A DNA stretch of 64,000 bases. It comes from a bacterium. GTDB lineage: Bacteria; 4484-113; JAFGCY01. Below the pieces are notes generated by a model, which saw only the letters and a list, made by a program, of their open reading frames with translations, searched no databases and was not told the origin of the DNA. How positions within the stretch are numbered: position 1 is the stretch's first letter; the number at the start of each line of letters is the position of its first letter. The translations under genes and the position numbers were made by a program. The stretch lies in NCBI GenBank assembly GCA_020440645.1, contig JAGRNR010000009.1, forward strand, positions 5,092 through 69,091. Direction: 5' to 3'. Of this stretch, positions 1-64,000 are shown in pieces.

Positions 1-1580
1 ACATAGACGAACTGGTGGTACATCGAGGCCGGGGCCACGCCGATGAACTGGCCCTTCAGGCCCTGCGGATGGTGCGGGGCTGAGTAGAGCTGGGTCATGC
101 CTAGCATGCTGCCGCCGGTGCTGCCGATGCTGCCATTGCACCATTCCTGCGTGTTGAGCCAGTCAAATGTGTCAACGCCGTCGCGCGGCTCAAGCATGTC
201 CTCCCCTTCCAGCGGGATGGACAGGTTGCCCTCGCTTTCATAGCGGCCACGCATGTCCTGTGTCACCAGTGCGTAGCCGGCATTGTTCATCTCCTCCGCC
301 AGCGGCAGGTAGACCGAGGGGTCCTTGCCATAGGGTGTGCGGACCAGCATCACCGGCCAGGGCCCGCTGCCGGACTGCGGCAGGTAGACATGCGTTGACA
401 GGCGGACTCCATCCGACATCCGCACCTTGTAGGCCGCAGGGCGCATCTGCTGCACCGGTTCCACATAGACCACGCGGCTCGCCACATTGGCAAGCCCATT
501 GCCGTCAGTCACGCGCACGCTGACCCGCCAGGCCCCACTGCCGCCGAAACTGTGGTCCACCGTCGGCGTTGCTCCGGTGGCAGTCTCAAAACTGCCGTTG
601 CCATCCAGGTCCCAGTCGTAGGCCGCGATCCCGGCCTCCGCACTGCTGCCGGATGCATCGAAGCGCCACTCACCGGGTGCCGCGAGGCTCAGTTCAGACG
701 GCAGCTCGCTCCCGTCCAGCATCACACCCGGCCCACCGGCGGAGACACTGGCAGGATTGCCAGCATCCCCCGCTGTCCCGCTCAGTTCGTCAAAGGGCCG
801 GACGCGGAAGCTGTACTGCCCGGCCTGTGGCACCTGCAGCTCGAAGTAATAGCGCACCGGCCGGTAGGGGTCCGCCACCTGGCTGCCCTCGGGGAAGGCG
901 GCGCTGCGCCAGACCGTGAACGGCATGCTGTCGTCAACCGGGTTTGGCAACTGGCTGAAGCCGGACTCGCCGGGCTGCTGCCATTCAATGACATATGCGC
1001 TGATGCGGGAATGCCAGTTCTCCGCAATCACCTGCACGTCAGCTTCGGAGATGGTCCCGTCCCGGTTGGCATCAACCCGCGCCATCCGCCAGTTGGCAGC
1101 TCCACTGTCCGCCGGCGGGATGTCACGGCCCTGGTCATCCCACCAGTAGCCCTGCGGCCAGCCCTGCTCGCCGTGGTATACCCGCGGGTCACGGTAGTCG
1201 ACGGACTTCGAGTGGTGCGCCTCGAGCGCGTCCAGGTCCGCCTTGTCAACGGTGCCGCTCAGGTCGGCGTCACCGGCCAGCACCTCCGTCCAGGACAGCA
1301 GCAGCGTATAGCCCGAACCGTCAGCGCGGGTCTGCTCCGCCACCATGTCAAACACACTCGCATGCGGGGCCGTCGGCGCGGCATGCTCCACGGACAAGGG
1401 CTCCAGCCCCAGCCTCGAGAACTCCGCATCCAGCCGCGACTCAAGCTCGCGGCGGACATCGGGGGGTGTCGGGTCAGGCGTGTTGCCAACGGGGGCAGCG
1501 CTGCCGCCACCGCAGGAGGCAGTTGCCAGGCACAGCAGTCCCGTGGCCAGCAGGCCAAGTCTGTATTTGTTTGCTTCCAT
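1..1580 (-). CDS. Secreted lipoprotein, partial (runs off the window start): PKD-like and dockerin/EF-hand-like region followed by an S15 X-Pro dipeptidyl-peptidase / CocE-NonD family hydrolase domain
   Basis: Not in the ORF track because it touches the window edge. Manual reverse-strand translation from ATG at 1578-1580 gives MEANKYRLGLLATGLLCLATASCGGG (signal peptide plus lipobox). Downstream are DANRDGTISEADVQ (dockerin/EF-hand-like), WDLDGNGSFE (PKD-like) and the CocE/NonD N-terminal signature YKVRMSDGVRLSTHVYLPQSGSGPWPVMLVRTPYGK. The long plus-strand ORFs at 167-1631 are Arg-rich antisense artefacts. Confidence 0.7.
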   Translation of the reverse strand, partial: MEANKYRLGLLATGLLCLATASCGGGSAAPVGNTPDPTPPDVRRELESRLDAEFSRLGLEPLSVEHAAPTAPHASVFDMVAEQTRADGSGYTLLLSWTEVLAGDADLSGTVDKADLDALEAHHSKSVDYRDPRVYHGEQGWPQGYWWDDQGRDIPPADSGAANWRMARVDANRDGTISEADVQVIAENWHSRISAYVIEWQQPGESGFSQLPNPVDDSMPFTVWRSAAFPEGSQVADPYRPVRYYFELQVPQAGQYSFRVRPFDELSGTAGDAGNPASVSAGGPGVMLDGSELPSELSLAAPGEWRFDASGSSAEAGIAAYDWDLDGNGSFETATGATPTVDHSFGGSGAWRVSVRVTDGNGLANVASRVVYVEPVQQMRPAAYKVRMSDGVRLSTHVYLPQSGSGPWPVMLVRTPYGKDPSVYLPLAEEMNNAGYALVTQDMRGRYESEGNLSIPLEGEDMLEPRDGVDTFDWLNTQEWCNGSIGSTGGSMLGMTQLYSAPHHPQGLKGQFIGVAPASMYHQFVY

Positions 1581-1627
1581 TCCGCTCGTCCAGCCTTCCG
1601 ATCTATTCCGCCTGCCGGCGGGCCATC

Positions 1628-3922
1628 CTAGTCATCCATGCCCAGCAGCTTCACGGTCTCCCGCGGGCCGGGCACATTGAGCCCTGTTTCCAGCAGCACG
1701 GCGATGCAGTCAACACTGCCCCCGCGCAACGCCCGGGCCAGCAGCTCCTGCTGCCGCTCCGGCGAAAGCTCCGTTCCTTCCTGCCCGGCCAGTGCGGCCA
1801 GCAGGTCACTGCGGTCAAGGTCGATGCAGCAGGCCATCGCGCCCAGCAGCGCATCCGGCGTTGACAATTCAGCCACCTGCGCGACCAGCTCGCGCTCAAC
1901 CCCGGGCCAGCACACGATCGTGCCCAGCAGGTCCGGCAGCATGTCGTCCCGGCCGGTCCAGGCGTCCGACAGCCCCGGATGCTCCGGGTTGTAGATCGCC
2001 AGCAGCACCTTCAGCACCGCCTGGTTCTGGCGGGAGCGCTCGGCATCCGGCATGAGCTCCGTGCCGGCAGCCCGTCCCTGGGTGGCGAAGTAGTCCAGCC
2101 CGCGGCCGGGGTCGGCCCCGAGCTGCAGCAGGTAGCGTACGTTGTCAATCCGGCCGGCACTGCAGGCGCTCACAAGCGCCGTCATCCCGGCGGAGCTGCG
2201 GCGCTCGACCGGCGTGCCGTAATCCAGCAGGGCCTGCAGGAAGCGGCGGTCCTCCAGCTTGGCGGCTTCCATCAGCGCCTGGTCCTGGGCCTCCTCCAGC
2301 CAGTGCTGGTCATGGGGCAGCACGCTGAACAGGAATTCCAGCAGGTCGAGGTTCTGGCGCTTGACGGCCACCGTCAGCGAACTGTCAACGGTCAGGTTCT
2401 CACTGATCAGCAGTTCCTGGTCAAAGAATGCCTTGCCTAGCTCGCTGTCCATTCCAAGCATTACAAGTGCCTGCATCAGCGGGGCCCGCCCGCTGGCAAT
2501 CACCGCCTTGAGCGCAGCCTTGTTGCCAGCCTGCCCGGCCAGCAGCATGCCCTTCTCCAGTTCGCGGTTGGCCTGCTCTTCAGTCAGTCCGAGCTTCGCC
2601 ACCGCATCATTGAATTCGGCGACTCGGCCGAGGGCCACGAGTGCCACCGGCTGCGGGGACTGCGCCTTCGCCAGCCAGGCCGTTGCCAGTTCATCACGGC
2701 CGTTGAGGATCGCGATGTGCAGCGCACTGCGGGACAGGAAGTTCTCATGCAGCGGGTCAATCCCGAGCTGGCTGAGCTCCTGCAGTTCCTTGTCACTGAG
2801 CAGGCCGTTGAGCAGCAGCAGGTTCAGTGCATTGTTGCCATCGCCGTCAGTGGCATTCAGGTCGAGACCCATGCGCCTCAGCATCTGGAAGTAGCGCAGG
2901 TCGTCAATTGCGGTGCAGACCGCGTATTCCTCGCCGGTCAGCTGGTCCAGTTCCTTCAGGCGCTCATCCAGCAGGCCCTTCAGCGCGCCTTCGCGTTGCA
3001 GCTTCTCCAGCAATTCAGTTGTGGTCATCGCAAGTGCACGGCGCGACAGTTCCAGCCGGGCGGCCCCGAGCAGCGGGGCTCGCATCTCCAGGCTGCGGCG
3101 CTGGCCACGGTAGGCCCGGCAGATGGAGACCAGTGGCTGGCGCGATCCGGCCGCGGCATAACGTGCCACATCGAAGCCATTGCTGCTGAGCAGCTTGAGC
3201 TTCGCCGCGTCCGACAGGCAGGCCCCGAGCAGTTCATCTCCGGCGGAGCTGTAGTCCCAGTGTGTGCCCGCTTCCAGCAGGCGACTGAGCTGCTCCGTAC
3301 TGGCGACCGGCACGATCCGGCTTATGAATGCAGTCCATTCCGCCGGGTCCGTGCTGGGCTTGCCCACTTCGAGCAGGCGGCCGAGCAGCTCAGGGTCAAT
3401 TCCTCCCGGCCGCTGCAGCATTTCGCCGGCCACGCCACTGCCGAGTAGCGCTCCACGCCCGGCCAGCAGTGCAGCCATGCCGTCGTTCCCGCTGTGCAGA
3501 GCACTGACCAGCAAGCGGTCCAGCCGCAGCTGTTCGAGGGTGCGGGGATAGGAATCAAGCAGCGTCTCCACCGCGTCCGCATTGTCCAGGACGACGGCGA
3601 GGCTAAGCAGGTCGGCCCCGAGCAGTTCAGTATCCGCAGTTACCGTTCCATTCAGGCAGTCCTCACGGAATGCCGGCGACCAGGCAAGGAAACCATCGAG
3701 CATGCTGCGCTCAGATGCGTCCAGATCCAGGCTTCCGGCACTGCCTATTTGCGCCTGCAGTACGTATGAGAGTCCATTGCCCCTGTCCGCGAGGTCGAGC
3801 TGGCCGATATGGGCCACTTCGGACTGGGACTCGCTGTACTGCGCTGCCAGGGAATTGCCGGCAGCAATAATTACCATGACGCAGGAAAGCAGTAACATGC
3901 GCAAAATCGCATGTCTTTGCAT
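1628..3922 (-). CDS. Large secreted ankyrin-repeat protein (about 764 aa)
   Basis: ORF 1628..4021; the likely start is the internal Met giving MQRHAILRMLLLSCVMVIIAAGNSLAAQ (signal peptide). Many ankyrin-like repeats, for example ALHIAILNGRDELATAWL and GMTALVSACSAGRIDNVRYLLQLGADP. Confidence 0.65.
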   Translation of the reverse strand: MQRHAILRMLLLSCVMVIIAAGNSLAAQYSESQSEVAHIGQLDLADRGNGLSYVLQAQIGSAGSLDLDASERSMLDGFLAWSPAFREDCLNGTVTADTELLGADLLSLAVVLDNADAVETLLDSYPRTLEQLRLDRLLVSALHSGNDGMAALLAGRGALLGSGVAGEMLQRPGGIDPELLGRLLEVGKPSTDPAEWTAFISRIVPVASTEQLSRLLEAGTHWDYSSAGDELLGACLSDAAKLKLLSSNGFDVARYAAAGSRQPLVSICRAYRGQRRSLEMRAPLLGAARLELSRRALAMTTTELLEKLQREGALKGLLDERLKELDQLTGEEYAVCTAIDDLRYFQMLRRMGLDLNATDGDGNNALNLLLLNGLLSDKELQELSQLGIDPLHENFLSRSALHIAILNGRDELATAWLAKAQSPQPVALVALGRVAEFNDAVAKLGLTEEQANRELEKGMLLAGQAGNKAALKAVIASGRAPLMQALVMLGMDSELGKAFFDQELLISENLTVDSSLTVAVKRQNLDLLEFLFSVLPHDQHWLEEAQDQALMEAAKLEDRRFLQALLDYGTPVERRSSAGMTALVSACSAGRIDNVRYLLQLGADPGRGLDYFATQGRAAGTELMPDAERSRQNQAVLKVLLAIYNPEHPGLSDAWTGRDDMLPDLLGTIVCWPGVERELVAQVAELSTPDALLGAMACCIDLDRSDLLAALAGQEGTELSPERQQELLARALRGGSVDCIAVLLETGLNVPGPRETVKLLGMDD

Positions 3923-4170
3923 CACATCAGCATTATTACCGGAAATTCTAGGGATGAAACCTAATGCGCATTTACACCCGCCATGGATGTTGATTTTCCC
4001 AACATTTAACTTCTGCCCCATCGCAAACCCGGAATTAACCGGTCTGATGAGAATGTAATGTGTCGAGCGCTGGTATGGTCTATTGGACCGTGTAACTCCC
4101 TTCCGGAGCTTTATCGCTAACAGGCATGCAATATGCCGTGGTGCTGATGCAACCTGCTCGTCAGGCTTGA

Positions 4171-4911
4171 ATGAAAATGCTTAGCTATTCCAGGGCCCAA
4201 TGGTACGTGGATCTGATGGATCCAATGGCGGAAGCCCTCAACCAGCTTGATGTGGATCGATTCAATGAATTGCGCGCCCGTGCACTTGCAATCATCTCCA
4301 CTGAGGAAATGGACCGTGACATGGCCGATGCCATCGACATTGTCGTTTCCTACCTGGGTTTCCTGCGCCATGTGGCGTTCCGTGAGAATGGTGAGGCTGA
4401 ACGGGATTACCCGCAGGCTCGTGAAAGGCTGCTGCGCCGGACCCACGGCCCGGAAAGCGACCTGACCCGCCGGCGCTATTACCTGCAGTTGCGCATCATC
4501 GCGGACAACATGAAGCTCGAGCCGCTGCAGATCAATGAGTTCCGCAGCCTGTTCTCAGACCTGGACTTCCATGAGATGCATACCGAGCAATGGTATTTCG
4601 CATCGAATTTCGCCTTCCGGCACAAGGACCTCGAAACCATCTCGCGGGCCTACGAACAGTTCCTGCTGTATCGCGACGAGCACGACAATGAGCTGTTCCA
4701 GTGGGTGCGCCTGAGCGTGATGTACCGCCTGCTCAGGCAGGAGGTCCAGCCGCGGCACATTGAAAAGCTGCTGCTGAGCATCCGCACCTCGGCGAATGCG
4801 CGCGAGGTGCGCTCGCTGCTGCTGCCTGAGATCGAGCGCCAGCAGTTGATGACCCCCGAGCTAGAAGCGCTGCTGGAGCGGACCCAGGACCAGCTGGACA
4901 TGTCCCGCTGA
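4171..4911 (+). CDS. Hypothetical cytoplasmic protein (246 aa)
   Basis: Protein-like composition (mixed acidic, basic and hydrophobic residues, unlike the surrounding Arg/Pro-rich artefact ORFs). Divergent from the ankyrin gene. No recognisable motif. Confidence 0.5.
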   Translation: MKMLSYSRAQWYVDLMDPMAEALNQLDVDRFNELRARALAIISTEEMDRDMADAIDIVVSYLGFLRHVAFRENGEAERDYPQARERLLRRTHGPESDLTRRRYYLQLRIIADNMKLEPLQINEFRSLFSDLDFHEMHTEQWYFASNFAFRHKDLETISRAYEQFLLYRDEHDNELFQWVRLSVMYRLLRQEVQPRHIEKLLLSIRTSANAREVRSLLLPEIERQQLMTPELEALLERTQDQLDMSR

Positions 4912-5020
4912 TTTCCCACAGCCCAGCGTGCTTTGAAACAATCATGCCTGACTGGGATATGATTAATGAGAGGCAGGGACGGACCGCAGATCCCCTGCCG
5001 GCGGGCCGGTCTGGGTAGGC

Positions 5021-6244
5021 ATGATCATCTTCGAAGTCATTCGCATGGCACTGCGCGGTGTGCGCGCCAATCTGCTGCGTTCAATGCTCACCACACTCGG
5101 CATCGCCGTCGGCGTGGGCTGCGTCGTGACGCTGATCGCCTACAGCGCTGGCAACACCAAGCAGCTGCTTGACCAGTTCAGCGGCTTCGGCACCAAGTCG
5201 ATGACCGTCTCGCTGGACAACTTCAACGGCAGCACCGCCATGCGGCTTGACCTCGAAGATGCCGCGGCCCTGCGCCGGGAGATCCCGGTGCTCGAAGTGG
5301 CGGCTGCGGTGATGTTCTTCAGCAATGTCGACCTCGACCTCAACGGCGCGGTCAAGACCGGCGTCACCCTCACCGCCGTCGAACCGCAGTATTTCAAGGC
5401 CCGCACCTTCGAGCTCTCCAGCGGGCACTACTTCAACCAGAATGACAACCTCTCACTGGCTCCGCTGGCGGTGATCGGTGCCAACGTGAAGGACGAGCTG
5501 TTCATGAACCTCGACCCGGTCGGACAGCAGCTGCTGATCCAGGGCAAGCCCTTCACCGTGATCGGCGTGATGGCACGGCGTGACGAGGGCCGCCACGGCG
5601 GCAGCAATGACGAGGTGCTGATCCCGCCCCATACCGCAATCGTCGAGTTCCCGACGATGGACCCGATGGTCAACATTGACATCGAGGTCAAGGACGAGAA
5701 GTACCTTGAGTTCGCGAAGACCCGCGTGACCGAAGTGCTCGAGGGCCGCCACCCGGAAATCGTGCTCGCCAAGAACGAGCGCTGGAGCCCGCTCAACGTC
5801 TGGATGTTCAACGACTGGCTGAAGCGCCGCACAGCCGCTGCCAACTCGATGTCGCGCTTCCTGCTGGTGATCGGCCTGCTGTGCCTGACCATCGGCGCCG
5901 TCGGTGTGATGAACATCATGCTCGTGGCGGTCGAGGAGCGCACGCTGGAGATCGGCCTGCGCAAGGCGCTCGGTGCCACCCGGGCGGGGATCATCGGCCA
6001 GTTCCTGAGTGAGGCGCTGATCGTCTGCCTCAGCGGCGGGGCGATCGGGCTCGGCGTTGCCATCGTGGCCTGCGCCAAGATGGCGGCGATGCCCGAGGAT
6101 GCCAACGTACCCGATCCGCTGCTCACGCAGAACCTGATGATCGGCTCGATCCTCGTTTCACTGGTGATCGCACTGGCGGCCGGCACCTGGCCCGCCGTGC
6201 TCGCATCCTCCACGGACCCGATCGAGTCCCTGTCCTACGAGTAA
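5021..6244 (+). CDS. ABC transporter permease, MacB/FtsX (DUF214) type
   Basis: N-terminal MALRGVRANLLRSMLTTLGIAVGVGCVV matches the MacB/LolC permease N-terminus. It has a single N-terminal TM, a large periplasmic domain and three C-terminal TMs carrying the FtsX-like motif (IGLRKALGATR). Confidence 0.85.
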   Translation: MIIFEVIRMALRGVRANLLRSMLTTLGIAVGVGCVVTLIAYSAGNTKQLLDQFSGFGTKSMTVSLDNFNGSTAMRLDLEDAAALRREIPVLEVAAAVMFFSNVDLDLNGAVKTGVTLTAVEPQYFKARTFELSSGHYFNQNDNLSLAPLAVIGANVKDELFMNLDPVGQQLLIQGKPFTVIGVMARRDEGRHGGSNDEVLIPPHTAIVEFPTMDPMVNIDIEVKDEKYLEFAKTRVTEVLEGRHPEIVLAKNERWSPLNVWMFNDWLKRRTAAANSMSRFLLVIGLLCLTIGAVGVMNIMLVAVEERTLEIGLRKALGATRAGIIGQFLSEALIVCLSGGAIGLGVAIVACAKMAAMPEDANVPDPLLTQNLMIGSILVSLVIALAAGTWPAVLASSTDPIESLSYE

Positions 6245-6247
6245 GCC

Positions 6248-7495
6248 ATGTCCACCATCGAGATCATGCTGGCCTGCGTCAAGTCCATCTCCGCGAGGTG
6301 GAACCGCAGCCTGCTGACCGTGCTCGGCGTGGTGGTCGGGGTCGGCACCGTGGTGCTGCTGCTGGCATACGGTGCCGGGCAGAAGGCCGAGCTGCTGGCA
6401 CGCTATGAGGACTGGGGCGCCAATGAGATCCGCGTCAACATCCGCGGGCGCTGGGGCCGTGGCAACTGGATGTCCGAGCGCGAACGCCTGACACCCGGCG
6501 ACCTGGACGCCATCCTGAAGGACTGCGGTGCGGTCTCGCGCGCCGAGCCCTCCGTTGACACCGAAACCACCGTCCGCCTTGGCTCATATGAGCTGGAGGA
6601 GGTCGAGGTGCTCGGTGTCGGCCCTGACTACTTCGACATCCTTGGCGAGGAACTGGTCACCGGCGAAGCCTTCGGCGCCGAGGAGAACGTGCTGCGCGAG
6701 AGGGTCTGCATCATCAACACCACGATGCAGAAGGAGCTGTTCTTCGGCGCCCCGGCGCTCGGGCAGTTCATTGACATTGCCGGCCGGCGCTTCCGCATCG
6801 TCGGCACGATTGACTACGAGGAGGGCCGCCGCGCTGAGCCGACGGCCTTCATGCCCTACCTGACCTTCACGGACCGCACCTTCATCAACCAGCGCGGGCT
6901 CGGTGAGATCGTTGCCAGCGCCGTCAGCAGCAAGCATGTGAAGCTGGCGGCCCAGCAGATCGAGGAGCTGATGTACCTGCGCCACCCGCGCATCGAGAAG
7001 CCGGATGAAAGCGAGATCCGTGGCTGGTGGGACAAGCCGATCCGCGTGATGTACTCCGAGGAGCTGCGCAGCCAGCGAGAGGCCACCGCCGACAGTTTCG
7101 GCCAGTTCCTCGCGGTGATCGGCTTCCTCTCGCTGCTGATCGGCGGCGTCGGTGTGATGAACATCATGCTCGTGACGGTGCACCAGCGCACCGCGGAGAT
7201 CGGCCTGCGCAAGGCGCTCGGGGCCAAGCGCGAGGACATCCTGCGCCAGTTCCTCGCTGAAGCGGTGCTGATCAGCTTCAGCGGCGGGCTGATCGGGCTC
7301 GGGGCCGCCTGGATGGGCGCGAAGATCCTTGCCAACATGCCGGAGGATGCCCAGGTGCCGGACCCGGTGATCTCACCGCTGATCATCTTCATCGCCTTTG
7401 CGGTGACAGTCGGCACCGGCGTGTTCTTCGGCTACTACCCGGCCTGGCAGGCCTCACGCCTCGACCCGATCGAGGCCCTGCGCAGCAGCCGCTGA
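6248..7495 (+). CDS. ABC transporter permease, MacB/FtsX type (second tandem copy)
   Basis: Same architecture as the upstream permease (RWNRSLLTVLGVVVGVGTVV ... IGLRKALGAKR). It starts 4 nt after the upstream stop. No ATPase gene is adjacent. Confidence 0.85.
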   Translation: MSTIEIMLACVKSISARWNRSLLTVLGVVVGVGTVVLLLAYGAGQKAELLARYEDWGANEIRVNIRGRWGRGNWMSERERLTPGDLDAILKDCGAVSRAEPSVDTETTVRLGSYELEEVEVLGVGPDYFDILGEELVTGEAFGAEENVLRERVCIINTTMQKELFFGAPALGQFIDIAGRRFRIVGTIDYEEGRRAEPTAFMPYLTFTDRTFINQRGLGEIVASAVSSKHVKLAAQQIEELMYLRHPRIEKPDESEIRGWWDKPIRVMYSEELRSQREATADSFGQFLAVIGFLSLLIGGVGVMNIMLVTVHQRTAEIGLRKALGAKREDILRQFLAEAVLISFSGGLIGLGAAWMGAKILANMPEDAQVPDPVISPLIIFIAFAVTVGTGVFFGYYPAWQASRLDPIEALRSSR

Positions 7496-7511
7496 ATACC
7501 ACCCTGCTTGC

Positions 7512-8879
7512 CTAGCCGTCCCCGCTGTCCATTCCCGCCTCATTCTCTCCGCGGCTGGCCTGCTCCGGCGCACTGGGCCGCCTGAGCGGCTGGGGCAGGT
7601 CGGAGGATCCACCACGGCGTAGCTCCTGCGGGATGTCGGACGGTCCGTCCATCTTGTGCAGGTACAGCGACTGGCTCGGGAAGGCGAAGTCAACGCCGAT
7701 CTCGGCAAACAGGTCCATGATGCGCAGCATCAGGTCCTCGCGGATGATCAGGTAGTCCGCCCAGACAGCCGTATTGGCAAAGCAGTACACGAGGATATCC
7801 AGCGAGCTGGCACCGAAGTCGGTGAAGTGCACCAGATGGAAGCGCTGGTCGATGCCGCTGTGCTTTTCGATGATGTCGCGAATGCCATCCACGGCCTTGC
7901 GCAGCCTGGTGGCATCCGCGTCATAGGTGATGCCGATCGTCAGGTTGATGCGGCGCATGTCGCGCACGCTGAAGTTCTGGATGTTCTCGTTGGTGACGAT
8001 CTTGTTCGGCACGCTGACAACGGTCTTGTCAAAGCAGCGGATGCGCGTGGAGCGGATGCCGATCTCCTCCACGTCGCCCTCCACGCCGGCCATCTTGATC
8101 CAGTCCCCGCGCTTGAACGGGCGGTCCATGAAGATCATGAAGCTGCCGAAGATGTTGGCAACGGTGTCCTGCGCGGCGAAGGCCAGCGCCAGGCCGCCGA
8201 TGCCGACACCGGCCAGCACTGCGGTGATGTCCCCGCCCCAGCTCTGCACGCAGGTCAGGATCACCAGCAGGATGATCAGCACCTTGGCGGTGTCGCGGAT
8301 CATCGGGATGAACTGCCCGTCCAGTACGCTCGTGCTGTCCGGCCGCTCCTTCTGGCTCAGCCAGCTCAGCGCGACCTCGACGACGCGGAACAGGATCATG
8401 CCGACGTTGACGATCAGCCAGGTTGTCAGCAGCGACCACACGATCGCATTCGCGCGGCCGGGCAGGTCGATGAAGGCGAAGGCCAGGAACAGGCCCCAGA
8501 TCATCACGAAGGTGCCGATCTGCTTGCGCAGTGCGGCCAGGACCCGGTCGTCATACTTCGTCTCGGTACGTTCAACGATCGGCTTCAGGTAGCGGTCCAT
8601 CACCTTCTTCGCGATCTGGCTGATGAACAGTGCCAGCAGCAGGAAGAATGCCGCGGCCAGCAGCCCGAAGGCGTTGAGGCCGAAGACGGTGGTGTTGTTG
8701 AGCTGCCTGTAGGTGCTGGTCACGTTGGCGCCCAGCACGCGTTCTATCAGTTCGTTGGTCTTCTGGCGGGTTTCCTGGCGAGCGCTGTCCGAATCCGGCA
8801 CCAGCAGCGGTATCTGTGCCTGGCCCTCCTGCGAGTCCGCCTGTGCGTTGTCAGTGCTCTGCTGGAGAAGTAGGAGCAT
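7512..8879 (-). CDS. mscS: Mechanosensitive ion channel, MscS family (about 455 aa)
   Basis: ORF 7512..9119. The start is more likely the internal ATG giving MLLLLQQS (TATAAT-like sequence 7 nt upstream), which avoids overlap with divergent deoC. Contains the MscS core (GDWIKMAGVEGDVEEIGIRSTRIRCFDKTVVSVPN) preceded by TM helices. Confidence 0.8.
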   Translation of the reverse strand: MLLLLQQSTDNAQADSQEGQAQIPLLVPDSDSARQETRQKTNELIERVLGANVTSTYRQLNNTTVFGLNAFGLLAAAFFLLLALFISQIAKKVMDRYLKPIVERTETKYDDRVLAALRKQIGTFVMIWGLFLAFAFIDLPGRANAIVWSLLTTWLIVNVGMILFRVVEVALSWLSQKERPDSTSVLDGQFIPMIRDTAKVLIILLVILTCVQSWGGDITAVLAGVGIGGLALAFAAQDTVANIFGSFMIFMDRPFKRGDWIKMAGVEGDVEEIGIRSTRIRCFDKTVVSVPNKIVTNENIQNFSVRDMRRINLTIGITYDADATRLRKAVDGIRDIIEKHSGIDQRFHLVHFTDFGASSLDILVYCFANTAVWADYLIIREDLMLRIMDLFAEIGVDFAFPSQSLYLHKMDGPSDIPQELRRGGSSDLPQPLRRPSAPEQASRGENEAGMDSGDG

Positions 8880-8940
8880 GCGGCCATTATACAGTCGGTA
8901 TTTCTGGCAGCGCTGCTGCGGCAGGCCATACAATGTCAAC

Positions 8941-9612
8941 ATGTTCATGCGACCGCCCGCTGATGCTGCATTGCACACGAGGCTTGACCAGGCATTCCTC
9001 AAGGCCGACCCGGCTGCCACGGTGGAGGCCCTGCGTGCCCAGGTGGAATTGGCAACACGCCTGCAGCTGCGCAGCCTGTGCGTGCCGCCGCTGCTGGCCG
9101 GCACGGTGAAGAAGCACAACCCGCAGCTCAGGGTATCGACCGTGGTGGCCTATCCGCTCGGGCTGGAAAGCGCCAGCTGCAAGTACTTCTCGATCGAGGA
9201 ACTGATGGAGCAGGGCATTGACGAGTTCGACGTCGTGCTGGACCTGTTCGCGCTCGTGAATGGCAACATGGCGAAGCTGGCGGCCGAGGCCGGCAAGCTC
9301 GGCACGCTCTGCCGCCGCCAGCAGCGGATGCTGAAGGTGATCATCGAAACCCCGATCCTCAATGAGGCTCGCATCACTGAAGTGGTACACGTGCTGCGCG
9401 ATGCCCCGGTGGACTGCGTCAAGACCAGCACCGGCTACGGCCGCGATGCCACGAAAGTCGAACATGTGGAGCTGATCCGCCGGGAACTGGGCGACGACAG
9501 GCTCGTGAAATGCAGCGGCGGAGTGCGCAGCAGGGAGGATGCCCTGCGGATGGTGGATGCCGGTGCGGACATCATCGGCACCAGCAGCGCCGAGGCGATC
9601 CTCGCTTCCTAG
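8941..9612 (+). CDS. deoC: Deoxyribose-phosphate aldolase
   Basis: ORF 8713..9612 contains the DeoC fold from MFMRPPAD onward (223 aa, the typical DeoC size). Motifs: VVAYPLG, KVIIETPIL, DCVKTSTGYG and GGVRSREDALRMVDAGADIIGTSS. Confidence 0.85.
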   Translation: MFMRPPADAALHTRLDQAFLKADPAATVEALRAQVELATRLQLRSLCVPPLLAGTVKKHNPQLRVSTVVAYPLGLESASCKYFSIEELMEQGIDEFDVVLDLFALVNGNMAKLAAEAGKLGTLCRRQQRMLKVIIETPILNEARITEVVHVLRDAPVDCVKTSTGYGRDATKVEHVELIRRELGDDRLVKCSGGVRSREDALRMVDAGADIIGTSSAEAILAS

Positions 9613-10070
9613 ACCCCGATCTCCTCGCGGTCCATGCCGACCTGCTCCATCAGCGGGAATGCCATCCAGTACAGCAGGCAGGTGAATACGGCAGCGACGC
9701 TGCTCATCACCCCGGCCGGCCAGCGGTGGAAGTCATTGCTGAAGGTGAAGTACAGCCACATCCCGCCCAGGATCAGGCAGACAACGCCGGCGATTGCGAG
9801 GAAGCGGCTCGTGCCGCTGCTTTCCAGCGTGAACTGCCAGCGTTCATGGTCGCTCGTATCCATGTCCCAGTAGACCACGCCCAGCAGCAGCTGGTAGATT
9901 CCGCCGAGCACCAGCGCCCAGCTGCACATGTAGCTGAAGCCGATGATGCCGTGGTTGAAGCCCTTGAAGATCACCACCGTGTCGGCGGCGTCAATCCAGG
10001 GCAGGCGCGGCCCATTGACCAGCACGAATGCCGTGCAGACTATCGCAGCTATCAGGTAGAGGCTTCGCAT
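9609..10070 (-). CDS. Hypothetical integral membrane protein (153 aa, about 4 TM)
   Basis: Clean hydrophobic-helix pattern. 4-nt tail-to-tail overlap with deoC. Confidence 0.55.
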   Translation of the reverse strand: MRSLYLIAAIVCTAFVLVNGPRLPWIDAADTVVIFKGFNHGIIGFSYMCSWALVLGGIYQLLLGVVYWDMDTSDHERWQFTLESSGTSRFLAIAGVVCLILGGMWLYFTFSNDFHRWPAGVMSSVAAVFTCLLYWMAFPLMEQVGMDREEIGV

Positions 10071-10116
10071 CCCGTTTGATTCTATCCCGGAATCCGCTTG
10101 AATTCCGTGACACTAT

Positions 10117-11265
10117 TCAGACATTGTCCATGCCCACGGTGTTCCCGCCGCCCGGTCCAAGCGCATCCAGCCAGTCACAGAAAGCCTCCAGCTCCTGCAC
10201 GCTGATCTCATGGCCCCCATCAAAGCTGAAGCGGGTCACGGGGCAGCCCTGTTCCTCGAGGAAGTCCGCCAGCATCTCGCTTTCAGCCGGCTTCACGGCG
10301 CTGTCGCGCAGGCCATGCCCCGAGAACACCGGAAAATCGAGTTCGCGGCGCGGCAGTTCGTCATTCACCGCGAGCGTGGTGCTGAAGCAGGCCAGCGCGT
10401 CATACTGCCCGCTGCGGGTCAGGGCGCAGTAGCTCGCCAGCATCCCGCCCTGGCTGAAGCCGGCCAGCACCACAGGGCCGATGCGGAAATGCTCTCGCAT
10501 CCTGGCAACCACATTGCCGACGTACTCCGCATTCTGTTCGAGGTACTGCAGGCGCAGCTCATCGCTGAGGCTGCCCGGCCACCAGATGCGCGAGTCCTGG
10601 TGGTCGCTGAACACCGGGTAGGCCGCCGCCGGGGCCGCCATGATGTAGTCCCTGTGCGGCATCTGCTGGCGCCAGGCAGCGATGTTCTCCGGCGTACCGG
10701 TTGCCCCGTGCAGCATCACCACGAGCGTGTATTCGCGCTCGCTGTCAAAGTCTTCCGGCAGGAAGTAGCGCACGCTGCCCATGCTGCCCATCGGCACTAG
10801 CAGCGTCTCACCCATCTGCTCGCGGTAGCGCAGCTCACGGCTGCGCAGCACCTCGGCCGCCATCCGGAAGCTGTAGTCCTCGCGCACGTTGTCAAAGCGC
10901 GGGTCGTCAATCCGGGCACTGATGTTGCGCAGCCCGGCCTCCTGTGCGAGGCGCAGTGCATCCGATGCCAGGCTGGCCCGCCCGAGCTGGCCATAGCAGC
11001 CAGCCAGGCGCAGCAGCACCTCGAAATTCGAGGCATCGGACTGCAGGGCCGCGATGTAGCAGGCCGCAGCCTGTTCCAGTTCGCCCTGGTTCTCATGCTG
11101 CAGGCCCATCAGCACATAACTGGCCCGGTCGTTGTCCAGTACGGTGAGCGCATCCCCGGCCAGCGGGTCAATCTCATCCGGGCTCAGGTATTCCCACTGC
11201 GCGTGTGCCACCGACAGTGACAGCAGTGCGGCAAGCAGGGCCAGCATGGCAATCCGGTGGATCAT
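10117..11265 (-). CDS. Secreted TPR-repeat protein fused to an alpha/beta-hydrolase (phospholipase/carboxylesterase family) domain
   Basis: Start chosen at the internal Met of MKMIHRIAMLALLAALLSLSVAHAQ (signal peptide; GGAGG upstream). TPR-like N-terminal half. C-terminal half has HGATGTPENIAAW and the GxSxG nucleophile elbow GFSQGGMLAS. Confidence 0.7.
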   Translation of the reverse strand: MIHRIAMLALLAALLSLSVAHAQWEYLSPDEIDPLAGDALTVLDNDRASYVLMGLQHENQGELEQAAACYIAALQSDASNFEVLLRLAGCYGQLGRASLASDALRLAQEAGLRNISARIDDPRFDNVREDYSFRMAAEVLRSRELRYREQMGETLLVPMGSMGSVRYFLPEDFDSEREYTLVVMLHGATGTPENIAAWRQQMPHRDYIMAAPAAAYPVFSDHQDSRIWWPGSLSDELRLQYLEQNAEYVGNVVARMREHFRIGPVVLAGFSQGGMLASYCALTRSGQYDALACFSTTLAVNDELPRRELDFPVFSGHGLRDSAVKPAESEMLADFLEEQGCPVTRFSFDGGHEISVQELEAFCDWLDALGPGGGNTVGMDNV

Positions 11266-11311
11266 CTTCATTTCCTCCACTCCCCCCTGGAGCATTATGA
11301 CAGCCGCAGCT

Positions 11312-12352
11312 TCAGTGGCGTGACCCGAGCTCTGACAGGATCTGCTTCAGGTCCGCCAGGCAACGCTGCTGCCCCGCCGGGCTGCGTCCGTCCACCTTGC
11401 GCACCAGGTCAAACCACGAGTAGGCCAGCACGTTGTCAGCCCCGGCATTGAAGCCGGCCTGCACCATCGCGCGCATCTGCTCGAGCGTCGGGAAGCTGGC
11501 GGAATTGCTGCCCTTGCCGTACATCCGCCAGTCGAAGCTCTGGAACACGAGGATCAGCGGCTGCGATGGCTTGCGCAGCTCATTGGCGCGGCGCACCAGT
11601 GCGTCCACCTCGTAGCTGATCGCCTCGATGCTGTGGCCATCATCCAGCCAATGCGCACCGACGGGGTAGCAGTCCACCATCACCCAGTCGCAGCAGTCGC
11701 GGATCATGCTGCGCATGCTCTGCTCGAACTGCTCATCATGCTGGAGGTAGTCCGGGGTGCCGTGCGGATAGTTGCGGCTATCAAAGCGCCGGTTCATCTC
11801 ATGGCGGTCCGGCAGCTGGTTCCAGACGCAGATCTGCGGCCGGTCGGGGTCGATGCGGCGGATGCTCTGGTACAGGTCGCGCATCTGCCCAAGCGACAGG
11901 CTGTATTTCTCCGTGCCGTCCACCCCGCTGAGCATCGGCAGGATCTCATCATGCACATACCAGGCCCCGATCTGCTCCTCGTTGCGCAGGGCCTCGACCT
12001 CAGCCAGCGCCCTGGCAACCTGTACGGAGGATGTGCGCGGGGTAGCACCTTCGAGGGCATTGAACAGGCTGTAGCCGATGCTGATCCCCTCGCGCCTGGC
12101 AATCGCCATGTAGGCATCGAAGTTGTCACGGTCGGCCGGGCCTTCCGGCCACTGCAGCGCGTAGTCAATCACGAAATTGACACCGCTGTCGGACAGCTCG
12201 CTGAACTGCTCGTTCACCTGAAGCAGGTTCCAGCAGCCCATCGAGATGTAACAGCCCACGAGCCGGTTGGGGTCTGGTGTGCTGTTGGCAGCCAGCGCCC
12301 TGCCACCGTTCAGGCAGGCGATCAGGATCAGGCTGGCCATCAGGGTCCTCAT
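11312..12352 (-). CDS. Secreted hypothetical protein (346 aa), possibly glycosyl-hydrolase-like
   Basis: Signal peptide MRTLMASLILIACLNGGRALAANS. Operon member, with a 4-nt overlap with the upstream deacetylase gene. Function not assignable from sequence alone. Confidence 0.55.
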   Translation of the reverse strand: MRTLMASLILIACLNGGRALAANSTPDPNRLVGCYISMGCWNLLQVNEQFSELSDSGVNFVIDYALQWPEGPADRDNFDAYMAIARREGISIGYSLFNALEGATPRTSSVQVARALAEVEALRNEEQIGAWYVHDEILPMLSGVDGTEKYSLSLGQMRDLYQSIRRIDPDRPQICVWNQLPDRHEMNRRFDSRNYPHGTPDYLQHDEQFEQSMRSMIRDCCDWVMVDCYPVGAHWLDDGHSIEAISYEVDALVRRANELRKPSQPLILVFQSFDWRMYGKGSNSASFPTLEQMRAMVQAGFNAGADNVLAYSWFDLVRKVDGRSPAGQQRCLADLKQILSELGSRH

Positions 12353-13452
12353 TGCTTTTGGTTGAGCTTGCGCATCACGACTTCAGTGGTGCCGGTCGGG
12401 ATGTTGGCAATCAGCATGTCGCCGCTGCGGCGCACAGAGCTGACCGGCTTGCCGTCGGCCAGCACCTCGGCCTGCTCCCAGTCAGCCGGGACGGCGCACT
12501 GCACGGAGATCACGTCCCAGTAGTTCTGGTAGTCCGGCAGCTGGCTGATCTTCGCAATCATGTAGTCCTTATCGAAATCAAGCAGTTCCAAGGTGAACTG
12601 CCGGCTCTCCAGCATGTAGCGGGCCACATTCCTGATCGGGGCCACCCAGACACGGTCCCCGAAAGATGCGAGGTACTCGTAATGTTCGACGAAGTCGTTG
12701 TAGGGGCGCGGACTCCAGCCCACACCGGGCTCGCCCGCCTCACCGATGCCGTGGCACTGCTCGATCATCCAGCCCTGCTTGCTGATGGCAAGGTCCGTCG
12801 TGCTGTTCCACATCCACATTGGCAGGATGTCCTGGTTGGCCCAGCTGTAGAGGTGCATCAGCGGCGGGTTGGCGGAGCAGTTGCGCTGGGCGATGTCCTC
12901 CCTCTCCTGCGGGCCACTGCGGGCGAACATGTATCCGAACTCAGCAGCGGTGTGGAAATTGCCGTAGTGGTACTGCTCATAGGGGTAGATCAGGGTATCC
13001 ACCTGGTCCAGGCCCTCGATGTTATCGAGCAGGAACCGGTGGCAGGTGCCGATCTCATCGCGCACCACTTCCTCGCTGCTTTCCGCCATGTTGAGGTGCG
13101 TCTTCGAATGGTTGGCGATCTCATGCCCATCGTCGAAGGCTTGCTGCAGCTGTTCCTTCCAGCCCTTGCGCTTGACGATGGTGGTGGAGACGATGCCGAG
13201 CGTGACCTTCCAGCCGTACTTGTCCCACAGCGGCATGCCCCGCTCCCAGTGGTCCAGCGAGCCGTCGTCGAAGGTCAGGCTGACCGCACCCTCCGCGCCG
13301 TTGTACCAGCGGCAGATTTCCGGCTTCGGGCGCCATCGCTCATCAGTCTGGGGCACCTGGTCCTTCTGCGGGATCACGATGATGTCTCCCTGGGCCAGCG
13401 CAGTGCCGCCCAGCAGCAGCATCAGCAGTAAAAGGGATAGTGTCTGTCTCAT
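12349..13452 (-). CDS. Polysaccharide deacetylase (NodB homology, CE4 family), secreted
   Basis: Signal peptide MRQTLSLLLLMLLLGGTALAQG. NodB motifs VSLTFDDGSLDHW and DDGHEIANHSKTH. Confidence 0.8.
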   Translation of the reverse strand: MRQTLSLLLLMLLLGGTALAQGDIIVIPQKDQVPQTDERWRPKPEICRWYNGAEGAVSLTFDDGSLDHWERGMPLWDKYGWKVTLGIVSTTIVKRKGWKEQLQQAFDDGHEIANHSKTHLNMAESSEEVVRDEIGTCHRFLLDNIEGLDQVDTLIYPYEQYHYGNFHTAAEFGYMFARSGPQEREDIAQRNCSANPPLMHLYSWANQDILPMWMWNSTTDLAISKQGWMIEQCHGIGEAGEPGVGWSPRPYNDFVEHYEYLASFGDRVWVAPIRNVARYMLESRQFTLELLDFDKDYMIAKISQLPDYQNYWDVISVQCAVPADWEQAEVLADGKPVSSVRRSGDMLIANIPTGTTEVVMRKLNQKQ

Positions 13453-13530
13453 AGGCGTTGTCGGCTGGAGATTCTACCCGCGGACAGCCGTCCGCGCTTC
13501 AAATATGGATGGACTCGAAGCTAATTCCGT

Positions 13531-15027
13531 TCAGCGGAAGGGGTAAACAGGCACCTTGATCGGTGAGATCAGGTCGGCTTCCTTGCGCAGGATATTCGTC
13601 ACCACCGGGTAGGAACTGTGCCAGAACGGGAAACCGGTCGAACCCTGCACCTCTCGGCCGTAGAAGCTGCGGTTGATCTGCAGCGTAAGCTTGGTGTCCG
13701 CCGGGCCCATTGCCTTGCCGAACTCGGTCATCTCGCCTGCCATGTAGTAACTGTTGTAGTGGGTTTCCTTGCGCACGATGGCCGGGATTACCAGCGGCAG
13801 GTCGTGTCGGCGCATCTTGTCCTTGCCACTGTCGGTCAGCTTGAATTCGAAGTCCGCGAGGATCTGGACGGAAGGATCCGGACGAACGGTCACCACATCA
13901 AACCAGTAGGTGAAGGTGCTCGGGCGGCTGCCCTGCATCACGTCCATTTCCATGTAGTCGGTACGGGGCACGAACAACATGCCGCCCGGTGCCACGTCAT
14001 CCGCGTCCGTCAGCACGAAGAATTCGTCCTCGCCATCCTTGCACAGCAGGTAACCGGAGCCGGTCAGGTCCCAGTCCTTTCCATGCTTTTGCTTGTACAG
14101 CTCAAACAGCCACCAGGGCACATCAGTGACATCGCCGAAGTCCACGAAGTAACGACCGATCCAGTGGGTCCAGTCCACCCCGAAGATCTCTTCAAGCCGG
14201 TCCCGCAGTTCCTCATCCGTCGGGGATGCCAGGGTATTGAATTCAGCACAGATCGTGCGCCCACCCTGGTCGAGGAAGCCCTCGATTGCGGTGATCTCCT
14301 CAGGTTTCATGCCTCCGTAGATCTTCGGTGAGTAGATCGTATGTGCGATGTTATCGCCCCAATAGTCGCTGCGGAACTGCCAGTAGTCAGCGCTGTAGAC
14401 GCCATAGCTGTCACAGATGTAAAGCAGGTCACGGTCCGCAAGATCGGCGGAGTCGATGTAATCAAATCGCCAATGTACATCATTCTTGAGGCGGGCATCC
14501 TCCGCGGGATTGCTGCTGCTTGGCACCGGCCCGACGAAGTTCGGGTTGAATTCCTGCGAGAACATCGCGTTTTCCTGCTCAGGGGGCGCAAGGATCCTGT
14601 CATCCGGCGGCGGGTAGAAGCCGGTGTAGTCCAGGTCCTCCGCATAGAAGCGGTTGTCGGTCTGCTTGGTCGGGTCGACGAACTTGTTATTGGTCAGCAG
14701 CCAGAACAGGCCGCGGTGTTCGCGGTAGTCCTGGAACGGCACCGTCTTGTCCACGATCATCATCTTGAGCGGGATGTCCGGCGTACGCTCCCAGAACAGG
14801 TGCGGAATCAGCACGCAAAGGTAGATGATCAGCGCCAGGATCAGGATCGTGTGCAGGCGCCGGCTCGTGATGAAGGCCACAAGAAAGGGCTTCTTGCGCG
14901 GCTTGCCGATGCCTTCAGCTTCGCGCCGGTGGCGGGCCTTGCGGTCCGGCGGCGGCACGAGCGTGGCAGTGGCCGTTCCACCCGGCTGCTGCTCCTCCTG
15001 GTTGTCTCCCTTAATCAGGTCACTCAT
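13531..15027 (-). CDS. Hypothetical membrane-anchored protein (498 aa), conserved operon partner of the GT2 synthase
   Basis: Single TM (LHTILILALIIYLCVLIPHLFW) after a basic N-terminus, then a large extracytoplasmic domain. Lies between the GT2 and CE4 genes in the same orientation. Confidence 0.6.
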   Translation of the reverse strand: MSDLIKGDNQEEQQPGGTATATLVPPPDRKARHRREAEGIGKPRKKPFLVAFITSRRLHTILILALIIYLCVLIPHLFWERTPDIPLKMMIVDKTVPFQDYREHRGLFWLLTNNKFVDPTKQTDNRFYAEDLDYTGFYPPPDDRILAPPEQENAMFSQEFNPNFVGPVPSSSNPAEDARLKNDVHWRFDYIDSADLADRDLLYICDSYGVYSADYWQFRSDYWGDNIAHTIYSPKIYGGMKPEEITAIEGFLDQGGRTICAEFNTLASPTDEELRDRLEEIFGVDWTHWIGRYFVDFGDVTDVPWWLFELYKQKHGKDWDLTGSGYLLCKDGEDEFFVLTDADDVAPGGMLFVPRTDYMEMDVMQGSRPSTFTYWFDVVTVRPDPSVQILADFEFKLTDSGKDKMRRHDLPLVIPAIVRKETHYNSYYMAGEMTEFGKAMGPADTKLTLQINRSFYGREVQGSTGFPFWHSSYPVVTNILRKEADLISPIKVPVYPFR

Positions 15028-15050
15028 ATCCAGTCACTTGCTCCCGTGGA

Positions 15051-16490
15051 TCAGGATCCTGCGGTACGGAATCCACCGCGCCGGATCGCACCCCACAGCT
15101 TGCGGAAGCCGCCGAGGTACTCAAGCATGGCCTGCAGGCGCCAGATCGCATTGATCTGGCGGAAGCCGAAGTTGTACAGGAAGCCGCCCCAGAGCAGCTT
15201 GAACAGGTCGGATGTCCGCTGGTAGCGGTGGAAGCTGAGCTCCTCCACGAGCACCGTGATCACGGTGAACATGAAGCCCAGTGACATGCTCAGCAGGATG
15301 AACATCAGCATCCATTCCAGCGAGAGCACACCGGCCCACCAGAAGATCACGATCAGCACGTAGCCGAACAGCTCGACGATGCAGCCCAGCATCTCGAATA
15401 TAAGGTAATAGGGCATGCCGAACATGCCCAGTGCGCCGAAGCGCGGGTTGAACATCATTTCGCCGTTGTAGCGCAGGCTGTCCACCAGGCCCTTCTGCCA
15501 GCGGCGGCGCTGGCCGGCGAGGCTCTTCATGTCCTCCGGCACCTCGGTCCAGCAGACCGGGTCCGGGTTGAAGAACATCTTGAATTCCTGCCGCTTCTTC
15601 TTGAAGATGCGGTTGAGGCGCACCACCAGCTCCATGTCCTCGCCGATGGTGTCCTCGCGATAGCCGCCGACCTCGATCACGGACTCCTTGTGGAACATCC
15701 CGAAGGCACCGGAGATCAGCAGCACCACACCCATCTGGGCGAAGGCGATGCGGCTGGAGAGGAATGTCATCAGGTACTCGACCGTCTGGGCCAGTGCCAG
15801 CCAGTTGGTGGCGATGTTCACTTCCTTGACGCGGCCGTAGTCCACCACGCAGTTGTTCGCCACGCGGATCACACCGCCGACGGCGATCATCGTGTCCGGA
15901 TGCTCAATGAAGGGACGCATCGTCTTCAGCAGGGCGTCGGAGTCGAGGATCGAATCCGCGTCCAGCGTACAGAAGTAGGGGTACTGGCTGACGTTGATGC
16001 CCACGTTGAGCGCACTGCTCTTGCCGCCGTTGGGCTTGTCCACCACCACGAGGTTAGGGTGCATGCGGCTTTCGTAGATCGCCTTGACCGGCTCGGTCTC
16101 GATCTTGCGCTGGTAGATCTTGCTCACCGGCACGAGGTCGAAGGCCTCAATCAGCACCTGCATGGTGTTGTCCTTCGAGCCGTCGTTGACCACGATCACC
16201 TCGAACTGCGGGTAATGCAGGGTCAGGAGCGAGCGCACCGACTCCATGATCACCTTCTCCTCGTTGTAGGCGGGACAGAGGATGCTCACGGGCTTGGTCA
16301 GCGATGTCTTGAACAGGGCGTGCAGGTCCACCACATTCACATAGTGGCGGTAGCGGCCGAGGTTCATGATGCCGATCAGGAAGAATGCAATATACGAAAT
16401 GATCAGGCCGAGGGTGTACAGGATGAAGAACCCCGAGAGCCAGAGGATAACGATGATCGCATAGCTGTTATCAAGGTCATAGCCAAACAT
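15051..16490 (-). CDS. Processive family-2 glycosyltransferase (PgaC/IcaA/cellulose-synthase-like)
   Basis: GT2 motifs: VVNDGSKDNT, TLDADS, GEDMEL and the processive-synthase QRRRW (QxxRW). Multiple TM helices at both ends. Confidence 0.85.
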   Translation of the reverse strand: MFGYDLDNSYAIIVILWLSGFFILYTLGLIISYIAFFLIGIMNLGRYRHYVNVVDLHALFKTSLTKPVSILCPAYNEEKVIMESVRSLLTLHYPQFEVIVVNDGSKDNTMQVLIEAFDLVPVSKIYQRKIETEPVKAIYESRMHPNLVVVDKPNGGKSSALNVGINVSQYPYFCTLDADSILDSDALLKTMRPFIEHPDTMIAVGGVIRVANNCVVDYGRVKEVNIATNWLALAQTVEYLMTFLSSRIAFAQMGVVLLISGAFGMFHKESVIEVGGYREDTIGEDMELVVRLNRIFKKKRQEFKMFFNPDPVCWTEVPEDMKSLAGQRRRWQKGLVDSLRYNGEMMFNPRFGALGMFGMPYYLIFEMLGCIVELFGYVLIVIFWWAGVLSLEWMLMFILLSMSLGFMFTVITVLVEELSFHRYQRTSDLFKLLWGGFLYNFGFRQINAIWRLQAMLEYLGGFRKLWGAIRRGGFRTAGS

Positions 16491-17629
16491 CAGTTATCAC
16501 CCTCCGTGTCACGGCTTCCCGGCAGCTCCCGCTCCCGGCTCGGGGTGGCGGCGGATTCAAGCTGCTCTTCCCCGAAGAAGCGGCTGAGGTTACCGTTGGA
16601 CCGCTCGAGCTGGTAATTGGCCACATCCCTGGCGAAGTCATCATCATCACGCCGGGCCTGGTGCAGGATCTCACCACCTCTGCGTCCATAGGCCGCCAGT
16701 GACTGGGCTGCGTTGCGGCGTACCCAGTAGCTCGGGTCGGACAGCGCATCCCGCAGGATCGGCAGGCCGTCCTTGACCTGCATGGTGCCCAGTGCCTTGA
16801 CGGCCTGGGCCCGGATCTCCCAGGAACGGTCCTTGGAAAGCCGCAGGAACTCGGGGATGCTGCGCGGGGAGGCGATCTTGCCCATCGACTTGATGGTGCG
16901 GATCACCTTTTCCTTATGGGAAGAGCGCAGCACCTCATGCAGCTGGTCCACCAGCCGGTATTCCTGCAGGTCGCCGACAAGGTCAATCGCCATCAGCTTG
17001 GACTCAAGGGCGAAATCCTGGTGCTCCAGCATCTGCTTGAGGGGGACAATGGCCTGGCCGCGCATCTTCTGCACAATTTCCACCAGGCGGGTGGTTTCCA
17101 TCAGTTCGGGCCGGTTGAGGATGCTCAATAGAGCGGTGCCGGCCTCGGGCGTACCAATCATTCCCATGCTGCGCGCGGCGGTGAAGCGTACTTCCATCCG
17201 CTTGTCGCGCAGGTTGTTTGACAGGATCGGCACCGTTTCCTTGAGTCCGTAGATGCCAAGCTGCATCGCGGCGATGTCACGGATGCGCCAGTCCCAGTTA
17301 TTGAGACGGCGGGCGGTGCGGTTGAGCAGTTTCAGGCGGTCAGCGAGGGTCAGGAGCTTCTTGCGCTCCGAGCCTGTCAGCTGGCGCAGCATCCCGAGGA
17401 TCATCTCCTCAGCGAGGTCGACGTGGTTGCCGATGCTGGAGATCATTTCCTCAATGGAGCTGTCACCGCTGAGGTAACGGGCGAACACGGGCAGGAGCTC
17501 GGCGCGGCGGTTGCTGGCCCATGTGTTGTGGCTGGCCGACATCATCCGCTGAACGACGATGATCAGGAACAGCAGCGCTGAGTTGAGGAAAATTCCCGCA
17601 ACCAGATATTGCACGCTGTCAGCAAACAT
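16490..17629 (-). CDS. HEAT-repeat (PBS-lyase HEAT-like) protein with N-terminal TM segment
   Basis: Repeats of the form EVRFTAARSMGMIG, EIRAQAVKALGTM and WVRRNAAQSLAAYG. 1-nt overlap with the GT2 start. Confidence 0.7.
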   Translation of the reverse strand: MFADSVQYLVAGIFLNSALLFLIIVVQRMMSASHNTWASNRRAELLPVFARYLSGDSSIEEMISSIGNHVDLAEEMILGMLRQLTGSERKKLLTLADRLKLLNRTARRLNNWDWRIRDIAAMQLGIYGLKETVPILSNNLRDKRMEVRFTAARSMGMIGTPEAGTALLSILNRPELMETTRLVEIVQKMRGQAIVPLKQMLEHQDFALESKLMAIDLVGDLQEYRLVDQLHEVLRSSHKEKVIRTIKSMGKIASPRSIPEFLRLSKDRSWEIRAQAVKALGTMQVKDGLPILRDALSDPSYWVRRNAAQSLAAYGRRGGEILHQARRDDDDFARDVANYQLERSNGNLSRFFGEEQLESAATPSRERELPGSRDTEGDN

Positions 17630-17697
17630 TGGTTAACCCCGCTCCGATCCTTTCTTTTTCCGGGCGATGCCCCGCCCGTCACTCCAACATTAGTACG

Positions 17698-18111
17698 TCA
17701 GCCTGCCTGTGCAGTACCTCTGACATGCTTCAGGGCGTTGTACAGTCTCGCAATCAGCACGTTGATGCTGAACGGGATGGTGACGTAGTCGACGCATCCC
17801 AGCCGGAACGCATTGAGAATGTCATCCTCATCCTCCCGGGCGCTGATCACGATCATCGCCCCGGGTTCGTTGACCTTCTCACGCTGCTGGATCTCCCTCA
17901 TCACCTGAAATCCATCCAATTTCTGGATGAGGATATCTATCAACAACAGGTCAAAGGTTTCCCGCTCCATCTGGTCGAGCGCTTCAATGCCGTCAACGGC
18001 CCGACTGACCCTGAAGCCCTGCCGTTCCAGCTTGTATGACAGAATGCCAAACAGACTGTCATCCTCGAGTACGACAAGGATCTTCGGGTTGGAGACTGGG
18101 GTAGAATCCAT
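17698..18111 (-). CDS. Single-domain response regulator (CheY-like receiver, about 137 aa)
   Basis: ORF 17698..18171. Start is more likely MDSTPVSNPKILVVLEDD. The receiver Asp context is DLLLIDILIQKLDGF, and the conserved Lys lies in VDYVTIPF. Confidence 0.75.
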   Translation of the reverse strand: MDSTPVSNPKILVVLEDDSLFGILSYKLERQGFRVSRAVDGIEALDQMERETFDLLLIDILIQKLDGFQVMREIQQREKVNEPGAMIVISAREDEDDILNAFRLGCVDYVTIPFSINVLIARLYNALKHVRGTAQAG

Positions 18112-18171
18112 TCCCAAAATCACCTTTCGATAGTATGTGCCCTGATTTGAGCGACTGATTCTACCACACAC

Positions 18172-18243
18172 ATATTTATATGTGAAACGATTTGATTGTA
18201 CATAATGTAATCTTAGTTTAACTAAAGTTTAATAATAGACAAT
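18172..18243. promoter_or_regulatory. AT-rich divergent promoter region between the REC-regulator/EPS operon (minus strand) and the glycoside-hydrolase-like gene (plus strand)
   Basis: A strongly AT-rich stretch (tatgtgaaacgatttgattgtacataatgtaatcttagtttaactaaagtttaataatagacaat) in an otherwise ~65% GC genome. Near-palindromic elements include tgtacataatgtaat. Confidence 0.45.
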
Positions 18244-20775
18244 ATGAACAGTCAGTTTTCCCTGACTGTCAACACTAAGTGCAAGCACCTTGTTAATACA
18301 TGGTTTATCATTCTGGCAATACTCTGCTGCGCGGAGGAGCACGTGTCTCACACAACCCGGAACTTGAAACTTGTCGCAATTGCGTTGACAATTTGCATGC
18401 TTGCTGCGACTGAATCTCAGGCAGCACCTGATGTGCCAACACGTGCCGGCGAGAACTTCCTCGAGATCCGCCAGCCGGATGGAAGCTACAAACCGATCTT
18501 CGTGAAGGGTATGAGCCTGTCTGCGGCACTTCCCGGCAAGCACCCCAGTGAATTCCCACACGACGAGCAACTCTTCCGGGACTGGCTGAAGAAACTGGCG
18601 GACATGAACTGCAATGTGATCCGCCTTTATACAATTCTGCCGCCCGAAGTCTATCGCGCCCTGCGCTACCACAACACCACCTATCCGGACCAGACCATCT
18701 GGCTGATCCAGGGCTGCTGGGTCACTCCGCCGACGGACCCCGACTACGATTTCTGGGGCCAGAAGTTCAACGATGAAGTTGAGCTGAACTCGCGCCATGC
18801 AGTAGACCTGGTCTATGGAAATGCGAACTTTGATGACAGGCCGGGCTGGACGGGCGGCCGCTATGACGCGGATGTGTCCCCCTGGCTGCTGGCCTGGCTG
18901 TGGGGCCGCGAGTGGGAACCCGATGACATCGAGCGCTTCCACGAGCTGACCAACCGCCGCGAGTACAAGGGCCGCTACATCAGCGCGATCGATAAGCAGC
19001 CGATTGACTGCTGGCTGGCCAAGATGTGCGATTACGCCGTTTCCTACGAAATGGACCAGTACAACAAGCAGCACCCGATCACCTACAGCTCATGGCCGGT
19101 GACTGACCCGATGGAGCATGTCAGCGAGAGCAAGCTGTCCGTCAACTCGGCCGAGAATGAGGGCCGCGTGGACATCTTCAGCAGTGACACGATCCAGATG
19201 ACCGTGAAGGACTTCACCGTCTCGCCGGACTTCAAGGCCGGTGTGTATGCCTCATACCATATTTATCCTTACTGGCCCGACTTCTTCGACAATGAGGTCG
19301 AGTACAGCCTGTGCAAGGACCGCTTCGGGGTCAGCAACTACTACGGTTACCTGACCCACCTGAAGGAGCATTACGGCACGATGCCGCTGCTGGTTGCCGA
19401 GTATGGCCTGCCCAATGGTCCGATGCCGGCGCACAAGCAGAAGCAGGGCCTGCACCACGGCGGCCACTCCGAGGAGGAAGTGATTGACGGCATGGAACGG
19501 CTGACCTATGACATCTGGGACAGCGGCTGCGCCGGTGCGATCGTGTTCGCCTGGATCGATGAGTGGTTCAAGAAGACCTGGATCTGGGCTGATTTCTATG
19601 ACCCCTGGGATGACCGCCGGCTTTGGTACAACCAGTATGACCCGGAGGAGAACTACGGCATGATCGCCCTGCTGCCCGGCGAGGGTGGCCCGAACAACAC
19701 GCTCAGCGGCAATGACGCTGAGTGGGAGGATGTCAGCGTCCTGCCCGGCGATTCGGTGGCCGTCGCTGACAACGCCCCGGTGATCACGAGCGTCAAGGCG
19801 ATGCATGATGAAGGCTGGTTCCACCTGCGCATCCGGCTGGACAACTTTGATGACTGGGACTTCGACAAGACGGAGCTGAGCATCGGTTACGACATCCTCG
19901 ACAGGCTGGGTGGCAACTTCGCCTGGCCCGGCCCGCTGAAGTTCCTCAGTGACAGCGGCCTGGAGACCGTAGTGCAGATCAAGAGCGGCCAGGCCTACAT
20001 GTACCAGACCGAGACCTGGCGCTTCTGGCGACCCTTCAATGATGAGGTGTCCAAGTCCATCTCGCTCGGTGAGGCCAAGCCGCACTACCTGCAGATGGAG
20101 GAGAACCGCTGGAGCTGGTTCGAGCCCTGGGTGGAAACCAACATCTACCGGCTCGGGCGTGACGGGACCTTCTTCCCGTCCCAGTCCTTCAAGCTCAACC
20201 CGCTGCCGCGCGGCACCCTGATCGAGGGCCAGCCGCGATACACCCAGCAGGCAATCTGGAACTCCGACCCCGATAGCAAGGTAGTGGAGATCCGCATGCC
20301 CTGGATCCTGCTCGGTTTCGTCGGCCCGCACCAGCGTCGCGTGTTGCAAAGCGATATCGACGAGCCCTCGAAGAATTCAAGTGTGGTGACTGATGGCATC
20401 GGCGTGGGACTGGCGATGTCCAGCGCGCGCGGTGATGCGCTTGCGGTCTGGCCCGGCATGGATGTCTATGACGCGGACGACCCAAACAGCATCCTCAGCT
20501 CACAGTTCGACGGCTGGAACCGCATCCTGACCAGCAAGAGCGGGATCTACACCTGGGACGAGTGGGGCGTGGAGGATATCCGGTACCACGGACGCATCAA
20601 GCCGATCTATTACGCGATGCGTGACCTGTTCGGAAGCATTGAACAGGTGCGACCACTTTGGAAGGATGGGCCGCAGCGCCAGCCGGTTCCGGATGGCACG
20701 GAGATGCCGGAGACGCCTCCGCTGGCTGAGCCCCTCAAGATCGACCACGCGGCGATCCTGCGCCAGCAGAACTGA
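18244..20775 (+). CDS. Large secreted glycoside-hydrolase-like protein (TIM-barrel type, family not assignable)
   Basis: 843-aa ORF. A possible alternative TTG start near 18364 would give MKLVAIALTICMLAATESQAAP (signal peptide). It has a candidate catalytic-Glu context LLVAEYGLP and is rich in Trp and aromatic residues, as is typical of carbohydrate-active enzymes. Divergent from the EPS operon across an AT-rich spacer. Confidence 0.6.
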   Translation: MNSQFSLTVNTKCKHLVNTWFIILAILCCAEEHVSHTTRNLKLVAIALTICMLAATESQAAPDVPTRAGENFLEIRQPDGSYKPIFVKGMSLSAALPGKHPSEFPHDEQLFRDWLKKLADMNCNVIRLYTILPPEVYRALRYHNTTYPDQTIWLIQGCWVTPPTDPDYDFWGQKFNDEVELNSRHAVDLVYGNANFDDRPGWTGGRYDADVSPWLLAWLWGREWEPDDIERFHELTNRREYKGRYISAIDKQPIDCWLAKMCDYAVSYEMDQYNKQHPITYSSWPVTDPMEHVSESKLSVNSAENEGRVDIFSSDTIQMTVKDFTVSPDFKAGVYASYHIYPYWPDFFDNEVEYSLCKDRFGVSNYYGYLTHLKEHYGTMPLLVAEYGLPNGPMPAHKQKQGLHHGGHSEEEVIDGMERLTYDIWDSGCAGAIVFAWIDEWFKKTWIWADFYDPWDDRRLWYNQYDPEENYGMIALLPGEGGPNNTLSGNDAEWEDVSVLPGDSVAVADNAPVITSVKAMHDEGWFHLRIRLDNFDDWDFDKTELSIGYDILDRLGGNFAWPGPLKFLSDSGLETVVQIKSGQAYMYQTETWRFWRPFNDEVSKSISLGEAKPHYLQMEENRWSWFEPWVETNIYRLGRDGTFFPSQSFKLNPLPRGTLIEGQPRYTQQAIWNSDPDSKVVEIRMPWILLGFVGPHQRRVLQSDIDEPSKNSSVVTDGIGVGLAMSSARGDALAVWPGMDVYDADDPNSILSSQFDGWNRILTSKSGIYTWDEWGVEDIRYHGRIKPIYYAMRDLFGSIEQVRPLWKDGPQRQPVPDGTEMPETPPLAEPLKIDHAAILRQQN

Positions 20776-20801
20776 CCGTTGTCAATTCCAGGTTAAGCAA
20801 T

Positions 20802-20821
20802 GTGCCGGAGCAATCCGGCAC
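20802..20821 (+). terminator. Stem-loop (7-bp GC-rich stem, 6-nt loop) 27 nt after the glycoside-hydrolase-like gene stop; no U-tract
   Basis: GTGCCGG-AGCAAT-CCGGCAC perfect inverted repeat directly downstream of the 20775 stop. It lacks a T-run, so intrinsic-terminator function is uncertain. Confidence 0.3.
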
Positions 20822-21051
20822 GGGAATGCGCGCACGGCCGGCGCCGGTCAAATCCGCATCTAATCAGAGCAAGTGGCGCCAGTTGCTGAAGAACACGTAC
20901 CAGCAGCCGTTAAATATCCCAGCAACCACGACCGCGATCAGGATGTAGAGCAGGGTATCCCTGGCTATCCGCATCCGATCAGTATAGTCCATCGGGCAGC
21001 TCGAGCCGGCTGCCGGAAGGTGTCGTGGAATCCACGGGATGGCTCACGGCA

Positions 21052-21825
21052 ATGGATATTGCAAGCCTTGTAGGAGTGCTGATCTGCTTCGGCGGAGTGT
21101 TTGCAGGCTTCTCGATCGAGGGCGGGTCACCGACGCAGCTGATGGCTATCAGCGCTGCATGCATCGTGTTCGGCGGAGCCGGCGGGGCCACGATGGTGGC
21201 CTTCCCGCTGTCTACCTCGATCAACCTCTGGAAGGTGATCATGCAGTGCTTCATGCGCCCCAAGGTCGACCCGATCCCGGTGATCAAGAAGTTTGTCGAG
21301 TTCTCCGAGAAGGTGCGCCGCGAGGGCCTGCTTGTGCTGGAAGAGGATGCCAACAACGAAAGCGACCCCTTCCTGCGCAACGGCCTGCAGCTGGTGATCG
21401 ATGGCAATGACACCGAACTCGTGAAGGACATCCTGCATACGGACATCAAGTTCGTGGAGGAGCGCCACCACGTCGGCCAGGCCTACCTGCAGACGATGGC
21501 GGGCTTCACGCCGACCTTCGGGATCGTGGGCACCGTGATGGGCCTCGTGCTGGTGCTGTCAAACCTCTCCGACCCCGGCAGCCTCGGCCCGATGGTGGCG
21601 GCGGCATTCATCGCCACGCTCTATGGGGTGGGCAGTGCCAACGCCCTTTTCCTGCCATGGGCCTCCAAGCTGAAGATTGCCAGCAAGGAGGAGGTGCTCG
21701 TGCGCGAGATCATGGTGGAGGGCATCCTCTCGATCCAGGCCGGTGACAACCCGCGCATCGTGCAGGAGAAGCTCGCGGCATTCCTGCCGCCCAAGGAGCG
21801 TTCCCACGTCAAGCAGGAAGGCTGA
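21052..21825 (+). CDS. motA: Flagellar motor stator protein MotA/PomA
   Basis: ORF 21025..21825. The MotA N-terminus is MDIASLVGVLICFGGVFAGF. The C-terminal TM3-4 region with the conserved plug/loop is GFTPTFGIVGTVMGLV ... ATLYGVGSANALFLP. Confidence 0.85.
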   Translation: MDIASLVGVLICFGGVFAGFSIEGGSPTQLMAISAACIVFGGAGGATMVAFPLSTSINLWKVIMQCFMRPKVDPIPVIKKFVEFSEKVRREGLLVLEEDANNESDPFLRNGLQLVIDGNDTELVKDILHTDIKFVEERHHVGQAYLQTMAGFTPTFGIVGTVMGLVLVLSNLSDPGSLGPMVAAAFIATLYGVGSANALFLPWASKLKIASKEEVLVREIMVEGILSIQAGDNPRIVQEKLAAFLPPKERSHVKQEG

Positions 21826-21851
21826 CGGGGAAGCCCCGCGAGGAGTGATAC

Positions 21852-22784
21852 GTGTACATACCACAGGCACCACAAGGCAATGAAGGCGGCGATGAGCGCT
21901 GGCTGATCAGCTATGCTGACATGATCACGCTGCTCACCGTCGTGTTCATCATCCTGTTCTCGATGTCCAACATCGAGATGGAGAAGTTCAAGGCCCTCGC
22001 CGAGAGCATGACGGACGGCATGGGTGCCAACCGCAAGAGCACCACACTTGACCCCGAGCAGAGCATCGGGGAGGACGCCAGCACGACACCGATTGACATC
22101 GGCACGATCAGTGGCGGCGAGTCGCCCTCGATCCTGTTCCCCGAGCACCAGACCCCGATCCAGATCTTCCGCTTCCGCCGCATCATGGAGGGCGAGAACG
22201 GGGATGAGGGACTGCTGGAGAAGCTGCGCGACATCCTTGACAACGAAGCCCGCCGGGAAGGCGAGCAGATCATGCAGGAATTCGGGCACGACGAACGCGT
22301 CAGCATGCGCTTCACGGAACGCGGCATCGTGCTGACCTTCCTTGACGACCAGCTGATGTTCGACAGCGGCAGCGCCGACATGAAGCCGGGATTCCGTAAT
22401 GTGCTGGCAGCCCTCGGCTCGGAGCTGAACCGCCTGCCGAACTCGGTCGAGGTGCTGGGCCACACGGATGACCGGCCGATTGCCAGTGCCCGCTACCCCA
22501 GCAACTGGGAACTGTCAGCCGCACGCGCGGCAAGCGTTGCCAGGCTACTGATCGCCAATGGATTCCCGCGGGACAAGGTCAGCGTGGCCGGCTATGCCGA
22601 CACCCATCCGCTGGCGGGCAACGACAGCGTGCATGGGCGGGCCGCCAACCGCCGGGTGGAAATCGTGATCCTGCGGGGCTATAACGAACCGGCCGCGGAT
22701 GACACGGAGGAACCGGCCCAGCCGCTAGTCGGGCCACAGCCCAGCCCGGGCATGCCGGTGCACAGCCTGGGGGCGGGACACTGA
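21852..22784 (+). CDS. motB: Flagellar motor protein MotB (OmpA-like peptidoglycan-binding domain)
   Basis: GTG start with AGGAG 7 nt upstream. N-terminus ERWLISYADMITLLTVVFIIL (MotB plug/TM). C-terminal OmpA-like domain (VEVLGHTDDRPI ... NWELSAARAASVARLL ... NRRVEIVIL). Confidence 0.85.
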   Translation: MYIPQAPQGNEGGDERWLISYADMITLLTVVFIILFSMSNIEMEKFKALAESMTDGMGANRKSTTLDPEQSIGEDASTTPIDIGTISGGESPSILFPEHQTPIQIFRFRRIMEGENGDEGLLEKLRDILDNEARREGEQIMQEFGHDERVSMRFTERGIVLTFLDDQLMFDSGSADMKPGFRNVLAALGSELNRLPNSVEVLGHTDDRPIASARYPSNWELSAARAASVARLLIANGFPRDKVSVAGYADTHPLAGNDSVHGRAANRRVEIVILRGYNEPAADDTEEPAQPLVGPQPSPGMPVHSLGAGH

Positions 22785-22785
22785 G

Positions 22786-23097
22786 ATGGAGGATGCATGG
22801 TACAGCAGGAACTGGTTCAGGCTGGTAGTCCTGCTGCTGCCGGTCTGCCTGGTCGTGCTGCTGGCCTGGGGCTGCCCAGGCGGGGAAGGCACCGGGTTTG
22901 GCCAGAATTTCATGGACGTTGCCAGTACCGGGCACAGCACGATTGACGACTACCGCTACGTGGCGGACAGCAGCCGGCACCTGTACTGGCCTAACACGCC
23001 GAAGTACCGCAACCGGATCAGGAGAGAGGACCGCGTGTACATCCTTGACTATGACACGCTCAAGGAGTTCCACGGCTACAAGCCGGGAGAGAAATAG
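22786..23097 (+). CDS. Small hypothetical membrane protein (103 aa) in the mot cluster
   Basis: Starts 2 nt after the motB stop. One TM segment (WFRLVVLLLPVCLVVLLAWG). Confidence 0.45.
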   Translation: MEDAWYSRNWFRLVVLLLPVCLVVLLAWGCPGGEGTGFGQNFMDVASTGHSTIDDYRYVADSSRHLYWPNTPKYRNRIRREDRVYILDYDTLKEFHGYKPGEK

Positions 23098-23165
23098 GAC
23101 ACAAGTTCGAAAACTGCAGGTTATAGATACTGTTGAGTTGAACCCCCGAAGAGAGGGATTTTTAT

Positions 23166-24071
23166 ATGGCTGACAATCAGGCAATTGACGTTGATGAGGT
23201 GCAGGAAAGCAAGCCTGCCAAGAAGGTCCGCAAGGCTGCGGGCGGAGGCGCAAAGCCGCCGCTGATGATGATCGTCTCACTGGCGGTCGCGGTGGCAGCC
23301 ATCGCCTTCAGCGCACTGCTGTTCATGCAGCTAAACGGGCTGAAGGCAAAGCTGGAGGACAGCGGCACACTGGCAGTGCCCGGCGAGGAGGATGCGATGC
23401 ACGCCGACGACGGGCATGGAGAGCACGGGGATTCCCCCGACAACTTCGTGATCCCGGCGGAGGGCGTGCTGTACGAGCTCGGCGAGTTCAAGACCAACAC
23501 CGCTGACAACGAGTTCGTGCAGATGAACGTGATCCTCGAGATTGACAGCCTCTACGACCGCCATGAATGGGAGGTCTACGAGGCGATGATGGAGAAGTAC
23601 GACAGCGGCGTGCAGCTCTACCGCAACTACCAACTCGGCCTTGACGAGGAGGGCAACCCGAAGGACGGGGGCAAGGGCGGACATGCCGCCCTGCCACCGG
23701 AGGATGTCCAGCAGTTGGACCCGGCGCCGGCCGATGGCCCGGTGGAGGTTGTCACTGCAGCGGCGGGCAGCACGGACGGGGTGGAGGTGGTGCCGGCGAT
23801 GCACGGCGCCCCGAAGGAGGCCCCGCCGCCGGAGATGCCGGAGCTGCCGGAGAAGCCGCGCTCGATCATGGAGATCCGCCTGATGGAGAATGAATCGCGC
23901 ATCCGTGACATGATCATCGACGAGATCGCGCGCACGGTGTCCGACGACTTCATCCGCCCGAGCGGCAAGGACCTGTTCAAGGACAACATCCGCATCAAGA
24001 TCAATGACATCATCGGCGAGCAGTACGGCCGGGTGACCGAGGTGCTGCTGCCCAACATCGTCAGTTCATAG
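23166..24071 (+). CDS. fliL: Flagellar basal-body-associated protein FliL-like
   Basis: Single N-terminal TM (PPLMMIVSLAVAVAAIAFSALLF). FliL-type core segments EFKTNTADNEFVQMNVILEID and C-terminal IRDMIIDEIARTVS ... RVTEVLLPNIVSS. It carries an unusual acidic, Pro/Ala-rich insertion. RBS GAGAGGGA upstream. Confidence 0.6.
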   Translation: MADNQAIDVDEVQESKPAKKVRKAAGGGAKPPLMMIVSLAVAVAAIAFSALLFMQLNGLKAKLEDSGTLAVPGEEDAMHADDGHGEHGDSPDNFVIPAEGVLYELGEFKTNTADNEFVQMNVILEIDSLYDRHEWEVYEAMMEKYDSGVQLYRNYQLGLDEEGNPKDGGKGGHAALPPEDVQQLDPAPADGPVEVVTAAAGSTDGVEVVPAMHGAPKEAPPPEMPELPEKPRSIMEIRLMENESRIRDMIIDEIARTVSDDFIRPSGKDLFKDNIRIKINDIIGEQYGRVTEVLLPNIVSS

Positions 24072-24082
24072 GAGGGCCTGCG

Positions 24083-25750
24083 ATGAGGGGAAGGAGCCTG
24101 TGGGCTGCACTGGCGGCCCTCGCGCTTGCGCTGGCCGGTTGCGGCGGCGGTGCACGCTACATACAGTTCAGTCCGCAGGAGCAGACCGTCACCAGGCTGC
24201 AGAGTGACGGTGGGCGGATCACGGCGATCATCCAGCCGGGCACCCTGGCTGACGACGTGGAGATCGCGCTGCGTGACCGCAGCGAGGGCGACCGCGGACT
24301 GCCCGGAGTGGAGGGCCGCAGCCTGGCAATCTCCTTCGAGATCAGCGGCAGCATGCCGGCCCCGCCGGTAGAGACAGCTGATGATGGCAGTGCAGCGGTT
24401 TCCGCGGTACAGGGACGCTTCATCCCGGTCGAGCTGAGTGGCAGCATTGAGATCGAACTGGCGCTGGCCAGCGCCTGGCCGCTGGCAACGCCGCTCGATG
24501 TGCAGTCGTGGAATGAGTCCAGCCAGCGCTACGAGGAGGCCGGCCTGTCCGCCAGCCTGGCGGAAGGCGGCCTGAGCCTGAGCTTCAGCATCACGAACTT
24601 CGGGCGCTATGCACTGTACGGCCCGCTGCCGGTGGAGTATCCGCTGGCGGCACCACCGGCACCACGGTTATCTGCCGCATCCACGCAGCTGCGCGGCCTC
24701 GAATGGGACAGCGTGCCTGGTGCGGCGGGCTTCAACCTGTACCGCAGTGCGGCCGGAGAGGAATCCTTCAGCAAGCTCAATGAGGAACTGCTGCAGGCCG
24801 GCAGCCATACGGACATCCTGCCTACAGCCGGTGGATATGAGTACGCACTCAGCGTGCTGCGTGACAACGGCATCGAAAGTGAGTTGTCAGCCGTGCTGGC
24901 CAGTCCGGCGGTGGACTTCGACCTGCTGCGCGAGTTCATGAGCCCGCAACTTGATGCACCGGGCAGCCTGCTGTTTGATGCTGCCAACCGGCGCCTGCTG
25001 GTCTGCGACGAAGCGGATCCGGCCCTGTTGGCCTTCGATGAGGAGGGCCACCTGCTGCGCCGCATAGACAAACTGGGCAGTGCCGCAATGCGTGAGCCGG
25101 CAGCGCTGGCAATCGACCCCGGCACCGGCGAGGTGTACCTCTGTGACAATGGCTACAGCCAGGTGTTCCGGCTCAACAGCCAGCTTGACTTCCGCTCCAA
25201 GTTCGGCGCGGGTGGCAATAGCCCGGCCGAGTTCGATGTACTGAGTGGCATCTGCTGCGATGGCGAACGGATCGTGACTCTGGACAGCGGACGCAACCTG
25301 CTTTCGACTTTCACCCCGCTTGGCGTCTACCTGGACGCGCCATTGGATCCGCTGGATGCACAGCTTGCGTTGGCCGGGGCATCCGGCATCCTGCTCATGC
25401 CCGATGGCGGCATGGTGCTGGCCGATACTGGCAATGACCGTGTGCTGCTGCTCGACAGTGAGTTCGCCGCTTCCGCCGAACTGGCCCGCCCTGCCGGCAA
25501 CGGAACACTCACTGCGCCACGCGCTGTGGTGGCTGATGTATTCGGCCGCCTGTTCGTCAGCGAACCTTCGATGGGACGGGTGAGCGTGTTTGACAGCAGC
25601 GGGGAGTACAGCTTCCAGTTCGGCAGCGATGGCCTGCTCAATGTGGAGTTCGGTGCCGCAGGTCCGACGGGGCTGGCCTATGACCCGGCGACGGGCTACC
25701 TGTATGTCAGCGACCCCTCGGCTGGGCGGATCGCGGTGTTCGCCAGCTAG
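24083..25750 (+). CDS. NHL-repeat beta-propeller lipoprotein
   Basis: Lipobox LALALAGCGGG. Repeated NHL-type strands: LLVCDEADPALLAFDEEG, YLCDNGYSQVFRLNS, VLADTGNDRVLLLDSE, LFVSEPSMGRVSVFDSSG and LYVSDPSAGRIAVF. Confidence 0.75.
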   Translation: MRGRSLWAALAALALALAGCGGGARYIQFSPQEQTVTRLQSDGGRITAIIQPGTLADDVEIALRDRSEGDRGLPGVEGRSLAISFEISGSMPAPPVETADDGSAAVSAVQGRFIPVELSGSIEIELALASAWPLATPLDVQSWNESSQRYEEAGLSASLAEGGLSLSFSITNFGRYALYGPLPVEYPLAAPPAPRLSAASTQLRGLEWDSVPGAAGFNLYRSAAGEESFSKLNEELLQAGSHTDILPTAGGYEYALSVLRDNGIESELSAVLASPAVDFDLLREFMSPQLDAPGSLLFDAANRRLLVCDEADPALLAFDEEGHLLRRIDKLGSAAMREPAALAIDPGTGEVYLCDNGYSQVFRLNSQLDFRSKFGAGGNSPAEFDVLSGICCDGERIVTLDSGRNLLSTFTPLGVYLDAPLDPLDAQLALAGASGILLMPDGGMVLADTGNDRVLLLDSEFAASAELARPAGNGTLTAPRAVVADVFGRLFVSEPSMGRVSVFDSSGEYSFQFGSDGLLNVEFGAAGPTGLAYDPATGYLYVSDPSAGRIAVFAS

Positions 25751-27348
25751 AGCCGGCAGTCCAGCAGCAGCACGGTGATGTTGTCTGGCCCGCCGGCTGC
25801 ATTGGCGGCGTCCACCAGCGCCTGGGCCGTGACAGCCAGGCTGGCCTGCGCATTGGCGGCCAGCACGGCGGCGATCTCAGAGTCGCGCAGCGCATCACTC
25901 AGCCCGTCACTGCAGATGAGCAGGCGTTCGCAGGGGCCGGGGCGGAAGCTGTAGACATCGGCCTGGATCTCCAGCCCGTCGCCACCGAGGCAGCGAGTGA
26001 TCACGTTCTTGCGCGGATGGTCGAAGGCCTCATCCTCGCTCACGCTGCCGTTGTCAACCAGCTCCTGCACGAAGCTGTGGTCACGGGTGATGCGCTTCAG
26101 CGACTGCGCCGTGACCAGGTAGCAGCGGCTGTCCCCGACATTGAACACCGCCGAGCTGGCGGTCGTGTCACTGCTGAGCGTGCTGCCGGAGCCGAGCATC
26201 ACGAAGCCGCACAAGGTGGTGCCCATCCCGGCCAGCGCGGCATCGATCGCCGAGCGCTCGATCAGGGCACGGTTGATGCCGGGGATGATCGTGGCCAGCT
26301 GCATTGGCAGCACGCCGGTGTCCTGCGTCCTGGTGCTGGGTGCCGTCAGCGCGGCCTGCAGCTGCTGGCGCAGCATGGCCAGCGCAAGCGAACTGGCGAT
26401 CTCCCCGCTTTCATGACCCCCCATCCCGTCGGCCACGGCGGCGATGCTCAGCGAACTGCCGATTGCACTGTGCTGGCGCATGTCCAGCATCAGCCAGGCG
26501 TCTTCATTGTGCTGGCGCCGCATGCCGTTGTCAGTGGTGGCATGGCCCTCGAGCCTGATCCGGTGCAGGCAGCGCTGGATCTCGCTTGCCAGCATGCCGA
26601 GGCTCAGGCCAGCATTATTCTGCAGGCCGTCCAGCAGCCTGTCCAGTTCAGTCGCGATGTTTGCGGCGGGCAGCAGTTTCGGTGCCGCCAGCAGGCTGTC
26701 AACGAGCGGCCTGAGCAGGGTGACGATCTCCGAGGCGTCCGTCGGCTCTCCGGGCTGCAGTTCGCCAAAGCCCGTGAAGCGCAGTTGCCAGCCTGCCGGA
26801 GCGGTGTCCAGCCTGCGGCAGAAGCCCAGCGCATCCGCATTCAGCCGCCAGCCAAGTCCGCCGGCCTCGCAGCGCGCGAAACCTGTCGCCAGGTCATGCA
26901 TTGCATTCAGGATGTCAAGTACGCGCACGCGCAGCTGGCCGGACTCGATGCCCGCGGAGAATTCGCGGAAGCCCAGGTCCACCGGCTCGAGCGCGGCACT
27001 GAGTACAGCCGTGTCGTCAGCCAGCAGGTCACGCAGGCCGAACATTGCACCGCCCTCCAGCAGGATGCCGGGCAGTGCGTCAGCGACTGCACCGCCCTGC
27101 TCCAGCACCAGCTTGAGGAATCCGTCGGCAGCGTCCCCGGTTCCGATGCTGACGCGCTCCAGGCGCATGCCGTCCCAGCGCTGGATGGTCTCGCTCTCCT
27201 CGCGGTAGCTTGCGACATTGATCAGCGGGTCCGTCGGGTCGTCATCGGCAGGCATGGACGGAGCGGCAGCCGCGGCATCATGTGCAGCGGCCTGCTGGGC
27301 CGGCTCCTCATCTTCCCTGCGCCTGAACGGGTTCCACGACATCTGCAT
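25747..27348 (-). CDS. PP2C-family Ser/Thr protein phosphatase with an N-terminal domain of unknown function (about 280 aa)
   Basis: C-terminal PP2C motifs RRQHNEDAW, VADGMGGHESGEIAS, NVGDSRCY, CSDGLSD and GGPDNITV. Tail-to-tail 4-nt overlap with the NHL gene. Confidence 0.75.
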   Translation of the reverse strand: MQMSWNPFRRREDEEPAQQAAAHDAAAAAPSMPADDDPTDPLINVASYREESETIQRWDGMRLERVSIGTGDAADGFLKLVLEQGGAVADALPGILLEGGAMFGLRDLLADDTAVLSAALEPVDLGFREFSAGIESGQLRVRVLDILNAMHDLATGFARCEAGGLGWRLNADALGFCRRLDTAPAGWQLRFTGFGELQPGEPTDASEIVTLLRPLVDSLLAAPKLLPAANIATELDRLLDGLQNNAGLSLGMLASEIQRCLHRIRLEGHATTDNGMRRQHNEDAWLMLDMRQHSAIGSSLSIAAVADGMGGHESGEIASSLALAMLRQQLQAALTAPSTRTQDTGVLPMQLATIIPGINRALIERSAIDAALAGMGTTLCGFVMLGSGSTLSSDTTASSAVFNVGDSRCYLVTAQSLKRITRDHSFVQELVDNGSVSEDEAFDHPRKNVITRCLGGDGLEIQADVYSFRPGPCERLLICSDGLSDALRDSEIAAVLAANAQASLAVTAQALVDAANAAGGPDNITVLLLDCRL

Positions 27349-27395
27349 TCTGCTCCGGGCCGCTAGCGGCCAGCCACACGGAGTATACTTCCCGC

Positions 27396-28061
27396 GTGCC
27401 CCTATATTACTTGACAGTGCTGGCGCTCGCCGGGTTCCTGAGTGGATCCCTGCCCTTCGGCTGGCTTGTGGCGCGGCTCGGGGGCATGGACATCCGCAAG
27501 CATGGCAGCGGCAACATCGGCATGACCAATGTCTGGCGCGTGATGGGCTGGAAAGCGGGCCTGACTGTGCTGCTGCTGGACGTGGCCAAGGGCCTGCTGC
27601 CCGTGCTGCTGGCCGGGCGCCTGATGGACACCGTCAACCCACCGGGGCTGACGATCAGTGGCCGCGCCTGGCTGCTGCTGATCACCGGGCTGGCCGCGAT
27701 CCTCGGGCATACATTCACGCCCTGGCTGAAGTTCAGGGGCGGCAAGGGTGTCGCCACCAGCCTCGGTGTGCTGATCGCGCTCTACCAGTTATGGGTGTTG
27801 GCGCCGCTTGGCGTATTCCTGCTGGCGCTGGCAATCACGCGCATGGTGAGTGTCGGCAGCATCCTCGCCGCACTGAGTGTGGGCATCCTTGCGGTGGCCG
27901 TGCCGGCACTCAGGCCCTACATGGCGTTTGGCATCCCAGTGGCTCTGCTCGTGATCTGGACGCACCGCAGCAACATCCGCCGCATCCTCGACGGCACGGA
28001 AAGCCGCGTCGGCAGCGGGAAGAAAAAGCCCGCAGCGGAGTCAACCCAGGCGGATCAGTAG
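27396..28061 (+). CDS. plsY: Glycerol-3-phosphate acyltransferase PlsY
   Basis: Motifs SLPFGWLVARL, HGSGNIGMTNVWRV and GGKGVATSLGV. About 220 aa with multiple TM helices. Confidence 0.85.
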   Translation: MPLYYLTVLALAGFLSGSLPFGWLVARLGGMDIRKHGSGNIGMTNVWRVMGWKAGLTVLLLDVAKGLLPVLLAGRLMDTVNPPGLTISGRAWLLLITGLAAILGHTFTPWLKFRGGKGVATSLGVLIALYQLWVLAPLGVFLLALAITRMVSVGSILAALSVGILAVAVPALRPYMAFGIPVALLVIWTHRSNIRRILDGTESRVGSGKKKPAAESTQADQ

Positions 28062-29755
28062 ATCCCGGCGGAGTGGATCGAATCCAGCATTGCCGAATAG
28101 CCCGCTGACATATGCATCAGCCAGTTCGGATAGATGCCGAGGAAGATGATCGCAGCGCCGAGTGGCAACAGCACGATGGCCTCACGCAGCGGCACACGGC
28201 CCTTCGCCGACTCCGGTGCATCCCCCGGCAGCGTGCGCTGCAGCAGGCTGATCATGTACACCGCGCTCGTCAGCACGCCGATCACCGCCAGGGCCGAGAG
28301 GATCTGCAAAAGCAGGCTGCCGTCGATGCTGCCAACCAGCACCGTCTGCCAGCCCGGCCCGTTCTCGAACGCGCCCATTAAGCTGTACAGCTCGCCCCAG
28401 AAGCCGGCCAGCGCCGGGAAGCCCATGCCGGCGAAGGCCGCCAGCGAAAGCATGCCCGCCAGGAGCGGGGCCGCGCTGCCCAGCCCAGCGATCTCATGCA
28501 CGTTGCGTGTGCCGTAGCGCCGCTCGATGCTGTCCGCCAGCAGGAACAGCGTGGTGATGATCACGCCGTGGCCCACCATGTGGTAGATCGCGCCGGTCGT
28601 TGCCAGCGGGTTCATTGCGCTGCAGCCGAGGATGATGAAGCCCATGTGGCTGATCGAGCTGTAGGCGATCATGCGCTTGATGTCGGTCTGTACCAGCGTG
28701 ACAGCCGCGCCCCAGACGATGCCGATCACCGCCAGCGTGGCAACCACCGGGCCGATCGCGTAACCCTGGTCCGGCAGCGCCCAGTACAGCACGCGCAGGA
28801 ATGCGTATGTCCCGCTCTTGAGCATCACCGCCGCGAGGATCACCGACATTTCCGCCGGGGCCTGGGTATGGGCCGGCGGCAGCCAGGTGTGCAGCGGGAA
28901 CAGCGGTGCCTTGACGGCGAAGGCCACGAGGAAGCCGAGGAAGATCCACATCCTCAGCCAGGGCACGACATCCGTATAGCCCTCGTTCAGCAGGAAGGTT
29001 GCCAGGTTCGGGATCTGGAAGCTGTAAACGCCGGCGCTGATCACCTTGCAGATGATGAGCGACATCAGCATGAACACCGAGCCGGCCATGGTGTACACGA
29101 AGAAGCGGATCGCGGCGCGCGCCGCCTTCTCGCGGTCCTTGCCCCAGCCGCCGATCAGCACGTACATCGGGATCAGCATCCATTCCCAGAACAGGTAGAG
29201 CAGCACGAAGTCCAGCGCCACGAAGGAGCCGATCAGGCCGACCTGCATGAACAGGGTCAGCGCGAGGAATTCCTTCACCCGCTCCGTGCGGTACCAGCCC
29301 CAGATGATGATCAGTGGCAACAGCGCACAGGTCATCAGCACCAGTGGCAATGACAGGCCGTCGATGCCGACGTCGTAGTGCACGCTGAAGCTGCGGCTCT
29401 CGCCGATCTTGATCGCCATCCATTCGATGTCCTGGCGGTACTGGAAGCCCGGGAACTCCGCCTGGAAGGGCGTGTACTGCCCGAGCGGCTTCAGGTCCTG
29501 CACGTTCTGCGAAGTGTCCGTGTATCCGGCGTAGGGCCGCCAGCTGGTTGCACTTTCGGGCAGCCCGGTCAGCAGCAGCACCGCAAACAGCAGGCTGAGC
29601 AGCGAGAACACCAGGGCCACGATCTTGATTGGCAGGATCTTCTTCTTCGGGATCAGGCAGACCAGCAGGCAGCCGACCAGCGGGGCCAGCATCATCTGGG
29701 TGATGGGGTTGCTGATCCACGAGATGAAGCCTATGAAACTCTGCGTCTGGTCCAA
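28055..29755 (-). CDS. nuoM: Complex I antiporter-like subunit of the NuoM/NuoN family (only one copy present in the operon)
   Basis: 566 aa. Motifs WEWMLIPMYVLIGGWGKDREKAARAAIRFFVYTMAGSVFML and PLHTWLPPAHTQAPAEMSVILAAVMLKSGTYAFLR, typical of NuoL/M/N and MrpD-type subunits. Directly follows nuoL. Confidence 0.8.
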   Translation of the reverse strand: MDQTQSFIGFISWISNPITQMMLAPLVGCLLVCLIPKKKILPIKIVALVFSLLSLLFAVLLLTGLPESATSWRPYAGYTDTSQNVQDLKPLGQYTPFQAEFPGFQYRQDIEWMAIKIGESRSFSVHYDVGIDGLSLPLVLMTCALLPLIIIWGWYRTERVKEFLALTLFMQVGLIGSFVALDFVLLYLFWEWMLIPMYVLIGGWGKDREKAARAAIRFFVYTMAGSVFMLMSLIICKVISAGVYSFQIPNLATFLLNEGYTDVVPWLRMWIFLGFLVAFAVKAPLFPLHTWLPPAHTQAPAEMSVILAAVMLKSGTYAFLRVLYWALPDQGYAIGPVVATLAVIGIVWGAAVTLVQTDIKRMIAYSSISHMGFIILGCSAMNPLATTGAIYHMVGHGVIITTLFLLADSIERRYGTRNVHEIAGLGSAAPLLAGMLSLAAFAGMGFPALAGFWGELYSLMGAFENGPGWQTVLVGSIDGSLLLQILSALAVIGVLTSAVYMISLLQRTLPGDAPESAKGRVPLREAIVLLPLGAAIIFLGIYPNWLMHMSAGYSAMLDSIHSAGIY

Positions 29756-31918
29756 CTACTCGTACCTCCCGAGGAAGCTCTGAATGATGCGCCGCAGTGT
29801 CTCGTTGAGCGGGAAGGAGACGACAATGCACATCAGCACGGCACCCAACAGCAGCACGAACATGTAGTTCTGGATCTGCCCGTTCTGCCAGTAGCGGCCG
29901 TGCAGCCGCTTGATGATCCACCAGATCTCGCAGCACCACCAGCGGATGCCGTCGACGAAGTGCAGGTCAAGCCAGGCACTGGCATTGGCCAGCCCACGGC
30001 CGCCGCGCCCGATGCGCGTTGACAGCCAGTCGATCAGGCGGATGTCTGAAATGCCTGCAAGAATTGCGAGGAACTCGCCGAAGCCGCCCACCAGTCCCGT
30101 GAAGAAGGGCTTCAAGTACAGCCCCTCGCGGAAGAATCCGGTCACGCCTGTCAAGAGCGGGGTCGGGCTGGCCAGCCCGCGCTCCGAGGCGGAGACGAAT
30201 CCAAGCACTGCGCCGGCCAGCACCAGCACGACCGAGAGGCCGGCGGCCAGTGGTTCGAAGTTGCCTGCCCATTGCAGGTCGTGCAGCCGGCCCTCGAAAT
30301 AGGCGCGGTAGGATGGCCAGAAGGCGGCGATGCCGATGCTGCCGATGAGCGCCAGCAGGATGGAAATCACAGTCGGTCCGGCCCAGCCATTGCCTGCGGA
30401 CGCTTGCTCCGCCAGGCCATTGGCAGCCTCCTTGCCGGGGGAAGGCATCAGCCCGCTCAGCAGGCGCGCACAGTAGGCTGCGGTAAAGGGAATCGATGCG
30501 ATCAGCAGCAGCGCTCCGGCCTGCCAGTAACCCGGCATGGCGGGCATTGTGCTTGCCAGTGCGTTGCCACCGTAGTCCTGTCCGGCGCGGGACAGCAGCG
30601 CGGAGAGGATCTGGTCCTTGCCGAAGTAGCCCGCCAGCCCGATCACACCGGCCAGGCTCAGGCCGGCCGGCAGCAGGGCCAGCCAGAACAGCTGTCCGCT
30701 GGCGGGGGACTGCCTAAGGTCGTCAAAACTCGGTTCGTCGTCATTATGTGTTGCCTGGGCCTCATGCCAGCGCGCCACCACAATGCCGACCGCAAGGAAC
30801 AGCGCGGCCTTGAACCAGGCATGTGCCAGCAGCTGGAATCGCGCGGCCTCCATCGCCAGCGCCCCGCTGCCCATCACGCACAGCCCAAGCTGGCTGACCG
30901 TGCTCCAGGCCAGCAGCTTCTTCGGCTGCTGCTGGCAACAGGCCACGATCGAGCCCATGAGCATCGTCAGGCCGCCGAGCATCACCGCCCAGGCCAGCGG
31001 GGCCACGTACCAGCCGGGGTTGCCACTGTCCGCCTGCACCGGCACGACAGTTCGCCCGAACAGCAGGTCACTGGCCAACAGCGGCCCGGCCGCCACCAGA
31101 GTTGCACTGTGCAGCAGGGCACTGACCGGGGCCGGGGCCACCATCGCATCCGGCAGCCAGAATGACAGCGGCAGGAGTGCTGCCTTGCCGAGCACGGCCA
31201 GCAGGACTAATAGTCCGGCCACGATCATCCAGTTCACGGCGGACAGCTGGTCCGGTACATGCTGTGCCACCCAGCCGATGCTGACCTGGCTGAGCTGCAC
31301 CATGTGCACACCGAAGCGGCCGAAGCCGAACATGAAGATGAAGATCGCGAACAGCAGCCCGAAGTCCGTGGCGCGCGTCGTCCAGAAGGCCTGGCGCGCT
31401 GCCCGGTTGGCCTCCGGCGTGCCCTTGTGGCGGATCAGCAGGTAGCCGGCGAGGCCCATCATTTCCCAGGCGATGTACAGCAGGATCAAAGTGTCACTGA
31501 CGAGGAACAGCAGCATTGAGCCGCAGAAGAATGTCAGCAGCGCATGGAATTGCGCGGCCTTCGGGTCAGCGCGCCGCTCGCGGATTGCATACAGCAACAC
31601 CGCCACGCCGATCAGGCAGGTTGTCAGGATGAACAGCACCTGCGTGTAGTCCGCGCGCAGGGCCAGCGGGATCGGCGGGAAGGCGCGGATCTCCGTGGTG
31701 TAGCCGCTGATCCAGTTGACCATCCATACCGCGCGGCCGGTCTCGGCATCCAGTCCCGCATTGACGGCGAGCGCCATCCCGGCACTGGCCACAAGCGACA
31801 GCACGCCGAGCAGGGCCGTGACGACGGCCGGCACACGGCGCATGAGCAGGCCCGCCCCCGCCGCCAGCAGCGGCAGAAGCGCGATCAGCGGCAGCAGTCC
31901 CTGCATCTCAGGCACCAC
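29756..31918 (-). CDS. nuoL: Complex I subunit NuoL-like (MrpA-type antiporter-like subunit, 720 aa)
   Basis: Motifs LLYIAWEMMGLAGYLLIRH, LPDAMVAPAPVSALLHSATLVAAG and a long C-terminal extension. Confidence 0.85.
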   Translation of the reverse strand: MVPEMQGLLPLIALLPLLAAGAGLLMRRVPAVVTALLGVLSLVASAGMALAVNAGLDAETGRAVWMVNWISGYTTEIRAFPPIPLALRADYTQVLFILTTCLIGVAVLLYAIRERRADPKAAQFHALLTFFCGSMLLFLVSDTLILLYIAWEMMGLAGYLLIRHKGTPEANRAARQAFWTTRATDFGLLFAIFIFMFGFGRFGVHMVQLSQVSIGWVAQHVPDQLSAVNWMIVAGLLVLLAVLGKAALLPLSFWLPDAMVAPAPVSALLHSATLVAAGPLLASDLLFGRTVVPVQADSGNPGWYVAPLAWAVMLGGLTMLMGSIVACCQQQPKKLLAWSTVSQLGLCVMGSGALAMEAARFQLLAHAWFKAALFLAVGIVVARWHEAQATHNDDEPSFDDLRQSPASGQLFWLALLPAGLSLAGVIGLAGYFGKDQILSALLSRAGQDYGGNALASTMPAMPGYWQAGALLLIASIPFTAAYCARLLSGLMPSPGKEAANGLAEQASAGNGWAGPTVISILLALIGSIGIAAFWPSYRAYFEGRLHDLQWAGNFEPLAAGLSVVLVLAGAVLGFVSASERGLASPTPLLTGVTGFFREGLYLKPFFTGLVGGFGEFLAILAGISDIRLIDWLSTRIGRGGRGLANASAWLDLHFVDGIRWWCCEIWWIIKRLHGRYWQNGQIQNYMFVLLLGAVLMCIVVSFPLNETLRRIIQSFLGRYE

Positions 31919-31953
31919 CCACCTCCTGCTGTGTCGTCGTCATCTGCAAGTCG

Positions 31954-32439
31954 TCAATCCTTCATCAGGTTGGCATCATCAAGCATGATGCTCTTCTTCA
32001 TGCGGTAGAAGGCGATGATGATCGCCAGCCCGACCGCAGCCTCAGCCGCAGCAACGATGATCACGAATATCGAGAACACCTGGCCCATGTTCGTCATCAC
32101 GGATTCCTCCGCGGTGAACGAGGCCAGGGTGGATTTCGGTCCGTAGTAGAAGTTGAACGCGCTCATGTTGATGTTGACGGCGTTGAGCATCAGCTCCAGC
32201 GCCAGCAGCATCCCGATCGCATTGCGCCGCGCGATCACGCCGTACAGCCCGAGGCAGAAGATGAACGCGCTGAGCACGAAGTACTGGTGGTAGTCCACGT
32301 TGGTGAACCACACCATCGGCGTGTCGCCACTTGAGGCGAACCACTGGCGCGAGGCGAACTCGATCGCCTGGATGATCGGCGCCAGGCCCTCGCTCGCCAG
32401 CGAGCCACCCTCGGACTGTTGCAGCAGCAGCAGTAACAT
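31954..32439 (-). CDS. nuoK: Complex I subunit NuoK, with a possible N-terminal extension of about 40 aa
   Basis: ORF 31954..32652. The internal ATG at 32437-32439 overlaps the nuoJ stop (ATGA coupling). NuoK core: YFVLSAFIFCLGLYGVIARRNAIGMLLALELMLNAVNINM ... AEAAVGLAIIIAFYR. Confidence 0.75.
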   Translation of the reverse strand: MLLLLLQQSEGGSLASEGLAPIIQAIEFASRQWFASSGDTPMVWFTNVDYHQYFVLSAFIFCLGLYGVIARRNAIGMLLALELMLNAVNINMSAFNFYYGPKSTLASFTAEESVMTNMGQVFSIFVIIVAAAEAAVGLAIIIAFYRMKKSIMLDDANLMKD

Positions 32440-33485
32440 CAGTCCTTCCTCACCAGGATGATCGCGCCGAGCATCGCCATGAGCAGGAGCACGCTGGCCA
32501 CTTCGAAGGGAAGTGTGTACGTTGCCATCAGCGACCAGCCGATGGCCTGGGTATTGCTTGTCAGTACTGCCGCACTGGGCGGGAACTCGGTGTTCTGCGG
32601 GAACTGCATGAACATCCCGACGAGCGCCATGAAGCCGAACAGCATCGTGCACAAAAGCGCGGCCCAGGGGCTCAGGTCAGTGTTCTGCCTGAGCTCGGTG
32701 CCGATGATGTTCTGGCTGACCATGATGCCGAACAGGAACAGCACCATGATGCCGCCGATGTAGATGATCACCTGCACCATCGCGAGGAACTCAGCGTTGA
32801 GCAGGATGAAGTAGCCGGCCACGCCGAACAGCGAAAGGATCAGCATCAGCGCGGAGTGGAACACGTTGCGCATCGTTACGCAACCGATGCCGCCGCCGAC
32901 CACGCCCGCCGTGAACAGCCAGAAGAAGAAGTTCAGCAGCCTGAGCGCGGGCACGCTGAGTGCCAGCATGCCCCAGAAGAAGGCGATGAAGCCAACGACT
33001 GTGAGGATTGCCAGCAGGCGCCGGTGGTCATGGAAGCGGTGCAGCGAAAGCTGCACGCAGGCGATCGTGCCGCCGACCAGCCCGAGGATCAGCATATTTG
33101 AAAGGTTGACAACCAGCGGCTGGAACAGCAGGGAGCTGATCACGAACACCGCCAGGCCAGCGCTGGCTGCCACCCGCAGCAGTCCGGCCTCCGCCGGCAG
33201 GCGGTTGAACAGCATCAGGTTCAGCAGGTAGAAGCCGGCGAGCATGCTGGCGCCCACCAGGATGCGTGCGTCCAGCTGCAAGGCCGCGGACCAGTCCAGT
33301 TTTCCACCCAGCGCTGCCAGCGGGGCGGCCAGCAGCGCCACAAGCACCGCGATCCCGGCCGTTGCCAGCAGCTGGCGGAAGATGCCGTCCAGCCGGTTGA
33401 CGAGCAGTCCGGCGGCCGCCAGCAACGCGGCCAGCAGGGCCACATTGCGCAGCAGCATAAGGGCGGCGGGCAGGCTGGTTTCCAT
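32439..33485 (-). CDS. nuoJ: Complex I subunit NuoJ with an N-terminal multi-TM extension of about 190 aa
   Basis: The C-terminal half matches NuoJ (FHSALMLILSLFGVAGYFILLNAEFLAMVQVIIYIGGIMVLFLFGIMV ... EVASVLLLMAMLGAIIL). The N-terminal half is additional hydrophobic helices. Confidence 0.75.
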   Translation of the reverse strand: METSLPAALMLLRNVALLAALLAAAGLLVNRLDGIFRQLLATAGIAVLVALLAAPLAALGGKLDWSAALQLDARILVGASMLAGFYLLNLMLFNRLPAEAGLLRVAASAGLAVFVISSLLFQPLVVNLSNMLILGLVGGTIACVQLSLHRFHDHRRLLAILTVVGFIAFFWGMLALSVPALRLLNFFFWLFTAGVVGGGIGCVTMRNVFHSALMLILSLFGVAGYFILLNAEFLAMVQVIIYIGGIMVLFLFGIMVSQNIIGTELRQNTDLSPWAALLCTMLFGFMALVGMFMQFPQNTEFPPSAAVLTSNTQAIGWSLMATYTLPFEVASVLLLMAMLGAIILVRKD

Positions 33486-34480
33486 CAGGAACTCACCTCC
33501 CCGCGTGGCCGCCTGAGCGGCAGCACCAGCGCCTCGCGATTGGCAACCGGCATCGCCCAGCGCTCCTCGAACACGACGAGCGGGGTGCCGTCCGCGCGCT
33601 TCAGTTCGCCCAGCGCGGGATCATGGTCATAGCGTCCGAGGTCAACGAACAGCACCGTCGGCTGCCCGGGGGCCTGCGCGATTGCACCGCTGCCATCGGC
33701 GGCGATGATGCGCAGCGCTTCCTCCTCAGTCAGTGAGTCGACATTCAAGAGCGGCACGCCGCGGTAGGCCGCCGGCAGCTTCGGCCGGCTGCGCGGATAG
33801 TCCTCGGTGAAGGGCTCGCTCGAAGCCATCCGGGCGGTCTCGCGGAAGCCGGTCAGCACGGAGGTGCCGTAGCGGTGCACGCGGTTGCTGAAGAACCAGA
33901 ATTGGCTGAAGCCGGTTGCAAGGTAGCTCAGGTTGAGCACGAACACCAGGAACCAGAACAGCGCCCAGAGCATGAAGTAGCCGAGCTGGAACTTGAACAC
34001 GGGGAGGCTGCCGGTCTCGCGCCAGATGGCGAAGCCCTCGCCGCTGAGCAGAAGCGTCAGGTTCGGCGTGTCGGCAATGCCCTTCACGCTCATCTTCGGG
34101 TGGATGCGGTCCAGCGGGTCGAATTCCACGATGAAGAAGAACAGGATGATCACGAACAGCAGCAGACGCCAGAGCGTGAAGTCGCGCACCATCCAGCGGC
34201 TGTACTTCACAAGCGCGCCGGATGCCCACCAGAAGAAGCCGAGAATCGCCGGCAGGGCCAGCAGCAGGCCGCTAGCAGTGAACCACATCAGAGAGTACTG
34301 CTCGGAGGGCTGCTTGGAGGCATAGTCGTCAAACAGCGCGCCGTATTTCGTGTAGACGAACACCAACGTGAACCAGGACACGGCGATGAAGCCATAGAAC
34401 TTGAACCAGTCCATCGCGGTGTAGCCGAACCAGCGCTTCGGCAGCGGATGGTGGATTGTCAGGTCATGCCCGTCAGGCAT
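33485..34480 (-). CDS. Hypothetical membrane protein embedded in the nuo-like operon (about 331 aa: 4-5 TM plus a C-terminal soluble domain)
   Basis: ORF 33485..34561. Likely start MPDGHD. Its stop overlaps the nuoJ start (ATGA). No Cys motifs and no match to any known complex I subunit. Confidence 0.55.
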   Translation of the reverse strand: MPDGHDLTIHHPLPKRWFGYTAMDWFKFYGFIAVSWFTLVFVYTKYGALFDDYASKQPSEQYSLMWFTASGLLLALPAILGFFWWASGALVKYSRWMVRDFTLWRLLLFVIILFFFIVEFDPLDRIHPKMSVKGIADTPNLTLLLSGEGFAIWRETGSLPVFKFQLGYFMLWALFWFLVFVLNLSYLATGFSQFWFFSNRVHRYGTSVLTGFRETARMASSEPFTEDYPRSRPKLPAAYRGVPLLNVDSLTEEEALRIIAADGSGAIAQAPGQPTVLFVDLGRYDHDPALGELKRADGTPLVVFEERWAMPVANREALVLPLRRPRGEVSS

Positions 34481-34943
34481 GCTGCACCTCCTCCACCGTT
34501 TCCGGCTCGTTGGCAGCACTGCCGCCCGCTCCTGCTGCGGCGATGTTGCGCAGCTGGGCATGGTGCCCGGGCGCCGTCACCACGAACCAGTAGAGGAAGC
34601 CGGGCAGCAACAGCAGCACCGGCCGCAGTGTGAACTGCAGTTCGTACTGCAGCCACAGCGAATACAGGCAGCCGCAGGCCGCGAAGCTCCACAGCAGGGA
34701 AGCGATGCCGGGCCGCCGCCTGAACCAGGGGTTGATCCAGGCCGCATTGCGCGCCGGCGTCAGCGGCAGCACCGCCAGCAGCAGGCCGATTGCCAGCAGG
34801 GCCAGCGGGCCGAACCACTGCGTTGTCAGCACGGGTGCCACTCCAAGCACGATGCGCAGGTACAGGCCCCAGGCCCCGGCGGCCACGAGCAGCAGCTCTC
34901 CGAGGAGATGCAGCAGGTTCTGGCTGGTTGACAGCATCCTCAT
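34473..34943 (-). CDS. Hypothetical membrane protein embedded in the nuo-like operon (about 156 aa, 3-4 TM)
   Basis: ORF 34473..35042. Likely start MRMLSTSQNLL immediately after the nuoH stop. Overlaps the downstream gene by about 8 nt. Confidence 0.5.
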   Translation of the reverse strand: MRMLSTSQNLLHLLGELLLVAAGAWGLYLRIVLGVAPVLTTQWFGPLALLAIGLLLAVLPLTPARNAAWINPWFRRRPGIASLLWSFAACGCLYSLWLQYELQFTLRPVLLLLPGFLYWFVVTAPGHHAQLRNIAAAGAGGSAANEPETVEEVQHA

Positions 34944-36715
34944 CCGGTCCAGCTCACCTCCCGGCGGGGCTGCGGATGTCGGCGCTGCACGAACAGGATG
35001 CGCCAGGCCATCAGGAGGATGAACAGGCCGAAGAACAGGCACAGCACGTTGTAGCCCCAGAAGAAGGCCTTCTCGGGGACTGTCATCACCGCCAGTGCTT
35101 CAGCTGTTGTCAGCGTCTGGTACTGGGTGACGCGCTGCAGGGCGGTCACGTCGACATCGGAGACGGCCAGCTGGTTCGCGCTGAACCAGGGATGGCGGTT
35201 GACGACGCCGAGCGCGGTGGCCGCCATCACGACCACGCTGGCCGGCAGCAGGAACTTCCAGGAGAAGAACATGATCTGGTCCACGCGGATGCGCGGCATC
35301 GTGGAGCGCGCCCATATGAAGAAGAAGCACACGGCGTAGGTCTTCAGCAGGAACCAGAACAGGCTCGTCAGCCACAATCCGTCGGGGCCGAGGAACATCG
35401 GGCCCTTCCAGCCGCCGAAGAAGCAGACGGTCATGATCGCGCTGACGATGAACACGTTGGAGTACTCGGCGACATAGAACAGCGCGAAGCGCATCCCGCT
35501 GTACTCCACCAGGTAGCCGCCCAAGAGCTCGTTCTGCGCTTCCGGCAGGTCAAAGGGCGGGCGGTTGGTCTCGGCAAGGCTGACAACGAGGTAGATGATG
35601 AAGGCCGGGAACAGCGGCAGGATGCCCCAGGTCATCGTCTGGCGCTGCACGATCTCCGTCAGGTTCAGCGAACCGGCAAAGATGGCAACGCACAGCAGGC
35701 TCATCAGCATCGGGATTTCGTAGGTCAGCAGCATCGCGGCCTCGCGCATCGCGCCGACCAGTGCATATTTGTTGTTGGAGGCGTAGCCGGACATGATCAC
35801 GGCCACGAGGAACATCGCAAAGTCGGCGATGATCAGGAGCAGGCCGACATTCAGGTCCTGGATCATGTAGTAGATGATCTGCCCGTCGACAGCCGCCACG
35901 CCGAACGGGATCACCACCCAGCTCAGGAGCGCCGGCAGGTAGACGAGGATCGGCGCGATCAGGTACAGCAGCTTGTCAGCGCTGAGCGGAACGGTGTCTT
36001 CCTTGAAGAAGATCTTGATCGTGTCGTAGAAGCCCTGGCGCCAGTAGTAGCGCAGCATGTAGCTCATGTAGAGCACGAAGGCGACCACGGTGCACAGCAC
36101 GGTGAGCTGCGGCAAAAACGGGATGTGCGCCTTCGGGATGAAGCCCAGCAGGAGAGCGACGAGCATGCCACCGCAGGACGCGAGGGATGGCCAGGCCAGC
36201 AGTGACAGCAGCGTTGCCAGGAAGCGCCAGACGGAGGTCTGCGCGGCCTGCATCCGGCCGAGCGCTGGCAGGATCATCAAGCGGTTGATCAGCCCCATCA
36301 TGCCCACGGCGAAGAACAGGATGATCCAGCCGCCGAACTGTTGCCAGCCGGCGGTGCCGCCGGTCCAGTAGTTGATGCCGTACAGCAGCGCGGGCAGGCC
36401 GATCAGCACGCCGATCTGCAGGAAGATCCGCCGGAAGCGCTGCGGGGTGACCTCGCCGTACTCCTGCGGGCCGCGGCGGCCCTGCATGCGCGCCATCAGG
36501 CGGCGTTCCCAGACCTGCAGGCCGATGGTGATCATCAGCTCCAGGAGGAAGATCAGCAGGAGCGCCGTCACCAACATGATGCCGTTGGCAACCTCCGGGC
36601 TGAAGCGCAGGCCGGGCAGCGGCTCGGTGTTGAGCCAGGCGCGCATCGCCTCCCAGACGGTGCGGGCCTCGTCCATGTCGTAGCGCTGCTGCAGGATTGC
36701 CAGCATCGGGAGCAT
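34940..36715 (-). CDS. nuoH: Complex I subunit NuoH with N- and C-terminal extensions (about 591 aa)
   Basis: ORF 34940..36793. The likely ATG overlaps the nuoD TGA stop by 1 nt (ATGA). NuoH core motifs: IKIFFKEDTVPLSADKLLYLIAPIL, ADFAMFLVAVIMSGYASNNKYALVGAMR and AETNRPPFDLPEAQNELLGGYLVEYSGMRFALFYVAEY. About 200 extra N-terminal residues (4-5 TM) and about 100 extra C-terminal residues. Confidence 0.8.
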   Translation of the reverse strand: MLPMLAILQQRYDMDEARTVWEAMRAWLNTEPLPGLRFSPEVANGIMLVTALLLIFLLELMITIGLQVWERRLMARMQGRRGPQEYGEVTPQRFRRIFLQIGVLIGLPALLYGINYWTGGTAGWQQFGGWIILFFAVGMMGLINRLMILPALGRMQAAQTSVWRFLATLLSLLAWPSLASCGGMLVALLLGFIPKAHIPFLPQLTVLCTVVAFVLYMSYMLRYYWRQGFYDTIKIFFKEDTVPLSADKLLYLIAPILVYLPALLSWVVIPFGVAAVDGQIIYYMIQDLNVGLLLIIADFAMFLVAVIMSGYASNNKYALVGAMREAAMLLTYEIPMLMSLLCVAIFAGSLNLTEIVQRQTMTWGILPLFPAFIIYLVVSLAETNRPPFDLPEAQNELLGGYLVEYSGMRFALFYVAEYSNVFIVSAIMTVCFFGGWKGPMFLGPDGLWLTSLFWFLLKTYAVCFFFIWARSTMPRIRVDQIMFFSWKFLLPASVVVMAATALGVVNRHPWFSANQLAVSDVDVTALQRVTQYQTLTTAEALAVMTVPEKAFFWGYNVLCLFFGLFILLMAWRILFVQRRHPQPRREVSWTG

Positions 36716-37866
36716 CACTTGTCGACCTCCCCGATCATGATGTCGAGGCTGCCGTAGATCACGAACAGGTCCGCCAGCAGGTAGCCGCGGCACAGCTCGT
36801 CCAGCAGGAACAGGTGGTACAGGCTCGGCGCACGCAGGTGCATGCGGCTCGGGCGGTTGCTGCCGTCGCTGACGAGTGTCAGGCCGAGCTCGCCGCGCGG
36901 GCTCTCGACCGCCGTGTAGACCTCGCCGCGTGAGACCTGCATCGCAGCGAAGTCTGGGCTGACATCCGCCGCCCGCAGCTCGCCGTTGTCAATGTAAGCC
37001 AGGCAGTGCTCAATGATGCGCAGGCTCTCGCGCATCTCGACGAAGCGCACGCGGTAGCGGTCCAGCACATCGCCATACTCGCCGGTCGGCACATGCAGCT
37101 CCAGCTCGCCGTACATCGCATAGGGCTGGTCGCGGCGCAGGTCATGCGCGATCCCGCTGCCGCGCAGCACGGGCCCGGTGGCACCGTGCTCGAAGGCGAA
37201 CTCGGGCTCGAGCGTGCCGATCAGCTCGCTGCGGTTGACCCAGATCGCGTTGTCAGAGAAGAAGTCCTCGTATTCATCCAGCCGGCCCTGGAACCACAGG
37301 CAGAATGCCCGCACATGGCCGCTGAAGTCCTCCGGCGGGGCAGTGCGCACGCCGCCGGGCACGATCCAGCCGTGGTGGTGGCGGTGCCCGCTGAGCATCT
37401 CCAGCAGGTCGAGCAGCATCTCGCGCTCGCGCAGCGAGATGAAGATCGGGGTGTAGGCGCCGGCCTCCAGGCCGAGGTTGCCAAACCAGAACAGGTGGTT
37501 GCCGATCCGGCTCAGCTCCAGCACAAGGGTGCGCAGCCACTGCGCACGGGCCGGAACCGTGATCCCCTCGATGCGCTCGATGGCGTCCGCCACCAGCCAG
37601 TCCGCATTGCTGCCGGCCAGCCACTCGCAGCGGGACAACAGCCCCGCCGCCTGGGCGTAGTTGCGCTGGGTCACCAGCTGCTCCACGCCGCGGTGCATGA
37701 AGCCGACCTCCGGCGTGATGCGCTCGATCAGCTCGCCGTCCGCCTGTACCCGCAGTTCCAGCGGGCTCGGCAGGCTCGGATGCTGCGGGCCGACGGAGTA
37801 GACCAGCTTCTCGGTCAGCAGCGGGTCGCGGCGGATCTCGACACGGCGATCAGAGCTGCGCGTCAT
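36715..37866 (-). CDS. nuoD: Complex I 49-kDa subunit NuoD-like (no [NiFe] cysteine motifs)
   Basis: Motifs VGPQHPS, EVGFMHRGVEQL, RIGNHLFWFG and C-terminal SLDIMIGEVDK. ATG at 37866 (the track starts at the TTG three nt upstream). Overlaps nuoC by about 20 nt. Confidence 0.85.
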   Translation of the reverse strand: MTRSSDRRVEIRRDPLLTEKLVYSVGPQHPSLPSPLELRVQADGELIERITPEVGFMHRGVEQLVTQRNYAQAAGLLSRCEWLAGSNADWLVADAIERIEGITVPARAQWLRTLVLELSRIGNHLFWFGNLGLEAGAYTPIFISLREREMLLDLLEMLSGHRHHHGWIVPGGVRTAPPEDFSGHVRAFCLWFQGRLDEYEDFFSDNAIWVNRSELIGTLEPEFAFEHGATGPVLRGSGIAHDLRRDQPYAMYGELELHVPTGEYGDVLDRYRVRFVEMRESLRIIEHCLAYIDNGELRAADVSPDFAAMQVSRGEVYTAVESPRGELGLTLVSDGSNRPSRMHLRAPSLYHLFLLDELCRGYLLADLFVIYGSLDIMIGEVDK

Positions 37867-38434
37867 CAAGCACCTCCCGCATCGCCGCGTCCGCGCGCTG
37901 TTTCAGCACGTTTTCAGCGTAGTTCTCATGTGAGGCAGCCCTGAACTCCCGCCTGAGCGGGAAGCCCTGCAGCTGCGGGTCGAGGATCAGGCCAATGAGG
38001 TTAGGGTTGCCGGCGAAGGGGATGCCGAAGAACTCGAAGATCTCGCGCTCCATCAGCTCCGTGGCCCGCCAGATCAGGCTCAGGCTGGGGTGCACGCTCT
38101 GCCCGGCATAGGCCGGCGCGGCCTCGCTGTCCTCCCCGCCCGGATCCGTTGCCGGGGGATTGCCCTCCAGCAGGGTGAATTTCCATTTCAGTGTGAGGCT
38201 GACGTCATGCCGCCTGCCGTGCCTGAGCGTCAGGTAGAGGTGGAAGTCCGGCCCGCCGAGGTGGTTGGCGGTCATGTTCAGCGCACGGATGAAGCCGATG
38301 TTCTTCAGCTGGCGGCAGACCAGCGGCAGCTGGCCGCTGTCCGTCAGGATCGCCCAGCCGCGGGCGGGGTCCAGCAGCAGCACATCACCGCAGTCCTCAC
38401 GGATCTGACCGGCAAGCTCATCAGGGAGCACCAA
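37850..38434 (-). CDS. nuoC: Complex I 30-kDa subunit NuoC
   Basis: NuoC signature SLSLIWRATELMEREIFEFFGIPFAGNPNLIGLIL. First gene of the operon, downstream of an AT-rich spacer. Confidence 0.85.
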   Translation of the reverse strand: MVLPDELAGQIREDCGDVLLLDPARGWAILTDSGQLPLVCRQLKNIGFIRALNMTANHLGGPDFHLYLTLRHGRRHDVSLTLKWKFTLLEGNPPATDPGGEDSEAAPAYAGQSVHPSLSLIWRATELMEREIFEFFGIPFAGNPNLIGLILDPQLQGFPLRREFRAASHENYAENVLKQRADAAMREVLDDAQL

Positions 38435-38749
38435 GTCCTCCCCATCCTGGCTGGATTACGGCAATCGGCATACAGGTATAAACGATCAAAAGCCCCACAG
38501 CGTTACCTTATACATACAAAATGCAAAGGCTTTTGTAATTCTAGCCGATGGGGCAGCGCTGATCACCGCCTGCAGGCAATTGGTTGAAGGGCGTGTGGGT
38601 CTGCCAGCCCAATTGTTAACAGCGGGAAAATCAAAGTAAAGTCCCGATTCAATTAGTTGATTCATTATCTTGCGAGCCTGGATAATTTCTATAATTCAAA
38701 TCGTCAGACCCAGTCTGTACCGGTTGAATTCAAGATTCCAGGTCAAGGC
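38435..38749. promoter_or_regulatory. AT-rich divergent promoter region between nuoC (minus strand) and the small-membrane-protein/histidine-kinase pair (plus strand)
   Basis: AT-rich sequence with TATAAT-like hexamers (ggataatttctataattcaaatcg; caattgttaacagcgggaaaatcaaagtaaag), in contrast to the flanking GC-rich coding sequence. Confidence 0.4.
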
Positions 38750-39025
38750 ATGCCACAGCAGCATGAATTAATTACTGCAATCCTCGGACTTGGCGTGTTG
38801 TTGCTGATGATCGTGCAACGCCGCCAGCTGCGGCTCATCCCTGACTACCGCTGGCTGTTCCTCTCCTACTGCCTGATCCTGCTGGCCTGGCTGCTGACCA
38901 TTGCGGAAGATTACTGGCTGCCGGTCTACATGAACCTGCTGGAGCATATCTGTTACCTGGCCAGCGCAGCGCTGGTCGCCTGGTGGACACAGAAGTTCCT
39001 CAGAAGGGAAGCGCCACAGCAATGA
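38750..39025 (+). CDS. Small hypothetical membrane protein (about 91 aa) translationally coupled to the histidine kinase gene
   Basis: ORF 38657..39025. Likely start MPQQHELITAILGLGVLLLM. Its TGA stop overlaps the kinase ATG (ATGA). Confidence 0.45.
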   Translation: MPQQHELITAILGLGVLLLMIVQRRQLRLIPDYRWLFLSYCLILLAWLLTIAEDYWLPVYMNLLEHICYLASAALVAWWTQKFLRREAPQQ

Positions 39026-40836
39026 GCATGCTGCTGACGGTGTTTGACCTGCTGAGCCTGCTGGCCGTGCTGTCTGCACTGTGGCTGGCGGCAGCCAGGC
39101 GGATTGCCGGCCTGCGGCGTGACTACCTGTGGTGCCTGATCATCCTGCTGGTGGTGCTGGGTCTCAACTTCCTCAGCAACCTGCTGGACAACAGCGGGCT
39201 GAGCCCCTGGCTGGAGCGCTTCGAGGACTACCCCGGACTGCTGCAGCCGGTGTTCTGGGGCATCCTCCTGATGAGCCTGGTGCAGGACCGCGCCCTGCGC
39301 CGCACCGAGCTCTCTGAACAGCGGCTGCGCGGCCTGCTGGACGCGATGCGTGACGGGGTTGCCACTATTGACCCGGGTGGCGTGTTCCGCTTTGCCAACC
39401 CGGCGGCCGCGGAAATCCTCGGGGTTGCCCACGGCAGCCTTAGCGGCCGCAGTCTGGACGAGTTCTGGCTGGCTACCGAATCGCATACTTGCCGGATGCT
39501 GCCACATTCCCCGGGCCAGGATTACAGCGCCTACGAATGCGGCATCCGCCATGGCAGCGGCGACAGCCTCGTGCTGCTGCTGCAGGTCTCGCCGATCCCG
39601 GGCCAGCCCCGCCAGCGCCTGCTGTTCATGCATGATGTGACCCCGCTGCGCCGGGCCGAGCACAGCCTGCAGCAGGCCCAGGCCCAGCTCGGACAGGCCC
39701 AGCGGCTGGAGGCGATCGGCACGCTGGCCAGCGGCATCGCCCATGACTTCAACAACATCCTGTTCGCGATTTCCGGCAACAGCCAGATCGCGCTGGATAC
39801 TGAGGGACTGACCGTCGATGCGCGGGAGAGCCTGCGCGAGATCGACACCGCCAGCCGCCGCGCCTCCGACCTGGTGGCGCAGATCCTCAACTTCAGCCGC
39901 AGCGAGAAGAGCCGGACACGGGACCTGTTGCCACTTCCGGTTGTCAAGGAAGTGCTGCGCCTGCTGCGCTCCACCGTGCCGCCGCAGGTCAGCATCCAGC
40001 TCAGCCATGACGAATCGACGTGCCGGATCCATGCCGACCCGACCGACCTGCACCAGCTGCTGATGAACCTCTGCACCAATGCGATCCAGGAGATGGCGGT
40101 GGAGGGCGGGACGCTGCGGGTCCGGTTGGAGTGCAGCAATCCACCGCCGACACTGGCCGAGCGGGGAATGCTGCAGCCTAAACCACACCTGATGCTCAAG
40201 GTCAGTGACACGGGGGGCGGTATTCCACCGGATGCGCTGCCGCACATCTTCGAGCCCTTCTTCACGACCAAGCCAAGCGGTGAGGGCACCGGTCTAGGGC
40301 TGTTCGTTGTCAGCGGGATCGTCAAGCGCCTGCAGGGACAGATCGAGATTGACAGCGAACCGGGCCATGGCAGCAGCTTCACGGTCTGGCTGCCGCTGTC
40401 CAGCGGGGCCGCTGATGCCGACGATGCCGGGCCGGGGCAGGCCACCGGCCGCGGCCGGGGCCGGCTGCTGGTGGTTGACGACGAGCCGGCGGTCAACCGG
40501 GTGCTGGCGCTGATGCTCGGCCAGCTCGGCTACAAGGTGACAACCTATAGCGACAGCTACCGCGCGCTCAGTGAGTTCCAGACCAACCCGGAGCAGTACG
40601 ACCTGCTGCTGTGCGACATCTCGATGCCGGGCCTGCGCGGCGATGAACTGGTGAAGCGGATACGCTCCGTTCGCCCAGGCCTGCCGGTGGTGCTGTGCTC
40701 CGGCAATCCGGATGTTCTGCCTCCGGGCAGTGCAACTGAACTGGGTGTGCATGCAGTGCTTAAGAAACCGGTTGACAAGCCACAGCTGGCGGATTGCATC
40801 GCCGAGGCACTTGGCAGTAACCGTGCACAGGCCTGA
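39022..40836 (+). CDS. Hybrid sensor histidine kinase (TM sensor, PAS, HisKA, HATPase_c and C-terminal receiver domains)
   Basis: ORF 38983..40836. H-box IGTLASGIAHDFNNIL. HATPase G-boxes DTGGGIP and GEGTGLGL. REC domain LLVVDDEPAVNRVL ... DLLLCDISMPG ... K. PAS-like segment before the H-box. Confidence 0.8.
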   Translation: MSMLLTVFDLLSLLAVLSALWLAAARRIAGLRRDYLWCLIILLVVLGLNFLSNLLDNSGLSPWLERFEDYPGLLQPVFWGILLMSLVQDRALRRTELSEQRLRGLLDAMRDGVATIDPGGVFRFANPAAAEILGVAHGSLSGRSLDEFWLATESHTCRMLPHSPGQDYSAYECGIRHGSGDSLVLLLQVSPIPGQPRQRLLFMHDVTPLRRAEHSLQQAQAQLGQAQRLEAIGTLASGIAHDFNNILFAISGNSQIALDTEGLTVDARESLREIDTASRRASDLVAQILNFSRSEKSRTRDLLPLPVVKEVLRLLRSTVPPQVSIQLSHDESTCRIHADPTDLHQLLMNLCTNAIQEMAVEGGTLRVRLECSNPPPTLAERGMLQPKPHLMLKVSDTGGGIPPDALPHIFEPFFTTKPSGEGTGLGLFVVSGIVKRLQGQIEIDSEPGHGSSFTVWLPLSSGAADADDAGPGQATGRGRGRLLVVDDEPAVNRVLALMLGQLGYKVTTYSDSYRALSEFQTNPEQYDLLLCDISMPGLRGDELVKRIRSVRPGLPVVLCSGNPDVLPPGSATELGVHAVLKKPVDKPQLADCIAEALGSNRAQA

Positions 40837-40884
40837 CGGGCGGGCGCGTCAGTGCTTTGTGATATACATGGGGAGGAGGCAGGC

Positions 40885-41250
40885 ATGGCGAAGAAGAAGT
40901 TCGAGGATGTGGACCCGCAGGTGCTGGCGGCCTACATGAAGATGATCGGGGGCGTTGAAGGGGTCGAGGCCAAGGGGGCCGCCGCGCCGTACACCTCCCT
41001 GAATGGCAATATGTACTCCAGTATCTCGAAGTTCAACGAGATCGGCCTGCGGCTGGCGAAGGATGAGCGCGAGGCCTTCCTCGAGAAGTACGACACCCGG
41101 CTCTACCACTCCATCCCCGGATATGTGCAGCGGGAGTATGTCACCGTGCCGCCTGCACTGTTTGGCAACACACGCACTCTGCGCAGCTGGTTCCGGAAGT
41201 CCTACGACTACGTCTCATCACTGCCGGCGAAGCCCACGAAGAAGAAGTAG
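40885..41250 (+). CDS. Hypothetical protein (about 121 aa)
   Basis: ORF 40852..41250. Likely start MAKKKF, preceded by GGAGGAGG. Lys-rich termini. No assignable motif. Confidence 0.5.
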   Translation: MAKKKFEDVDPQVLAAYMKMIGGVEGVEAKGAAAPYTSLNGNMYSSISKFNEIGLRLAKDEREAFLEKYDTRLYHSIPGYVQREYVTVPPALFGNTRTLRSWFRKSYDYVSSLPAKPTKKK

Positions 41251-41320
41251 CGGGAAGGATTTCGGCGCTCGCTTGTCGGCAGTAGCGGGCGCGCTTGGCG
41301 ACGCCATGGAGTGATTGCCG

Positions 41321-41471
41321 CGAAGCAATGAGTGATGGTGTGTTGGTCTGCAGACCAACAGGGCCCTGTGGCTCTCAAGAGCCACACTCCGCCGCGTGCG
41401 CGCAGCCACGCGGAAAGCCCCTCTGCAATGAGCAATGCGGAGCAAGCAATGAGCCCGACGACACTCATTGC
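41321..41471. other. Cluster of four consecutive hairpins/palindromes with a thrice-repeated GCAATGAG motif in a 490-bp convergent intergenic spacer (candidate structured RNA or repeat element)
   Basis: TTGGTCTGCAGACCAA (perfect 16-bp palindrome, 41343-41358). GTGGCTCT-ca-AGAGCCAC (41368-41385). CGCGTG-cgcgcagc-CACGCG (41393-41412). GCAATGAG-cccgacgaca-CTCATTGC (41445-41470). GCAATGAG also occurs at 41325 and 41425. Confidence 0.35.
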
Positions 41472-41741
41472 CAGACTCTGCGGCTCTGCGTTCACCAATA
41501 TCGCTCCACCCCAGCCGCATTGCCAACCAAGTGCAGGCTAGCCTCAGCCCAGTCAAACTGGAGAATTGTCAACACAGAGCCACCGAGCGCACAGAGTTTT
41601 CTGATCAGCTCCAGTCCCCGCATTTCCCTGACTTCGCTGCATCCCCTCCCAATCGCGGCTGGGCCGCGCCGGTTCTTCCGGTAACCCTGACCCTTGTTCT
41701 TCAGGTTGACTGATTCACTGGGAAATCCGAGACGAGCCAGT

Positions 41742-42539
41742 CTATGAATACAGAAGATCCTCAAAATCCTCCGTCAGCTCTCCATGGAAAGTAGGGTAGT
41801 CAACCCTCCGGACATTGCGCCGCCATGGTCGCGGCCCCAGCTCGCTGCTTGTAAGCAGCTTGAGGTGAAGCGGATCGACATCTGTTGCCAGGCTGCATTC
41901 CGATCCGATGATCCCGTCTTTGTCCATGAAGTCCGTGTTTGGCCAGATATTGAAACTGCGACCGGATGACGTCCGGATCGAAGTCGGATTGAAGCCCATG
42001 GCAATCTCCATGGCATTGTAGCTTTCCCTGCGGATATCCAGCGGCAGGGCAAACCTTGACTGCTCAACATGCGCTGCATCCGACAATGCAGACTCTCCCT
42101 TTTGCCATTCGGGAAGGGGCATCGAGGCACTCAGGATGACAAAGGCCTTCTCTTGCCAGACGCCCGCATGATCCCTGACACAGCATGGGAACATCAGCCA
42201 CTTCATCCGCCGTTGAAACGCCGCGAATCCCACGCTGCCAATGTTCAGCAGCAGTTCCGCAAGCACTTTCGCCGGTTTCTCCATACCGGCATCCCAGGAC
42301 CTGGCCTTATCCAGGCAGCCTGCCGGAATTCTGAGCAGAAATCCCGATGCATGATCGAGATACCAGTCGGCATTGCATCTGGTGCAGATGTGCAGGATTC
42401 CGCGTTGCCAGCTTTCCCTGCGGATGATGAGCTTGTGCAGTTTGAAGTATGGGGTTTCCTCCCGGACACTTGCAGGAGGATCAGGATCCCAGGGGAGTGA
42501 TTCCCTGACCTGACAAGGGCAGCTGGCCTTGATACTCAT
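41742..42539 (-). CDS. Hypothetical protein (265 aa) with an N-terminal Cys cluster (CPC...CTRC), co-oriented downstream of nuoA-nuoB
   Basis: Protein-like composition, 20 nt downstream of the nuoB stop. The four Cys in SCPCQ...HICTRC suggest a small zinc-ribbon. Not a ferredoxin-type CxxCxxCxxxCP motif. Confidence 0.5.
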   Translation of the reverse strand: MSIKASCPCQVRESLPWDPDPPASVREETPYFKLHKLIIRRESWQRGILHICTRCNADWYLDHASGFLLRIPAGCLDKARSWDAGMEKPAKVLAELLLNIGSVGFAAFQRRMKWLMFPCCVRDHAGVWQEKAFVILSASMPLPEWQKGESALSDAAHVEQSRFALPLDIRRESYNAMEIAMGFNPTSIRTSSGRSFNIWPNTDFMDKDGIIGSECSLATDVDPLHLKLLTSSELGPRPWRRNVRRVDYPTFHGELTEDFEDLLYS

Positions 42540-42558
42540 GGTTCATGGTAATGCGATC

Positions 42559-43011
42559 CTACCGCCACGCAAACCGCTCATCCAGCGCACCCGAGAGGAT
42601 GCGCTCCCGGAGCGCGATGATGCCGTCGATCAGCTGCTCGGGCCGCGGCGGGTCGCCCGGCACATAGATGTCCACTGGTACGATGCGGTCCACTCCCCCG
42701 TCCACCGCATAGCTGCCGTCGAAGGGCGCGCCGCTGATCGCCCCCGCGCCAAACGCCATCACGAAGGCCGGGTCGGCCATCGAGGCATGCAGCCGGCGGA
42801 TCACCGGGGCCATCTTGTTGTTGACGACGCCGGCCACGATCAAAAGGTCCACCTGGCGCGGGCTGGGGCGCATCACCTCAGAGCCGAAGCGCGCGATGTC
42901 ATAGCGCGGCGAGATCGCGCTGAACAGTTCCAGCGTGGCGTAGTCCAGTCCGAGCATCAGCGGCCACAGGGAATGGGCACTGGCCTCGCGGATGAGGTCC
43001 TTCAGACCCAT
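42559..43011 (-). CDS. nuoB: Complex I 20-kDa subunit NuoB-like, with all four N2 cluster cysteine ligands replaced
   Basis: Clear NuoB scaffold (SLWPLMLGLDYATLELFSAISPRYDIARFGSEVMRPSPRQVDLLIVAGVVNNKMAPVIRRL ... RIVPVDIYVPGDPPRPEQL). The canonical CC, C (GACATSG) and C (PGCPP) positions read DY, G (GAGAISG) and D (PGDPP). Confidence 0.8.
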   Translation of the reverse strand: MGLKDLIREASAHSLWPLMLGLDYATLELFSAISPRYDIARFGSEVMRPSPRQVDLLIVAGVVNNKMAPVIRRLHASMADPAFVMAFGAGAISGAPFDGSYAVDGGVDRIVPVDIYVPGDPPRPEQLIDGIIALRERILSGALDERFAWR

Positions 43012-43400
43012 TCCAGCGCTCCCTTGCGGTAGGCATAGGCCCAGCCGACGAGCAGGATGCCGAGGAACACGAACATCTCGCCCAGTGAGGCGGCCCCGAT
43101 CGGCGTGAAGGTGATGTCGTCATTGCCGAACACCAGCAGCCGGAAAGCGGTGGCCCAGGGGAAGATGAACATGATGTCCACGTCGAACATGAGGAACACG
43201 ATCGCGAGGATGTAGAAGCGGATGTTGAAGCGCACCAGCGCATCGCCGGTGGCCTGCGCGCCGGATTCATAGCTCAGGCGCTTGAGGAAGTTCGGCCGCC
43301 GCGGACGCCACAGGTTCAGGAAAGCGAATGCCAGCCCGATCAGCACCGCCCCGCCCAGCAGGAAGAGTGCCACCCAGTTGTACTGTCCAACGGTGTTCAT
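43002..43400 (-). CDS. nuoA: Complex I subunit NuoA
   Basis: 132 aa, three TM. The NuoA motif is FDVDIMFIFPWA. Overlaps nuoB by 10 nt. Confidence 0.85.
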   Translation of the reverse strand: MNTVGQYNWVALFLLGGAVLIGLAFAFLNLWRPRRPNFLKRLSYESGAQATGDALVRFNIRFYILAIVFLMFDVDIMFIFPWATAFRLLVFGNDDITFTPIGAASLGEMFVFLGILLVGWAYAYRKGALEWV

Positions 43401-43453
43401 GTCTCACTTGCGGCAGCAGGCCGCTCCCTGATTATAGGCCAGAGCGGGCAGGC

Positions 43454-45553
43454 CTAGTTCACGGTGATGAACTTGTAGGCGATGCCCGTTTCCCCGAGCG
43501 AATCCGTCACCCGCACGGCAAGTGTGTAGAATCCGGGTGAGTTGAGGGTAGTGTTGATCGTGCTGTTCTCGAAGGTGGCTTCGAAGAAGCCGTCACCGTC
43601 CAGGTCATAGTCATAGATAACCGACAGCCCGTCCTCATCGTCCGAGCTCAGGCTGGCATCCAGCATTACCAGCACCGGTGCAAACCCAGTGTCCGGTGAT
43701 CCAGTCAGCACGGCGTTGGGCGGATGGTTCTCCAGACAGGTCAGCTTGTAGGCGCCCGGGCCGGTCTCGATGGCGGAACCGGGCACGAACACCTTCAGGT
43801 AGTAGCGCCCGGCGGCCGGCAGGCTGAAGTTGATGTATTCACGGTCCACGTTGTCAATCGATTCAATCAACGGAACGACCAGGTCTGACTCATGGTACAG
43901 AGCCAGTGAAAGGTCGACCGTCGCCGAACTGAAGTCCACCCAGAAGCTGGCGGTGGTGGCCCGGTCGGCATCGATCGCGTACCAGTCCTCGGTGTCGCTG
44001 CCGCCGACGCTAGCACTCCAGTCGCGGATATGCTTCGCGTAGTTGAGGAAACCGCCGAGGCTGTCCGCCTCCGTCTCGGCATTGTTGGGCTCAGTCTCCT
44101 GCGGGTCCACCCCGTTTGACACGATCACCTTCAGGCTGGCGGTGGCCTCCCGCTCACCACTGTCGGTGATGCGCACCGTTGGCGTGAATTCGCCGGGCAG
44201 CGTGTAGGTGATGTCACCACCGGGGTTCAGGCCGAGGTCATAGTCAAACGTGCCGTCACCCTCGAAGTCCCATTCGTACTTGACGATGTCATTGTCGGGG
44301 TCCACGAGGCCGCTGGTGTCGATGTAACGGATGATTCCGTTCTGCAGGCAGTAGTAGTCGATGCTCAGTTCAGCAGTGGGCGGGTTCTCACCGCTGATCG
44401 GCGTGATCGTGACATCCGTCGTGGCCGTGGCACTTTCCCCGAAGAAATCGATCACCATCACCCCGACGGTGAAGGTGCCGGCCTCGATGAATTCGCGGTA
44501 GGCGAAGGGGACCGGGGTCTGCAGCTCATGGAACCCGTCGTCGTCAAGGTCCCAGCGGTAATTGACGATGCCGCCATCCGGGTCCATGCTGTTGAAGGCG
44601 TCAAAGTTGATGGCCTGGGGCAGCGGACCGCCGTTCGGCAAGGCCACGATGTCCGCGATCGGTGGCAGGTTGCCCGGTTCACCGGTCACATTGATCGTGG
44701 CGGTGGCTTCGCCGGTGCCACCTTCGTTATCAACCACGCGCAGGGTGCAGGTGAAGGTGCCGACATGGTCGTAGTCGTGGCTGGGGGTCGGCCCGAGGTC
44801 ACCGGGTGTGAAGTAGATTGGGTCCTCGAATGACCAGTGGTACTCGGCGATCGTGCCATCCAGGTCGGAGCTGGCGGAGCCGTCAAACCCTGTGGTGAAG
44901 AAGTACTGGCCGCTGTCCTGGGCCACGGTGAAGCTGGCGGTCGGGGCGAAGTTGCCACCGAGCCGCACACGGGTCAGCTCGAAGCTGCCGCTGCCGGTCA
45001 GCAACACGCAGCAGTAGATCGCGTCGAAGTTCGAGAAATAGCCGTCCAGCGAGCCGAAGTCGAAGTGGTCATCGTCATTGCCAAGCTGCCATTTCCAGCG
45101 GCCGCTGCCGTAATCCGTGATGCCGACGTAGTACTCGCCGGAGTCCGGGCGCACGCCCCACTGCAGGTCGACCTGAGCCTCCCTTGCGAATCCCGGCAGG
45201 TGGTAACCGTAGATGCCCCAGCTCACATCCAGCTTCGGCGGGTTGGCGGCGGGGTCCCAGTCCGGGGCCATCAGCAGGCTGTCCCCGAACACGATCGCAT
45301 TCTCGCGGCTGCCGGGCGTGATGATCTCCGCACCCTTGCGGATGTAGTCCGCCGGTGTATCACTGAAGCTGCGCCCAACGGCGGGCAGCTCGGCCGGGGC
45401 TGGAAGCTGGGCAAGCAGGTCCTGCGGCAGTTCAACCGGACCGGACTGGCGCTCAGGCGTGGCAGCCTTTTCCTGCAGGTTGGCAGCGCCGGATGAACAG
45501 GCTGCCAGGCAGAATAGGCAGCCTGCCAGCAGAAGGGCAAATGAAGCACGCAT
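43454..45553 (-). CDS. Surface lipoprotein, paralog 1 of 4: novel N-terminal domain, PKD-like repeats, pre-peptidase C-terminal (PPC)-like domain
   Basis: Lipobox LLLAGCLFCLAACSSG. PKD-like blocks (YHWSFEDP ... NYRWDLDDDGFHE ... KYEWDFEGDGTFD). PPC-like block ETEPNNAETEAD ... DTEDWYAID ... YYLKVF. GAGGA RBS. Confidence 0.75.
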   Translation of the reverse strand: MRASFALLLAGCLFCLAACSSGAANLQEKAATPERQSGPVELPQDLLAQLPAPAELPAVGRSFSDTPADYIRKGAEIITPGSRENAIVFGDSLLMAPDWDPAANPPKLDVSWGIYGYHLPGFAREAQVDLQWGVRPDSGEYYVGITDYGSGRWKWQLGNDDDHFDFGSLDGYFSNFDAIYCCVLLTGSGSFELTRVRLGGNFAPTASFTVAQDSGQYFFTTGFDGSASSDLDGTIAEYHWSFEDPIYFTPGDLGPTPSHDYDHVGTFTCTLRVVDNEGGTGEATATINVTGEPGNLPPIADIVALPNGGPLPQAINFDAFNSMDPDGGIVNYRWDLDDDGFHELQTPVPFAYREFIEAGTFTVGVMVIDFFGESATATTDVTITPISGENPPTAELSIDYYCLQNGIIRYIDTSGLVDPDNDIVKYEWDFEGDGTFDYDLGLNPGGDITYTLPGEFTPTVRITDSGEREATASLKVIVSNGVDPQETEPNNAETEADSLGGFLNYAKHIRDWSASVGGSDTEDWYAIDADRATTASFWVDFSSATVDLSLALYHESDLVVPLIESIDNVDREYINFSLPAAGRYYLKVFVPGSAIETGPGAYKLTCLENHPPNAVLTGSPDTGFAPVLVMLDASLSSDDEDGLSVIYDYDLDGDGFFEATFENSTINTTLNSPGFYTLAVRVTDSLGETGIAYKFITVN

Positions 45554-45600
45554 CTTTATTCCTCACTGCGCCCGGATACTCTCCAGCAAGCTGGAGGGGC

Positions 45601-45618
45601 AGCACAGAATTCTAACTG
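45601..45618 (-). promoter_or_regulatory. Putative promoter element (TAGAAT -10-like box within GTTAGAATTCTGTGC) upstream of lipoprotein paralog 1
   Basis: Minus-strand sequence cagTTAGAATTCTGTGCtg about 55 nt upstream of the ATG. Near-identical to the element upstream of paralog 3 and similar to that upstream of paralog 2. Confidence 0.35.
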
Positions 45619-45675
45619 AAAGAATCACCAAACTGAGCTTCGCGGCAAGCAGGTCCCAGCTACCCCTGGCACGGT

Positions 45676-47790
45676 TCAAATGGGTAAGGCAGTTACTATG
45701 ACGAAGTCTGTATCCGCGAGGCCCCACTCATCGATTACGCGCACGCTGACGACGATTGCACCGGGTACTGTGATCTGCGTGTCATAGGTGGGCTGGAACT
45801 GGCCGGTCACTTCAAAGATCCCGTCACCGTCGACATCAAACTGGTATTCAGTGATGTAGCCCATCTCAACTGTGCTGGCAGATGCATCCAGCGAAATGTC
45901 AAATGGAACCGACCCAACGAGCGGATCAGCGGACAAAGCGGCGTGCGGGCCGTCATAGTTGCGGCAGCGGAATGTGTAGTCACCGGGGCCCTTCGCCAGT
46001 GCTGAGGGATCTATGCTCACACGGATCAGGTACTGGCCGGCGGAGGGCAGCACGAACTTGAGGATTTCACTATCCAAGATGCCGTGTGCGCTGGCCAATG
46101 GGTTGTCGGTGTCGCCGGCGGAATACAGGTCCAGGCGCATGTCTATCTCGCTGCGGAGGAAATCCGCGACGAACGCCACTGGACCGCTGCGGTCGGATTC
46201 GAAGGAGTACCAGTCCGCGCTGTCGCCGCCGCCCTCATCCAGTGAGCCCTTCCAGTTGCAGATCCCCTTGGAGTAGTTCATGAAGCCGGTGAACTCCTCG
46301 GCCTCGCCCGGGGTACCGTTGGGTTCAGTTTCAGCCAAGCCGGAATTCGGCCCGATCCGCAGCGGTATGCTGGCAACGTCTGTCCGGCCGCCGCTGTCCG
46401 TCACGCGGAATGTCGCGTTGAAAGTCTGCCCTGTCTGGGCATAGGTCGCAACGAATTCCTCACCGGGGGCGAAAGAATAATCGAATATGCCATCACCCTC
46501 CAGGTCCGTCTCGAACGAGACGATGTCATTGTCGGGGTCGCTGCTCTCGCTCCAGTCTATCCTGAAGGCACCCGGTGAGTTGAAGCTGTAGTCGGACTTG
46601 ACGACGATGGTCGGCGGCTCAGTACCATCAACCGGGTCAATCACCACCGTGGTTGAGGCGGTGCTAAAGCTGCCCTGGTTGTCAATCGCCATCACGGACA
46701 CCTCATAGCTGCCGGGTACGGCGAAGAACCACTTCTGCACGGCACTGCCAAAAACCTCGAAATGCCCGTCTCCGTCGAAGTCGAAACGGTAGCCGGCTAT
46801 CGAGCCGTCCGTGTCGCTGCTGCCGCTGCAGTCGAAGTTGATCCACTGCGGGACCGGTCCACCGCTGGTGTCAGGCACGATCGAGGCAAGCGGTGCAGCG
46901 TTGCCATCCACCAGGGCGACCGAAATCGGGATGCTGAGCTCGGCGGTGGCTCCCTCATTGTCCGTCAGGCGCAGTGTGCAGGTGTACTCGCCCGCGTGGT
47001 CGTAAGTCCAGAAAACCACCGGGGCCGGGTACCGGAAATCCGTGTAGACCGGATCCTCCATTGACCATTCGTAGCCTGCAATGCTGCCGTCCGGATCGTG
47101 GCAACCCGAGGCGTCGAACTGGACCTCCAGAGAGCCTGTTCCACTGGTCTGGTTCGGGATCAGGCTGGCCACGGGCGGCAGGTTCTCCCCCAGACGCAGC
47201 CGGCTGAGATTGAAGTTGCCCTTGTCCGCGACCAGGATGGTGAAATAGATGTCGCCATTCCCGGAGAAGTAGCCGTCAAGGCTACCGAAATCAATGATGT
47301 CCTGATCCGTGCCCTGGAACCATTGCCAGCGATTGCTGCTGAAGTCGCTGACACCGATGTAGTGGCGCGCTCCGTCCGGCCTGGGGCCTTCCCACAGTAC
47401 CTGCAGTTCCGGCTGGCGCTGGAAATCAGTGATGTTGAAACCTTAAATCGCCCAGCTCAGCTCACGTGTCGGCGGCTCGGCCACGGGCTCGTAATCAGCA
47501 ACCATCACAAGCATGTTCCCGACAATGCTCGCATTGGCGAATGCATCAGGCTGATAAGTCTGATATCCATCCCGCAGGAAGTCCTCCGGGACATTGCTGG
47601 CGCTGCGCTGCTGCTGAGGCAGGCTGTCCAGTCCCGGCAGCCCGTCAGCCAGCGAGGGACTGAGCTGTACAGCCTCAGCCTGCGCGGAAACGGGCAGGTC
47701 AGCCGCCTGCTCCGGATGGGCCGGCTGGCTGCTGCATGAAGCCGCGAGCAGCAGGCAGCCTGCGCACGCGATGGCGAGAAGAGCTTTCAT
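45676..47790 (-). pseudogene. Surface lipoprotein, paralog 2 of 4, interrupted by a single in-frame TAA at 47443-47445
   Basis: ORFs 47443..47790 (signal/lipobox MKALLAIACAGCLLLAASCSS) and 45676..47172 lie in the same frame. The stretch 47173..47442 translates without stops (GFNITDFQRQPELQVLWEG...). The TAA replaces the Tyr of the SWGIYG(F/Y) block conserved in the other three paralogs. Confidence 0.6.
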
Positions 47791-47835
47791 CTTTATTCCT
47801 TGAACCTGCCTGGTTCCTTATGGCAGTGCAGGAGG

Positions 47836-47849
47836 CTGGGAAAATTCTA
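47836..47849 (-). promoter_or_regulatory. Putative promoter element (GTAGAATTTTCC) upstream of lipoprotein paralog 2
   Basis: Minus-strand agTAGAATtttccc about 55 nt upstream of the ATG. The shared spacing and the shared AGGAATAAAGATG RBS/start context with paralog 1. Confidence 0.3.
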
Positions 47850-47903
47850 CTCGATCAGTCTCAATCATTGACTTTCCCAGTAAAGCAATCCGCCAGCGAT
47901 CAT

Positions 47904-49997
47904 TCAGGGGGCGATGCCCGTCACTGTCACCGTGGCGATTGACTCCATTCCCAGCATGTCCTGTACCTTGACGCCGAGCTCCTGCGGTCCTTCCCAGCTG
48001 ACGGTGCCAGTACCGAGCCATCCGCCGGGCTCGCTCTCGAAGATCCCGTCGCCATCCATGTCAAAGAAGTAGATCAGGCCCTCCAGGTAACGGTCATAGC
48101 TGCGGCCCGCGTTGAGCACAACCTCGGTCCCCGTCTCCACTACCGTTGCGGAGGCCGTGACAAAAGCCACCGGCTTGGAGGGGTCCCAGAAGTCCAGCTT
48201 GTAGCCGCTGTCCTGCCCGGCCTCGCCTGCCTGCTTCGTGAACACGCGCAGGAAGTAGTCCCCCGGCGCCGTAATGAGAACGGACATAAACTCGTTGTCG
48301 GTATCCGAGTAGCTGAAGAACAGCGGGTTCACCAGGTCAAGAGGGCTGTACATCTCAATGTCCATGTCCATGAAACTGTGCGTGAAGATCAGGTTGAACC
48401 ACAGCTGGCCGTTGTGCGCGGCATGGATCACATACCAGTCCTCGGTATCCTCAGCGAACTTGAGCTGGCCGGGAAAGTCGCGCACCCGCACACACTCGTT
48501 GCCAAAACTGCCCAGGCTGATCGCCGTCTCCGGGCTGTCATTCGGTTCTACCTCCGGCTGGCCGGAGAATGGCGTGACCATCACTGGACAGGTTGCCGTG
48601 TCACTGCGTCCGCCGCTGTCAGTGACCCTCACGGCGACGTTGAACACGCCGCCATCCTGGGAATAGGTCACGTTATTCACGGGATCGAGCCCTGAATCAA
48701 CGTCGAACGTGCCGTCACCCTCGAAGTCCCATTCGTACTTCACGATGTCATTGTCAGGGTCATAGGATCCCTGTGCGGTGAAGTACCGTGCACCCGCAGT
48801 GTTGTCATACCAGTAGACGGCCTCCAGCTTTGCCACCGGAGGCTCCGTGCCCTCCACGGGCAGCACCTCGATCTGCATCGTGGCCGTGTCGACGGCACCG
48901 AACTCATCAATCACCATCACGCTGGGGTTGTAGGTGCCGGCTGCGATGTACAGAGCCTTGAACACCGGGCTGCCAAAAGTGAACTGCTCGAAGTACCCGT
49001 CCTCGTCAATGTCCCAGCGGAATGTCATGAAACCGTTCTCCGGATCCGTGCTGTCCTGTGCATTGAGCGTGACGGAAAGCGGAACCAGGCCGGATACCAC
49101 ATCAGATTCAGAGTAGATATCGGCCACAGGCGGGTCATTGCCAGGCACGGCGGTGACGCTGATCGGAATGACAAATTCCGTCATTCCGCCTTCGAGGTCA
49201 TGCGCCCTGCCTATGCAGTCGTACTCGCCGACATGGTCATACTCCCAGTACAGGAACGGACCGGCGGGCTCGAAGATCGGCCCACCCTCGGCGGACCATT
49301 CAAAGAAGGTCAGAGTGCCATCCGGATCGTAGCTGGCTGAGGCATCGATGTTGACCGTCAGCTTGCCCTGGCCGCTGTCGTTGTCAATCGTGTAGTCGAT
49401 CACGGGCGGGAAGTTGCCGCCGAGGCGCAGCCTGCTGAAGGTGAACTGGCCCTCCGTTGCCAGCAGCACCACCACATACAGGTCGCCGTTGGCAGAGAAA
49501 TAGTCAGCCAGCCCCGGGAAGTCCACGGTCCCGTCCGCCGTACCCTGGCGCCACTGCCAGTGTCCGCTGGAGTAATCACTGACCCCGATGTAGATGCCGG
49601 AGCTGGCGGGCGCAGTGCCATTCCACTTTGCCTGGATCTCCGTGCCGCGCTGGTAGTCTGCGATGTTGAAACCGTAGATCCCCCAGCTCAGTCCATGCAT
49701 CGGCGGGTCGCCCTGCGGATCATAGGTCGGGCTCATCGAGAGCTTGTCACCGGTCACCTCGGCATTCATCTTCGCCGATACCTTGTAGATGTCGGCTCCC
49801 GTGCGGATGCAGGCTTCCGGCGTATTGCTGGTACTGCGCTGCATGGCAGGCAGGGCAGAAATGGCCGGCAGCTGCGATTCAAGCTGCGGCAGGACAGCGT
49901 CGCCTGCCGGTTGGTTTACCTGGCCGCCACTTCCGCTGGAGCAGGCTGCCAGCAGCAGCATCGCTCCGGCCAGCAGGCCACTGAGCTGTCTGAACAT
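47904..49997 (-). CDS. Surface lipoprotein, paralog 3 of 4 (697 aa)
   Basis: Lipobox LLLAACSSGSGG. Same N-terminal domain (TPEACIRTGADIY ... LSWGIYGFNIADYQRG ... YIGVSDYSSGHWQWRQG ... RLRLGGNFPP), then PKD-like and PPC-like blocks (EVEPNDSPETAI ... EDWYVI ... YFLRVF). Confidence 0.75.
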   Translation of the reverse strand: MFRQLSGLLAGAMLLLAACSSGSGGQVNQPAGDAVLPQLESQLPAISALPAMQRSTSNTPEACIRTGADIYKVSAKMNAEVTGDKLSMSPTYDPQGDPPMHGLSWGIYGFNIADYQRGTEIQAKWNGTAPASSGIYIGVSDYSSGHWQWRQGTADGTVDFPGLADYFSANGDLYVVVLLATEGQFTFSRLRLGGNFPPVIDYTIDNDSGQGKLTVNIDASASYDPDGTLTFFEWSAEGGPIFEPAGPFLYWEYDHVGEYDCIGRAHDLEGGMTEFVIPISVTAVPGNDPPVADIYSESDVVSGLVPLSVTLNAQDSTDPENGFMTFRWDIDEDGYFEQFTFGSPVFKALYIAAGTYNPSVMVIDEFGAVDTATMQIEVLPVEGTEPPVAKLEAVYWYDNTAGARYFTAQGSYDPDNDIVKYEWDFEGDGTFDVDSGLDPVNNVTYSQDGGVFNVAVRVTDSGGRSDTATCPVMVTPFSGQPEVEPNDSPETAISLGSFGNECVRVRDFPGQLKFAEDTEDWYVIHAAHNGQLWFNLIFTHSFMDMDIEMYSPLDLVNPLFFSYSDTDNEFMSVLITAPGDYFLRVFTKQAGEAGQDSGYKLDFWDPSKPVAFVTASATVVETGTEVVLNAGRSYDRYLEGLIYFFDMDGDGIFESEPGGWLGTGTVSWEGPQELGVKVQDMLGMESIATVTVTGIAP

Positions 49998-50030
49998 GCG
50001 CTTGTCCTCGCACTTTACCGGGTTCCGTCC

Positions 50031-50046
50031 GCACAGATTCTAACCC
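50031..50046 (-). promoter_or_regulatory. Putative promoter element (GTTAGAATCTGTGC) upstream of lipoprotein paralog 3
   Basis: Minus-strand gggTTAGAATCTGTGCgga about 50 nt upstream of the ATG. Confidence 0.35.
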
Positions 50047-50091
50047 AGGACAAACCAGGACAAGCAGTTGCATCGCAGTCCGGCCTGCAGC

Positions 50092-52914
50092 CTAGGCTTC
50101 CGGCAGGACCTCCATCATGTAGTCCTGCTCGAGCTTCGGGTTCGAGCTGGCCCACACGTAGGCATTGATGTAGTAGGTACCGGGCGCGGTGAAGTTGTAC
50201 GTGATCGACTCGTTGTCAGTGGTGCTTGTCGATGAGCCGATCTGGGACGTGCCGTCGGTGTCATACAGCTTCAGGTCGAGGTCGGACAGCGCATCGGTGA
50301 AGTACATGTTGATCACATAGCTGCCCGGTGTCACGATCTGGATCTTCATCCAGTCCGACTCGTCGCCATCCAGCGGCCCGTCCGGCCCGAGGTTGCCGAA
50401 CCAGCCGGTGAAGTCCGTGCCGGGGAACATGTTGCCGGTCAGGTAGTCGTCATTGTCCTCAACCTCGTCGTAGGTCAGGCTGACCGAGATATCCACCGAG
50501 TCGGTGCCACTGGCACCGTACTGGTCCGTCACGCGCACCATCGCGCTGACTGTGCCGGCCGAGTAGTAGGTATGGGTCACGAAGGGGTCGGTGGTGGTCT
50601 CGTCCCAGGTGCCGTCTCCGTTGTAGTCCCACTCGAACTTCGTCAGGTCATGCCCGTCCGGGTCGGTGCTGCCGCTGGCATCGAAGTCCACCACAAGCGG
50701 GGCCTCGCCACTCAGCGGGCTGGCGGTCAGGACCACATTCGGGTTGCCGTTGATCGAGTTGACGTTTACGGTCTTCGTCACCTTGCCACCCTGGTCGTCG
50801 GTCACGCGCACCTTGACCGCCACCGTGCCGGAAACCGTCATGTCGCCCATGAAGACTGAGGTCGTGCCGGTGTCCTGCTCGAAGCTGCCGTTGCCATCGA
50901 CGTCCCACTCGTACTTGGTGATCGTGCCGTCCGGGTCGTAGCTGCCCGTCGCATCCAGCGTGACCGGGAAGGGCACGTTGCCACTGAGCGGGCTGACGTT
51001 GAAGGTGACCACCGGCAGGCGGTTCACGCTGGCATCGAAGGTGTAGTCCGCCGGACCGCGGTCAGTCGCGCTGGCGTAGATGTAGATCCGGATGAAGTAG
51101 GTGCCGGTCTTGTCAGCCGGGATCGAGTAGCTGATCGACTCCGTGTTGCCCGTGCCGGTGGAGGATGCCACCGAGGTGCTCAGGTCGGATTCATGGAACA
51201 GGCGGATGTCAATGTCAGCCTCGGCATCGATGAAGGCCAGGTTCAGCTGCACCTCCAGTGGCTCGGGTGCCGCGAACACAAGCCAGTCCTCCTCGCTGCC
51301 GTCATAGCCGCCCACTCCGAGGTTGCCACGCCAGCCCTGGATGCCCTTCGCATAGCCGCCATAGCCCGGCAGCTGGTCAGCGGAAGCGCTGTCGTCATTC
51401 GCCTCGGTCTCGTGGTAGTTGCCGGCGCTGTCAACGATGAGCGTGGCCTGGAAGGTGTCATTCAGGCCGCCGCTGTCGGTCACGCGCAGGACCGGGGTGT
51501 AGGTGCCGATGCCGGGGTAGGTATGCTGGGCAGTGGCCGTGCCGCCGTTGTCAAGCTCGTAGGTTCCGTCACCGTCCCAGTCGAACTCGTACTTGACGAT
51601 GTCGTCGTCCGGGTCAGTAGAGACGGAGGCGTCGAAGTTGAACACGCCGTCATCGGTGCGGAAGCCGTAGTCCACCAGCATCAGTGCGTCCGGCGGGCTC
51701 TGCACCCCGACCTCCATCACCTCGATCAGCAGGTTGTCAGTCGCCGTGCTGCCGAGGTCGTCAGTCACGCGAAGCTTGATGTCGTAGCTGCCTGGATCGT
51801 TGAACGTTGTCGATGTGCTGTCGACCACGCCGGTGTCCTTCTCGAAGCTGCCGTTGCCGTCGAGGTCCCATTCGTACTTGACGATCGTGCCGTCCGGGTC
51901 GGAGCTGCCTGTGCCGTTGAACAGCACGGTGAGCGGTGCGGAACCGGTGGTCTTGTTGGCGCCGAGCACCGCCGTCGGCGGGTCGTTGTCAATGACAGGG
52001 GTGACGCTGACAACGGTCTCCGCGATGCGCTGGGCGCCCTCATTGTCAGTCAGCTGCACGCGCACGAGGAAGTTGCCTGTCTGGTTGTAGACATGCTGCG
52101 TGGTCTGGTCGGTACCGGGGGCACCGAAGCCGTCACCGGTGAAGTCCCATTCGAAGCTTGTGATGTCGCCGTCGATGTCATAGCTCGCACTGGCGTCGAA
52201 GTTGACGGTCAGCGGCACGGTGCCGCTGGTCGTGTCAGCCTGCAGGTCCGCCACCGGTGCGATGTTGTCACCGAGGCGCAGCTGGCCGAGGCTGTAGCTG
52301 CCCTGCCCGGTCAGCACCACGGCGATGTACAGGGTGTCCGTCGGGGAGAAGAAGTCCGCCAGGTTGCCGAAGTCCATCGCCGTGCCGGCGGCCGGTCCCT
52401 GGAACCACTGCCAGCGGCCGGCATCGAAGTTGCTGATGCCGATGAAGTAGTTGCCGGCGGGCGGCGTGGTGCCATCCCACCACAGCTGCAGGGTGCCGGG
52501 GCTGACATAGCCGGTCAGGCCGAAGCCGTAGACCGCCCAGGCCAGGTCGCTGGTGGGCGGGTTGGCGGTGCGCACCCAGTCCGGCGTCATCACGAGGAAA
52601 TCCCCGTCCACACTGGAGAAGGACTTCATTTCCGGCGTGATCAGCTGCGAACCAAAGCGGATGAAGTCCTCCGGCGCATTGCTCGAGCTGCGCTCGACGG
52701 CCGGCAGGTCTGAAAGGTCCGGCACCCCGTCCATGGCCACGGTGATCTCCGGCGCGGGCTTGGCATGTTCGATGCTGTATTCGAGGACCGGCTGTTCCTC
52801 ATTGAACTCGAACTTCTCGCGCTTGAAGAGTACCTGGTCTCCGCCCGACCCGCCTCCGCAGGAGGTGAGCAGGATTGAGACGGCGATGGCCCAGACATAT
52901 AGTGCATTTCTCAT
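50092..52914 (-). CDS. Surface lipoprotein, paralog 4 of 4 (940 aa, extra PKD-like repeats)
   Basis: Lipobox ILLTSCGGGSGG. Conserved N-terminal domain (SNAPEDFIRFGSQLI ... LAWAVYGFGLTGY ... YFIGISNFDAGRWQWFQGP ... QLRLGDNIAP). Five to six PKD-like blocks (TSFEWDFTGDG, VKYEWDLDGNGSFE, VKYEFDWDGDGTYE, TKYEWDVDGNGSFE, TKFEWDYNGDGTWD) and a PPC-like block. Confidence 0.75.
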   Translation of the reverse strand: MRNALYVWAIAVSILLTSCGGGSGGDQVLFKREKFEFNEEQPVLEYSIEHAKPAPEITVAMDGVPDLSDLPAVERSSSNAPEDFIRFGSQLITPEMKSFSSVDGDFLVMTPDWVRTANPPTSDLAWAVYGFGLTGYVSPGTLQLWWDGTTPPAGNYFIGISNFDAGRWQWFQGPAAGTAMDFGNLADFFSPTDTLYIAVVLTGQGSYSLGQLRLGDNIAPVADLQADTTSGTVPLTVNFDASASYDIDGDITSFEWDFTGDGFGAPGTDQTTQHVYNQTGNFLVRVQLTDNEGAQRIAETVVSVTPVIDNDPPTAVLGANKTTGSAPLTVLFNGTGSSDPDGTIVKYEWDLDGNGSFEKDTGVVDSTSTTFNDPGSYDIKLRVTDDLGSTATDNLLIEVMEVGVQSPPDALMLVDYGFRTDDGVFNFDASVSTDPDDDIVKYEFDWDGDGTYELDNGGTATAQHTYPGIGTYTPVLRVTDSGGLNDTFQATLIVDSAGNYHETEANDDSASADQLPGYGGYAKGIQGWRGNLGVGGYDGSEEDWLVFAAPEPLEVQLNLAFIDAEADIDIRLFHESDLSTSVASSTGTGNTESISYSIPADKTGTYFIRIYIYASATDRGPADYTFDASVNRLPVVTFNVSPLSGNVPFPVTLDATGSYDPDGTITKYEWDVDGNGSFEQDTGTTSVFMGDMTVSGTVAVKVRVTDDQGGKVTKTVNVNSINGNPNVVLTASPLSGEAPLVVDFDASGSTDPDGHDLTKFEWDYNGDGTWDETTTDPFVTHTYYSAGTVSAMVRVTDQYGASGTDSVDISVSLTYDEVEDNDDYLTGNMFPGTDFTGWFGNLGPDGPLDGDESDWMKIQIVTPGSYVINMYFTDALSDLDLKLYDTDGTSQIGSSTSTTDNESITYNFTAPGTYYINAYVWASSNPKLEQDYMMEVLPEA

Positions 52915-53076
52915 GAGGAATTCCTCTGGTTTCAGCGTGGAATACGGGTAAACATGCTGATTTTACCGGATTTTATGGTGACACATGTGAAAGATTAATT
53001 GTGTACCGCCGGTCGGTTTCATCTCAATTTGAAGTACCCTTGAAATTGTGGAAGAATTGTAAGAGGGCAGGCAAGC

Positions 53077-56000
53077 ATGCCTGTCCGGCTGGCTGGACAA
53101 GCAATGAAACGAAGCATCTTCACTCCTATGATCCTGTTTGTGCTGCTGATTGGCGCATGCGCCTCACAGCAGCAGCTCAGTGCTGAACCGGGTGCAGGCG
53201 GCACTACGGTGTTCGATAACGACGCAGGCAGCCCGGGCCTCGTGGATGACCCCGGCATGCTGGCCCTGCCCGGTGAGCCGGGCAACCTGGCCGGACTGCG
53301 CAATGTCGCGGACCCGGAGGCTGAGCTGGAACTGCCGCGGCGCACGGCGCGGGCCGGGCAGGACTTTGCCGCCAACCGCCTGGTGGTGGTCTGGGAGAAC
53401 CAGCCGGACCCGGCGGTGCAGCAGCAGTACATGGGCGGCGGCCCGCAGGCGGACCTCAGGCGGGCGACGGACAACCATCCGCTGGTGGACCACCCCTTCT
53501 ACCGCCGTGTCAGCCACAACTTCGCCCAGCACTACGGCCTCAGTGAGTTCGGCCGGGTGTTCTACAAGGATGTCAACTTCACTGCATATGAAGTGCCCGG
53601 CCTGACGGATGTCAGCCAGCTGGACGCGCTGATGCAGAAGCTGCTCAGCGAGAACCGGGGCCTCGTGCGCGAGGTGAACTACGACTTCTACGTGGACATC
53701 AGCCAGACGGTGGAAACTGAGCCGGTGCCGCTTGATCAGGAGCGCATCCAGCAGGTCATCCAGTCCTCTCCGGCTGCACCACAGCGCATGCGTGAGCAGA
53801 ACCGCAGCACGAGCGCTGCCCCGAATGACCCGATGCACCTGAACCTGAGCGGCAGCGACGGCGGCACCTGGGCAAACTGGCGCATCGGTGCGGTCGACGG
53901 CCAGGCCTGGGACAGCGGGGTGGGCAGCCATGACGTGGTGGTGGCGGTGGTGGACACCGGTGTGCGCTACACGCATGAGGACCTCGCTGACAACGCGATC
54001 GAGCCCGCCGCGGAATTCCCGTACAACGAACCGGGCATCCTGACGGACGTGATCAACAAGGACAACGACCCGTTTGACGACCACGGCCACGGCACCTACT
54101 GCTCCGGCATCGTCGGCGCCGTTGGCAACAACGGGCTCGGGCTGGCCGGTGCCAACCAGCAGGTCAGCATCCTGCCGGTCAAGGTGCTCAGCGGCGGCGG
54201 CAGCGGCAGCGAGACCCAGGTGGCGGAAGGCATGCTGCTGGCGGACTACCTCGGGGCGGACATCATCAGCATGTCGCTCGGCGGGGATTTCCCGGACCGC
54301 ATCATGCAGCTGGCCGCCAAGCAGTGCGACAGTGACGGAGTGCTGGTGGTGGTGGCCGCCGGCAACAACAACTGGGGCGGGCTGTTCTACCCGGCCTACT
54401 ACCCGGAATGCCTCGGGGTCGGTGCGACCACACTTGTCAACGACTCCAATGACCAGGACTTCAGCCAGGTGGACGGCGAGATCCCGACGGCTGACCGGTA
54501 CGACGCGCGCGCCAACTTCTCCAACTACGGCAGCTGGGTGGACATCGCTGCCCCCGGCGTGCAGGTGCGCTCGACATCAAACGGCTCGGACACTTCATAC
54601 GGCGCAAGTGGTGCCGGCACCAGCTTCGCCTGTCCCTACGTGGCCGGCTGCGCAGCGCTGCTGTGGGCGCATATGGGGCCGGACAAAAGCAACCATGAGG
54701 TGCGCGGCATGCTGCAGGGCAGTGCCACCGTGATGGACCACCTCAACAACGGTGCCAACCCGCGCGGCTTCATTGACAACGACACCAACGGCACGGTGCG
54801 CTTCGTGAACGTCTGGGAGGCGATCAAGCTGTACGATGCCGGGCCCTATGAAGCGCCGGCTGTCAGCTGGACCAGCCCGCTGGAGGGAGCGAGCGTCAGC
54901 GGCCTGACCGACCTGCAGCTGGAGATCACGGGCGGCAGCGGCAACATCCTAAAGGTGTCCTTTGAGACCCCGACGCGGCACCTCGGCACGGTGACCGAGG
55001 AGACTGGCGGCTTCTGGCAACTGAGCTGGGACAGCGCGTTTGAGTTCAACGGCGGGCAGACCATCACGGCGACGGTGACGGACGACGTCGGGCACATCAT
55101 CAGCCTGCCGCTGCATGTCAACTGTGACAATGCGCACATCGTGCCGGAGTGGCAGGAGGGCTTCGACGGCCTGGCGGATGACACGCTGCCGGCGGGCTGG
55201 TCCGTGCTGGATGGCAACGCCGGTACCAACAACACCATCTGGGGCGCTGACAACTCAGATGGTGGCGATGCCTCCCCTTCGATGCACTCCAGCGGCAGCA
55301 CGGGGAACTACGCCCCCAACAGCAATGACTGGCTGTATGCGCCGGTGATCGACCTGACAGGCGTTGCCAGCGCCTCGCTCGAGTTCAACTACCTGCACCG
55401 GATGGCCAATGACGGCGGTTTCCTGTTCATCACGGCGGATGACGAGACCTACGCCGGCGACGGATTCTTCGGCGGTGGCAACCCGGACTGGGACAGCTAC
55501 AGCTTTGACCTGACGCCGTTTTGCGGCGCGGAAGTGCGCATCTTCTGGGTGATCGACTGCAATGGCGGCAACCAGGCCGGCGGGATGTGGATTGACGACG
55601 TGCACATCACCGTGCCGGAGGGCACGCCGCCGACCGTCAGCATAGACAGCCCGCTGGCCAATGCCAGCGTGGACGGCATCGTGGACGTGCAGCTGACCCT
55701 GAGCGATGATACGGTGGCGGTCGAACTGATCGGCCTGCCGGTCAGTGCCCCGCCGCTGCTGTTTGACAGCATCCCGGACAACGACCCCGAGAACCCGACG
55801 AAGACATTCACGGCCACATGGGACAGCCGCCAGACCGGCACCGGAAATGTGCTGCTGCGCGCGCGGGCCTATGATGATGAAAGTGACAACGGCGGGCTGG
55901 ATGACCTGGCGGCCGAGGACAGCGTGGTGCTGGACGTGACAAACCCCGTGGCCGGCCCCGGCTGGCTGGAGGACTTCGAGGATGTGGTGGACCTCGGCGG

Positions 56001-56775
56001 GACTGACAACGGCCAGCCGGATGGTGCGTGGTTCCGTATCGGCGCTGACCCGGTGCGCTGGCGTACGGGCCTGCAGGCCCCCTGGCGCGGCCTGGGCCAC
56101 GCCTACTTCGGCCCTGATGGCGGCGGAGACTATGGCAACGATGAACTGGGCTGGCTGTACAGTCCGCTGATTGATCTGGCTGCTGCGGCCCGCCCGCGGA
56201 TCCGCCTGCAGCACAGCCTCGACGTGGACGCTGCCAATGCCGACCGTGCAGTGGTCTACATGGTGCGTTATAACGGCAGTGAGGTGCTGGAAGCCAACCT
56301 GTTTGAACAGCGCAATGACACTGCTGGTTACCAGCCGCTGCTGTTCAACCTTGACGGGATGTCCCAGCAGCCCTTCCGCCTGCTGTTCCTGTTCGACTCC
56401 GATGGCAACAGCCAGGCCGGCAGCGGCTGGAGCCTGGATGACATAGAGGTAATGGATGCTGATCCCTTCCTGCTAGGCCTGACTCAGCCGCGCGGCTATC
56501 CCGGCCAGACGGTGGTGCTCAATGGCAGCAACTTTGGGGTGCTGCAGGAGGACAGCTTCGTCAGCTTCCGCAGTGAGGGTGGCGGCAGCACGCTTGCAAC
56601 AGTCAGCTCATGGAGCAATACGGAAATCAGCGTGGTCGTGCCGCCGGATGCTGATAGTGGCGATGTGTTCGTGACCGTGCTGGGCTTTGAAAGCAATGCG
56701 CGCCACTTCAGCCGGCTGCTGGACCCGACTGAGCTGACCGGCATCGGACAGTTCAGCCTGTCTGACGGCATCTGA
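53077..56775 (+). CDS. Subtilisin-like serine protease (peptidase S8) with a very long C-terminal extension (1232 aa), lipoprotein/secreted
   Basis: Probable start is the internal MKRSIFTPMILFVLLIGACASQ (near 53104). Catalytic triad contexts VVAVVDTGVRYTHEDL (Asp), DDHGHGTYCSGIVGA (His) and GTSFACPYVAGCAALL (Ser). About 800 aa of beta-rich C-terminal domains, ending in an IPT/TIG-like segment. Confidence 0.85.
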   Translation: MPVRLAGQAMKRSIFTPMILFVLLIGACASQQQLSAEPGAGGTTVFDNDAGSPGLVDDPGMLALPGEPGNLAGLRNVADPEAELELPRRTARAGQDFAANRLVVVWENQPDPAVQQQYMGGGPQADLRRATDNHPLVDHPFYRRVSHNFAQHYGLSEFGRVFYKDVNFTAYEVPGLTDVSQLDALMQKLLSENRGLVREVNYDFYVDISQTVETEPVPLDQERIQQVIQSSPAAPQRMREQNRSTSAAPNDPMHLNLSGSDGGTWANWRIGAVDGQAWDSGVGSHDVVVAVVDTGVRYTHEDLADNAIEPAAEFPYNEPGILTDVINKDNDPFDDHGHGTYCSGIVGAVGNNGLGLAGANQQVSILPVKVLSGGGSGSETQVAEGMLLADYLGADIISMSLGGDFPDRIMQLAAKQCDSDGVLVVVAAGNNNWGGLFYPAYYPECLGVGATTLVNDSNDQDFSQVDGEIPTADRYDARANFSNYGSWVDIAAPGVQVRSTSNGSDTSYGASGAGTSFACPYVAGCAALLWAHMGPDKSNHEVRGMLQGSATVMDHLNNGANPRGFIDNDTNGTVRFVNVWEAIKLYDAGPYEAPAVSWTSPLEGASVSGLTDLQLEITGGSGNILKVSFETPTRHLGTVTEETGGFWQLSWDSAFEFNGGQTITATVTDDVGHIISLPLHVNCDNAHIVPEWQEGFDGLADDTLPAGWSVLDGNAGTNNTIWGADNSDGGDASPSMHSSGSTGNYAPNSNDWLYAPVIDLTGVASASLEFNYLHRMANDGGFLFITADDETYAGDGFFGGGNPDWDSYSFDLTPFCGAEVRIFWVIDCNGGNQAGGMWIDDVHITVPEGTPPTVSIDSPLANASVDGIVDVQLTLSDDTVAVELIGLPVSAPPLLFDSIPDNDPENPTKTFTATWDSRQTGTGNVLLRARAYDDESDNGGLDDLAAEDSVVLDVTNPVAGPGWLEDFEDVVDLGGTDNGQPDGAWFRIGADPVRWRTGLQAPWRGLGHAYFGPDGGGDYGNDELGWLYSPLIDLAAAARPRIRLQHSLDVDAANADRAVVYMVRYNGSEVLEANLFEQRNDTAGYQPLLFNLDGMSQQPFRLLFLFDSDGNSQAGSGWSLDDIEVMDADPFLLGLTQPRGYPGQTVVLNGSNFGVLQEDSFVSFRSEGGGSTLATVSSWSNTEISVVVPPDADSGDVFVTVLGFESNARHFSRLLDPTELTGIGQFSLSDGI

Positions 56776-57900
56776 TCACAGGCTGTCCGGGCCGAATGGG
56801 ACTACAGCATCGCCGTCAATCCAGTGCAGGCCATGCTCGCCGGTGCCCACCCAGGTCCGGCCCGCCTTGTCACGCTGGACCGTCATGGTGAATGCGCCAT
56901 TGCAGATCGGATACTTGTGCACCTTGCCGGCGGCGTACTGCCAGACTCCATCAGTGCCGCAGGCCAGCCACATCGTTCCGTCCGGATCCTGTGTGACTGA
57001 GGCAAAGTAACTGAAGTTGTCAGCATTGTCAGTGCCTGCATCCGGCAGGCCCGGCAGCTTGCTGTAGGCAAGCTGGCTGAATCCAGCTTCCAGCCTGGCT
57101 TCAGCGGAGAACTCAAAGCGCTGCCGCGTGTTACAGATCCAGAAGGCGCCATCCCGGTCCTCGAAGATGGAGCGCAGGCCGAAGTTTCCGCCAGCCGGGG
57201 TGTTCACCAGTTCGTCCTCGTACAGCCAGCTGAACTCCCGGCCATCCCAGCGGCAGGCTCCAAGCGAAGCCGTCCCGAACCAGACATTGCCAGCTCGGTC
57301 CCTGTAAATGGTGTAGACACCGGCCGGGTCATAGCCGAGGTTCGGGTTGCGCCTGCGGTAATCCTCCAGTCCGGGAGCCGGCGGCAGATGCAGGCTTATC
57401 AAGCTGTCGCCATCAAACAGGCAGGGATTGTTCCTCGCAGGGTCCAGGATCAGCCAGACCTGCTTGGGCCCTGGTTTGAGGGTGCCCCAGTCCTGGCCGT
57501 AGTCAACAGGTTCAAGCAGCGAGAAGTTCTGTCCATCGAAGCGTGAAAGGCCCCTAGTGGTGGTGATCAGCAGGCCGCCGGAGCCGTCGCCAGTGATGCC
57601 CCGCACATTGTTGCCAGCCAGGCCGTCGGCTTCCGTGTAGTTCGTGATTTCCTGCCCGGCGATCCGGAACAGGCCGCTTTCCGTGCAGCCCAGCCAGTAA
57701 ACGCCATCCGGGTCCTGGTGGATGCACCAGGCGCCCGATCCCACTTCATTGACAATCCGGCCCGGCTGGGAAACGCCTTCGCTGGCAACAGCCGGACTGG
57801 CCAGCGGGCGCTGAGCCCGGGCCAGCAGGTAAACGGATAAGACCAGCAGCAGTGGCAGGACGAGGCCAGCAATGCGCCAGGCTTGGGGTTTATTGGACAT
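56776..57900 (-). CDS. Membrane-anchored beta-propeller protein with two-component-regulator-propeller-like (Y_Y_Y/Reg_prop) repeats and no kinase domain
   Basis: ORF 56776..58209. Likely start MSNKPQAWRIAGLVLPLLLVLSVYLL (or MPIQT, 16 codons upstream). Repeats such as DGVYWLGCTESGLFRI, GNVWFGTASLGACRWDG, DGAFWICNTRQRFEF, DGTMWLACGTDGVWQY and GRTWVGTGEHGLHWIDG. Convergent and abutting the S8 gene. Confidence 0.55.
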   Translation of the reverse strand: MSNKPQAWRIAGLVLPLLLVLSVYLLARAQRPLASPAVASEGVSQPGRIVNEVGSGAWCIHQDPDGVYWLGCTESGLFRIAGQEITNYTEADGLAGNNVRGITGDGSGGLLITTTRGLSRFDGQNFSLLEPVDYGQDWGTLKPGPKQVWLILDPARNNPCLFDGDSLISLHLPPAPGLEDYRRRNPNLGYDPAGVYTIYRDRAGNVWFGTASLGACRWDGREFSWLYEDELVNTPAGGNFGLRSIFEDRDGAFWICNTRQRFEFSAEARLEAGFSQLAYSKLPGLPDAGTDNADNFSYFASVTQDPDGTMWLACGTDGVWQYAAGKVHKYPICNGAFTMTVQRDKAGRTWVGTGEHGLHWIDGDAVVPFGPDSL

Positions 57901-57977
57901 CACAGCGGATTGTATGCGCTGCTGGGTGATCAAGGTCTGGATTGGCATCCCAGTCTGGGCTGAAGTAGAATCTATGC

Positions 57978-60308
57978 ATGGGACAGAAACTTCTGAGCTG
58001 GCTTGCGCGGTGCAGCGCGCTAGCCCTTCTGCTCGCTGGCTGCAGCAATGACAGCGGCAATGCATGGAAACAGAGCGCACAGAATACTGCGAATGCCAGG
58101 CCACCCGTGGCGGGAGAGATCCGTTACCAGCCGCGCAGCATGGTTGAGATCGCCAGTCTGCTGGATGAGCTGCCTGTCCAGGACATGACTGAGGAGCAGC
58201 AGGATGCACTGGCCTTCATCCGCGCCACCGATGCAGATGACGTTGATGGGATCAGGCAGCTGCTTGCGGATGGCCGGGATGCCGCCGCGCAGGTTGGCGA
58301 TGTGACGGCGCTGCACTTCGCCGTACGCAATGGCAATAGCCGGATCATCAAACTGCTGCTGGATGCGGATGACAACCGCGACTACGGACTGCCCGGCGGT
58401 GACGAGCTGACGATGGAACTGGCCTGCCGGGGCATGGATGACAAGGTGCTGGCGGTACTTGTCGAGAATGGCCTGCAGATCAGTTATACGAATTCAGATG
58501 ACTGGAGAATCCAGGACCTGGATTATTCGTCCAACCCGCAGATGCTGGATTATCTGCTTGCAGACAGGCCTGAGGACTACGTCTTTGCCGAGATGATCAG
58601 GAAGGCCTGCTTCAGCTCCAACCCTGATTATCTGCGTCACATGCTGGTCCGCTTTGGCGACATCCGGAAGGAGCCGTTCATGTTTGACGATGCATTGCAC
58701 AACACAGAAATGATGCAGGTGATGATTGACAAGGGCCTTACGATTGAACTTCGGGAATCCAGCATGAAGTATGAGGACGATAAGAATCCACGAAACGTAG
58801 TGGGTAGCTTAGCGCTCAGTGAAGCATTGACGTCAATCATTTCTCCAGGGAAGTACCCCCGCGCCATCCCGGAGATTCCTGCACGCTCCTCAAGTGTTGC
58901 TGAGATACTGCAATTCCTGCATGCTAACGGTGCTCAGTTCGATGCAGCCGGTGAGAAGCATCAGCCCTGGGTCAACCAGATTCTAATGACACCAGACTTG
59001 GAAATCATGCTGTCAATGAAAGACCTTGGCTACGACATCATCGCCTGGGCGAAGCAGGATGACGGCTTTAGTGAATCTCTGGCCTACTTCTGCGGTGCCG
59101 TTGAATATGGGGAGCGGCATCCGGAACTGAGTGCTGCGGAAGTACTTGACCAGCTGCAGTCCCTGGGCATCGACATCAGGCAGGAAAGCATCGCCCTACA
59201 TCTGATGTTGACTTCCATGGAAGCCGGCAATGAGGAAATCATGGCTGAGCTGTTGAGCCGCGGTGTGCCTGTCAGTCTGGCCATGGCTGCTGCGATGGGC
59301 GACGTGGATTCTGTTGGCAAACTGTATGCAGCGGCCGGGGATACCGAGAGAACGAATGCGGCTGGCTACGCTGCCCGGTTTGGGCATTCTGATGTGTTCG
59401 AGCTGCTTGTCAGCCTAGGCGCGGAGATTGAATTGGCTGACATGCTGAGGATGGACAGGGCGGACCTGCTGGAGTCCGAGCTGGAATCCGGCCGGGATCC
59501 TGACGACCTGCTGGATGAGAGTCTGGCCGGGATCCCTCCACTGATGATGATCACGGATGAACCAGTATATGCAACAGCATTGCAGCAAGCCTGCGCCTCA
59601 AATGATGCATCTGTTGTCAGACTGTTGATTGAACATGGTGCCGCAGTGCAGCGGGACACTGAAAGCGGCACACTGCTGCCATTGCTTATGCGGATATGCA
59701 TGAAAGAGGATTCCGCTGCCGCGCTGGAAGTTCTACTTGATGATGGCATTCTCTCTTCGGCGGAAAGTTACGGCAAGGCCATCGACCATGCCTTCCTGTC
59801 CGGCAGTTTCGCCTGTGCAGCGCTGCTGATGGATCTTGCCCCGGCGGACTGGCAGGACTGGTCATTGTCCGATCCCGCTCGCAGCTATGCTGACAACTTC
59901 CCGGTAGCGGATGCAGGGCAGATCGATATACTCAAGGGCCTTGCAGCGGATGGCGGGCAGATGGACACGGTCAACCTCGGATTGCTGACGGAACTCAGCC
60001 AGTTAGCTGCCAACCATGATGCGTACAATGTCTATGGAGAGGCCCAGCCTGTCGCCAACATTCAGAATGTGCGCCTGTGGCTGGAAGCAGGGGCGGATCC
60101 TAATGCAAATGATGGCCCATCCAGCCCGCTGAATGACAGCAGCAATGGCGTAATGGAGCTTGCCGTGCGCAGTGGCAATGCGGAGCTGCTAAGCCTGCTT
60201 GTCGAATATGGCGGCTCTATGCCTCCCGCCAGCGAACTGGCGCCTTTGCTGCTGAAGGATTACCTACTCGGTGAGATCAGGCTGAGCTACGGTTCCCTGC
60301 AGTACTGA
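57978..60308 (+). CDS. Large ankyrin-repeat lipoprotein (776 aa)
   Basis: Lipobox ALALLLAGCSNDSG. Ankyrin-like repeats (TALHFAVRNGNSRIIKLLLDA, AAGYAARFGHSDVFELLVSLGAEI, ALQQACASNDASVVRLLIEHGAAV, MELAVRSGNAELLSLLVEYGG). TAGAAT immediately upstream of the start. Confidence 0.7.
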   Translation: MGQKLLSWLARCSALALLLAGCSNDSGNAWKQSAQNTANARPPVAGEIRYQPRSMVEIASLLDELPVQDMTEEQQDALAFIRATDADDVDGIRQLLADGRDAAAQVGDVTALHFAVRNGNSRIIKLLLDADDNRDYGLPGGDELTMELACRGMDDKVLAVLVENGLQISYTNSDDWRIQDLDYSSNPQMLDYLLADRPEDYVFAEMIRKACFSSNPDYLRHMLVRFGDIRKEPFMFDDALHNTEMMQVMIDKGLTIELRESSMKYEDDKNPRNVVGSLALSEALTSIISPGKYPRAIPEIPARSSSVAEILQFLHANGAQFDAAGEKHQPWVNQILMTPDLEIMLSMKDLGYDIIAWAKQDDGFSESLAYFCGAVEYGERHPELSAAEVLDQLQSLGIDIRQESIALHLMLTSMEAGNEEIMAELLSRGVPVSLAMAAAMGDVDSVGKLYAAAGDTERTNAAGYAARFGHSDVFELLVSLGAEIELADMLRMDRADLLESELESGRDPDDLLDESLAGIPPLMMITDEPVYATALQQACASNDASVVRLLIEHGAAVQRDTESGTLLPLLMRICMKEDSAAALEVLLDDGILSSAESYGKAIDHAFLSGSFACAALLMDLAPADWQDWSLSDPARSYADNFPVADAGQIDILKGLAADGGQMDTVNLGLLTELSQLAANHDAYNVYGEAQPVANIQNVRLWLEAGADPNANDGPSSPLNDSSNGVMELAVRSGNAELLSLLVEYGGSMPPASELAPLLLKDYLLGEIRLSYGSLQY

Positions 60309-60317
60309 GCCTTTCGC

Positions 60318-60530
60318 CTAGTCTTCCTTCGCCGCTTCCAGCTTGCGCAGGCGGATGTCCATTTCCGCGATCTGCTCGCGCATCTGCAGCAGCAGGTCGG
60401 CGGCGTTCGAGATGCCCTCGCCGAGTTTCTGGCAGTAGTCCTTGATGCGTTCGATGTCGGCGCGCTGGCCCTCGAGGCTGTCCTCGCCGAGCTCGACGCC
60501 GTCCGGGTCCTTGTGGTCCTGTTCGCTCAT
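60318..60530 (-). CDS. Small hypothetical coiled-coil protein (70 aa)
   Basis: Acidic, protein-like composition (MSEQDHKDPDGVELGEDSLEGQRADIERIKDYCQKLGEG ...). In-frame ATG. No motif. Confidence 0.4.
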   Translation of the reverse strand: MSEQDHKDPDGVELGEDSLEGQRADIERIKDYCQKLGEGISNAADLLLQMREQIAEMDIRLRKLEAAKED

Positions 60531-60603
60531 ATGTGCTCCAGTGGCCGCCCGCCGCAGCGCGCACGACGGGCGGAGGGATAGGTTAGCAGACGCCCCGCCG
60601 GAC

Positions 60604-62457
60604 CTAGCCGCGGCCCTTCAGCTCAGCGCTGAGCGTGAGCTCTGCCCCGTCGCGCACCACCACGAGCTCCACCACATCGCCGGGCTTGTGCTCCTCCAGC
60701 GCGTAGGTGAAGTCGTAGATGTTGCGGATCACGGCGTCGCCAAGCTTCACCAGCCGGTCACCGGCCTGCAGGCCGGCCTCGCTTGCCGGGCTGTTCTGGC
60801 GAACTCCGGCCAGCAGCACACCGTCGCCACCGAGGTAGCTGTAATCCGGGATCGTGCCGAGGCTGACCTTGTAGCCGCGCCCGGTGTCCACCTCGCCGGA
60901 GCCCTGGCGGTTGATCTGCGGTGAGAGGTCCTCGGTGAAGGTCAGCTTGCCGTCCAGCGCGTTGAGTTCGTCAATCACGCCGCTGACAATCCCGACCACC
61001 TGCAGCGCCCCCTCGTAGTTCAGCAGGTCAGCGGTGTCCGCCGGGGTGTGGTACTGCTCGTGCAGGCCGGAGAAGAAATTCAGCACCGGCAGCTGCTTGG
61101 TGTAGAAGGCGGTGTAGTCACTGCCGCCCACGCCGTCGTCAAAGCGCTTGACTTCAAGCCCGCTGGCAGCGGAGGCACTGTCGAGGATGCCGGCCCATTC
61201 CTCCGCACTGCCCAGCCCCTGCACGGTGATCACCTGGTCCTTCACGCGGCCGATCATGTCCATGTTGAGCATCGCCACGCAGTTGTCGAGCGGCACCGTG
61301 GCATTGCGCACGTAGTGCAGCGAGCCGAGGATGCCGAGCTCCTCACCACTGAAGCAGATGAACAGGATGCTGCGGCGGCTGCCATGCTCGGAGAAGTGCC
61401 GCGCCAGTTCGAGCACGCCGGCGGTGCCGCTGGCGTTGTCATCCGCGCCGTGGTGGATCCGGTCATGCCAGTCCAGCGCGTTGAGTTCCTCAGGTGTGAG
61501 AGAGGTACGGGCCTCGCCATGGCCGAGGTGGTCATAATGCGCGCCGACCACGATGTACTCATCGGGCAGCTCGCTGCCGCGCAACAGGCCGACCACGTTG
61601 TCAGTCTTGCTGAAGGTGCGCTCGAGGTCAGTGTTGAGTTCCACCGTCAGGTAGCTCATGTCCAGGGTCTGCGGCATTAGCTCCGTATCCATTGTGTCCT
61701 GCATCTTCCCCAGGTCACCTTCCCAGAATGTCATCAGCTCCTGCAGGCGCCCGGCCTTGAGCTGCACCACCGGGATCGGCGCCTCGCCGTACACATCGCC
61801 GCTGCCAAGTTCCATCAGCGGGTCGCCCGGCTCCGCCAACCTATCATTCGGGCCGCTGACGACCACCAGCGCCGCGACCCCGTGGCGGTAGGCATTCTGC
61901 GCCTTGTAGCGCAGGTCGCCGTAATGTGACATCCGCCTGCCGGCAAACATCGCCTCGTCATCGGTCTGTGGCTCATGGCGCAGCACGGCGACGATCTTGC
62001 CCTTCACATCGAGGCCTTCGTAGTCGTCATAGCCGAAGTCCTCGGCGGTGATGCCGTAGCCTACGAAGATGATGCCGCTCGCGACCTGGCCGTCCGGGCA
62101 GAAGTGCAGCGGGGTCCAGTCCTTGCCGAGCTCCCATGCGGTGTTCTGGCCATGCGCGCCCCACTGGGCGGAGTTGCCATCCCCGAGCACCACGCCGCTG
62201 GTGAAGTCGAAGGGCTGCATGAAGCTGCCGTCAACACCGGCCGGTTCCAGCCCGCAGTCGATGAAGATGTCGGCGATGTAATGCGCCGCCTTTTCACCCC
62301 CGGGCGTGCCGCTCATGCGCCCTTCCAGCTCGTCGCTGGAGAGGTATTCGACTGCCTCGCGGTAGCGCAGCTCGTCGAAGGCGGCGGATGCACGGATGCT
62401 CGCCGCAAGCAGCAGCATCGTACACAGCAGGGTCAGCGCATTGAATGAAACTCGCAT
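60604..62457 (-). CDS. M28-family zinc aminopeptidase with PA domain and C-terminal PDZ domain, secreted
   Basis: ORF 60604..62484. Likely start MRVSFNALTLLCTMLLLAASIRASAA. M28 metal-ligand contexts GAHYDHLGHG, HHGADDNASGTAGVLELARHF and FSGEELGILGSLHYV. C-terminal PDZ-like GVLLAGVRQNSPASEAGLQAGDRLVKLGD. Confidence 0.8.
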   Translation of the reverse strand: MRVSFNALTLLCTMLLLAASIRASAAFDELRYREAVEYLSSDELEGRMSGTPGGEKAAHYIADIFIDCGLEPAGVDGSFMQPFDFTSGVVLGDGNSAQWGAHGQNTAWELGKDWTPLHFCPDGQVASGIIFVGYGITAEDFGYDDYEGLDVKGKIVAVLRHEPQTDDEAMFAGRRMSHYGDLRYKAQNAYRHGVAALVVVSGPNDRLAEPGDPLMELGSGDVYGEAPIPVVQLKAGRLQELMTFWEGDLGKMQDTMDTELMPQTLDMSYLTVELNTDLERTFSKTDNVVGLLRGSELPDEYIVVGAHYDHLGHGEARTSLTPEELNALDWHDRIHHGADDNASGTAGVLELARHFSEHGSRRSILFICFSGEELGILGSLHYVRNATVPLDNCVAMLNMDMIGRVKDQVITVQGLGSAEEWAGILDSASAASGLEVKRFDDGVGGSDYTAFYTKQLPVLNFFSGLHEQYHTPADTADLLNYEGALQVVGIVSGVIDELNALDGKLTFTEDLSPQINRQGSGEVDTGRGYKVSLGTIPDYSYLGGDGVLLAGVRQNSPASEAGLQAGDRLVKLGDAVIRNIYDFTYALEEHKPGDVVELVVVRDGAELTLSAELKGRG

Positions 62458-62564
62458 AGCCATACCTCGGACCAGTTGGTCCACGGCTGCGATTATACAA
62501 TGCGCGCAAAGGCGGAAGGCCGATTCTGACTGAATGAATCGCTTATTCGTGAATCAATGGACGA

Positions 62565-62861
62565 TCACGCGACGGCTTCGCGGCCATCCGGCTGGAAGGC
62601 CCGCACCCCGGCCACACGCTCCAGGATGTTGCGGCAGAAGCATTCCACGAGCCAGTCCTCGCCCAGCTCGACATCCGCCTGCGACACCGTGAGCTGCGTG
62701 GATACGCGCGTCCAGCCGAGGTCTATCATCCAGCCGATGCGAAACTCCCCGCGCCGGCCATTGAAGGCCGCCCCGAGGCATTCGATGCGCTGGACCTCGA
62801 CGATTTCCTCAGTCATTACGGCACTTGTCTTTTGTGCCAGTTCCTCGAAAATTCCCAGCAT
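62565..62861 (-). CDS. Hypothetical small protein (98 aa)
   Basis: Better composition than the overlapping Ser/Arg-rich plus-strand ORF. No motif recognised. Weakly supported. Confidence 0.35.
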   Translation of the reverse strand: MLGIFEELAQKTSAVMTEEIVEVQRIECLGAAFNGRRGEFRIGWMIDLGWTRVSTQLTVSQADVELGEDWLVECFCRNILERVAGVRAFQPDGREAVA

Positions 62862-62948
62862 GCCAGCAGACTAGCACTGCCGGAGCTGACCGTTAATACT
62901 GTTCACCGGGGATTGGCCGGGATTTGGCAATAGTTCAACCCGGCGCGC

Positions 62949-63620
62949 TCAGGGACGCGGCTTGTCAACCGGCTGTCCACGGTCCGGGCCGGGATCGGCC
63001 TTCTGCTCGCGCGCTTCTGCTGCCGCAGTGGCCGCCATTTCCGCCTTGCCCAGCGGCTCAAGCGGCACTTTCGGGCTGTCAATCGTCAGACCGGTGCGCG
63101 CCTCGAAGGAAGCTTCATCCAGCCAGCGCAGCTGCCAGTCCACGGCGCCATTGAACTCCGGGGGCAGCGCCGGCGGGCCGCCGACGAACAGGATGCTCGT
63201 GATGCGGTCCTCGCTGCGCAGCGAGGCGTGGAAATCCTCCGGGCTTTCCTGCCCGGCGATATGCAGGCTGCCCTCCAGCTTGAGGCGCTCGCCGATATGC
63301 GTCATCTGCAGGAACAGGTTGCCATGCCCGGTCTGCTTCGCATTGGTGTGCACGATCCAGCCGCGGGACTCGAAGCCGTCCGTCGGGTCCATCGGCACGC
63401 TGACCAGGTGCCTGCCGTCCACATGCGGCAGGAGCAGGCCGAAGCCGGTGGTCATCTCACTGTCGTCGACGTATTCCTCGACGATGAACAGCTGGCTGCC
63501 GACCAGCTTGCCGTCCTCATCGAGGCCGGCCAGCTCGAAGTAGCCCTGCTCGGGGTACTCGCAGGAACACAGCCCGCACAGCAGCATCAGAATCGCAGTT
63601 GAAAGGATGAAAGCCCGCAC
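62949..63620 (-). CDS. Hypothetical lipoprotein (223 aa)
   Basis: Signal peptide plus lipobox MRAFILSTAILMLLCGLCSC. Pro/Ala-rich basic C-terminus. Confidence 0.55.
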   Translation of the reverse strand: MRAFILSTAILMLLCGLCSCEYPEQGYFELAGLDEDGKLVGSQLFIVEEYVDDSEMTTGFGLLLPHVDGRHLVSVPMDPTDGFESRGWIVHTNAKQTGHGNLFLQMTHIGERLKLEGSLHIAGQESPEDFHASLRSEDRITSILFVGGPPALPPEFNGAVDWQLRWLDEASFEARTGLTIDSPKVPLEPLGKAEMAATAAAEAREQKADPGPDRGQPVDKPRP

Positions 63621-63673
63621 AGCGCGATTGTAACTCAGCGCCGACGGGCTTTCGGTTTTCGGTCAGTTTTTGC

Positions 63674-64000
63674 CTAGTTGTCGATCACCTTGCGTACATG
63701 CTCGACCCAGTACTTGGTGGGCAGGATGTCGCCGGTGTCCTCCAGGGCATACAGGTCAATCTTCAGCAGGTCGCCGGCGAGGATGTCATCCGGGTTGAGC
63801 TTGCCTTCGGTGTCATTGATCTTGTCCCGGAACTCAAAGGGCGTGAACTCGGTGAAGTAGACCACCACGTCATTGGGCAGCGGCTTCTCGGTCTCACCGA
63901 CTTCCACAATCGCATTCGTGAGGAAGATCAGGCCGTTTTGGCTGTCGAAACCGGTCACCGTACCCTCGATCTCGATCTCGGGGCGGCTTTCGTAGGCATC
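63674..64000 (-). CDS. Hypothetical acidic protein, partial (the reading frame continues past the window end)
   Basis: ORF 63674..63958 begins at an internal GTG. The same frame stays open to position 64000 (..DAYESRPEIEIEGTVTGFDSQNGLIF..), so the true start lies outside the window. Confidence 0.5.
   Translation of the reverse strand, partial: DAYESRPEIEIEGTVTGFDSQNGLIFLTNAIVEVGETEKPLPNDVVVYFTEFTPFEFRDKINDTEGKLNPDDILAGDLLKIDLYALEDTGDILPTKYWVEHVRKVIDN

Follow-up and report, generated by a model that had tools for sequence, protein, structure and literature searches.

The PNAG systems of E. coli (pgaABCD) and staphylococci (icaADBC) are built around a membrane GT2 of the D,D,D,Q(R)xRW type, which is the nearest characterised sequence family to the synthase of the locus described here. 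As is predicted for this locus, their product is acted on outside the membrane by a deacetylase of family CE4 and by an enzyme resembling glycosidases, and the c-di-GMP control of PgaCD is resembled by the diguanylate-cyclase control of related loci in Bacillaceae. A second point of reference is the BcsA-BcsB pair with its hydrolase BcsZ. No described polysaccharide system matches the set of partners found here, and the locus probably represents a kind of polysaccharide-making machine that has yet to be studied.

All eight ORFs proposed in an earlier note on this DNA are present in the window, i.e. the whole stretch of 64,000 nt that was analysed, and Pfam returns the domains named there (REC, HEAT, GT2 with QRRRW, CE4 and TPR plus esterase). 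The features are as follows:

9609-10070, minus strand: ORF for a 153-aa multi-pass membrane protein, possibly the last operon gene, membership uncertain
10117-11295, minus strand: gene A, esterase, 392 aa
11312-12352, minus strand: gene B, 346 aa
12349-13452, minus strand: gene C, CE4, 367 aa
13531-15027, minus strand: gene D, 498 aa
15051-16490, minus strand: gene E, GT2, 479 aa
16490-17629, minus strand: gene F, HEAT, 379 aa
17698-18111, minus strand: gene G, REC, likely start ATG 18111 (137 aa); longest ORF to 18171 (157 aa)
18112-18343: AT-rich intergenic (promoter) region separating the divergent REC and H genes
18344-20775, plus strand: gene H, likely start GTG 18344; longest ORF 18244-20775 (843 aa)

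The genes had been described as mostly overlapping by 1-4 nt, but overlap occurs at only two of the six junctions (F/E, 1 nt; C/B, 4 nt), with gaps of 16-78 bp at the others. The AT-rich spacer is confirmed (GC 0.46 at 18000-18499 versus approximately 0.61 elsewhere), and the divergent layout of H and REC is also seen in the relatives L083, L085 and L086. ATG 18111 is the most likely start of G, and a promoter-like site on the minus strand (18186-18158, TTCACA-17-TAGAAT) falls inside the longer REC ORF. For H the most likely start is GTG 18344, which provides a clean signal peptide; lengths of 804-818 aa are seen in homologues. A, B, C and H each have a signal-peptide-like hydrophobic segment at the N-terminus. 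The 346-aa B, 498-aa D and 843-aa H have no sequence match in Pfam, NCBIfam or the PDB, and neither an outer-membrane porin nor a long TPR scaffold is encoded at this locus. In this genome and L083, though not in more distant relatives, an MscS channel gene adjoins the locus, and genes for an OmpA-type MotB and MacB lie near it in this organism.

REC-HEAT-GT2-D-H is a conserved module, and its arrangement is not a product of chance, since it is found again in dozens of genomes and in gene fusions. The D family has 803 representatives, and the module counts rest on 80 D-family loci taken from 277 species. With a GT2 counted as the same enzyme when adjacent to D and at E<1e-50, it stands next to D in 64/80 loci; a HEAT gene is found directly upstream of the GT2 in 60 of the 80, and in 56 a REC gene directly precedes HEAT. 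D is fused to H in 53/80 loci (Bacillaceae and relatives; fusion of approximately 1080 aa), and GT2, HEAT, REC and an H fused to D occur together in 45. Carriers include Bacillota, UBP7/Planctomycetota-labelled MAGs, Myxococcota and two unclassified MAGs, and several bacterial phyla share the partner set, which recurs in at least 60 species. Further fusions join GT2 to D (P0079; 40% identity to E, 30% to D) and HEAT to GT2 and D (P0320; 1377 aa). Because these natural fusions link the module parts, H counts as part of the system despite its divergent transcription; the earlier note had placed the 843-aa enzyme only across a spacer from the operon, whereas it is an integral component. H is fused to TPR in many diderm lineages and, in a locus without D (L082, REC-HEAT-GT2-TPR::H), TPR-H stands in for D. 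In an Aminicenantes locus (L005), HEAT and GT2 lie approximately 4 kb away from D. No other module gene is present within the 10-kb flanks of 15 of the 80 loci, and neighbours were unrelated in the three of these that were inspected (L009, L018, L033), so D can also occur outside the module. Genes of the H family also occur away from any GT2 (L081; JW859 genome).

The earlier note was right to regard the HEAT and 498-aa proteins as unusual, together with the large GH-like enzyme, and to see a polysaccharide locus of the GT2 synthase type, but the defining unit is REC-HEAT-GT2-D-H and not GT2 plus CE4. A synteny comparison, which it had also envisaged, finds gene order kept in dozens of genomes, and full-text literature searches returned no description of the REC-HEAT-GT2-D-H module. 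The supposed variant is indeed undescribed, but it is not peculiar to this organism, the module being widespread and present in culturable Bacillaceae.

E is a putative processive-type membrane GT2 synthase, with the motifs NDGS, DAD (position 177), GED (283) and QRRRW (327), five hydrophobic segments and Pfam matches to PF00535 Glycos_transf_2 (84.7 bits), PF13641, PF13632 and Chitin_synth_2; its activity is deduced from these motifs. It scores higher against synthases of HexNAc polymers (PgaC/IcaA, chitin synthase) than against CelA. The nearest NCBIfam model, PgaC_IcaA, is covered over most of its length (E 2.8e-41), with 141.8 bits against a cut-off of 422.3. Pfam and NCBIfam searches found no PgaD/IcaD, BcsB, PilZ, GT4 PelF or porin at the locus. 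Membership of pga, ica, bcs and pel was rejected in each case, with the PgaC_IcaA score far under the cut-off and the signature partner genes absent, in agreement with the earlier view that the locus fits none of these layouts.

D appears, from its AF2 model (pLDDT 82.8, with a confident extracytoplasmic domain) and a TM helix at approximately residues 50-81, to cross the membrane once and to carry a large domain, alpha/beta plus beta-rich, on the extracytoplasmic side; it is a conserved partner of the GT2. The D family includes fusions to SPOR, which confirm the extracytoplasmic location. A Foldseek search against the PDB gave nothing significant, the best match being a ThuA-like protein (E 0.036). 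From position, fusions and topology, we infer a role as guide or co-synthase.

H is modelled (AF2, pLDDT 84.9) as a secreted, clan GH-A-like (beta/alpha)8 enzyme of approximately 810 aa with C-terminal beta-sandwich domains, distantly resembling GH157, and the TIM-barrel glycoside-hydrolase fold suggested earlier is upheld by Foldseek on this model. The best match is LaGH157, a GH157 endo-beta-1,3-glucanase (PDB 9g5g/9fz9; E 4e-14, 12-13% identity, TM-scores 0.30 and 0.47), followed by GH2, GH5 and GH164 as the nearest solved folds. An H-core profile has LaGH157 as its sole sequence-profile match in the PDB, at a marginal E of 0.0032, and places Glu386 on LaGH157 Glu224. Glu223, located just after strand 4, Glu386 and a DEW motif are invariant in 59 H sequences.

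Upstream of the synthase, F is predicted to be a conserved, N-terminally membrane-anchored cytoplasmic HEAT-repeat protein (HEAT_2, 110 bits; TM 8-26) encoded immediately before the GT2. G matches PF00072 Response_reg (68 bits) and keeps the acidic pocket and acceptor Asp; in this genome and L083 only, the conserved Lys is Ile (VDYVTIPF), and because this Lys is lacking, classical phospho-switching by G may be impaired. The earlier note had assigned the pathway its own single-domain response regulator, which is accurate for the stand-alone REC here, but in Bacillaceae REC is part of a diguanylate-cyclase protein. GGEEF is present in 23 REC proteins of D-family loci, and the Niallia taxi operon encodes REC-GGDEF-REC, HEAT, GT2, D-H, REC and a hybrid histidine kinase. 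The passage of PMC11514114 that cites Darnell et al. 2014 describes a single-domain response regulator of M. xanthus, CheY7, binding the PBS-lyase-type HEAT-repeat protein Cpc7, and thus the same combination of a stand-alone receiver with a HEAT-repeat output partner.

The remaining genes are more restricted, B and CE4 recurring only in this window's lineage. B is probably a secreted TIM-barrel glycosidase-like enzyme, possibly a lipoprotein (lipobox-like LIAC at position 10); its family is small (40 clusters) with an invariant WYVHDE motif, a few members weakly match Glyco_hydro_2_C/GH42/GHL13, and its gene comes right after D in each of the lineage relatives examined (L083-L086). C matches PF01522 Polysacc_deac_1 (62.2 bits), with TFDDG at 60, HSKTH at 115 and a C-terminal extension of approximately 190 aa; an RxPY motif was not found in C. 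Neither the closest relative, L083, nor any Bacillota locus has a CE4 gene, whereas a CE4 protein is encoded upstream in L085 and a homologue (48% identity to C) between H and REC in L086. Deacetylation can therefore be classed as an accessory step specific to the lineage, and the recurrence of CE4 homologues at three different positions among lineage relatives points to a substrate that is N-acetylated there. A partially deacetylated polysaccharide, as proposed earlier, is consistent with the deacetylase gene present here but not as a module-wide trait, CE4 being absent in most carriers. Like C, A is predicted to be secreted; it is an alpha/beta-hydrolase with TPR and matches PF02230 Abhydrolase_2 (57.8 bits), PF00756 (Esterase) and TPR families, with a candidate catalytic triad at GFSQG (279), HGLRD (327) and GGH (360), and was found only in the near-identical genome L001 and in L083, where it has the same position. 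The 153-aa ORF, on the strand of the esterase gene and 46 bp downstream of it, has no Pfam family and is restricted to the closest relatives (84% identity to the L083 gene at the same position); it may extend the operon.

We consider it reasonably probable that the locus belongs to a widespread and hitherto undescribed type of synthase-dependent glycan biosynthesis system with the following mechanism. The GT2 would polymerise a beta-linked sugar, probably N-acetylated in this lineage, from a nucleotide sugar and translocate the chain via its own membrane pore. HEAT, on the cytoplasmic face of the synthase, would relay the state of REC to the GT2, as suggested by gene order, fusion and the REC-HEAT precedent; in Bacillaceae the relayed signal would include locally made c-di-GMP. 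D, anchored beside the synthase, would take the emerging chain outside the membrane, as an analogue and not a homologue of BcsB or PgaD, and H would trim, release or remodel the polymer. Further processing in this lineage would be by B, as a second glycosidase-like enzyme, and by the CE4 N-deacetylase, to which the TPR-esterase would be added in this genome and its closest relatives.

Hints to the polymer conflict, with the GT2 near PgaC/IcaA and chitin synthase, H near a beta-1,3-glucanase and most carriers without CE4, and the PNAG- or cellulose-like product of the earlier note is not established. An ordinary, divergent PNAG system of the pga/ica type, in which beta-1,6-GlcNAc made by the GT2 undergoes partial deacetylation by CE4 while H or B corresponds to the C-terminal hydrolase of PgaB, is unlikely. 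PgaC_IcaA is the best NCBIfam match of the GT2, the locus has a CE4 gene and one B-family member weakly matches PF14883 GHL13 (E 0.043), which we take to be the Pfam family of the PgaB C-terminal domain; however, the bit score is far from the equivalog cut-off, a small PgaD/IcaD-like partner next to the GT2 and a PgaA porin are absent, neither the closest relative nor any Bacillota carrier has CE4, pga and ica contain nothing equivalent to the conserved HEAT, D and H, and the nearest fold of H is GH157, not GH153 or GH20. Very unlikely is a beta-1,3-glucan (curdlan- or laminarin-like) with H as its cognate endo-beta-1,3-glucanase. Such a product would agree with the structural and profile match of H to GH157 and its aligned catalytic Glu, but identity is low and the profile marginal, clan GH-A folds have many specificities, the GT2 is closer to HexNAc-polymer synthases than to CelA, and the recurrent CE4 deacetylases of this lineage imply N-acetyl groups.

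It is also doubtful that, instead of a secreted biofilm exopolysaccharide, the locus makes a glycan of the periplasm or cell wall (such as a septal or envelope polymer or a glucan for osmoprotection), with H and B as remodelling enzymes or transglycosylases. The locus lacks an outer-membrane export component, some D-family proteins carry the peptidoglycan-binding SPOR domain, Bacillaceae keep H as a membrane-tethered fusion and MscS is a neighbour here and in L083. Nevertheless, the combination of diguanylate cyclase, REC and hybrid kinase that controls the Bacillaceae loci is usual for polymers of the biofilm matrix, the diderm TPR::H fusions resemble periplasmic scaffolds of export systems and the MscS adjacency is lost in more distant relatives. 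That H, B and the esterase are catabolic enzymes unconnected with the GT2 is scarcely credible: H lies on the opposite strand and its family has members elsewhere than near a GT2 (L081, JW859 genome), but the D-H, GT2-D and HEAT-GT2-D fusions, an order kept in at least 60 genomes of different phyla and the position of B right after D in all lineage relatives examined effectively refute a chance neighbourhood.

A distinct glycan synthase system, the reading preferred here, can be set against its nearest counterparts. Unlike pga and ica, the locus has no PgaD/IcaD or PgaA porin, its GT2 is under the PgaC/IcaA cut-off, CE4 and hydrolase are separate where PgaB has them fused, CE4 is dispensable in most module carriers, and HEAT, D, the GH157-like H and REC are additional to the known gene sets. 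H and LaGH157 share the surroundings of the catalytic Glu (AEYG to TEFG) and a beta-8 D/E-W-(W/F)-K motif, but H is approximately 280 residues longer, with additional beta-sandwich domains, and is genetically tied to a synthase and not to a polysaccharide-utilisation locus. F and Cpc7 are likened by description; F is predicted to be membrane-anchored and is GT2-linked, while Cpc7 is, to our knowledge, soluble and without a link to a glycosyltransferase. In comparison with Bcs, the GT2 has no PilZ domain, D lacks PF03170 and has its anchor at the N-terminus, BcsB is not among the 50 Foldseek matches listed for D (none of them significant), the hydrolase is GH157-like and not GH8, and regulation would act via REC and HEAT. 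In its logic, the locus nevertheless appears analogous to BcsA-BcsB with BcsZ, combining a processive GT2 with a single-pass anchored partner that has predicted flavodoxin-like and beta-rich domains outside the membrane, a dedicated glycoside hydrolase and cytoplasmic regulatory input to the synthase.

Five of the eight genes of the locus (G, F, E, D and H) make up the window's copy of a gene module that is widespread and is internally well supported by gene fusions.

Genes of the locus
A, 10117-11295, minus strand: TPR region plus esterase (Abhydrolase_2/Esterase; Pfam, NCBIfam)
B, 11312-12352: 346-aa protein without a Pfam or NCBIfam family
C, 12349-13452: CE4 deacetylase (Polysacc_deac_1; Pfam, NCBIfam)
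D, 13531-15027: 498-aa membrane protein without a Pfam or NCBIfam family
E, 15051-16490: GT2 synthase (Pfam, NCBIfam)
F, 16490-17629: HEAT-repeat protein (HEAT_2; Pfam, NCBIfam)
G, 17698-18171: stand-alone receiver (REC), a single Response_reg domain (Pfam, NCBIfam)
H, 18244-20775, plus strand: 843-aa glycoside hydrolase-like protein without a Pfam or NCBIfam family

All eight reading frames of the earlier note are present, and its domain calls for A, C, E, F and G are borne out by Pfam and NCBIfam, with which the motifs agree; inspection places GFSQG, HGLRD and GGH in the esterase. The genes, described as mostly overlapping, do so at two of six junctions and not at the others. G and H are separated by an AT-rich spacer, as claimed (GC 0.46 vs ~0.61 elsewhere), and both adjoining gene calls have probably been over-extended into it: the REC gene probably starts at ATG 18111 rather than with the longest ORF, leaving 18112-18171 intergenic, and H probably at GTG 18344, giving the signal peptide MSHTTRNLKLVAIALTICMLAATESQA and leaving 18244-18343 intergenic. 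The site TTCACA-17-TAGAAT, at 18186-18158, resembles a promoter. Hydropathy and AF2 models give A, B, C and H signal-peptide-like N-termini.

The proposed limits of the locus are right, since the flanking genes on both sides are unrelated: MotA/MotB/FliL stator genes (21025-24071, plus strand) lie directly beside H, and an MscS channel and two MacB/FtsX permeases (5021-9119) lie on the other side. These flanks recur in the related locus L083, but not in L084-L086, and a functional meaning for the MotAB/FliL or MscS adjacency was rejected because it is kept only with the closest relative. D is ~98% identical to its counterpart in CP060262.1, a complete MAG labelled "Planctomycetales bacterium HK-STAS-UBP7_A-1". 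Just 3' of the esterase gene is a 153-aa multi-pass membrane ORF (9609-10070, minus strand), for which a Pfam search returned no family and which has been seen in the closest relatives only; its identity to the same-position gene of L083 is 84%, above the 68% of D, and it may be an additional distal operon gene. A few kb from the locus, at 1628-4021 (minus strand), the window encodes a 797-aa ankyrin-repeat protein (PF12796), a repeat type uncommon in bacteria.

One genome per species was scanned for relatives of D, which were found in 277 species; 80 loci were retrieved, and all eight window proteins were searched against their six-frame ORFs. An E-type GT2 (E<1e-50) adjoins D in 64 of the 80 loci, a HEAT protein lies directly upstream of the GT2 in 60, a REC-containing protein lies upstream of the HEAT gene in 56, and D and H are fused into a single protein of ~1080 aa in 53. 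The module was defined as five families encoded together, with HEAT, GT2 and D contiguous and co-directional. HEAT-GT2-D is present in 60 of the 80 loci and the five-family set in 47, of which 45 combine GT2, HEAT and REC with a D-H fusion and two have H nearby. A full or near-full module occurs in at least 60 of the 80, most of them in Bacillota. Carriers include Bacillaceae/Paenibacillaceae (Neobacillus, Metabacillus, Niallia, Mesobacillus, Peribacillus, Cohnella and Ammoniphilus), Clostridia, Myxococcota, MAGs labelled UBP7/Planctomycetota and two unclassified MAGs. The synteny search in related genomes that the earlier note had called for thus identified REC-HEAT-GT2-D-H as a recurrent module. 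Variants include an Aminicenantes locus in which D lies ~4 kb away from HEAT and GT2, and a diderm metagenomic contig with the order REC, HEAT, GT2, TPR::H, in which D is absent.

Several carriers encode parts of the module as single chains, namely GT2-TM-D (P0079; 40% identity to E and 30% to D), GT2-D (P0272 and P0385) and HEAT-GT2-D (P0320, 1377 aa). These fusions rule out coincidental adjacency of the genes, an explanation that would require no functional tie among them, and point to the HEAT protein, GT2 and D very probably forming one membrane complex. They also alter the standing of H, which had been seen as a divergent neighbour of the operon: it does lie on the opposite strand in the window, but its fusion to D in 53 of the 80 loci makes it a core component.

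The synthase E carries NDGS (at 102), DAD (177), GED (283) and QRRRW (327), together with five hydrophobic segments, including hydrophobic stretches at 6-45 and 364-415; the marks of a processive membrane GT2 (D, DxD, (T/G)ED and Q(R/Q)xRW, with TM helices flanking the GT-A domain) are therefore all found. Its GED and QRRRW are common to the NodC/chitin-synthase type, and Chitin_synth_2 scores 43 bits, above the Pfam cut-off of 27, although another family scores best. The nearest curated family is the PgaC/IcaA equivalog TIGR03937 (141.8 bits; cut-off 422.3), with other models far lower (NodC 38.2 bits vs 550, CelA 35.6 bits vs 699). A plain divergent PNAG system was considered, and the presence of a CE4 protein, corresponding to the N-terminal domain of PgaB or to IcaB, fits such a system; however, CE4 is absent from L083 and from the Bacillota loci. 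PgaD and IcaD are small two-TM co-subunits of the PNAG synthase, and no co-subunit of this type adjoins E, whose neighbour is instead the 498-aa, single-TM D. The sole small membrane ORF is the 153-aa one at the operon's far end, which was rejected as a PgaD analogue because of its confinement to the closest relatives. No PgaA-type outer-membrane TPR porin was found within 9.4-21 kb of the window. In addition, none of the eight proteins matches PilZ, BcsB (PF03170) or the GH8 enzyme BcsZ, and none matches a Pel family (the GT4 PelF, PelD, PelE, PelG or PelA), the GT2 being the only glycosyltransferase. With the PgaC/IcaA, NodC and CelA scores under their cut-offs and these components missing, the locus works like a synthase-dependent system without belonging to pga, ica, bcs or pel. 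The mismatch to these textbook layouts stated in the earlier note accordingly holds, and orthology of every gene to a characterised EPS operon, which would have made the locus ordinary, was not found in the pga, ica, bcs and pel comparisons.

The remaining genes, B, the CE4 gene and the esterase gene, are lineage-specific, and among the 80 D-family loci none of them was found in Bacillota or Myxococcota.

Gene order in the loci of the window's lineage (// marks a divergent junction)
L083: H // REC, HEAT, GT2, D, B, esterase, 153-aa ORF; flanks as in the window, CE4 absent
L084: REC, HEAT, GT2, D, B
L085: CE4 protein, TPR, H // REC, HEAT, GT2, D, B-like
L086: H // CE4 (48% identity to C), REC, HEAT, GT2, D, B

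The esterase is seen in the closest relatives only. CE4 proteins have a NodB homology domain with an Asp-His-His metal site and the motifs TFDD (MT1), H(S/T)xxH (MT2) and RxPY (MT3). C belongs to CE4 at the domain level (PF01522, 62.2 bits), with TFDDG as MT1 and HSKTH as MT2; the MT3 Arg was not found, IYPY standing at 155 where RxPY is expected. The CE4 gene that the earlier note placed in the pathway is present in the window and missing from L083 and the Bacillota loci. CE4 occupies three different positions across the lineage loci, and this repeated recruitment argues that the polymer is N-acetylated, at least in the window's lineage. B always follows D in this lineage; its family is small (40 clusters) and has an invariant WYVHDE motif, and B itself carries a lipobox-like LIAC near the N-terminus. 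Hints of a clan GH-A barrel in B are weak (three of 26 members match Glyco_hydro_2_C, at E 0.005); its single sequence gave chance-level matches only against the PDB, and its profile gave GH158 at E 1.8 and nothing else. A relationship between B and H was rejected (hhalign probability 7.5%).

In the confident AF2 model of H (pLDDT 84.9), ~residues 65-470 form a (beta/alpha)8 barrel and beta-sandwich domains come after it; the TIM-barrel fold anticipated for H is upheld by Foldseek against the PDB, in which the GH157 endo-beta-1,3-glucanase LaGH157 ranks first (E 4e-14, 12-13% identity), followed by GH2, GH5 and GH164 of clan GH-A. GH157 membership calls for a pair of catalytic Glu in a (beta/alpha)8 fold, together with significant sequence similarity to members of the family. 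The single sequence of H gave chance-level PDB matches only, and the full alignment profile was swamped by TPR matches from fused homologues, so that an H-core profile was rebuilt; this retrieved LaGH157 marginally (E 0.0032), a weak sequence signal beside the strong fold match. In the H-core alignment, Glu386 (AEYG) falls on Glu224 of LaGH157, which is mutated in the structure 9g4n of the PDB, and DEWFKK falls on DGWWKG. Glu223, placed after beta-strand 4, Glu386 and Asp439-Glu440-Trp441 are invariant in 59 H sequences, Bacillaceae fusions included. The modelled fold and these candidate catalytic residues make it most likely that H is enzymatically active, as a retaining glycosidase or transglycosylase, and that its family is a relative of GH157 rather than a part of it. 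A beta-1,3-glucan was considered as the polymer; it would accord with the substrate of the nearest fold, and the CE4 recruitment argues for N-acetyl groups. The H family is large, at over 1377 clusters, and in many of these a TPR region stands at the N-terminus. On a Gemmatimonadetes contig (L081), a TPR::H gene (10001-12700) that has no GT2 within 10 kb adjoins an Esterase-family gene (8990-9952) and two-component genes, an echo of the esterase and H pairing in the window.

D also belongs to a family without a name: one search gave 102 clusters, and a profile run against 1.84 billion representatives gave 803 members at E<=1e-3. By hydropathy and a confident AF2 model (pLDDT 82.8), D has a basic tail, then one TM helix (~residues 50-81), then an alpha/beta and a beta-rich domain. 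Foldseek of the model against the PDB returned no significant match, the best being a ThuA-like protein of class I glutamine-amidotransferase-like fold (E 0.036); against the same database, the single sequence gave chance-level matches only and the profile none. Trp is abundant in D, and Asp, His, Glu, Asn and Arg all occur at invariant positions, a pattern suggestive of a site for sugar binding or catalysis. Two D proteins (P0343 and P0391) carry a C-terminal, peptidoglycan-binding SPOR domain, which fits a position outside the cytoplasm; a glycan of the envelope or periplasm, instead of a secreted EPS, was considered as the product. D was rejected as a universal marker of the module, since 15 of the 80 loci have none of the other module genes within 10-kb flanks. 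These D-only loci (L009, L018, L033, L023, L036 and L044 among them) include Acidobacteriota, Sericytochromatia and archaeal MAGs labelled Thermococci and Methanomicrobia, and the three inspected (L009, L018 and L033) have unrelated neighbours (MMPL, threonine dehydratase-like and Hdr-like genes). The D family may have a second, synthase-independent role.

A REC domain encoded directly before the HEAT gene is common to all versions of the module, the window's stand-alone REC included. The single-domain response regulator regarded as the pathway's own is indeed found in the window, but in Niallia taxi the REC lies within a REC-GGDEF-REC protein (541 aa), followed by HEAT, GT2, D-H, REC and a hybrid histidine kinase; GGEEF is present in 23 of the upstream REC proteins. 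G scores 68 bits to PF00072 and retains the EDD pocket, the LLLID acceptor Asp and a Ser. The Lys of the KPF motif, near-universal in receiver domains, is replaced by Ile (VDYVTIPF) in the window and L083 only, other module RECs keeping KPF, and phospho-switching of the window receiver may be altered or lost. Hydropathy places a single TM at the N-terminus of the HEAT protein. A precedent is offered by CheY7-Cpc7 of M. xanthus, in which, as summarised in PMC11514114 from Darnell et al. 2014, a single-domain response regulator binds a HEAT-repeat protein.

Gene content, motifs, folds, synteny and fusions allow a model to be proposed for the complex, its regulatory path, its activities and its polymer. 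The GT2 would polymerise and translocate a beta-linked glycan, and the membrane-anchored HEAT protein would link the synthase, at its cytoplasmic face, to the REC signal, with c-di-GMP probably also part of the signal in Bacillaceae. D would receive the chain outside the membrane, H would cleave or remodel it, and CE4, B and the esterase would modify it in the window's lineage. It is tentatively proposed, at slightly less than even chances, that REC/DGC-HEAT-GT2-D-H forms a class of synthase-dependent systems for polysaccharide secretion that had gone unrecognised, in which HEAT is a new receiver-controlled, possibly c-di-GMP-controlled, GT2 activator, D a new co-synthase and H a new GH family near GH157, with a product that is possibly a new matrix or envelope polymer. 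A full-text literature search of incomplete coverage returned no description of a HEAT-GT2 polysaccharide module.

Synthase-dependent polysaccharide systems underlie much of biofilm biology, and to our knowledge only a handful (cellulose, PNAG, alginate, Pel and a few others) have been recognised. A further one would add three unannotated protein families (D, H and B, without Pfam or NCBIfam models or PDB sequence relatives), a new regulatory coupling from receiver domain through HEAT protein to synthase and possibly a new polymer, and H may define a glycoside-hydrolase family of practical interest. The module's presence in culturable, genetically accessible Bacillaceae (Niallia, Neobacillus and Metabacillus) and its natural single-chain fusions (HEAT-GT2-D and D-H) make it directly testable by genetics, biochemistry and cryo-EM. 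Compared with known systems by function, and without support from homology, D is best likened to BcsB or PgaD, H to BcsZ, the C-terminal domain of PgaB or PelA, and the TPR::H fusions to the TPR scaffolds of PgaA, PelB and BcsC.

Follow-up and report, generated by a model that had tools for sequence, protein, structure and literature searches.

A complex I-type operon that lacks Fe-S and quinone ligands and retains proton-path residues

To our knowledge, the Mrp antiporters, which have no Q-module, are the only known redox-free relatives of respiratory complex I, and our literature searches found no counter-example. Ehr/Mbx-type complexes keep Fe-S clusters in their small and NuoI-like subunits and remain redox enzymes. 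They belong to the same superfamily and have lost the ancestral catalytic site with its NiFe ligands (PMC6349859). Once its ion domain is disconnected from the redox domain, complex I behaves as a Na+/H+ antiporter, as described for the deactive mitochondrial enzyme, a reversible state in which the enzyme is fully loaded with cofactors (Roberts & Hirst 2012, PMC3464577). By contrast, the uncoupling in the bacterial lineage described here appears to be genetic and permanent. No published description of such an Fe-S-free complex I relative was found in the searchable literature.

A set of 11 genes lies on the (−) strand of the window (the whole 64-kb stretch of DNA that was analyzed) in the order nuoA-nuoB, a 3.3-kb insertion, and nuoC-D-H-X1-X2-J-K-L-M; all coordinates of these genes given below refer to the (−) strand. 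A sequence-only reading had placed nuoA, B, C, D, H, J, K, L, and M in the same positions, and the family matches support these assignments. Its claim of tight operon coupling also holds, with overlaps of 10, 17, 1, 4, 8, 1, and 1 nt and gaps of 35 and 0 nt; the junctions are translationally coupled, and a GGAGG-like ribosome-binding site lies upstream of nearly every gene. The start of nuoK (31954..32439; 161 aa; Pfam Oxidored_q2) is most likely at 32439, which corrects an earlier call, because the N-terminal extension is conserved in relatives. The product of nuoC (37850..38434; 194 aa) matched Complex1_30kDa (E = 1e-15). Weak evidence points to a promoter-like site at 38691-38664, 5′ of nuoC, and no riboswitch was found at the operon. 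The predicted product is an 11-subunit descendant of the complex I type, composed of NuoA, B′, C, D′, H, X1, I′, J, K, L, and M.

The B subunit, encoded by nuoB′ (42559..43011; 150 aa; Pfam Oxidored_q6), is a NuoB/PSST homolog with T. thermophilus Nqo6 as its best PDB match (E = 6e-38), in which C45, C46, C111, and C140 align with Y, A, G, and D. The N2 [4Fe-4S] cluster of respiratory complex I is held by four NuoB Cys that include a tandem CC; all four ligands are lost here, as first proposed, and the window protein has no Cys at all. The tandem pair reads Tyr-Ala in the HMMER alignment, not Asp-Tyr as first thought. Loss of the N2 ligands extends to 48 of 48 clade clusters, versus CCCC in 72 of 72 outgroup database matches, and the substitutions at the former Cys sites are fixed in the clade.

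The 49-kDa homolog NuoD′ (36715..37866; 383 aa; Pfam Complex1_49kDa, E = 2e-80) has lost both quinone-headgroup ligands (His38 and Tyr87, T. thermophilus Nqo4 numbering), reading GPQHPSLPSP versus the canonical ..STHGV.. and SRCEWLAG versus the canonical DRxDYL. This loss had gone unnoticed in the sequence-only reading. In all 39 clade members, the Tyr is replaced by a fixed Trp and the His position is variable (P/A/V/T/I/C/S), while both residues are kept in all outgroups. NuoD′ also lacks ~21 aa that correspond to residues 500-520 of the E. coli protein and carries clade-fixed substitutions near the old quinone chamber (L32, P35, S78, and W82); no Cys or His was gained through the clade-specific changes that are fixed in NuoB and NuoD. 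The protein clears the NCBIfam NuoD equivalog cut-off, and its PDB scores (complex I 49-kDa subunit, E = 3e-84; MBS, 1e-61; Mbh, 4e-44; FHL, 5e-32) place it far nearer complex I than Mbh, so that it does not qualify as a large subunit of the group 4 [NiFe]-hydrogenase type (Ech/Mbh/Mbx/Ehr). NuoB′ and NuoD′ are closest to true complex I subunits, and the Pfam, NCBIfam, and PDB matches assign the subunits as a whole to true complex I, not to hydrogenases.

NuoI had been listed as absent, a claim that proved wrong because the subunit persists as X2 (NuoI′; 33485..34480; 331 aa), a cluster-less, membrane-anchored protein without a Pfam match that joins a NuoI domain to an N-terminal 3–4-TM domain. 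X2 is a full-length homolog of membrane-anchored NuoI proteins that has lost all eight Cys, with neither of the two CxxCxxCxxxCP motifs that would hold N6a and N6b, and its Cys-free state is fixed among the 41 X2 sequences of the clade. Consistent with the initial report, no CxxCxxCxxxCP motif occurs in any real ORF of the window. Judged by their ligands, all three Fe-S clusters of the Q-module are shown to be lost, i.e., N2 from NuoB and N6a and N6b from NuoI. The earlier proposal of a derivative with no Fe-S chain is thus borne out by NuoB′ and X2, which lack Cys, and by NuoD′, which lacks quinone ligands. A complex I derivative without an Fe-S chain would therefore be redox-dead and, since electron transfer would be impossible, could not be a redox-driven pump.

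The N-module had also been reported missing. Pfam detected no NuoE, F, G, or N and no Fer4 protein among 29 proteins from neighboring large ORFs of the window, a set that excludes at least four further window ORFs (552-1631, 47904-49997, 50092-52914, and 62949-63620). The nuoE, F, and G genes are missing from the operon at every locus compared. Ten of the 11 core subunits of the Q- and P-modules are present (NuoI as X2), and NuoN is missing from the operon in every clade member. As had been stated, the sole subunit of the NuoM/N type besides NuoL is NuoM (28055..29755; 566 aa; Pfam Proton_antipo_M), whose identity follows from its PDB scores (NuoM, E = 3e-73, vs NuoN, 7e-24). The orphan 4-TM accessory protein X1 (34473..34943; 156 aa) has no Pfam or NCBIfam match, and hhalign found no relation between it and the other subunits. 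Its orthologs occupy the same operon position in most clade members at ~30% identity. X1 is missing from loci L018 and L019, and in L015 its place is taken by an MntA/HepT toxin-antitoxin pair.

The interval between nuoB and nuoC contains a hybrid PAS histidine kinase-response regulator (38983-40836) and a TfoX_N-like ORF (40852-41250), both on the (+) strand, assigned by Pfam and part of the insertion that splits the operon. A hypothetical ORF of 265 aa (41742..42539, (−) strand), 3′ of nuoB and outside the conserved system, gave no Pfam or NCBIfam match; its GC3 is 0.65 versus ~0.88 for the nuo genes, and it is restricted to close relatives and missing in L007, L008, and L019, where nuoB adjoins nuoC. 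The kinase is present in L002 and L004; the strain with the closed genome and three other assemblies lack it (L001, L003, L005, and L006). The 3.3-kb insertion is strain-variable. An operon split by 3.3 kb of unrelated genes is what an assembly or annotation artifact could produce, through truncation or misjoining of a canonical nuo cluster or misalignment of NuoB. However, the 11-gene synteny recurs, identical or nearly so, in a closed 4.1-Mb chromosome (CP060262.1) and in independent ENA, Logan, and JGI assemblies, and nuoA-M is contiguous in other species, which rules out a truncated or misjoined cluster; three alignment methods also concur on the lost NuoB ligands. An artifact of any of these kinds is exceedingly improbable. 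Eight species-representative genomes, with isolates labelled UBP7, and about 48 NuoB clusters share this arrangement.

Fully and partly liganded relatives are found alongside the window clade. The sister lineage L018, which a rough NJ tree of NuoD places beside the window clade, retains the four Cys of NuoB, the two CxxCxxCxxxCP motifs, and both His and Tyr in NuoD. In L019, the N2 and quinone ligands are gone, and one complete 4-Cys set is left in NuoI′; the window clade has no Fe-S or quinone ligands left. By their ligands, these lineages form a series from fully liganded (L018) through a single putative cluster site (L019) to none. All three share the nuoABCDH-I′-JKLM order, an operon without nuoEFG and nuoN, and a NuoI with a fused N-terminal TM domain that bears FYWW and DP(L/F)(D/N) motifs. 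The window complex arose from an ancestor in which NuoEFG and NuoN were already missing and NuoI was anchored in the membrane. The L018 type resembles the window complex in gene order, in its two antiporter-like subunits, and in a TM-anchored NuoI homologous over its full length, but it retains all ligands and lacks X1 and the long NuoJ extension.

Since L018 also lacks nuoEFG, its electron donor must be encoded outside the operon. This feature, together with the possible [4Fe-4S] site in NuoI′ of L019, would fit a window complex that is still redox-active, with a non-Fe-S cofactor or a distantly encoded partner (a flavoprotein, cytochrome, or ferredoxin module) docking on the NuoB′/C/D′/I′ cap. 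We consider this unlikely: Cys is absent from NuoB′ and NuoI′, neither quinone ligand is left and the former His position is itself unconserved, the clade-fixed changes in NuoB and NuoD bring in no Cys or His, no conserved His pair was found in the added TM segments, and no conserved candidate gene for a soluble partner flanks the operon in about 11 contexts.

Total cofactor loss is also what a decaying enzyme would show first, and the operon tolerates insertions (the kinase and TfoX-like block in the window; the toxin-antitoxin pair in L015), as might be expected of a decaying relic or of a non-catalytic scaffold or regulator with no ion translocation of its own. Against such a state, all 11 genes are intact, with dN/dS from 0.05 (NuoA) to 0.49 (X1); the set is conserved in at least eight species down to ~45–60% identity; the residues that replaced the former Cys and Tyr are fixed; and the checked buried charges of the proton path, which drift would erode first, are kept save NuoH E218. 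We therefore regard a relic or scaffold as very unlikely.

Conservation of the membrane arm was assessed by E. coli positions. NuoA (43002..43400; 132 aa; Pfam Oxidored_q4, E = 1e-27) keeps D79 and has a conservative Asp at E81, with 81% identity to its L007 ortholog and a TM1-2 loop almost identical across the window, L007, and L008 orthologs. NuoH (34940..36715; 591 aa; Pfam NADHdh, E = 3e-97) keeps E36, R37, D63, E157, D213, E216, E220, and E228, while E218 is lost. NuoJ (32439..33485; 348 aa; Pfam Oxidored_q3, residues 199-344) keeps Y59 and E80, and NuoK keeps E36 and E72 at 83% identity to L007. NuoL (29756..31918; 720 aa; Pfam Proton_antipo_M; best PDB matches NdhF/NuoL) keeps E144, D178, K229, H254, H338, K342, K399, and D400, and NuoM keeps E144, K234, K265, E407, H322, and H348. 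Every checked proton-path or E-channel position in NuoA, H, J, K, L, and M is thus kept apart from NuoH E218 and the Asp at NuoA E81. New segments were found as well: an insertion of ~135 aa (~4 hydrophobic segments) between TM1 and the first amphipathic helix of NuoH and a C-terminal extension with one TM; an N-terminal multi-TM extension of ~185 aa in NuoJ, shorter (~60 aa) in L007 and L008; an extended N terminus in NuoK along with a 14-aa loop insertion specific to the clade; and, in the C-terminal 280 aa of NuoL, hydrophobic segments with a weak TM16-like match.

Compared with respiratory complex I/NDH-1, especially its 11-subunit forms without NuoEFG, the window complex shares homologs of NuoA, B, C, D, H, I, J, K, L, and M in canonical order, the checked proton-path residues, and the NuoH TM5-6 loop, except for E218. 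It differs in lacking the N2, N6a, and N6b ligands, the quinone His and Tyr, and NuoN, so that it has two antiporter-like subunits only, and in having a membrane-anchored NuoI and about 18–20 extra TM helices (NuoH insertion, NuoJ extension, X1, and NuoI′ anchor). With Mrp antiporters it shares NuoL/M-like (MrpA/D) and NuoK-like (MrpC) subunits, the absence of detectable cofactor ligands, and, as the proposed mode of action, redox independence. Unlike Mrp, it includes NuoB, C, D, H, and I homologs, so that the Q-module is present, and X1 and X2 gave no match to the MrpB/E/F/G small subunits. By these homologies, the complex derives from a redox enzyme, not from Mrp.

Because the charged and polar residues of the two antiporter-like subunits and of the NuoH/A/J/K E-channel are kept under purifying selection, a redox-independent ion translocator is the most likely function. 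We lean, with modest confidence, towards a redox-dead complex I descendant that acts as a pmf-coupled ion translocator, most simply a cation/proton antiporter. It would exchange cations for protons as do Mrp and deactive mitochondrial complex I; the antiport activity and the transported ion are proposed by analogy alone, and the Mrp/Mbh sodium-module subunits (MrpE, F, and G) were not detected at the locus, which counts against an antiporter. The cofactor-less NuoB′/C/D′/I′ cap may serve as a structural plug or gate above the former quinone chamber, and the extra TM helices may reshape the quinone entry region.

Conservation of NuoB′, NuoD′, and the coupling loops seems to exceed what a passive cap would need, which hints that the old quinone site may have a mechanical function or one that depends on a ligand. 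One form of such a role is a pmf-driven mechanical device in which proton flow would run the coupling loops backwards for non-redox work in a remodelled quinone chamber. A hydrophobic or isoprenoid molecule of the membrane might be bound, extracted, flipped, or sensed there. Conservation is indeed highest in the junction subunits and loops (clade identity: NuoA, 81%; NuoK, 83%; NuoD, 69%; NuoJ core, 68%; NuoB, 67%), with a near-identical NuoA TM1-2 loop and the NuoH TM5-6 acidic residues kept except E218. Purifying selection on NuoD′ and NuoB′ is strong (dN/dS of 0.16 and 0.15, respectively), NuoD carries its clade-fixed substitutions around the old chamber, and the ~4-TM NuoH insertion is located at the quinone entry. 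However, no conserved neighbor gene points to a pathway, no new ligand-binding motif or candidate substrate was found, and nothing observed supports a surviving cavity, which leaves the mechanical device doubtful. A broader formulation, i.e., a permanently redox-free complex I with its full coupling machinery that either performs pmf-driven work on a new ligand in the quinone chamber or acts as a ligand-gated proton/cation conductor, is put forward tentatively, as a possibility well short of probable.

PGAP/NCBIfam and JGI annotate these proteins as "NADH-quinone oxidoreductase subunit B/D", and metabolic reconstructions of UBP7-labelled uncultured bacteria would consequently assign them a respiratory complex I in error. 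Whatever its function, the window lineage has retained the Q-module, stripped every cofactor ligand, and preserved the pump residues, with fully liganded, half-decayed, and cofactor-free stages all alive in present genomes. The direction, from redox pump to redox-free device, reverses the usual account of how complex I originated, and the lineage offers a natural test case for coupling, with Q-module and loops in the absence of quinone chemistry. If a redox-free complex I does work on a new ligand or serve as a gated conductor, it would add a new functional class to the complex I superfamily and provide a natural "engine-less" model of how complex I couples its two arms.

The window carries, on the (−) strand, a complex I-like locus that was delimited from the ORF listing together with Pfam and NCBIfam matches. 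Specifically, we found nuoA (43002-43400), nuoB (42559-43011), nuoC (37850-38434), nuoD (36715-37866), nuoH (34940-36715), nuoJ (32439-33485), nuoK (31954-32439), nuoL (29756-31918), and nuoM (28055-29755), with two further membrane ORFs from the ORF listing, X1 (34473-34943) and X2 (33485-34480), lying between nuoH and nuoJ and matching nothing in Pfam or NCBIfam even at E-values up to 10. The short overlaps claimed by the sequence-only reading for most operon junctions were borne out: seven junctions overlap (by 10, 17, 1, 4, 8, 1, and 1 nt), two show gaps of 35 and 0 nt, and nearly all starts carry an upstream GGAGG-like ribosome-binding site. A promoter and terminator scan yielded a promoter-like site upstream of nuoC as its sole informative item, and Rfam revealed no riboswitch or other RNA in this operon or in six related loci. 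As that reading had also stated, no ferredoxin motif lies near the operon, since CxxCxxCxxxCP occurred in none of the genuine ORFs of the whole 64-kb window; likewise, Pfam detected no NuoE, NuoF, NuoG, NuoN, or ferredoxin among the 29 proteins taken from neighbouring large ORFs, with at least four further ORFs lying outside this set.

A truncated or misjoined assembly could in principle produce such a locus, but the same locus is carried by a closed chromosome and by independent assemblies, which refutes this explanation. The identical NuoB sequence was found on 24 contigs, one of which is the closed 4.11-Mb chromosome CP060262.1 of isolate HK-STAS-UBP7_A-1, while the remaining contigs belong to assemblies made independently in ENA, Logan, and JGI. 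The order nuoA-B-C-D-H-X1-X2-J-K-L-M is uninterrupted in more distant relatives (L007, L008, and one JGI contig), and a scan of species-representative genomes, with synteny assessed by tblastn, recovered this 11-gene order in eight loci, labelled "bacterium," "Planctomycetales bacterium," or isolate "UBP7."

The nuoB-nuoC interval of the window holds three unrelated genes (38983-42539), namely a 265-aa ORF with low GC3, a CxC...CxxC pattern, and no Pfam or NCBIfam match at E-values up to 10, a TfoX_N-like ORF (Pfam), and a PAS hybrid histidine kinase-response regulator (Pfam). This block is lineage-specific. The kinase is carried by some strains (loci L002 and L004) and is missing from others, among them the closed genome (L001), and because it is strain-variable we rejected it as a component of the nuo system. 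Immediately upstream of nuoA are four consecutive same-strand genes (43454-52914), two of which encode large PKD-domain proteins of 699 and 498 aa (Pfam); for the remaining pair, of 697 and 940 aa, the counterparts in strain loci L001 and L002 have precomputed PKD matches. The window also contains a motA-motB-fliL-like cluster (21025-24071; a proton-driven stator) ~4 kb from the nuoM end, and two large ankyrin-repeat proteins of 797 and 776 aa (1628-4021 and 57978-60308).

In an alignment of the window NuoB with Thermus thermophilus Nqo6 (HMMER, E-value 6e-38), the residues opposite C45, C46, C111, and C140 are Tyr, Ala, Gly, and Asp, and the window protein contains no cysteine at all, in agreement with the earlier claim that it lacks its Fe-S ligands. 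Among its best 120 database relatives, at least two and up to all four N2 ligands are missing from each of the 48 clade NuoB clusters (61-97% identity), most commonly in the pattern Y-A-G-D (one fragment reads CC-G-D), and every NuoB outside the clade retains C-C-C-C. NuoD has in turn lost its quinone ligands, a loss that the sequence-only reading did not mention. The window protein reads GPQHPSLPSP versus the canonical GPQHPSTHGV and SRCEWLAG versus DRxDYL; across the clade, the His site is variable (P/A/V/T/I/C/S) and Tyr is replaced by Trp in 39 of 39 members, while both residues are kept in all outgroups. The clade-specific fixed changes of NuoB and NuoD include no new Cys or His. An Ehr or hydrogenase origin was rejected, given that this NuoD is far closer to genuine 49-kDa subunits of complex I (E-value 3e-84) than to Mbh (4e-44). 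The window NuoD also shows a clade-specific deletion: ~21 aa are missing when it is compared with residues 500-520 of E. coli NuoCD.

NuoI had been reported as absent, but we found it to be present as X2. In the AlphaFold model of X2 (pLDDT 82.7), long transmembrane (TM) helices at the N-terminus are followed by an alpha/beta domain at the C-terminus, and the X2 homologues (n = 43) are all unannotated and have no conserved Cys. Direct comparisons were weak: the X2 profile matched NuoI among PDB sequences only marginally (E-value about 1-2), a NuoI homologue topped the Foldseek ranking against PDB but at a non-significant E-value of 1.3, and hhalign to E. coli NuoI alone gave an E-value of 0.004 over 31 columns, with the weak sequence tests agreeing via a TxxYPxxxxxLPxxYRG motif. 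The decisive link was obtained only through intermediates. When 1.84 billion representatives were searched with a profile, remoter relatives emerged (E-values 3e-24 to 4e-13) in which the same TM domain is joined to a NuoI domain whose two CxxCxxCxxxCP motifs are both present, one of these proteins being located between nuoH and nuoJ of locus L018, and profile-profile comparison of X2 with six such proteins gave a probability of 99.9% and an E-value of 2.5e-32 over X2 residues 21-324. These intermediates and this match identify X2 as a NuoI without cysteine and with a membrane anchor (NuoI′).

Two related loci arrange these losses in a series. The sister locus L018 (8326-18404) is a ten-gene operon, nuoABCDH-I′-JKLM, without nuoEFG or nuoN and with only two antiporter-like subunits; it keeps all four N2 Cys of NuoB, both His and Tyr of NuoD, and both NuoI motifs, the latter in a Cys-complete, 359-aa protein with a fused N-terminal TM domain. 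This redox-competent type itself seems to be undescribed. A PKD protein follows the L018 operon too. The intermediate locus L019 (6045-15753) has the same ten genes, with CC to ED, C to G, and C to S changes in NuoB, H to W and Y to I changes in NuoD, and a NuoI′ that retains the "CP" of motif 1 and C1-C3 of motif 2; because one complete four-Cys set is left, an isolated [4Fe-4S] cluster may persist. In the window clade, NuoB reads Y/A/G/D, NuoD has a variable residue and Trp, and NuoI′ has no Cys motif. A rough neighbour-joining tree of NuoD, carrying no support values, joined the window clade with L019 and then with the L018 group, all within canonical NuoD. On a 503-nt contig (P0087), a clade NuoB keeps the tandem CC, carries Gly and Asp in place of its two remaining ligands, and may represent a further intermediate.

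We then considered the membrane arm, using E. coli residue numbering (locus L017). Within the clade, NuoK keeps E36 and E72; NuoA keeps D79, with Asp at E81; NuoJ keeps Y59 and E80; NuoH keeps E36, R37, D63, E157, D213, E216, E220, and E228, with only E218 gone; NuoM keeps E144, K234, K265, E407, H322, and H348; and NuoL keeps E144, D178, K229, H254, H338, K342, K399, and D400. The dN/dS values against orthologues from a clade relative (L010) ranged from 0.05 to 0.49 for all eleven genes, including the ligand-stripped NuoB′ (0.15) and NuoD′ (0.16) and X2 (0.29). The junction subunits are the best conserved across the clade (NuoA, 81%; NuoK, 83%; NuoD, 69%; NuoJ core, 68%; NuoB, 67%). Judged from these residues, the membrane arm looks functional.

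Relative to canonical complex I, the clade has also gained membrane segments. NuoH carries a ~135-aa, ~4-TM insertion after TM1 and ahead of the first amphipathic helix, which in published structures is the region of quinone entry, as well as a C-terminal TM; NuoJ has a multi-TM N-terminal extension; and the NuoI′ anchor and X1 are further additions. Neither the NuoH insertion nor the NuoJ extension matched Pfam or NCBIfam, again at E-values up to 10. X1, an orphan membrane protein of four helices, was related by hhalign to none of the other subunits, and its single-sequence AF2 model is of low confidence (pLDDT 61). In the clade relative L015, an MntA-like nucleotidyltransferase and HepT-like RNase toxin-antitoxin pair (9214-10004) occupies the place of X1 inside the operon, and an extra 178-aa membrane ORF without a Pfam match lies between nuoD and nuoH in both L015 (6865-7401) and L016 (6960-7496). 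In the window NuoK (31954-32439), the clade-specific changes are 14 aa inserted into the TM2-TM3 loop and ~40 aa added at the N-terminus.

The subunits described here, publicly annotated as NADH-quinone oxidoreductase B and D, belong to a complex I descendant whose sequences show that it can neither hold the three Q-module clusters nor bind quinone canonically. This redox-free descendant is maintained by selection across the whole lineage. The type had been proposed as undescribed, and the literature searched, which left most subscription journals outside its coverage, indeed held no account of an Fe-S-free complex I. No conserved flanking partner gene was found among the compared loci, and we regard a hidden redox partner as unlikely. 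Because NuoB′, NuoD′, and the coupling loops are strongly conserved, we retain as a tentative possibility the more novel idea that work driven by gradients or gated by a ligand is done at the old quinone chamber. Since a redox-free complex would have ion gradients as its sole energy input and its proton paths appear intact, its most probable role is that of an ion translocator coupled to gradients, for which the simplest model, by analogy, would be a cation/proton antiporter.

Follow-up and report, generated by a model that had tools for sequence, protein, structure and literature searches.

A probable complex I descendant with a cofactor-less cap and a remodelled membrane heel in an uncultured bacterial lineage

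The locus raises the question of what a complex I-type operon could do once its ligands for redox cofactors are gone and the membrane subunits around its former quinone site have grown. It was found in a 64,000-nucleotide stretch of bacterial DNA (the window; contig JAGRNR010000009.1), for which a first-pass annotation had reported enlarged NuoH and NuoJ subunits, two unknown membrane proteins encoded between them and the loss of the Fe-S chain. The genes concerned form the centre of an 11-gene operon with the order nuoA-B'-C-D'-H-X-I'-J-K-L-M:

43002..43400, minus strand: nuoA, 132 aa (Pfam Oxidored_q4 1e-27, NCBIfam NuoA)
42559..43011, minus strand: nuoB', 150 aa (Pfam Oxidored_q6 2e-19; above the NCBIfam NuoB subfamily cut-offs)
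37850..38434, minus strand: nuoC, 194 aa (Pfam Complex1_30kDa 1e-15, NCBIfam NuoC_fam)
36715..37869, minus strand: nuoD', 383-384 aa (Pfam Complex1_49kDa 2e-80)
34940..36715, minus strand: nuoH, 591 aa (Pfam NADHdh 3e-97, in two stretches)
34473..34943, minus strand: X, 156 aa, four hydrophobic helices
33485..34480, minus strand: Y (nuoI'), 331 aa
32439..33485, minus strand: nuoJ, 348 aa (Pfam Oxidored_q3 4e-38 over residues 199-344)
31954..32439, minus strand: nuoK, 161 aa (Pfam Oxidored_q2 4e-25)
29756..31918, minus strand: nuoL, 720 aa, antiporter-like, with a C-terminal lateral helix region (NCBIfam NuoL NF005141, residues 8-699)
28055..29755, minus strand: nuoM, 566 aa, the second and last antiporter-like subunit (NCBIfam NDH_I_M 450 bits, cut-off 264)

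All of these ORFs lie on the minus strand with a GC3 of 0.85-0.93, and their coordinates bear out the lengths and overlaps first reported. The proposed translational coupling also holds, since the nuoH ATG has one base in common with the nuoD stop codon (TGATG), the X start overlaps the end of nuoH via ATGA, Y overlaps X by 8 nt (ATGCCTGA), and TGATG overlaps join nuoJ to Y and nuoK to nuoJ; ribosome-binding sites are found close to the overlapping start and stop codons. The same genes co-occur across genomes, and the full or partial 11-gene set was found again in nine related loci of an uncultured lineage labelled UBP7, across which Y is 44-97% identical. A sister lineage, represented by locus L011 (Y identity ~25%), is missing X and retains half of the NuoI cysteine motifs. 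In the window's clade the operon is interrupted after nuoB' by three unrelated genes and nuoA lies 4 kb upstream of nuoC; nuoA-nuoB-nuoC-nuoD-nuoH are contiguous in L001, L006, L007 and L011. A convergent plsY directly follows nuoM, the flanks vary between loci, and no conserved redox gene adjoins the operon. Furthermore, nuoE, nuoF, nuoG and nuoN are missing from the window's operon, the nine UBP7-type loci and L011, and E. coli NuoN used as a query matched only the L and M genes. A literature search found no published description of such a complex.

Judged by sequence, the ancestry of the complex is complex I and not hydrogenase, because the best PDB matches of NuoH are complex I structures (~1e-62, with MBS at 2e-17 and MBH at 2e-12), NuoB', NuoD' and NuoM score over the NCBIfam Nuo cut-offs (386 bits for NuoD' against NuoD NF004739, cut-off 360), and hydrogenase models match NuoD' only at E>1e-4. 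The reported loss of the Fe-S chain is correct for the ligands and not for the subunits, as NuoB' and NuoI' both persist in a cofactor-less form, neither having a single cysteine in the window's protein. In NuoB' all four ligands of the N2 cluster are replaced (C63Y, C64A, C129G and C158D in E. coli numbering); 146 of its 150 closest representative proteins have all four cysteines, and their loss from NuoB is rare. The quinone head-group ligands of NuoD' are gone as well, H224 being replaced by P, A, T or V and Y273 by W (E. coli NuoCD numbering). Cofactor ligands are lost in every member of the family, with L011 NuoI' still carrying motifs for one possible 4Fe-4S cluster. These L011 motifs count against a redox-free reading.

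The 331-aa protein Y, initially listed as one of the two unknown membrane proteins, is the nuoI orthologue, devoid of cysteine and fused to a new four-helix membrane anchor. It consists of two parts:

33896..34480, minus strand: NuoI' N-terminal membrane domain, Y residues 1-195, with four TM helices and a small loop sub-domain
33488..33895, minus strand: NuoI' soluble domain, Y residues 196-331, NuoI-like

The gene lies between nuoH and nuoJ, which is the position of nuoI in E. coli. A remote-homology search with the AF2 model of Y (pLDDT 82.5) gave HycF (7z0s_F, E 0.012), 7f9o_T and 6u8y_N as the top Foldseek matches in the PDB, and NCBIfam NuoI models match 11 of the 28 Y family members (best E 5e-4). 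The L011 homologue is recognised as NuoI at E 1.4e-8 and retains CP and CxxCxxC, and hhalign aligns the Y family with it at a probability of 98.5% (E 2e-15) over 305 columns, so that the sister protein has the NuoI' membrane domain too. In the alignment of the 28 members this domain is marked by the motifs FWWAxGALVRYSRWQ, DPLDxIHP and FQWGYFLLW. The soluble domain retains the N-terminal NuoI motif GFRETxxxxxxPVTxxYPxxxxxLPxxYRGVPxL; the ferredoxin-like fold that comes after it is free of cysteine.

The region around NuoH and NuoJ is indeed remodelled, with extra helices in NuoH, NuoJ and NuoK in addition to X and the NuoI' anchor. Solved NuoH structures match the window's protein in two blocks, residues ~39-87 (TM1) and 227-502 (core), and the additions are therefore an N-terminal extension of only ~45 aa, an insertion of ~138 aa and a C-terminal extension of ~90 aa:

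36038..36451, minus strand: NuoH TM1-TM2 loop insertion, residues 89-226, ~138 aa, four hydrophobic helices
34943..35209, minus strand: NuoH C-terminal extension, residues 503-591, ~90 aa

Thus, the length of 591 aa and the C-terminal extension stand as first described, and the supposed ~200-aa N-terminal extension is mostly the TM1-TM2 insertion. The insertion, delimited by alignment with E. coli NuoH and nine orthologues and by hydropathy peaks, is flanked by 'RRGPQEYG' and 'WRQGFYDTIKIFFKED'; it has two TM helices in L005 and L007, four elsewhere and is lacking in L011. The C-terminal extension is kept in all nine UBP7-type loci and in L011; it adds one TM helix and includes an amphipathic stretch and the motif NRHPWFxAN. 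NuoJ likewise has the reported 348 aa, of which residues ~191-348 are the canonical core; of the ~190 extra N-terminal residues first reported, only ~45 aa are common to all UBP7-type loci. These loci have in common two additional TM helices ahead of the core (residues ~126-190), a further ~120 residues with four TM helices are confined to the window's clade, and L011 NuoJ is without extension. In NuoK, ~50 aa have been added at the N-terminus, where they are conserved, and another 15 aa in the loop between TM2 and TM3.

With Y assigned to nuoI, X is the sole true insertion between nuoH and nuoJ and the only part of the "two unknown proteins" claim to survive. It is a lineage-specific addition that has just 18 relatives among 5.8 billion proteins, none with Pfam domains. 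Family searches with X returned nothing convincing (a weak DsbB match of 0.012 in three of six members, without the DsbB cysteines), and its AF2 model (pLDDT 61) had no Foldseek matches. Its invariant residues include G15, E16, W25, P60, P63, W85, G91, P114 and W119. Stoichiometric co-assembly of X with its neighbours is plausible from the translational coupling. Its fast evolution (dN/dS 0.48) and its loss or replacement in L008, L009 and L011 (it is absent from L008 and L011) count against co-assembly.

Among the ion-path residues of NuoA, H, J, K, L and M, 29 of the 33 checked are conserved, and the four exceptions (NuoA E81, which becomes D; NuoL D400, D or E; NuoJ E80, E or Q; NuoL H334, H or Q) are conservative changes or concern part of the loci. 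The conserved positions include NuoA D79, NuoJ Y59 and NuoK E36 and E72, NuoH E36, R37, D63, E71, E157, R209, D213, E216, E220, E228 and R293, NuoL E144, D178, K229, H254, H338, K342 and K399, and NuoM E144, K234, K265, H322, H348 and E407; the NuoH TM5-6 loop RPPFDLPEAxNEL is nearly invariant. At the sequence level, both the carboxylate chain of NuoH/A/J/K (the E-channel) and the Lys/Glu/His chains in NuoL and in NuoM remain complete and are under strong constraint. The dN/dS of the cores is 0.07-0.15 (NuoH core 0.07, NuoJ core 0.09, NuoD 0.15), followed by the NuoH C-terminal extension (0.16), the shared NuoJ extension (0.19), the NuoI' membrane domain (0.39), X, the NuoH loop insertion (0.53) and the clade-specific NuoJ extension (0.63). 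X and the NuoH insertion may have no more than a structural role, given how fast both evolve and that some lineages do without X. The remodelling as a whole is conserved across the lineage under purifying selection, which favours a new function over decay, as had been suggested at first.

Taken as identity and architecture, the operon very probably encodes a complex I descendant that has lost its redox chemistry and kept its ion-translocating machinery. That the complex acts as a redox-independent ion translocator is the best explanation of the whole, and we give it about an even chance. All additions are on the 'heel' subunits (H, I, J and K), which suggests that they surround the E-channel and the former quinone entry with a new collar, probably of ~15-19 helices; it would stabilise the cofactor-less cap and compensate for the missing NuoN. 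Without redox input, the complex would most likely be a gradient-driven secondary transporter, with a proton path through NuoL and NuoM, a counter-ion path through the NuoH/A/J/K heel and the B'/C/D'/I' cap serving as a lid. A cation/proton antiporter function like that of Mrp is a tentative proposal by analogy and somewhat improbable in its specific form, and any ion identity or transport direction assigned within it would be pure conjecture. Moreover, a simple antiporter would not obviously need the whole B'/C/D'/I' cap, nor the preserved NuoH loops by which pumping is coupled to quinone chemistry. These could instead serve ligand- or partner-driven gating. The genomes might also contain a second, canonical nuo operon or a partner encoded at another site.

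The preserved loops also bear on the idea that the complex is still redox-driven, with electrons reaching quinone through a cofactor or partner that has escaped recognition (such as a flavin, a heme or a cap-docking protein), at a remodelled site that X, the inserted NuoH loop and the membrane domain of NuoI' would form. The high conservation of the NuoH quinone-cavity loops, the invariant aromatic Trp at NuoD Y273, the clustering of the remodelling at the former quinone entry and the possible L011 cluster would all fit; however, NuoB' and NuoI' have no cysteine, no invariant His or Cys offers an alternative prosthetic-group site in the added helices, neither a conserved neighbouring redox gene nor nuoE, F or G is present in any locus, and L011, even with a NuoI' cluster, lacks the N2 cluster for electron relay to quinone. 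We regard this as unlikely. A sensor or gated channel, with a metabolite or protein as ligand of the cap and with signals from ions or the proton-motive force passed on by the membrane arm, is quite unlikely: it would account for a complete cap kept without catalysis and for the PAS histidine-kinase/response-regulator hybrid gene within the operon of the window's clade, but this gene is absent from L001, L006, L007 and L011, no ligand-binding domain was detected, and 11 subunits with two full antiporter modules are an expensive sensor.

Some bacteria have two nuo sets (PMC12361115), which leaves room for an alternative membrane module that pairs with the Fe-S subunits of a second, canonical nuo operon in isoform or hybrid complexes. 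The operon's own full, translationally coupled cap set (B', C, D' and I') makes this very unlikely, as do the strong constraint on the cap (the NuoD value above), pointless if canonical subunits substitute, and the absence of quinone ligands from NuoD' itself. Decay is the most improbable reading by far, even though the catalytic residues are gone and evolution is relatively fast in X, in the NuoH insertion and in the part of NuoJ confined to the window's clade (0.48-0.63). Such a relic, with extensions that are mis-called starts or junk ORFs, is effectively refuted by the low core dN/dS, the conserved ion path, an architecture kept in the nine UBP7-type loci and L011, and intact frames with the GC3 and start/stop overlaps given above; the extensions also align across loci.

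The cofactor-less translocator can be set against several known systems. In complex I and the 11-subunit enzymes (Nuo/Nqo, NDH-1, Fpo), subunits A, B, C, D and H-M are orthologous to those described here and equal in order, the 11-subunit complex I-like enzymes likewise miss NuoEFG, and the residues of the E-channel and antiporter subunits are intact in both. Unlike complex I, the present complex is without the Fe-S ligands of NuoB and NuoI and the quinone His/Tyr of NuoD, has only two antiporter-like subunits because NuoN is absent, and has gained the four-helix NuoI anchor, X, the NuoH TM1-TM2 insertion and C-terminal helix, and longer NuoJ and NuoK. Mrp antiporters, which are homologous to the complex I membrane arm, are redox-independent, possess NuoL/M-like (MrpA/D) and NuoK-like (MrpC) subunits, and are the proposed working analogy. 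NCBIfam Mrp models also match NuoK, NuoL and NuoM here, the Nuo models being closer, and the search for MrpB, E, F and G found no homologue; Mrp is without NuoH, NuoA and a peripheral cap, whereas the present complex has all three. In the deactive state of mammalian complex I, redox chemistry and the ion-transfer domain are no longer coupled, and this domain acts as a Na+/H+ antiporter (PMC3464577). That state is reversible and fully cofactor-loaded, whereas the uncoupling here would be permanent and genetic.

Ehr complexes, members of the complex I/group 4 hydrogenase superfamily, have also lost catalytic metal ligands; they have no established function and are presumed to translocate ions (PMC6349859, PMC10432482, PMC7894505). 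Published descriptions relate them to group 4 [NiFe] hydrogenases and give them Ech-like clusters (EhrA-D, L, S), and by these descriptions they are set apart from the present operon, whose subunits score as Nuo, barely match hydrogenase models and, with NuoA, C, J and K among them, are encoded in the order of complex I. Compared with complex I, MBH/MBS and formate hydrogenlyase are poorer in antiporter-like subunits, and they have a NuoI-like ferredoxin subunit; the best fold matches of Y include HycF, from formate hydrogenlyase, and 6u8y_N, a chain of the MBS complex. Unlike the present complex, they are redox enzymes with NiFe or Fe-S centres, and in sequence the present NuoH is far less similar to MBH/MBS (E 1e-12 to 1e-17).

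The 64-kb window encodes, as part of a lineage-wide family, a cofactor-free descendant of complex I with a membrane-bound NuoI, extended NuoH, NuoJ and NuoK, and one added orphan four-helix subunit (X). The first-pass annotation, which described enlarged NuoH and NuoJ subunits and two unknown membrane proteins inserted between their genes, had picked up a real feature that is more far-reaching than it stated, and had partly misread it. Nine tightly packed minus-strand genes lie between 38434 and 28055, and their GC3 values of 0.85-0.93 in a genome of 63% GC mark the true reading frame, while nuoA and nuoB' are located further upstream (primes denote subunits without cofactor residues).

Genes of the operon in the window
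43400..43002, minus strand, nuoA, 4 kb upstream of nuoC
43011..42559, minus strand, nuoB', 4 kb upstream, with nuoA
38434..37850, minus strand, nuoC, 194 aa
37869..36715, minus strand, nuoD (NuoD'), 383-384 aa
36715..34940, minus strand, nuoH, 591 aa
34943..34473, minus strand, X, 156 aa
34480..33485, minus strand, Y (NuoI'), 331 aa
33485..32439, minus strand, nuoJ, 348 aa
32439..31954, minus strand, nuoK, 161 aa
31918..29756, minus strand, nuoL, 720 aa
29755..28055, minus strand, nuoM, 566 aa

Genes between nuoB' and nuoC
41742..42539, minus strand, Cys-rich 265-aa ORF with no assigned family
40852..41250, plus strand, TfoX_N-like protein
38983..40836, plus strand, PAS-HisKA-HATPase-receiver hybrid kinase
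38657..39025, plus strand, 122-aa membrane protein

Reading the junctions base by base confirmed the coordinates, lengths and overlaps reported in the first pass: D/H is TGATG, H/X is ATGA, X/Y is the 8-nt ATGCCTGA with GGAGGAGG just before it, Y/J is TGATG with GGGGAGG just before it, and J/K is again TGATG. Pfam matches were obtained for C, D, H, J, K, L and M and for neither X nor Y; together with NCBIfam they cover NuoA, B, C, D, H, J, K, L and M, and NuoI is recognized through profile, fold and bridging evidence only. The operon ends at the convergent plsY, and nuoN is not found there. The plsY gene (27396..28061, plus strand) overlaps the 3' end of nuoM by 7 nt (28055-28061).

Related loci of this type, carried by the uncultured lineage labelled UBP7, were collected by a scan of species-representative genomes and by contig look-ups, nine in all (L001-L009). 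One is the complete genome CP060262.1 ('HK-STAS-UBP7_A-1', L004), whose Y is 97% identical to that of the window. The split between nuoB' and nuoC (38657-42539) occurs only in the window's clade; in distant relatives A-B-C-D are contiguous, and the more distant L001, L006 and L007 have an uninterrupted nuoA-B-C-D-H-X-Y-J-K-L-M. Y has 43 relatives among 5.8 billion clustered proteins, all from unclassified 'bacterium' metagenome-assembled genomes.

Protein lengths across the loci
NuoH, 505-651 aa
X, 145-166 aa
Y, 329-345 aa
NuoJ, 227, 301-318 or 348 aa
NuoK, 157-172 aa

The loss of cofactor sites is most readily seen in NuoB', which contains no Cys in the window and reads GLDYATLE, FGAGAISG and VPGDPPRPE at the N2-ligand positions. 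The four N2 cysteines are replaced by Y/A/G/D in all UBP7-type loci. Of the 150 closest NuoB representatives, 146 carry all four cysteines and one more is a fragment without the first two Cys positions; replacement is confined to the UBP7-type family, the L011 family (below) and one eukaryotic match. This last match, P0063, is a NuoB-like protein with the pattern LICC that originates from a eukaryotic chromosome and was set aside as irrelevant. A NuoB' search of 1.84 billion representative proteins revealed one other Cys-less NuoB, P0065, with the pattern E/D/G/S (EDGS), and its contig (L011, ENA ERZ27262642 k141_265788, operon at 9606-19314) represents a sister lineage ordered nuoA-B'-C-D'-H(493)-Y'(354)-J(172)-K(127)-L-M, without X. 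Alignment with E. coli and L011 further showed that NuoD H224 has become P/A/T/V in the UBP7-type loci and W in L011, and that Y273 has become W and I, respectively; these residues are the quinone head-group ligands, equivalent to H38 and Y87 of T. thermophilus. The four NuoB cysteines and both NuoD residues are lost in every member, as are both full NuoI Cys motifs, of which L011 retains a CP plus a CxxCxxC. Neither the window nor any of the eleven related loci encodes NuoE, F, G or N. In the window and 10 related loci, E. coli NuoN finds no match other than the L and M genes, the antiporter-like subunits present being of the NuoL and NuoM types only.

Y occupies the place between nuoH and nuoJ that nuoI holds in E. 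coli, and its soluble part opens with GFRETxxxxxxPVTxxYPxxxxxLPxxYRGVPxL, the N-terminal signature of NuoI, which aligns with E. coli NuoI (hhalign, residues 28-53 vs 28-53, E 0.0035). A PDB profile search with Y alone gave only NdhI at E=2, and the homology therefore rests on NCBIfam, Foldseek and the L011 bridge. Scanned singly, 11 of 28 Y family members match NCBIfam NuoI models (five different models, best E 5e-4), and the AlphaFold model of Y (pLDDT 82.5) is closest, among PDB chains, to HycF (formate hydrogenlyase, E 0.012), 7f9o_T (barley PSI-NDH supercomplex) and 6u8y_N (MBS complex); HycF and 6u8y_N are the NuoI-type subunits of their complexes. The L011 protein Y' shares the four-helix N-terminal domain of Y and can be aligned to the Y family across 305 columns (hhalign, 98.5% probability, E 2e-15), and at the same time it matches NuoI models at E 1.4e-8 and is found directly by E. 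coli NuoI in tblastn. Its homologues number only 2 proteins in the 5.8-billion-protein collection. In Y', the sequence '...AAAACPDGLIRVE...SRCYFCGLCVEAD...' preserves the CP belonging to ferredoxin motif 1 and the CxxCxxC belonging to motif 2, whereas the window protein has 'IIAADGSGAIAQA...GRYDHDPALGELKRAD' at these columns and no Cys in its entire length. The two canonical CxxCxxCxxxCP motifs are gone from Y, with 0-3 scattered cysteines in the soluble domain of family members. Position, signature, NCBIfam matches, fold and the L011 bridge agree that Y is NuoI, and the lack of cysteines where Y' keeps its motifs identifies it as a NuoI that has gained a membrane anchor and whose ferredoxin domain no longer has clusters. 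The first-pass picture of two novel insertions between nuoH and nuoJ gives way to a nuoI in its canonical place with X as the only addition. L011 also shares the C-terminal extension of NuoH with the UBP7-type loci, and has neither the NuoH TM1-TM2 insertion nor the NuoJ extension; it is an evolutionary intermediate whose NuoI' could still hold one 4Fe-4S cluster.

The remodelling of the membrane arm extends over NuoH, NuoJ and NuoK. When compared to solved NuoH/ND1 chains, TM1 of NuoH ('VWERRLMARMQGRRGP') corresponds to residues ~39-87 and the remaining core to 227-502, which divides the extra material into an N-terminal segment, a loop insertion, short insertions and a C-terminal extension. 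The conserved extra N-terminal segment is ~45 aa long, and the TM1-TM2 loop holds an insertion of ~138 aa with four hydrophobic helices, flanked by 'GPQEYG' and 'WRQGFYDTIKIFFKED'; there are also two short insertions, each of ~8 aa. The ~200 extra N-terminal residues assumed in the first-pass annotation are accordingly for the most part this loop insertion, and the C-terminal extension that it reported is real (~90 aa, conserved, NRHPWFSAN ... and one further TM helix). In canonical complex I, the TM1-TM2 loop of NuoH lines the quinone cavity at the NuoB/NuoD interface. The insertion comprises two helices in L005 and L007 and four in the other UBP7-type loci. Similarly, the N-terminal extension of NuoJ holds across the UBP7-type loci for two extra helices, and its remaining ~120 residues are restricted to the window's clade. 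NuoK (31954-32439) has a conserved N-terminal extension of ~50 aa (WFAxxGxxPMxFFTxVDYHQYF) and, between TM2 and TM3, a 15-aa loop insertion (TRAxFTSEExVxTN), a remodelling absent from the first-pass account. NuoL is also longer, with 720 aa in the window and 720-781 aa in relatives vs 613 aa in E. coli, although its lateral helix has one antiporter-like subunit fewer to span; D563 of that helix is not conserved.

The origin of the added helices was sought in several directions. X has 18 relatives among 5.8 billion clustered proteins and no convincing match in Pfam or NCBIfam. DsbB, a four-helix bundle with two essential periplasmic Cys pairs, was considered and rejected, as it gave only a weak Pfam match (best E 0.012, in three of six members) and the X family has no conserved Cys; a Foldseek search of the PDB with the X model, which is poor (AF2 pLDDT 61), returned only noise at E>2 and no DsbB. 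The possibility that X, the NuoI' membrane domain, the NuoH insertion and the NuoJ extension are copies of one repeatedly inserted module was dismissed on hhalign probabilities that were all <2%. The same four segments have no hhalign relationship to E. coli NuoN, A, J or K, and the result for NuoN indicates that none of them is a remnant of that subunit. Gene gain seems to be concentrated at the H/I' junction: in L008, X is missing and a HepT (DUF86-like)/MNT nucleotidyltransferase toxin-antitoxin-like pair lies at 9376-10001 between nuoH and nuoI', and in L009 a dissimilar four-helix ORF takes the place of X. An extra four-helix ORF is located between nuoH and X in L007 (8700-9450). Between nuoD and nuoH, L008 (6865-7401) and L009 (6960-7496) have a conserved 178-aa ORF (VS(I/T)NRFDKYKNEVPTEAELAAPKFQ...).

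Despite these changes, the residues associated with ion translocation are largely preserved. With each subunit aligned to E. coli, 29 of 33 E-channel and antiporter-subunit positions (E. coli reference) are conserved in all loci. Those kept in all UBP7-type members are NuoH E36, R37, D63, E71, E157, R209, D213, E216, E220, E228 and R293; NuoA D79; NuoJ Y59 and V65; NuoK E36 and E72; NuoL E144, D178, K229, H254, H338, K342 and K399; and NuoM E144, K234, K265, H322, H348 and E407. The other four vary conservatively or in some of the loci (NuoA E81 to D, NuoL D400 to D/E, NuoJ E80 to E/Q, NuoL H334 to H/Q), and the NuoH TM5-6 loop RPPFDLPEAxNEL is almost invariant. The dN/dS values between the window and L002 show that the complex as a machine is strongly constrained, and that the newest helices behave like peripheral, fast-evolving accessory elements.

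dN/dS, window vs L002
NuoH core, 0.07
NuoJ core, 0.09
NuoK core, 0.12
NuoD, 0.15
NuoH C-terminal extension, 0.16
Shared NuoJ extension, 0.19
NuoI' soluble domain, 0.28
NuoI' membrane domain, 0.39
X, 0.48
NuoH insertion, 0.53
Clade-specific NuoJ extension, 0.63

Orthologous NuoA, B, C, D, H, I, J, K, L and M are encoded together, as in complex I-like enzymes, and the charged E-channel and antiporter-subunit residues of complex I are retained, but NuoN, the N2 cysteines, the NuoI Cys motifs and the NuoD His/Tyr pair are missing; in the 11-subunit complex I-like enzymes, the NADH module is the only part lacking. The best structural-database matches of NuoH are complex I (~1e-62), followed by MBS (2e-17) and MBH (2e-12), and NuoD' scores 386 bits against an NCBIfam NuoD cut-off of 360 vs E 2.6e-4 at best with hydrogenase large-subunit models; NuoB' and NuoM also exceed their cut-offs. 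Ehr complexes are hydrogenase relatives that have lost their NiFe ligands, are encoded in Ech-like clusters and have no known function (PMC6349859, PMC7894505, PMC10432482). Their subunits are group 4 [NiFe]-hydrogenase-like, in contrast with the Nuo scores and nuo gene order found here, and by these scores the subunits are complex I proteins, neither hydrogenase nor Ehr, with Ehr set apart by its published descriptions. A NiFe or new metal site in NuoD' was rejected, since hydrogenase Cys motifs are lacking and the Cys of 'SRCEW' is not invariant, and heme ligation by the new helices was rejected for want of an invariant His. A survey of Nuo variants in ~11,000 species distinguishes only complete, complex I-like, incomplete and absent categories (PMC12361115). 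In the full-text literature, of which coverage is incomplete, no description was found of a nuo operon in which NuoB is Cys-less and NuoI both Cys-less and membrane-anchored, the nearest cases being Ehr complexes, 11-subunit enzymes and deactive complex I.

In the architecture, which we regard as highly probable, B', C, D' and the soluble part of I' make up a cap without cofactors, H, A, J and K provide an intact E-channel, M and L are two intact antiporter-like modules, and ~15-19 additional helices belong to H, I', J and X. Subunits H, I, J and K are located at the complex I heel, and for this reason the added helices probably ring the former quinone portal, and they would also replace the missing NuoN contacts; the canonical portal opens beside NuoH TM1, immediately after which the insertion starts. 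The sequences argue against NADH- or ferredoxin-dependent quinone reduction coupled to ion pumping, which would seem disfavoured as the activity of the complex. As there is no electron path and family alignments reveal no invariant His or Cys in the new segments, an ion gradient is the only evident energy source, and the most economical model would be an Mrp-like cation/proton antiporter, a function that we put forward tentatively and consider somewhat improbable as it stands. Mrp serves as a working analogy, and the complex is not a member of that family: Mrp consists of seven subunits, MrpA-G, without NuoH or a peripheral arm, whereas NuoH, A, B', C, D' and I' are present here, and neither X nor Y matches an Mrp family. 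Retention of the entire cap and of the near-invariant NuoH TM5-6 loop suggests that the cavity still has a role, for example in ion binding, ligand binding or gating. The broader reading, to which we give slightly less than an even chance, is that UBP7 and a rarer, half-way sister lineage have turned complex I into a permanent cofactor-free ion mover in which cap, loops and E-channel survive; the heel would have been rebuilt by the NuoH loop hairpins, X, the NuoI' anchor and the NuoJ/K extensions, with NuoI as an integral membrane protein.

The central open problem of complex I is how quinone chemistry drives proton pumping >150 Å away. A conserved natural version that has no cofactors but still has the cap, coupling loops, E-channel and two pump modules shows which parts are retained purely for moving ions. 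If true, complex I ion translocation would be separated from redox chemistry in a native system, and the complex would offer a clean system for study by cryo-EM and transport assays. It also presents a new fate of NuoI, from a soluble two-cluster ferredoxin to a Cys-free integral membrane protein, with one sister lineage half-way. Since NuoB', NuoD' and NuoM pass NCBIfam cut-offs, pipelines will label these genomes 'NADH-quinone oxidoreductase', automatic annotation will show the cofactor-less complex as functional complex I, and metabolic reconstructions of the lineage may wrongly infer complex I respiration.

None of the surrounding genes is respiratory. In the neighbourhood of the operon (21025-24071 and 43454-52914), motA/motB-like stator genes and a FliL-domain protein are located on one side and four large secreted PKD-domain proteins on the other, and elsewhere the window encodes a PP2C phosphatase (25747..27348), an MscS-type channel (7512..9119) and two MacB/FtsX-type permeases (5021..7495).
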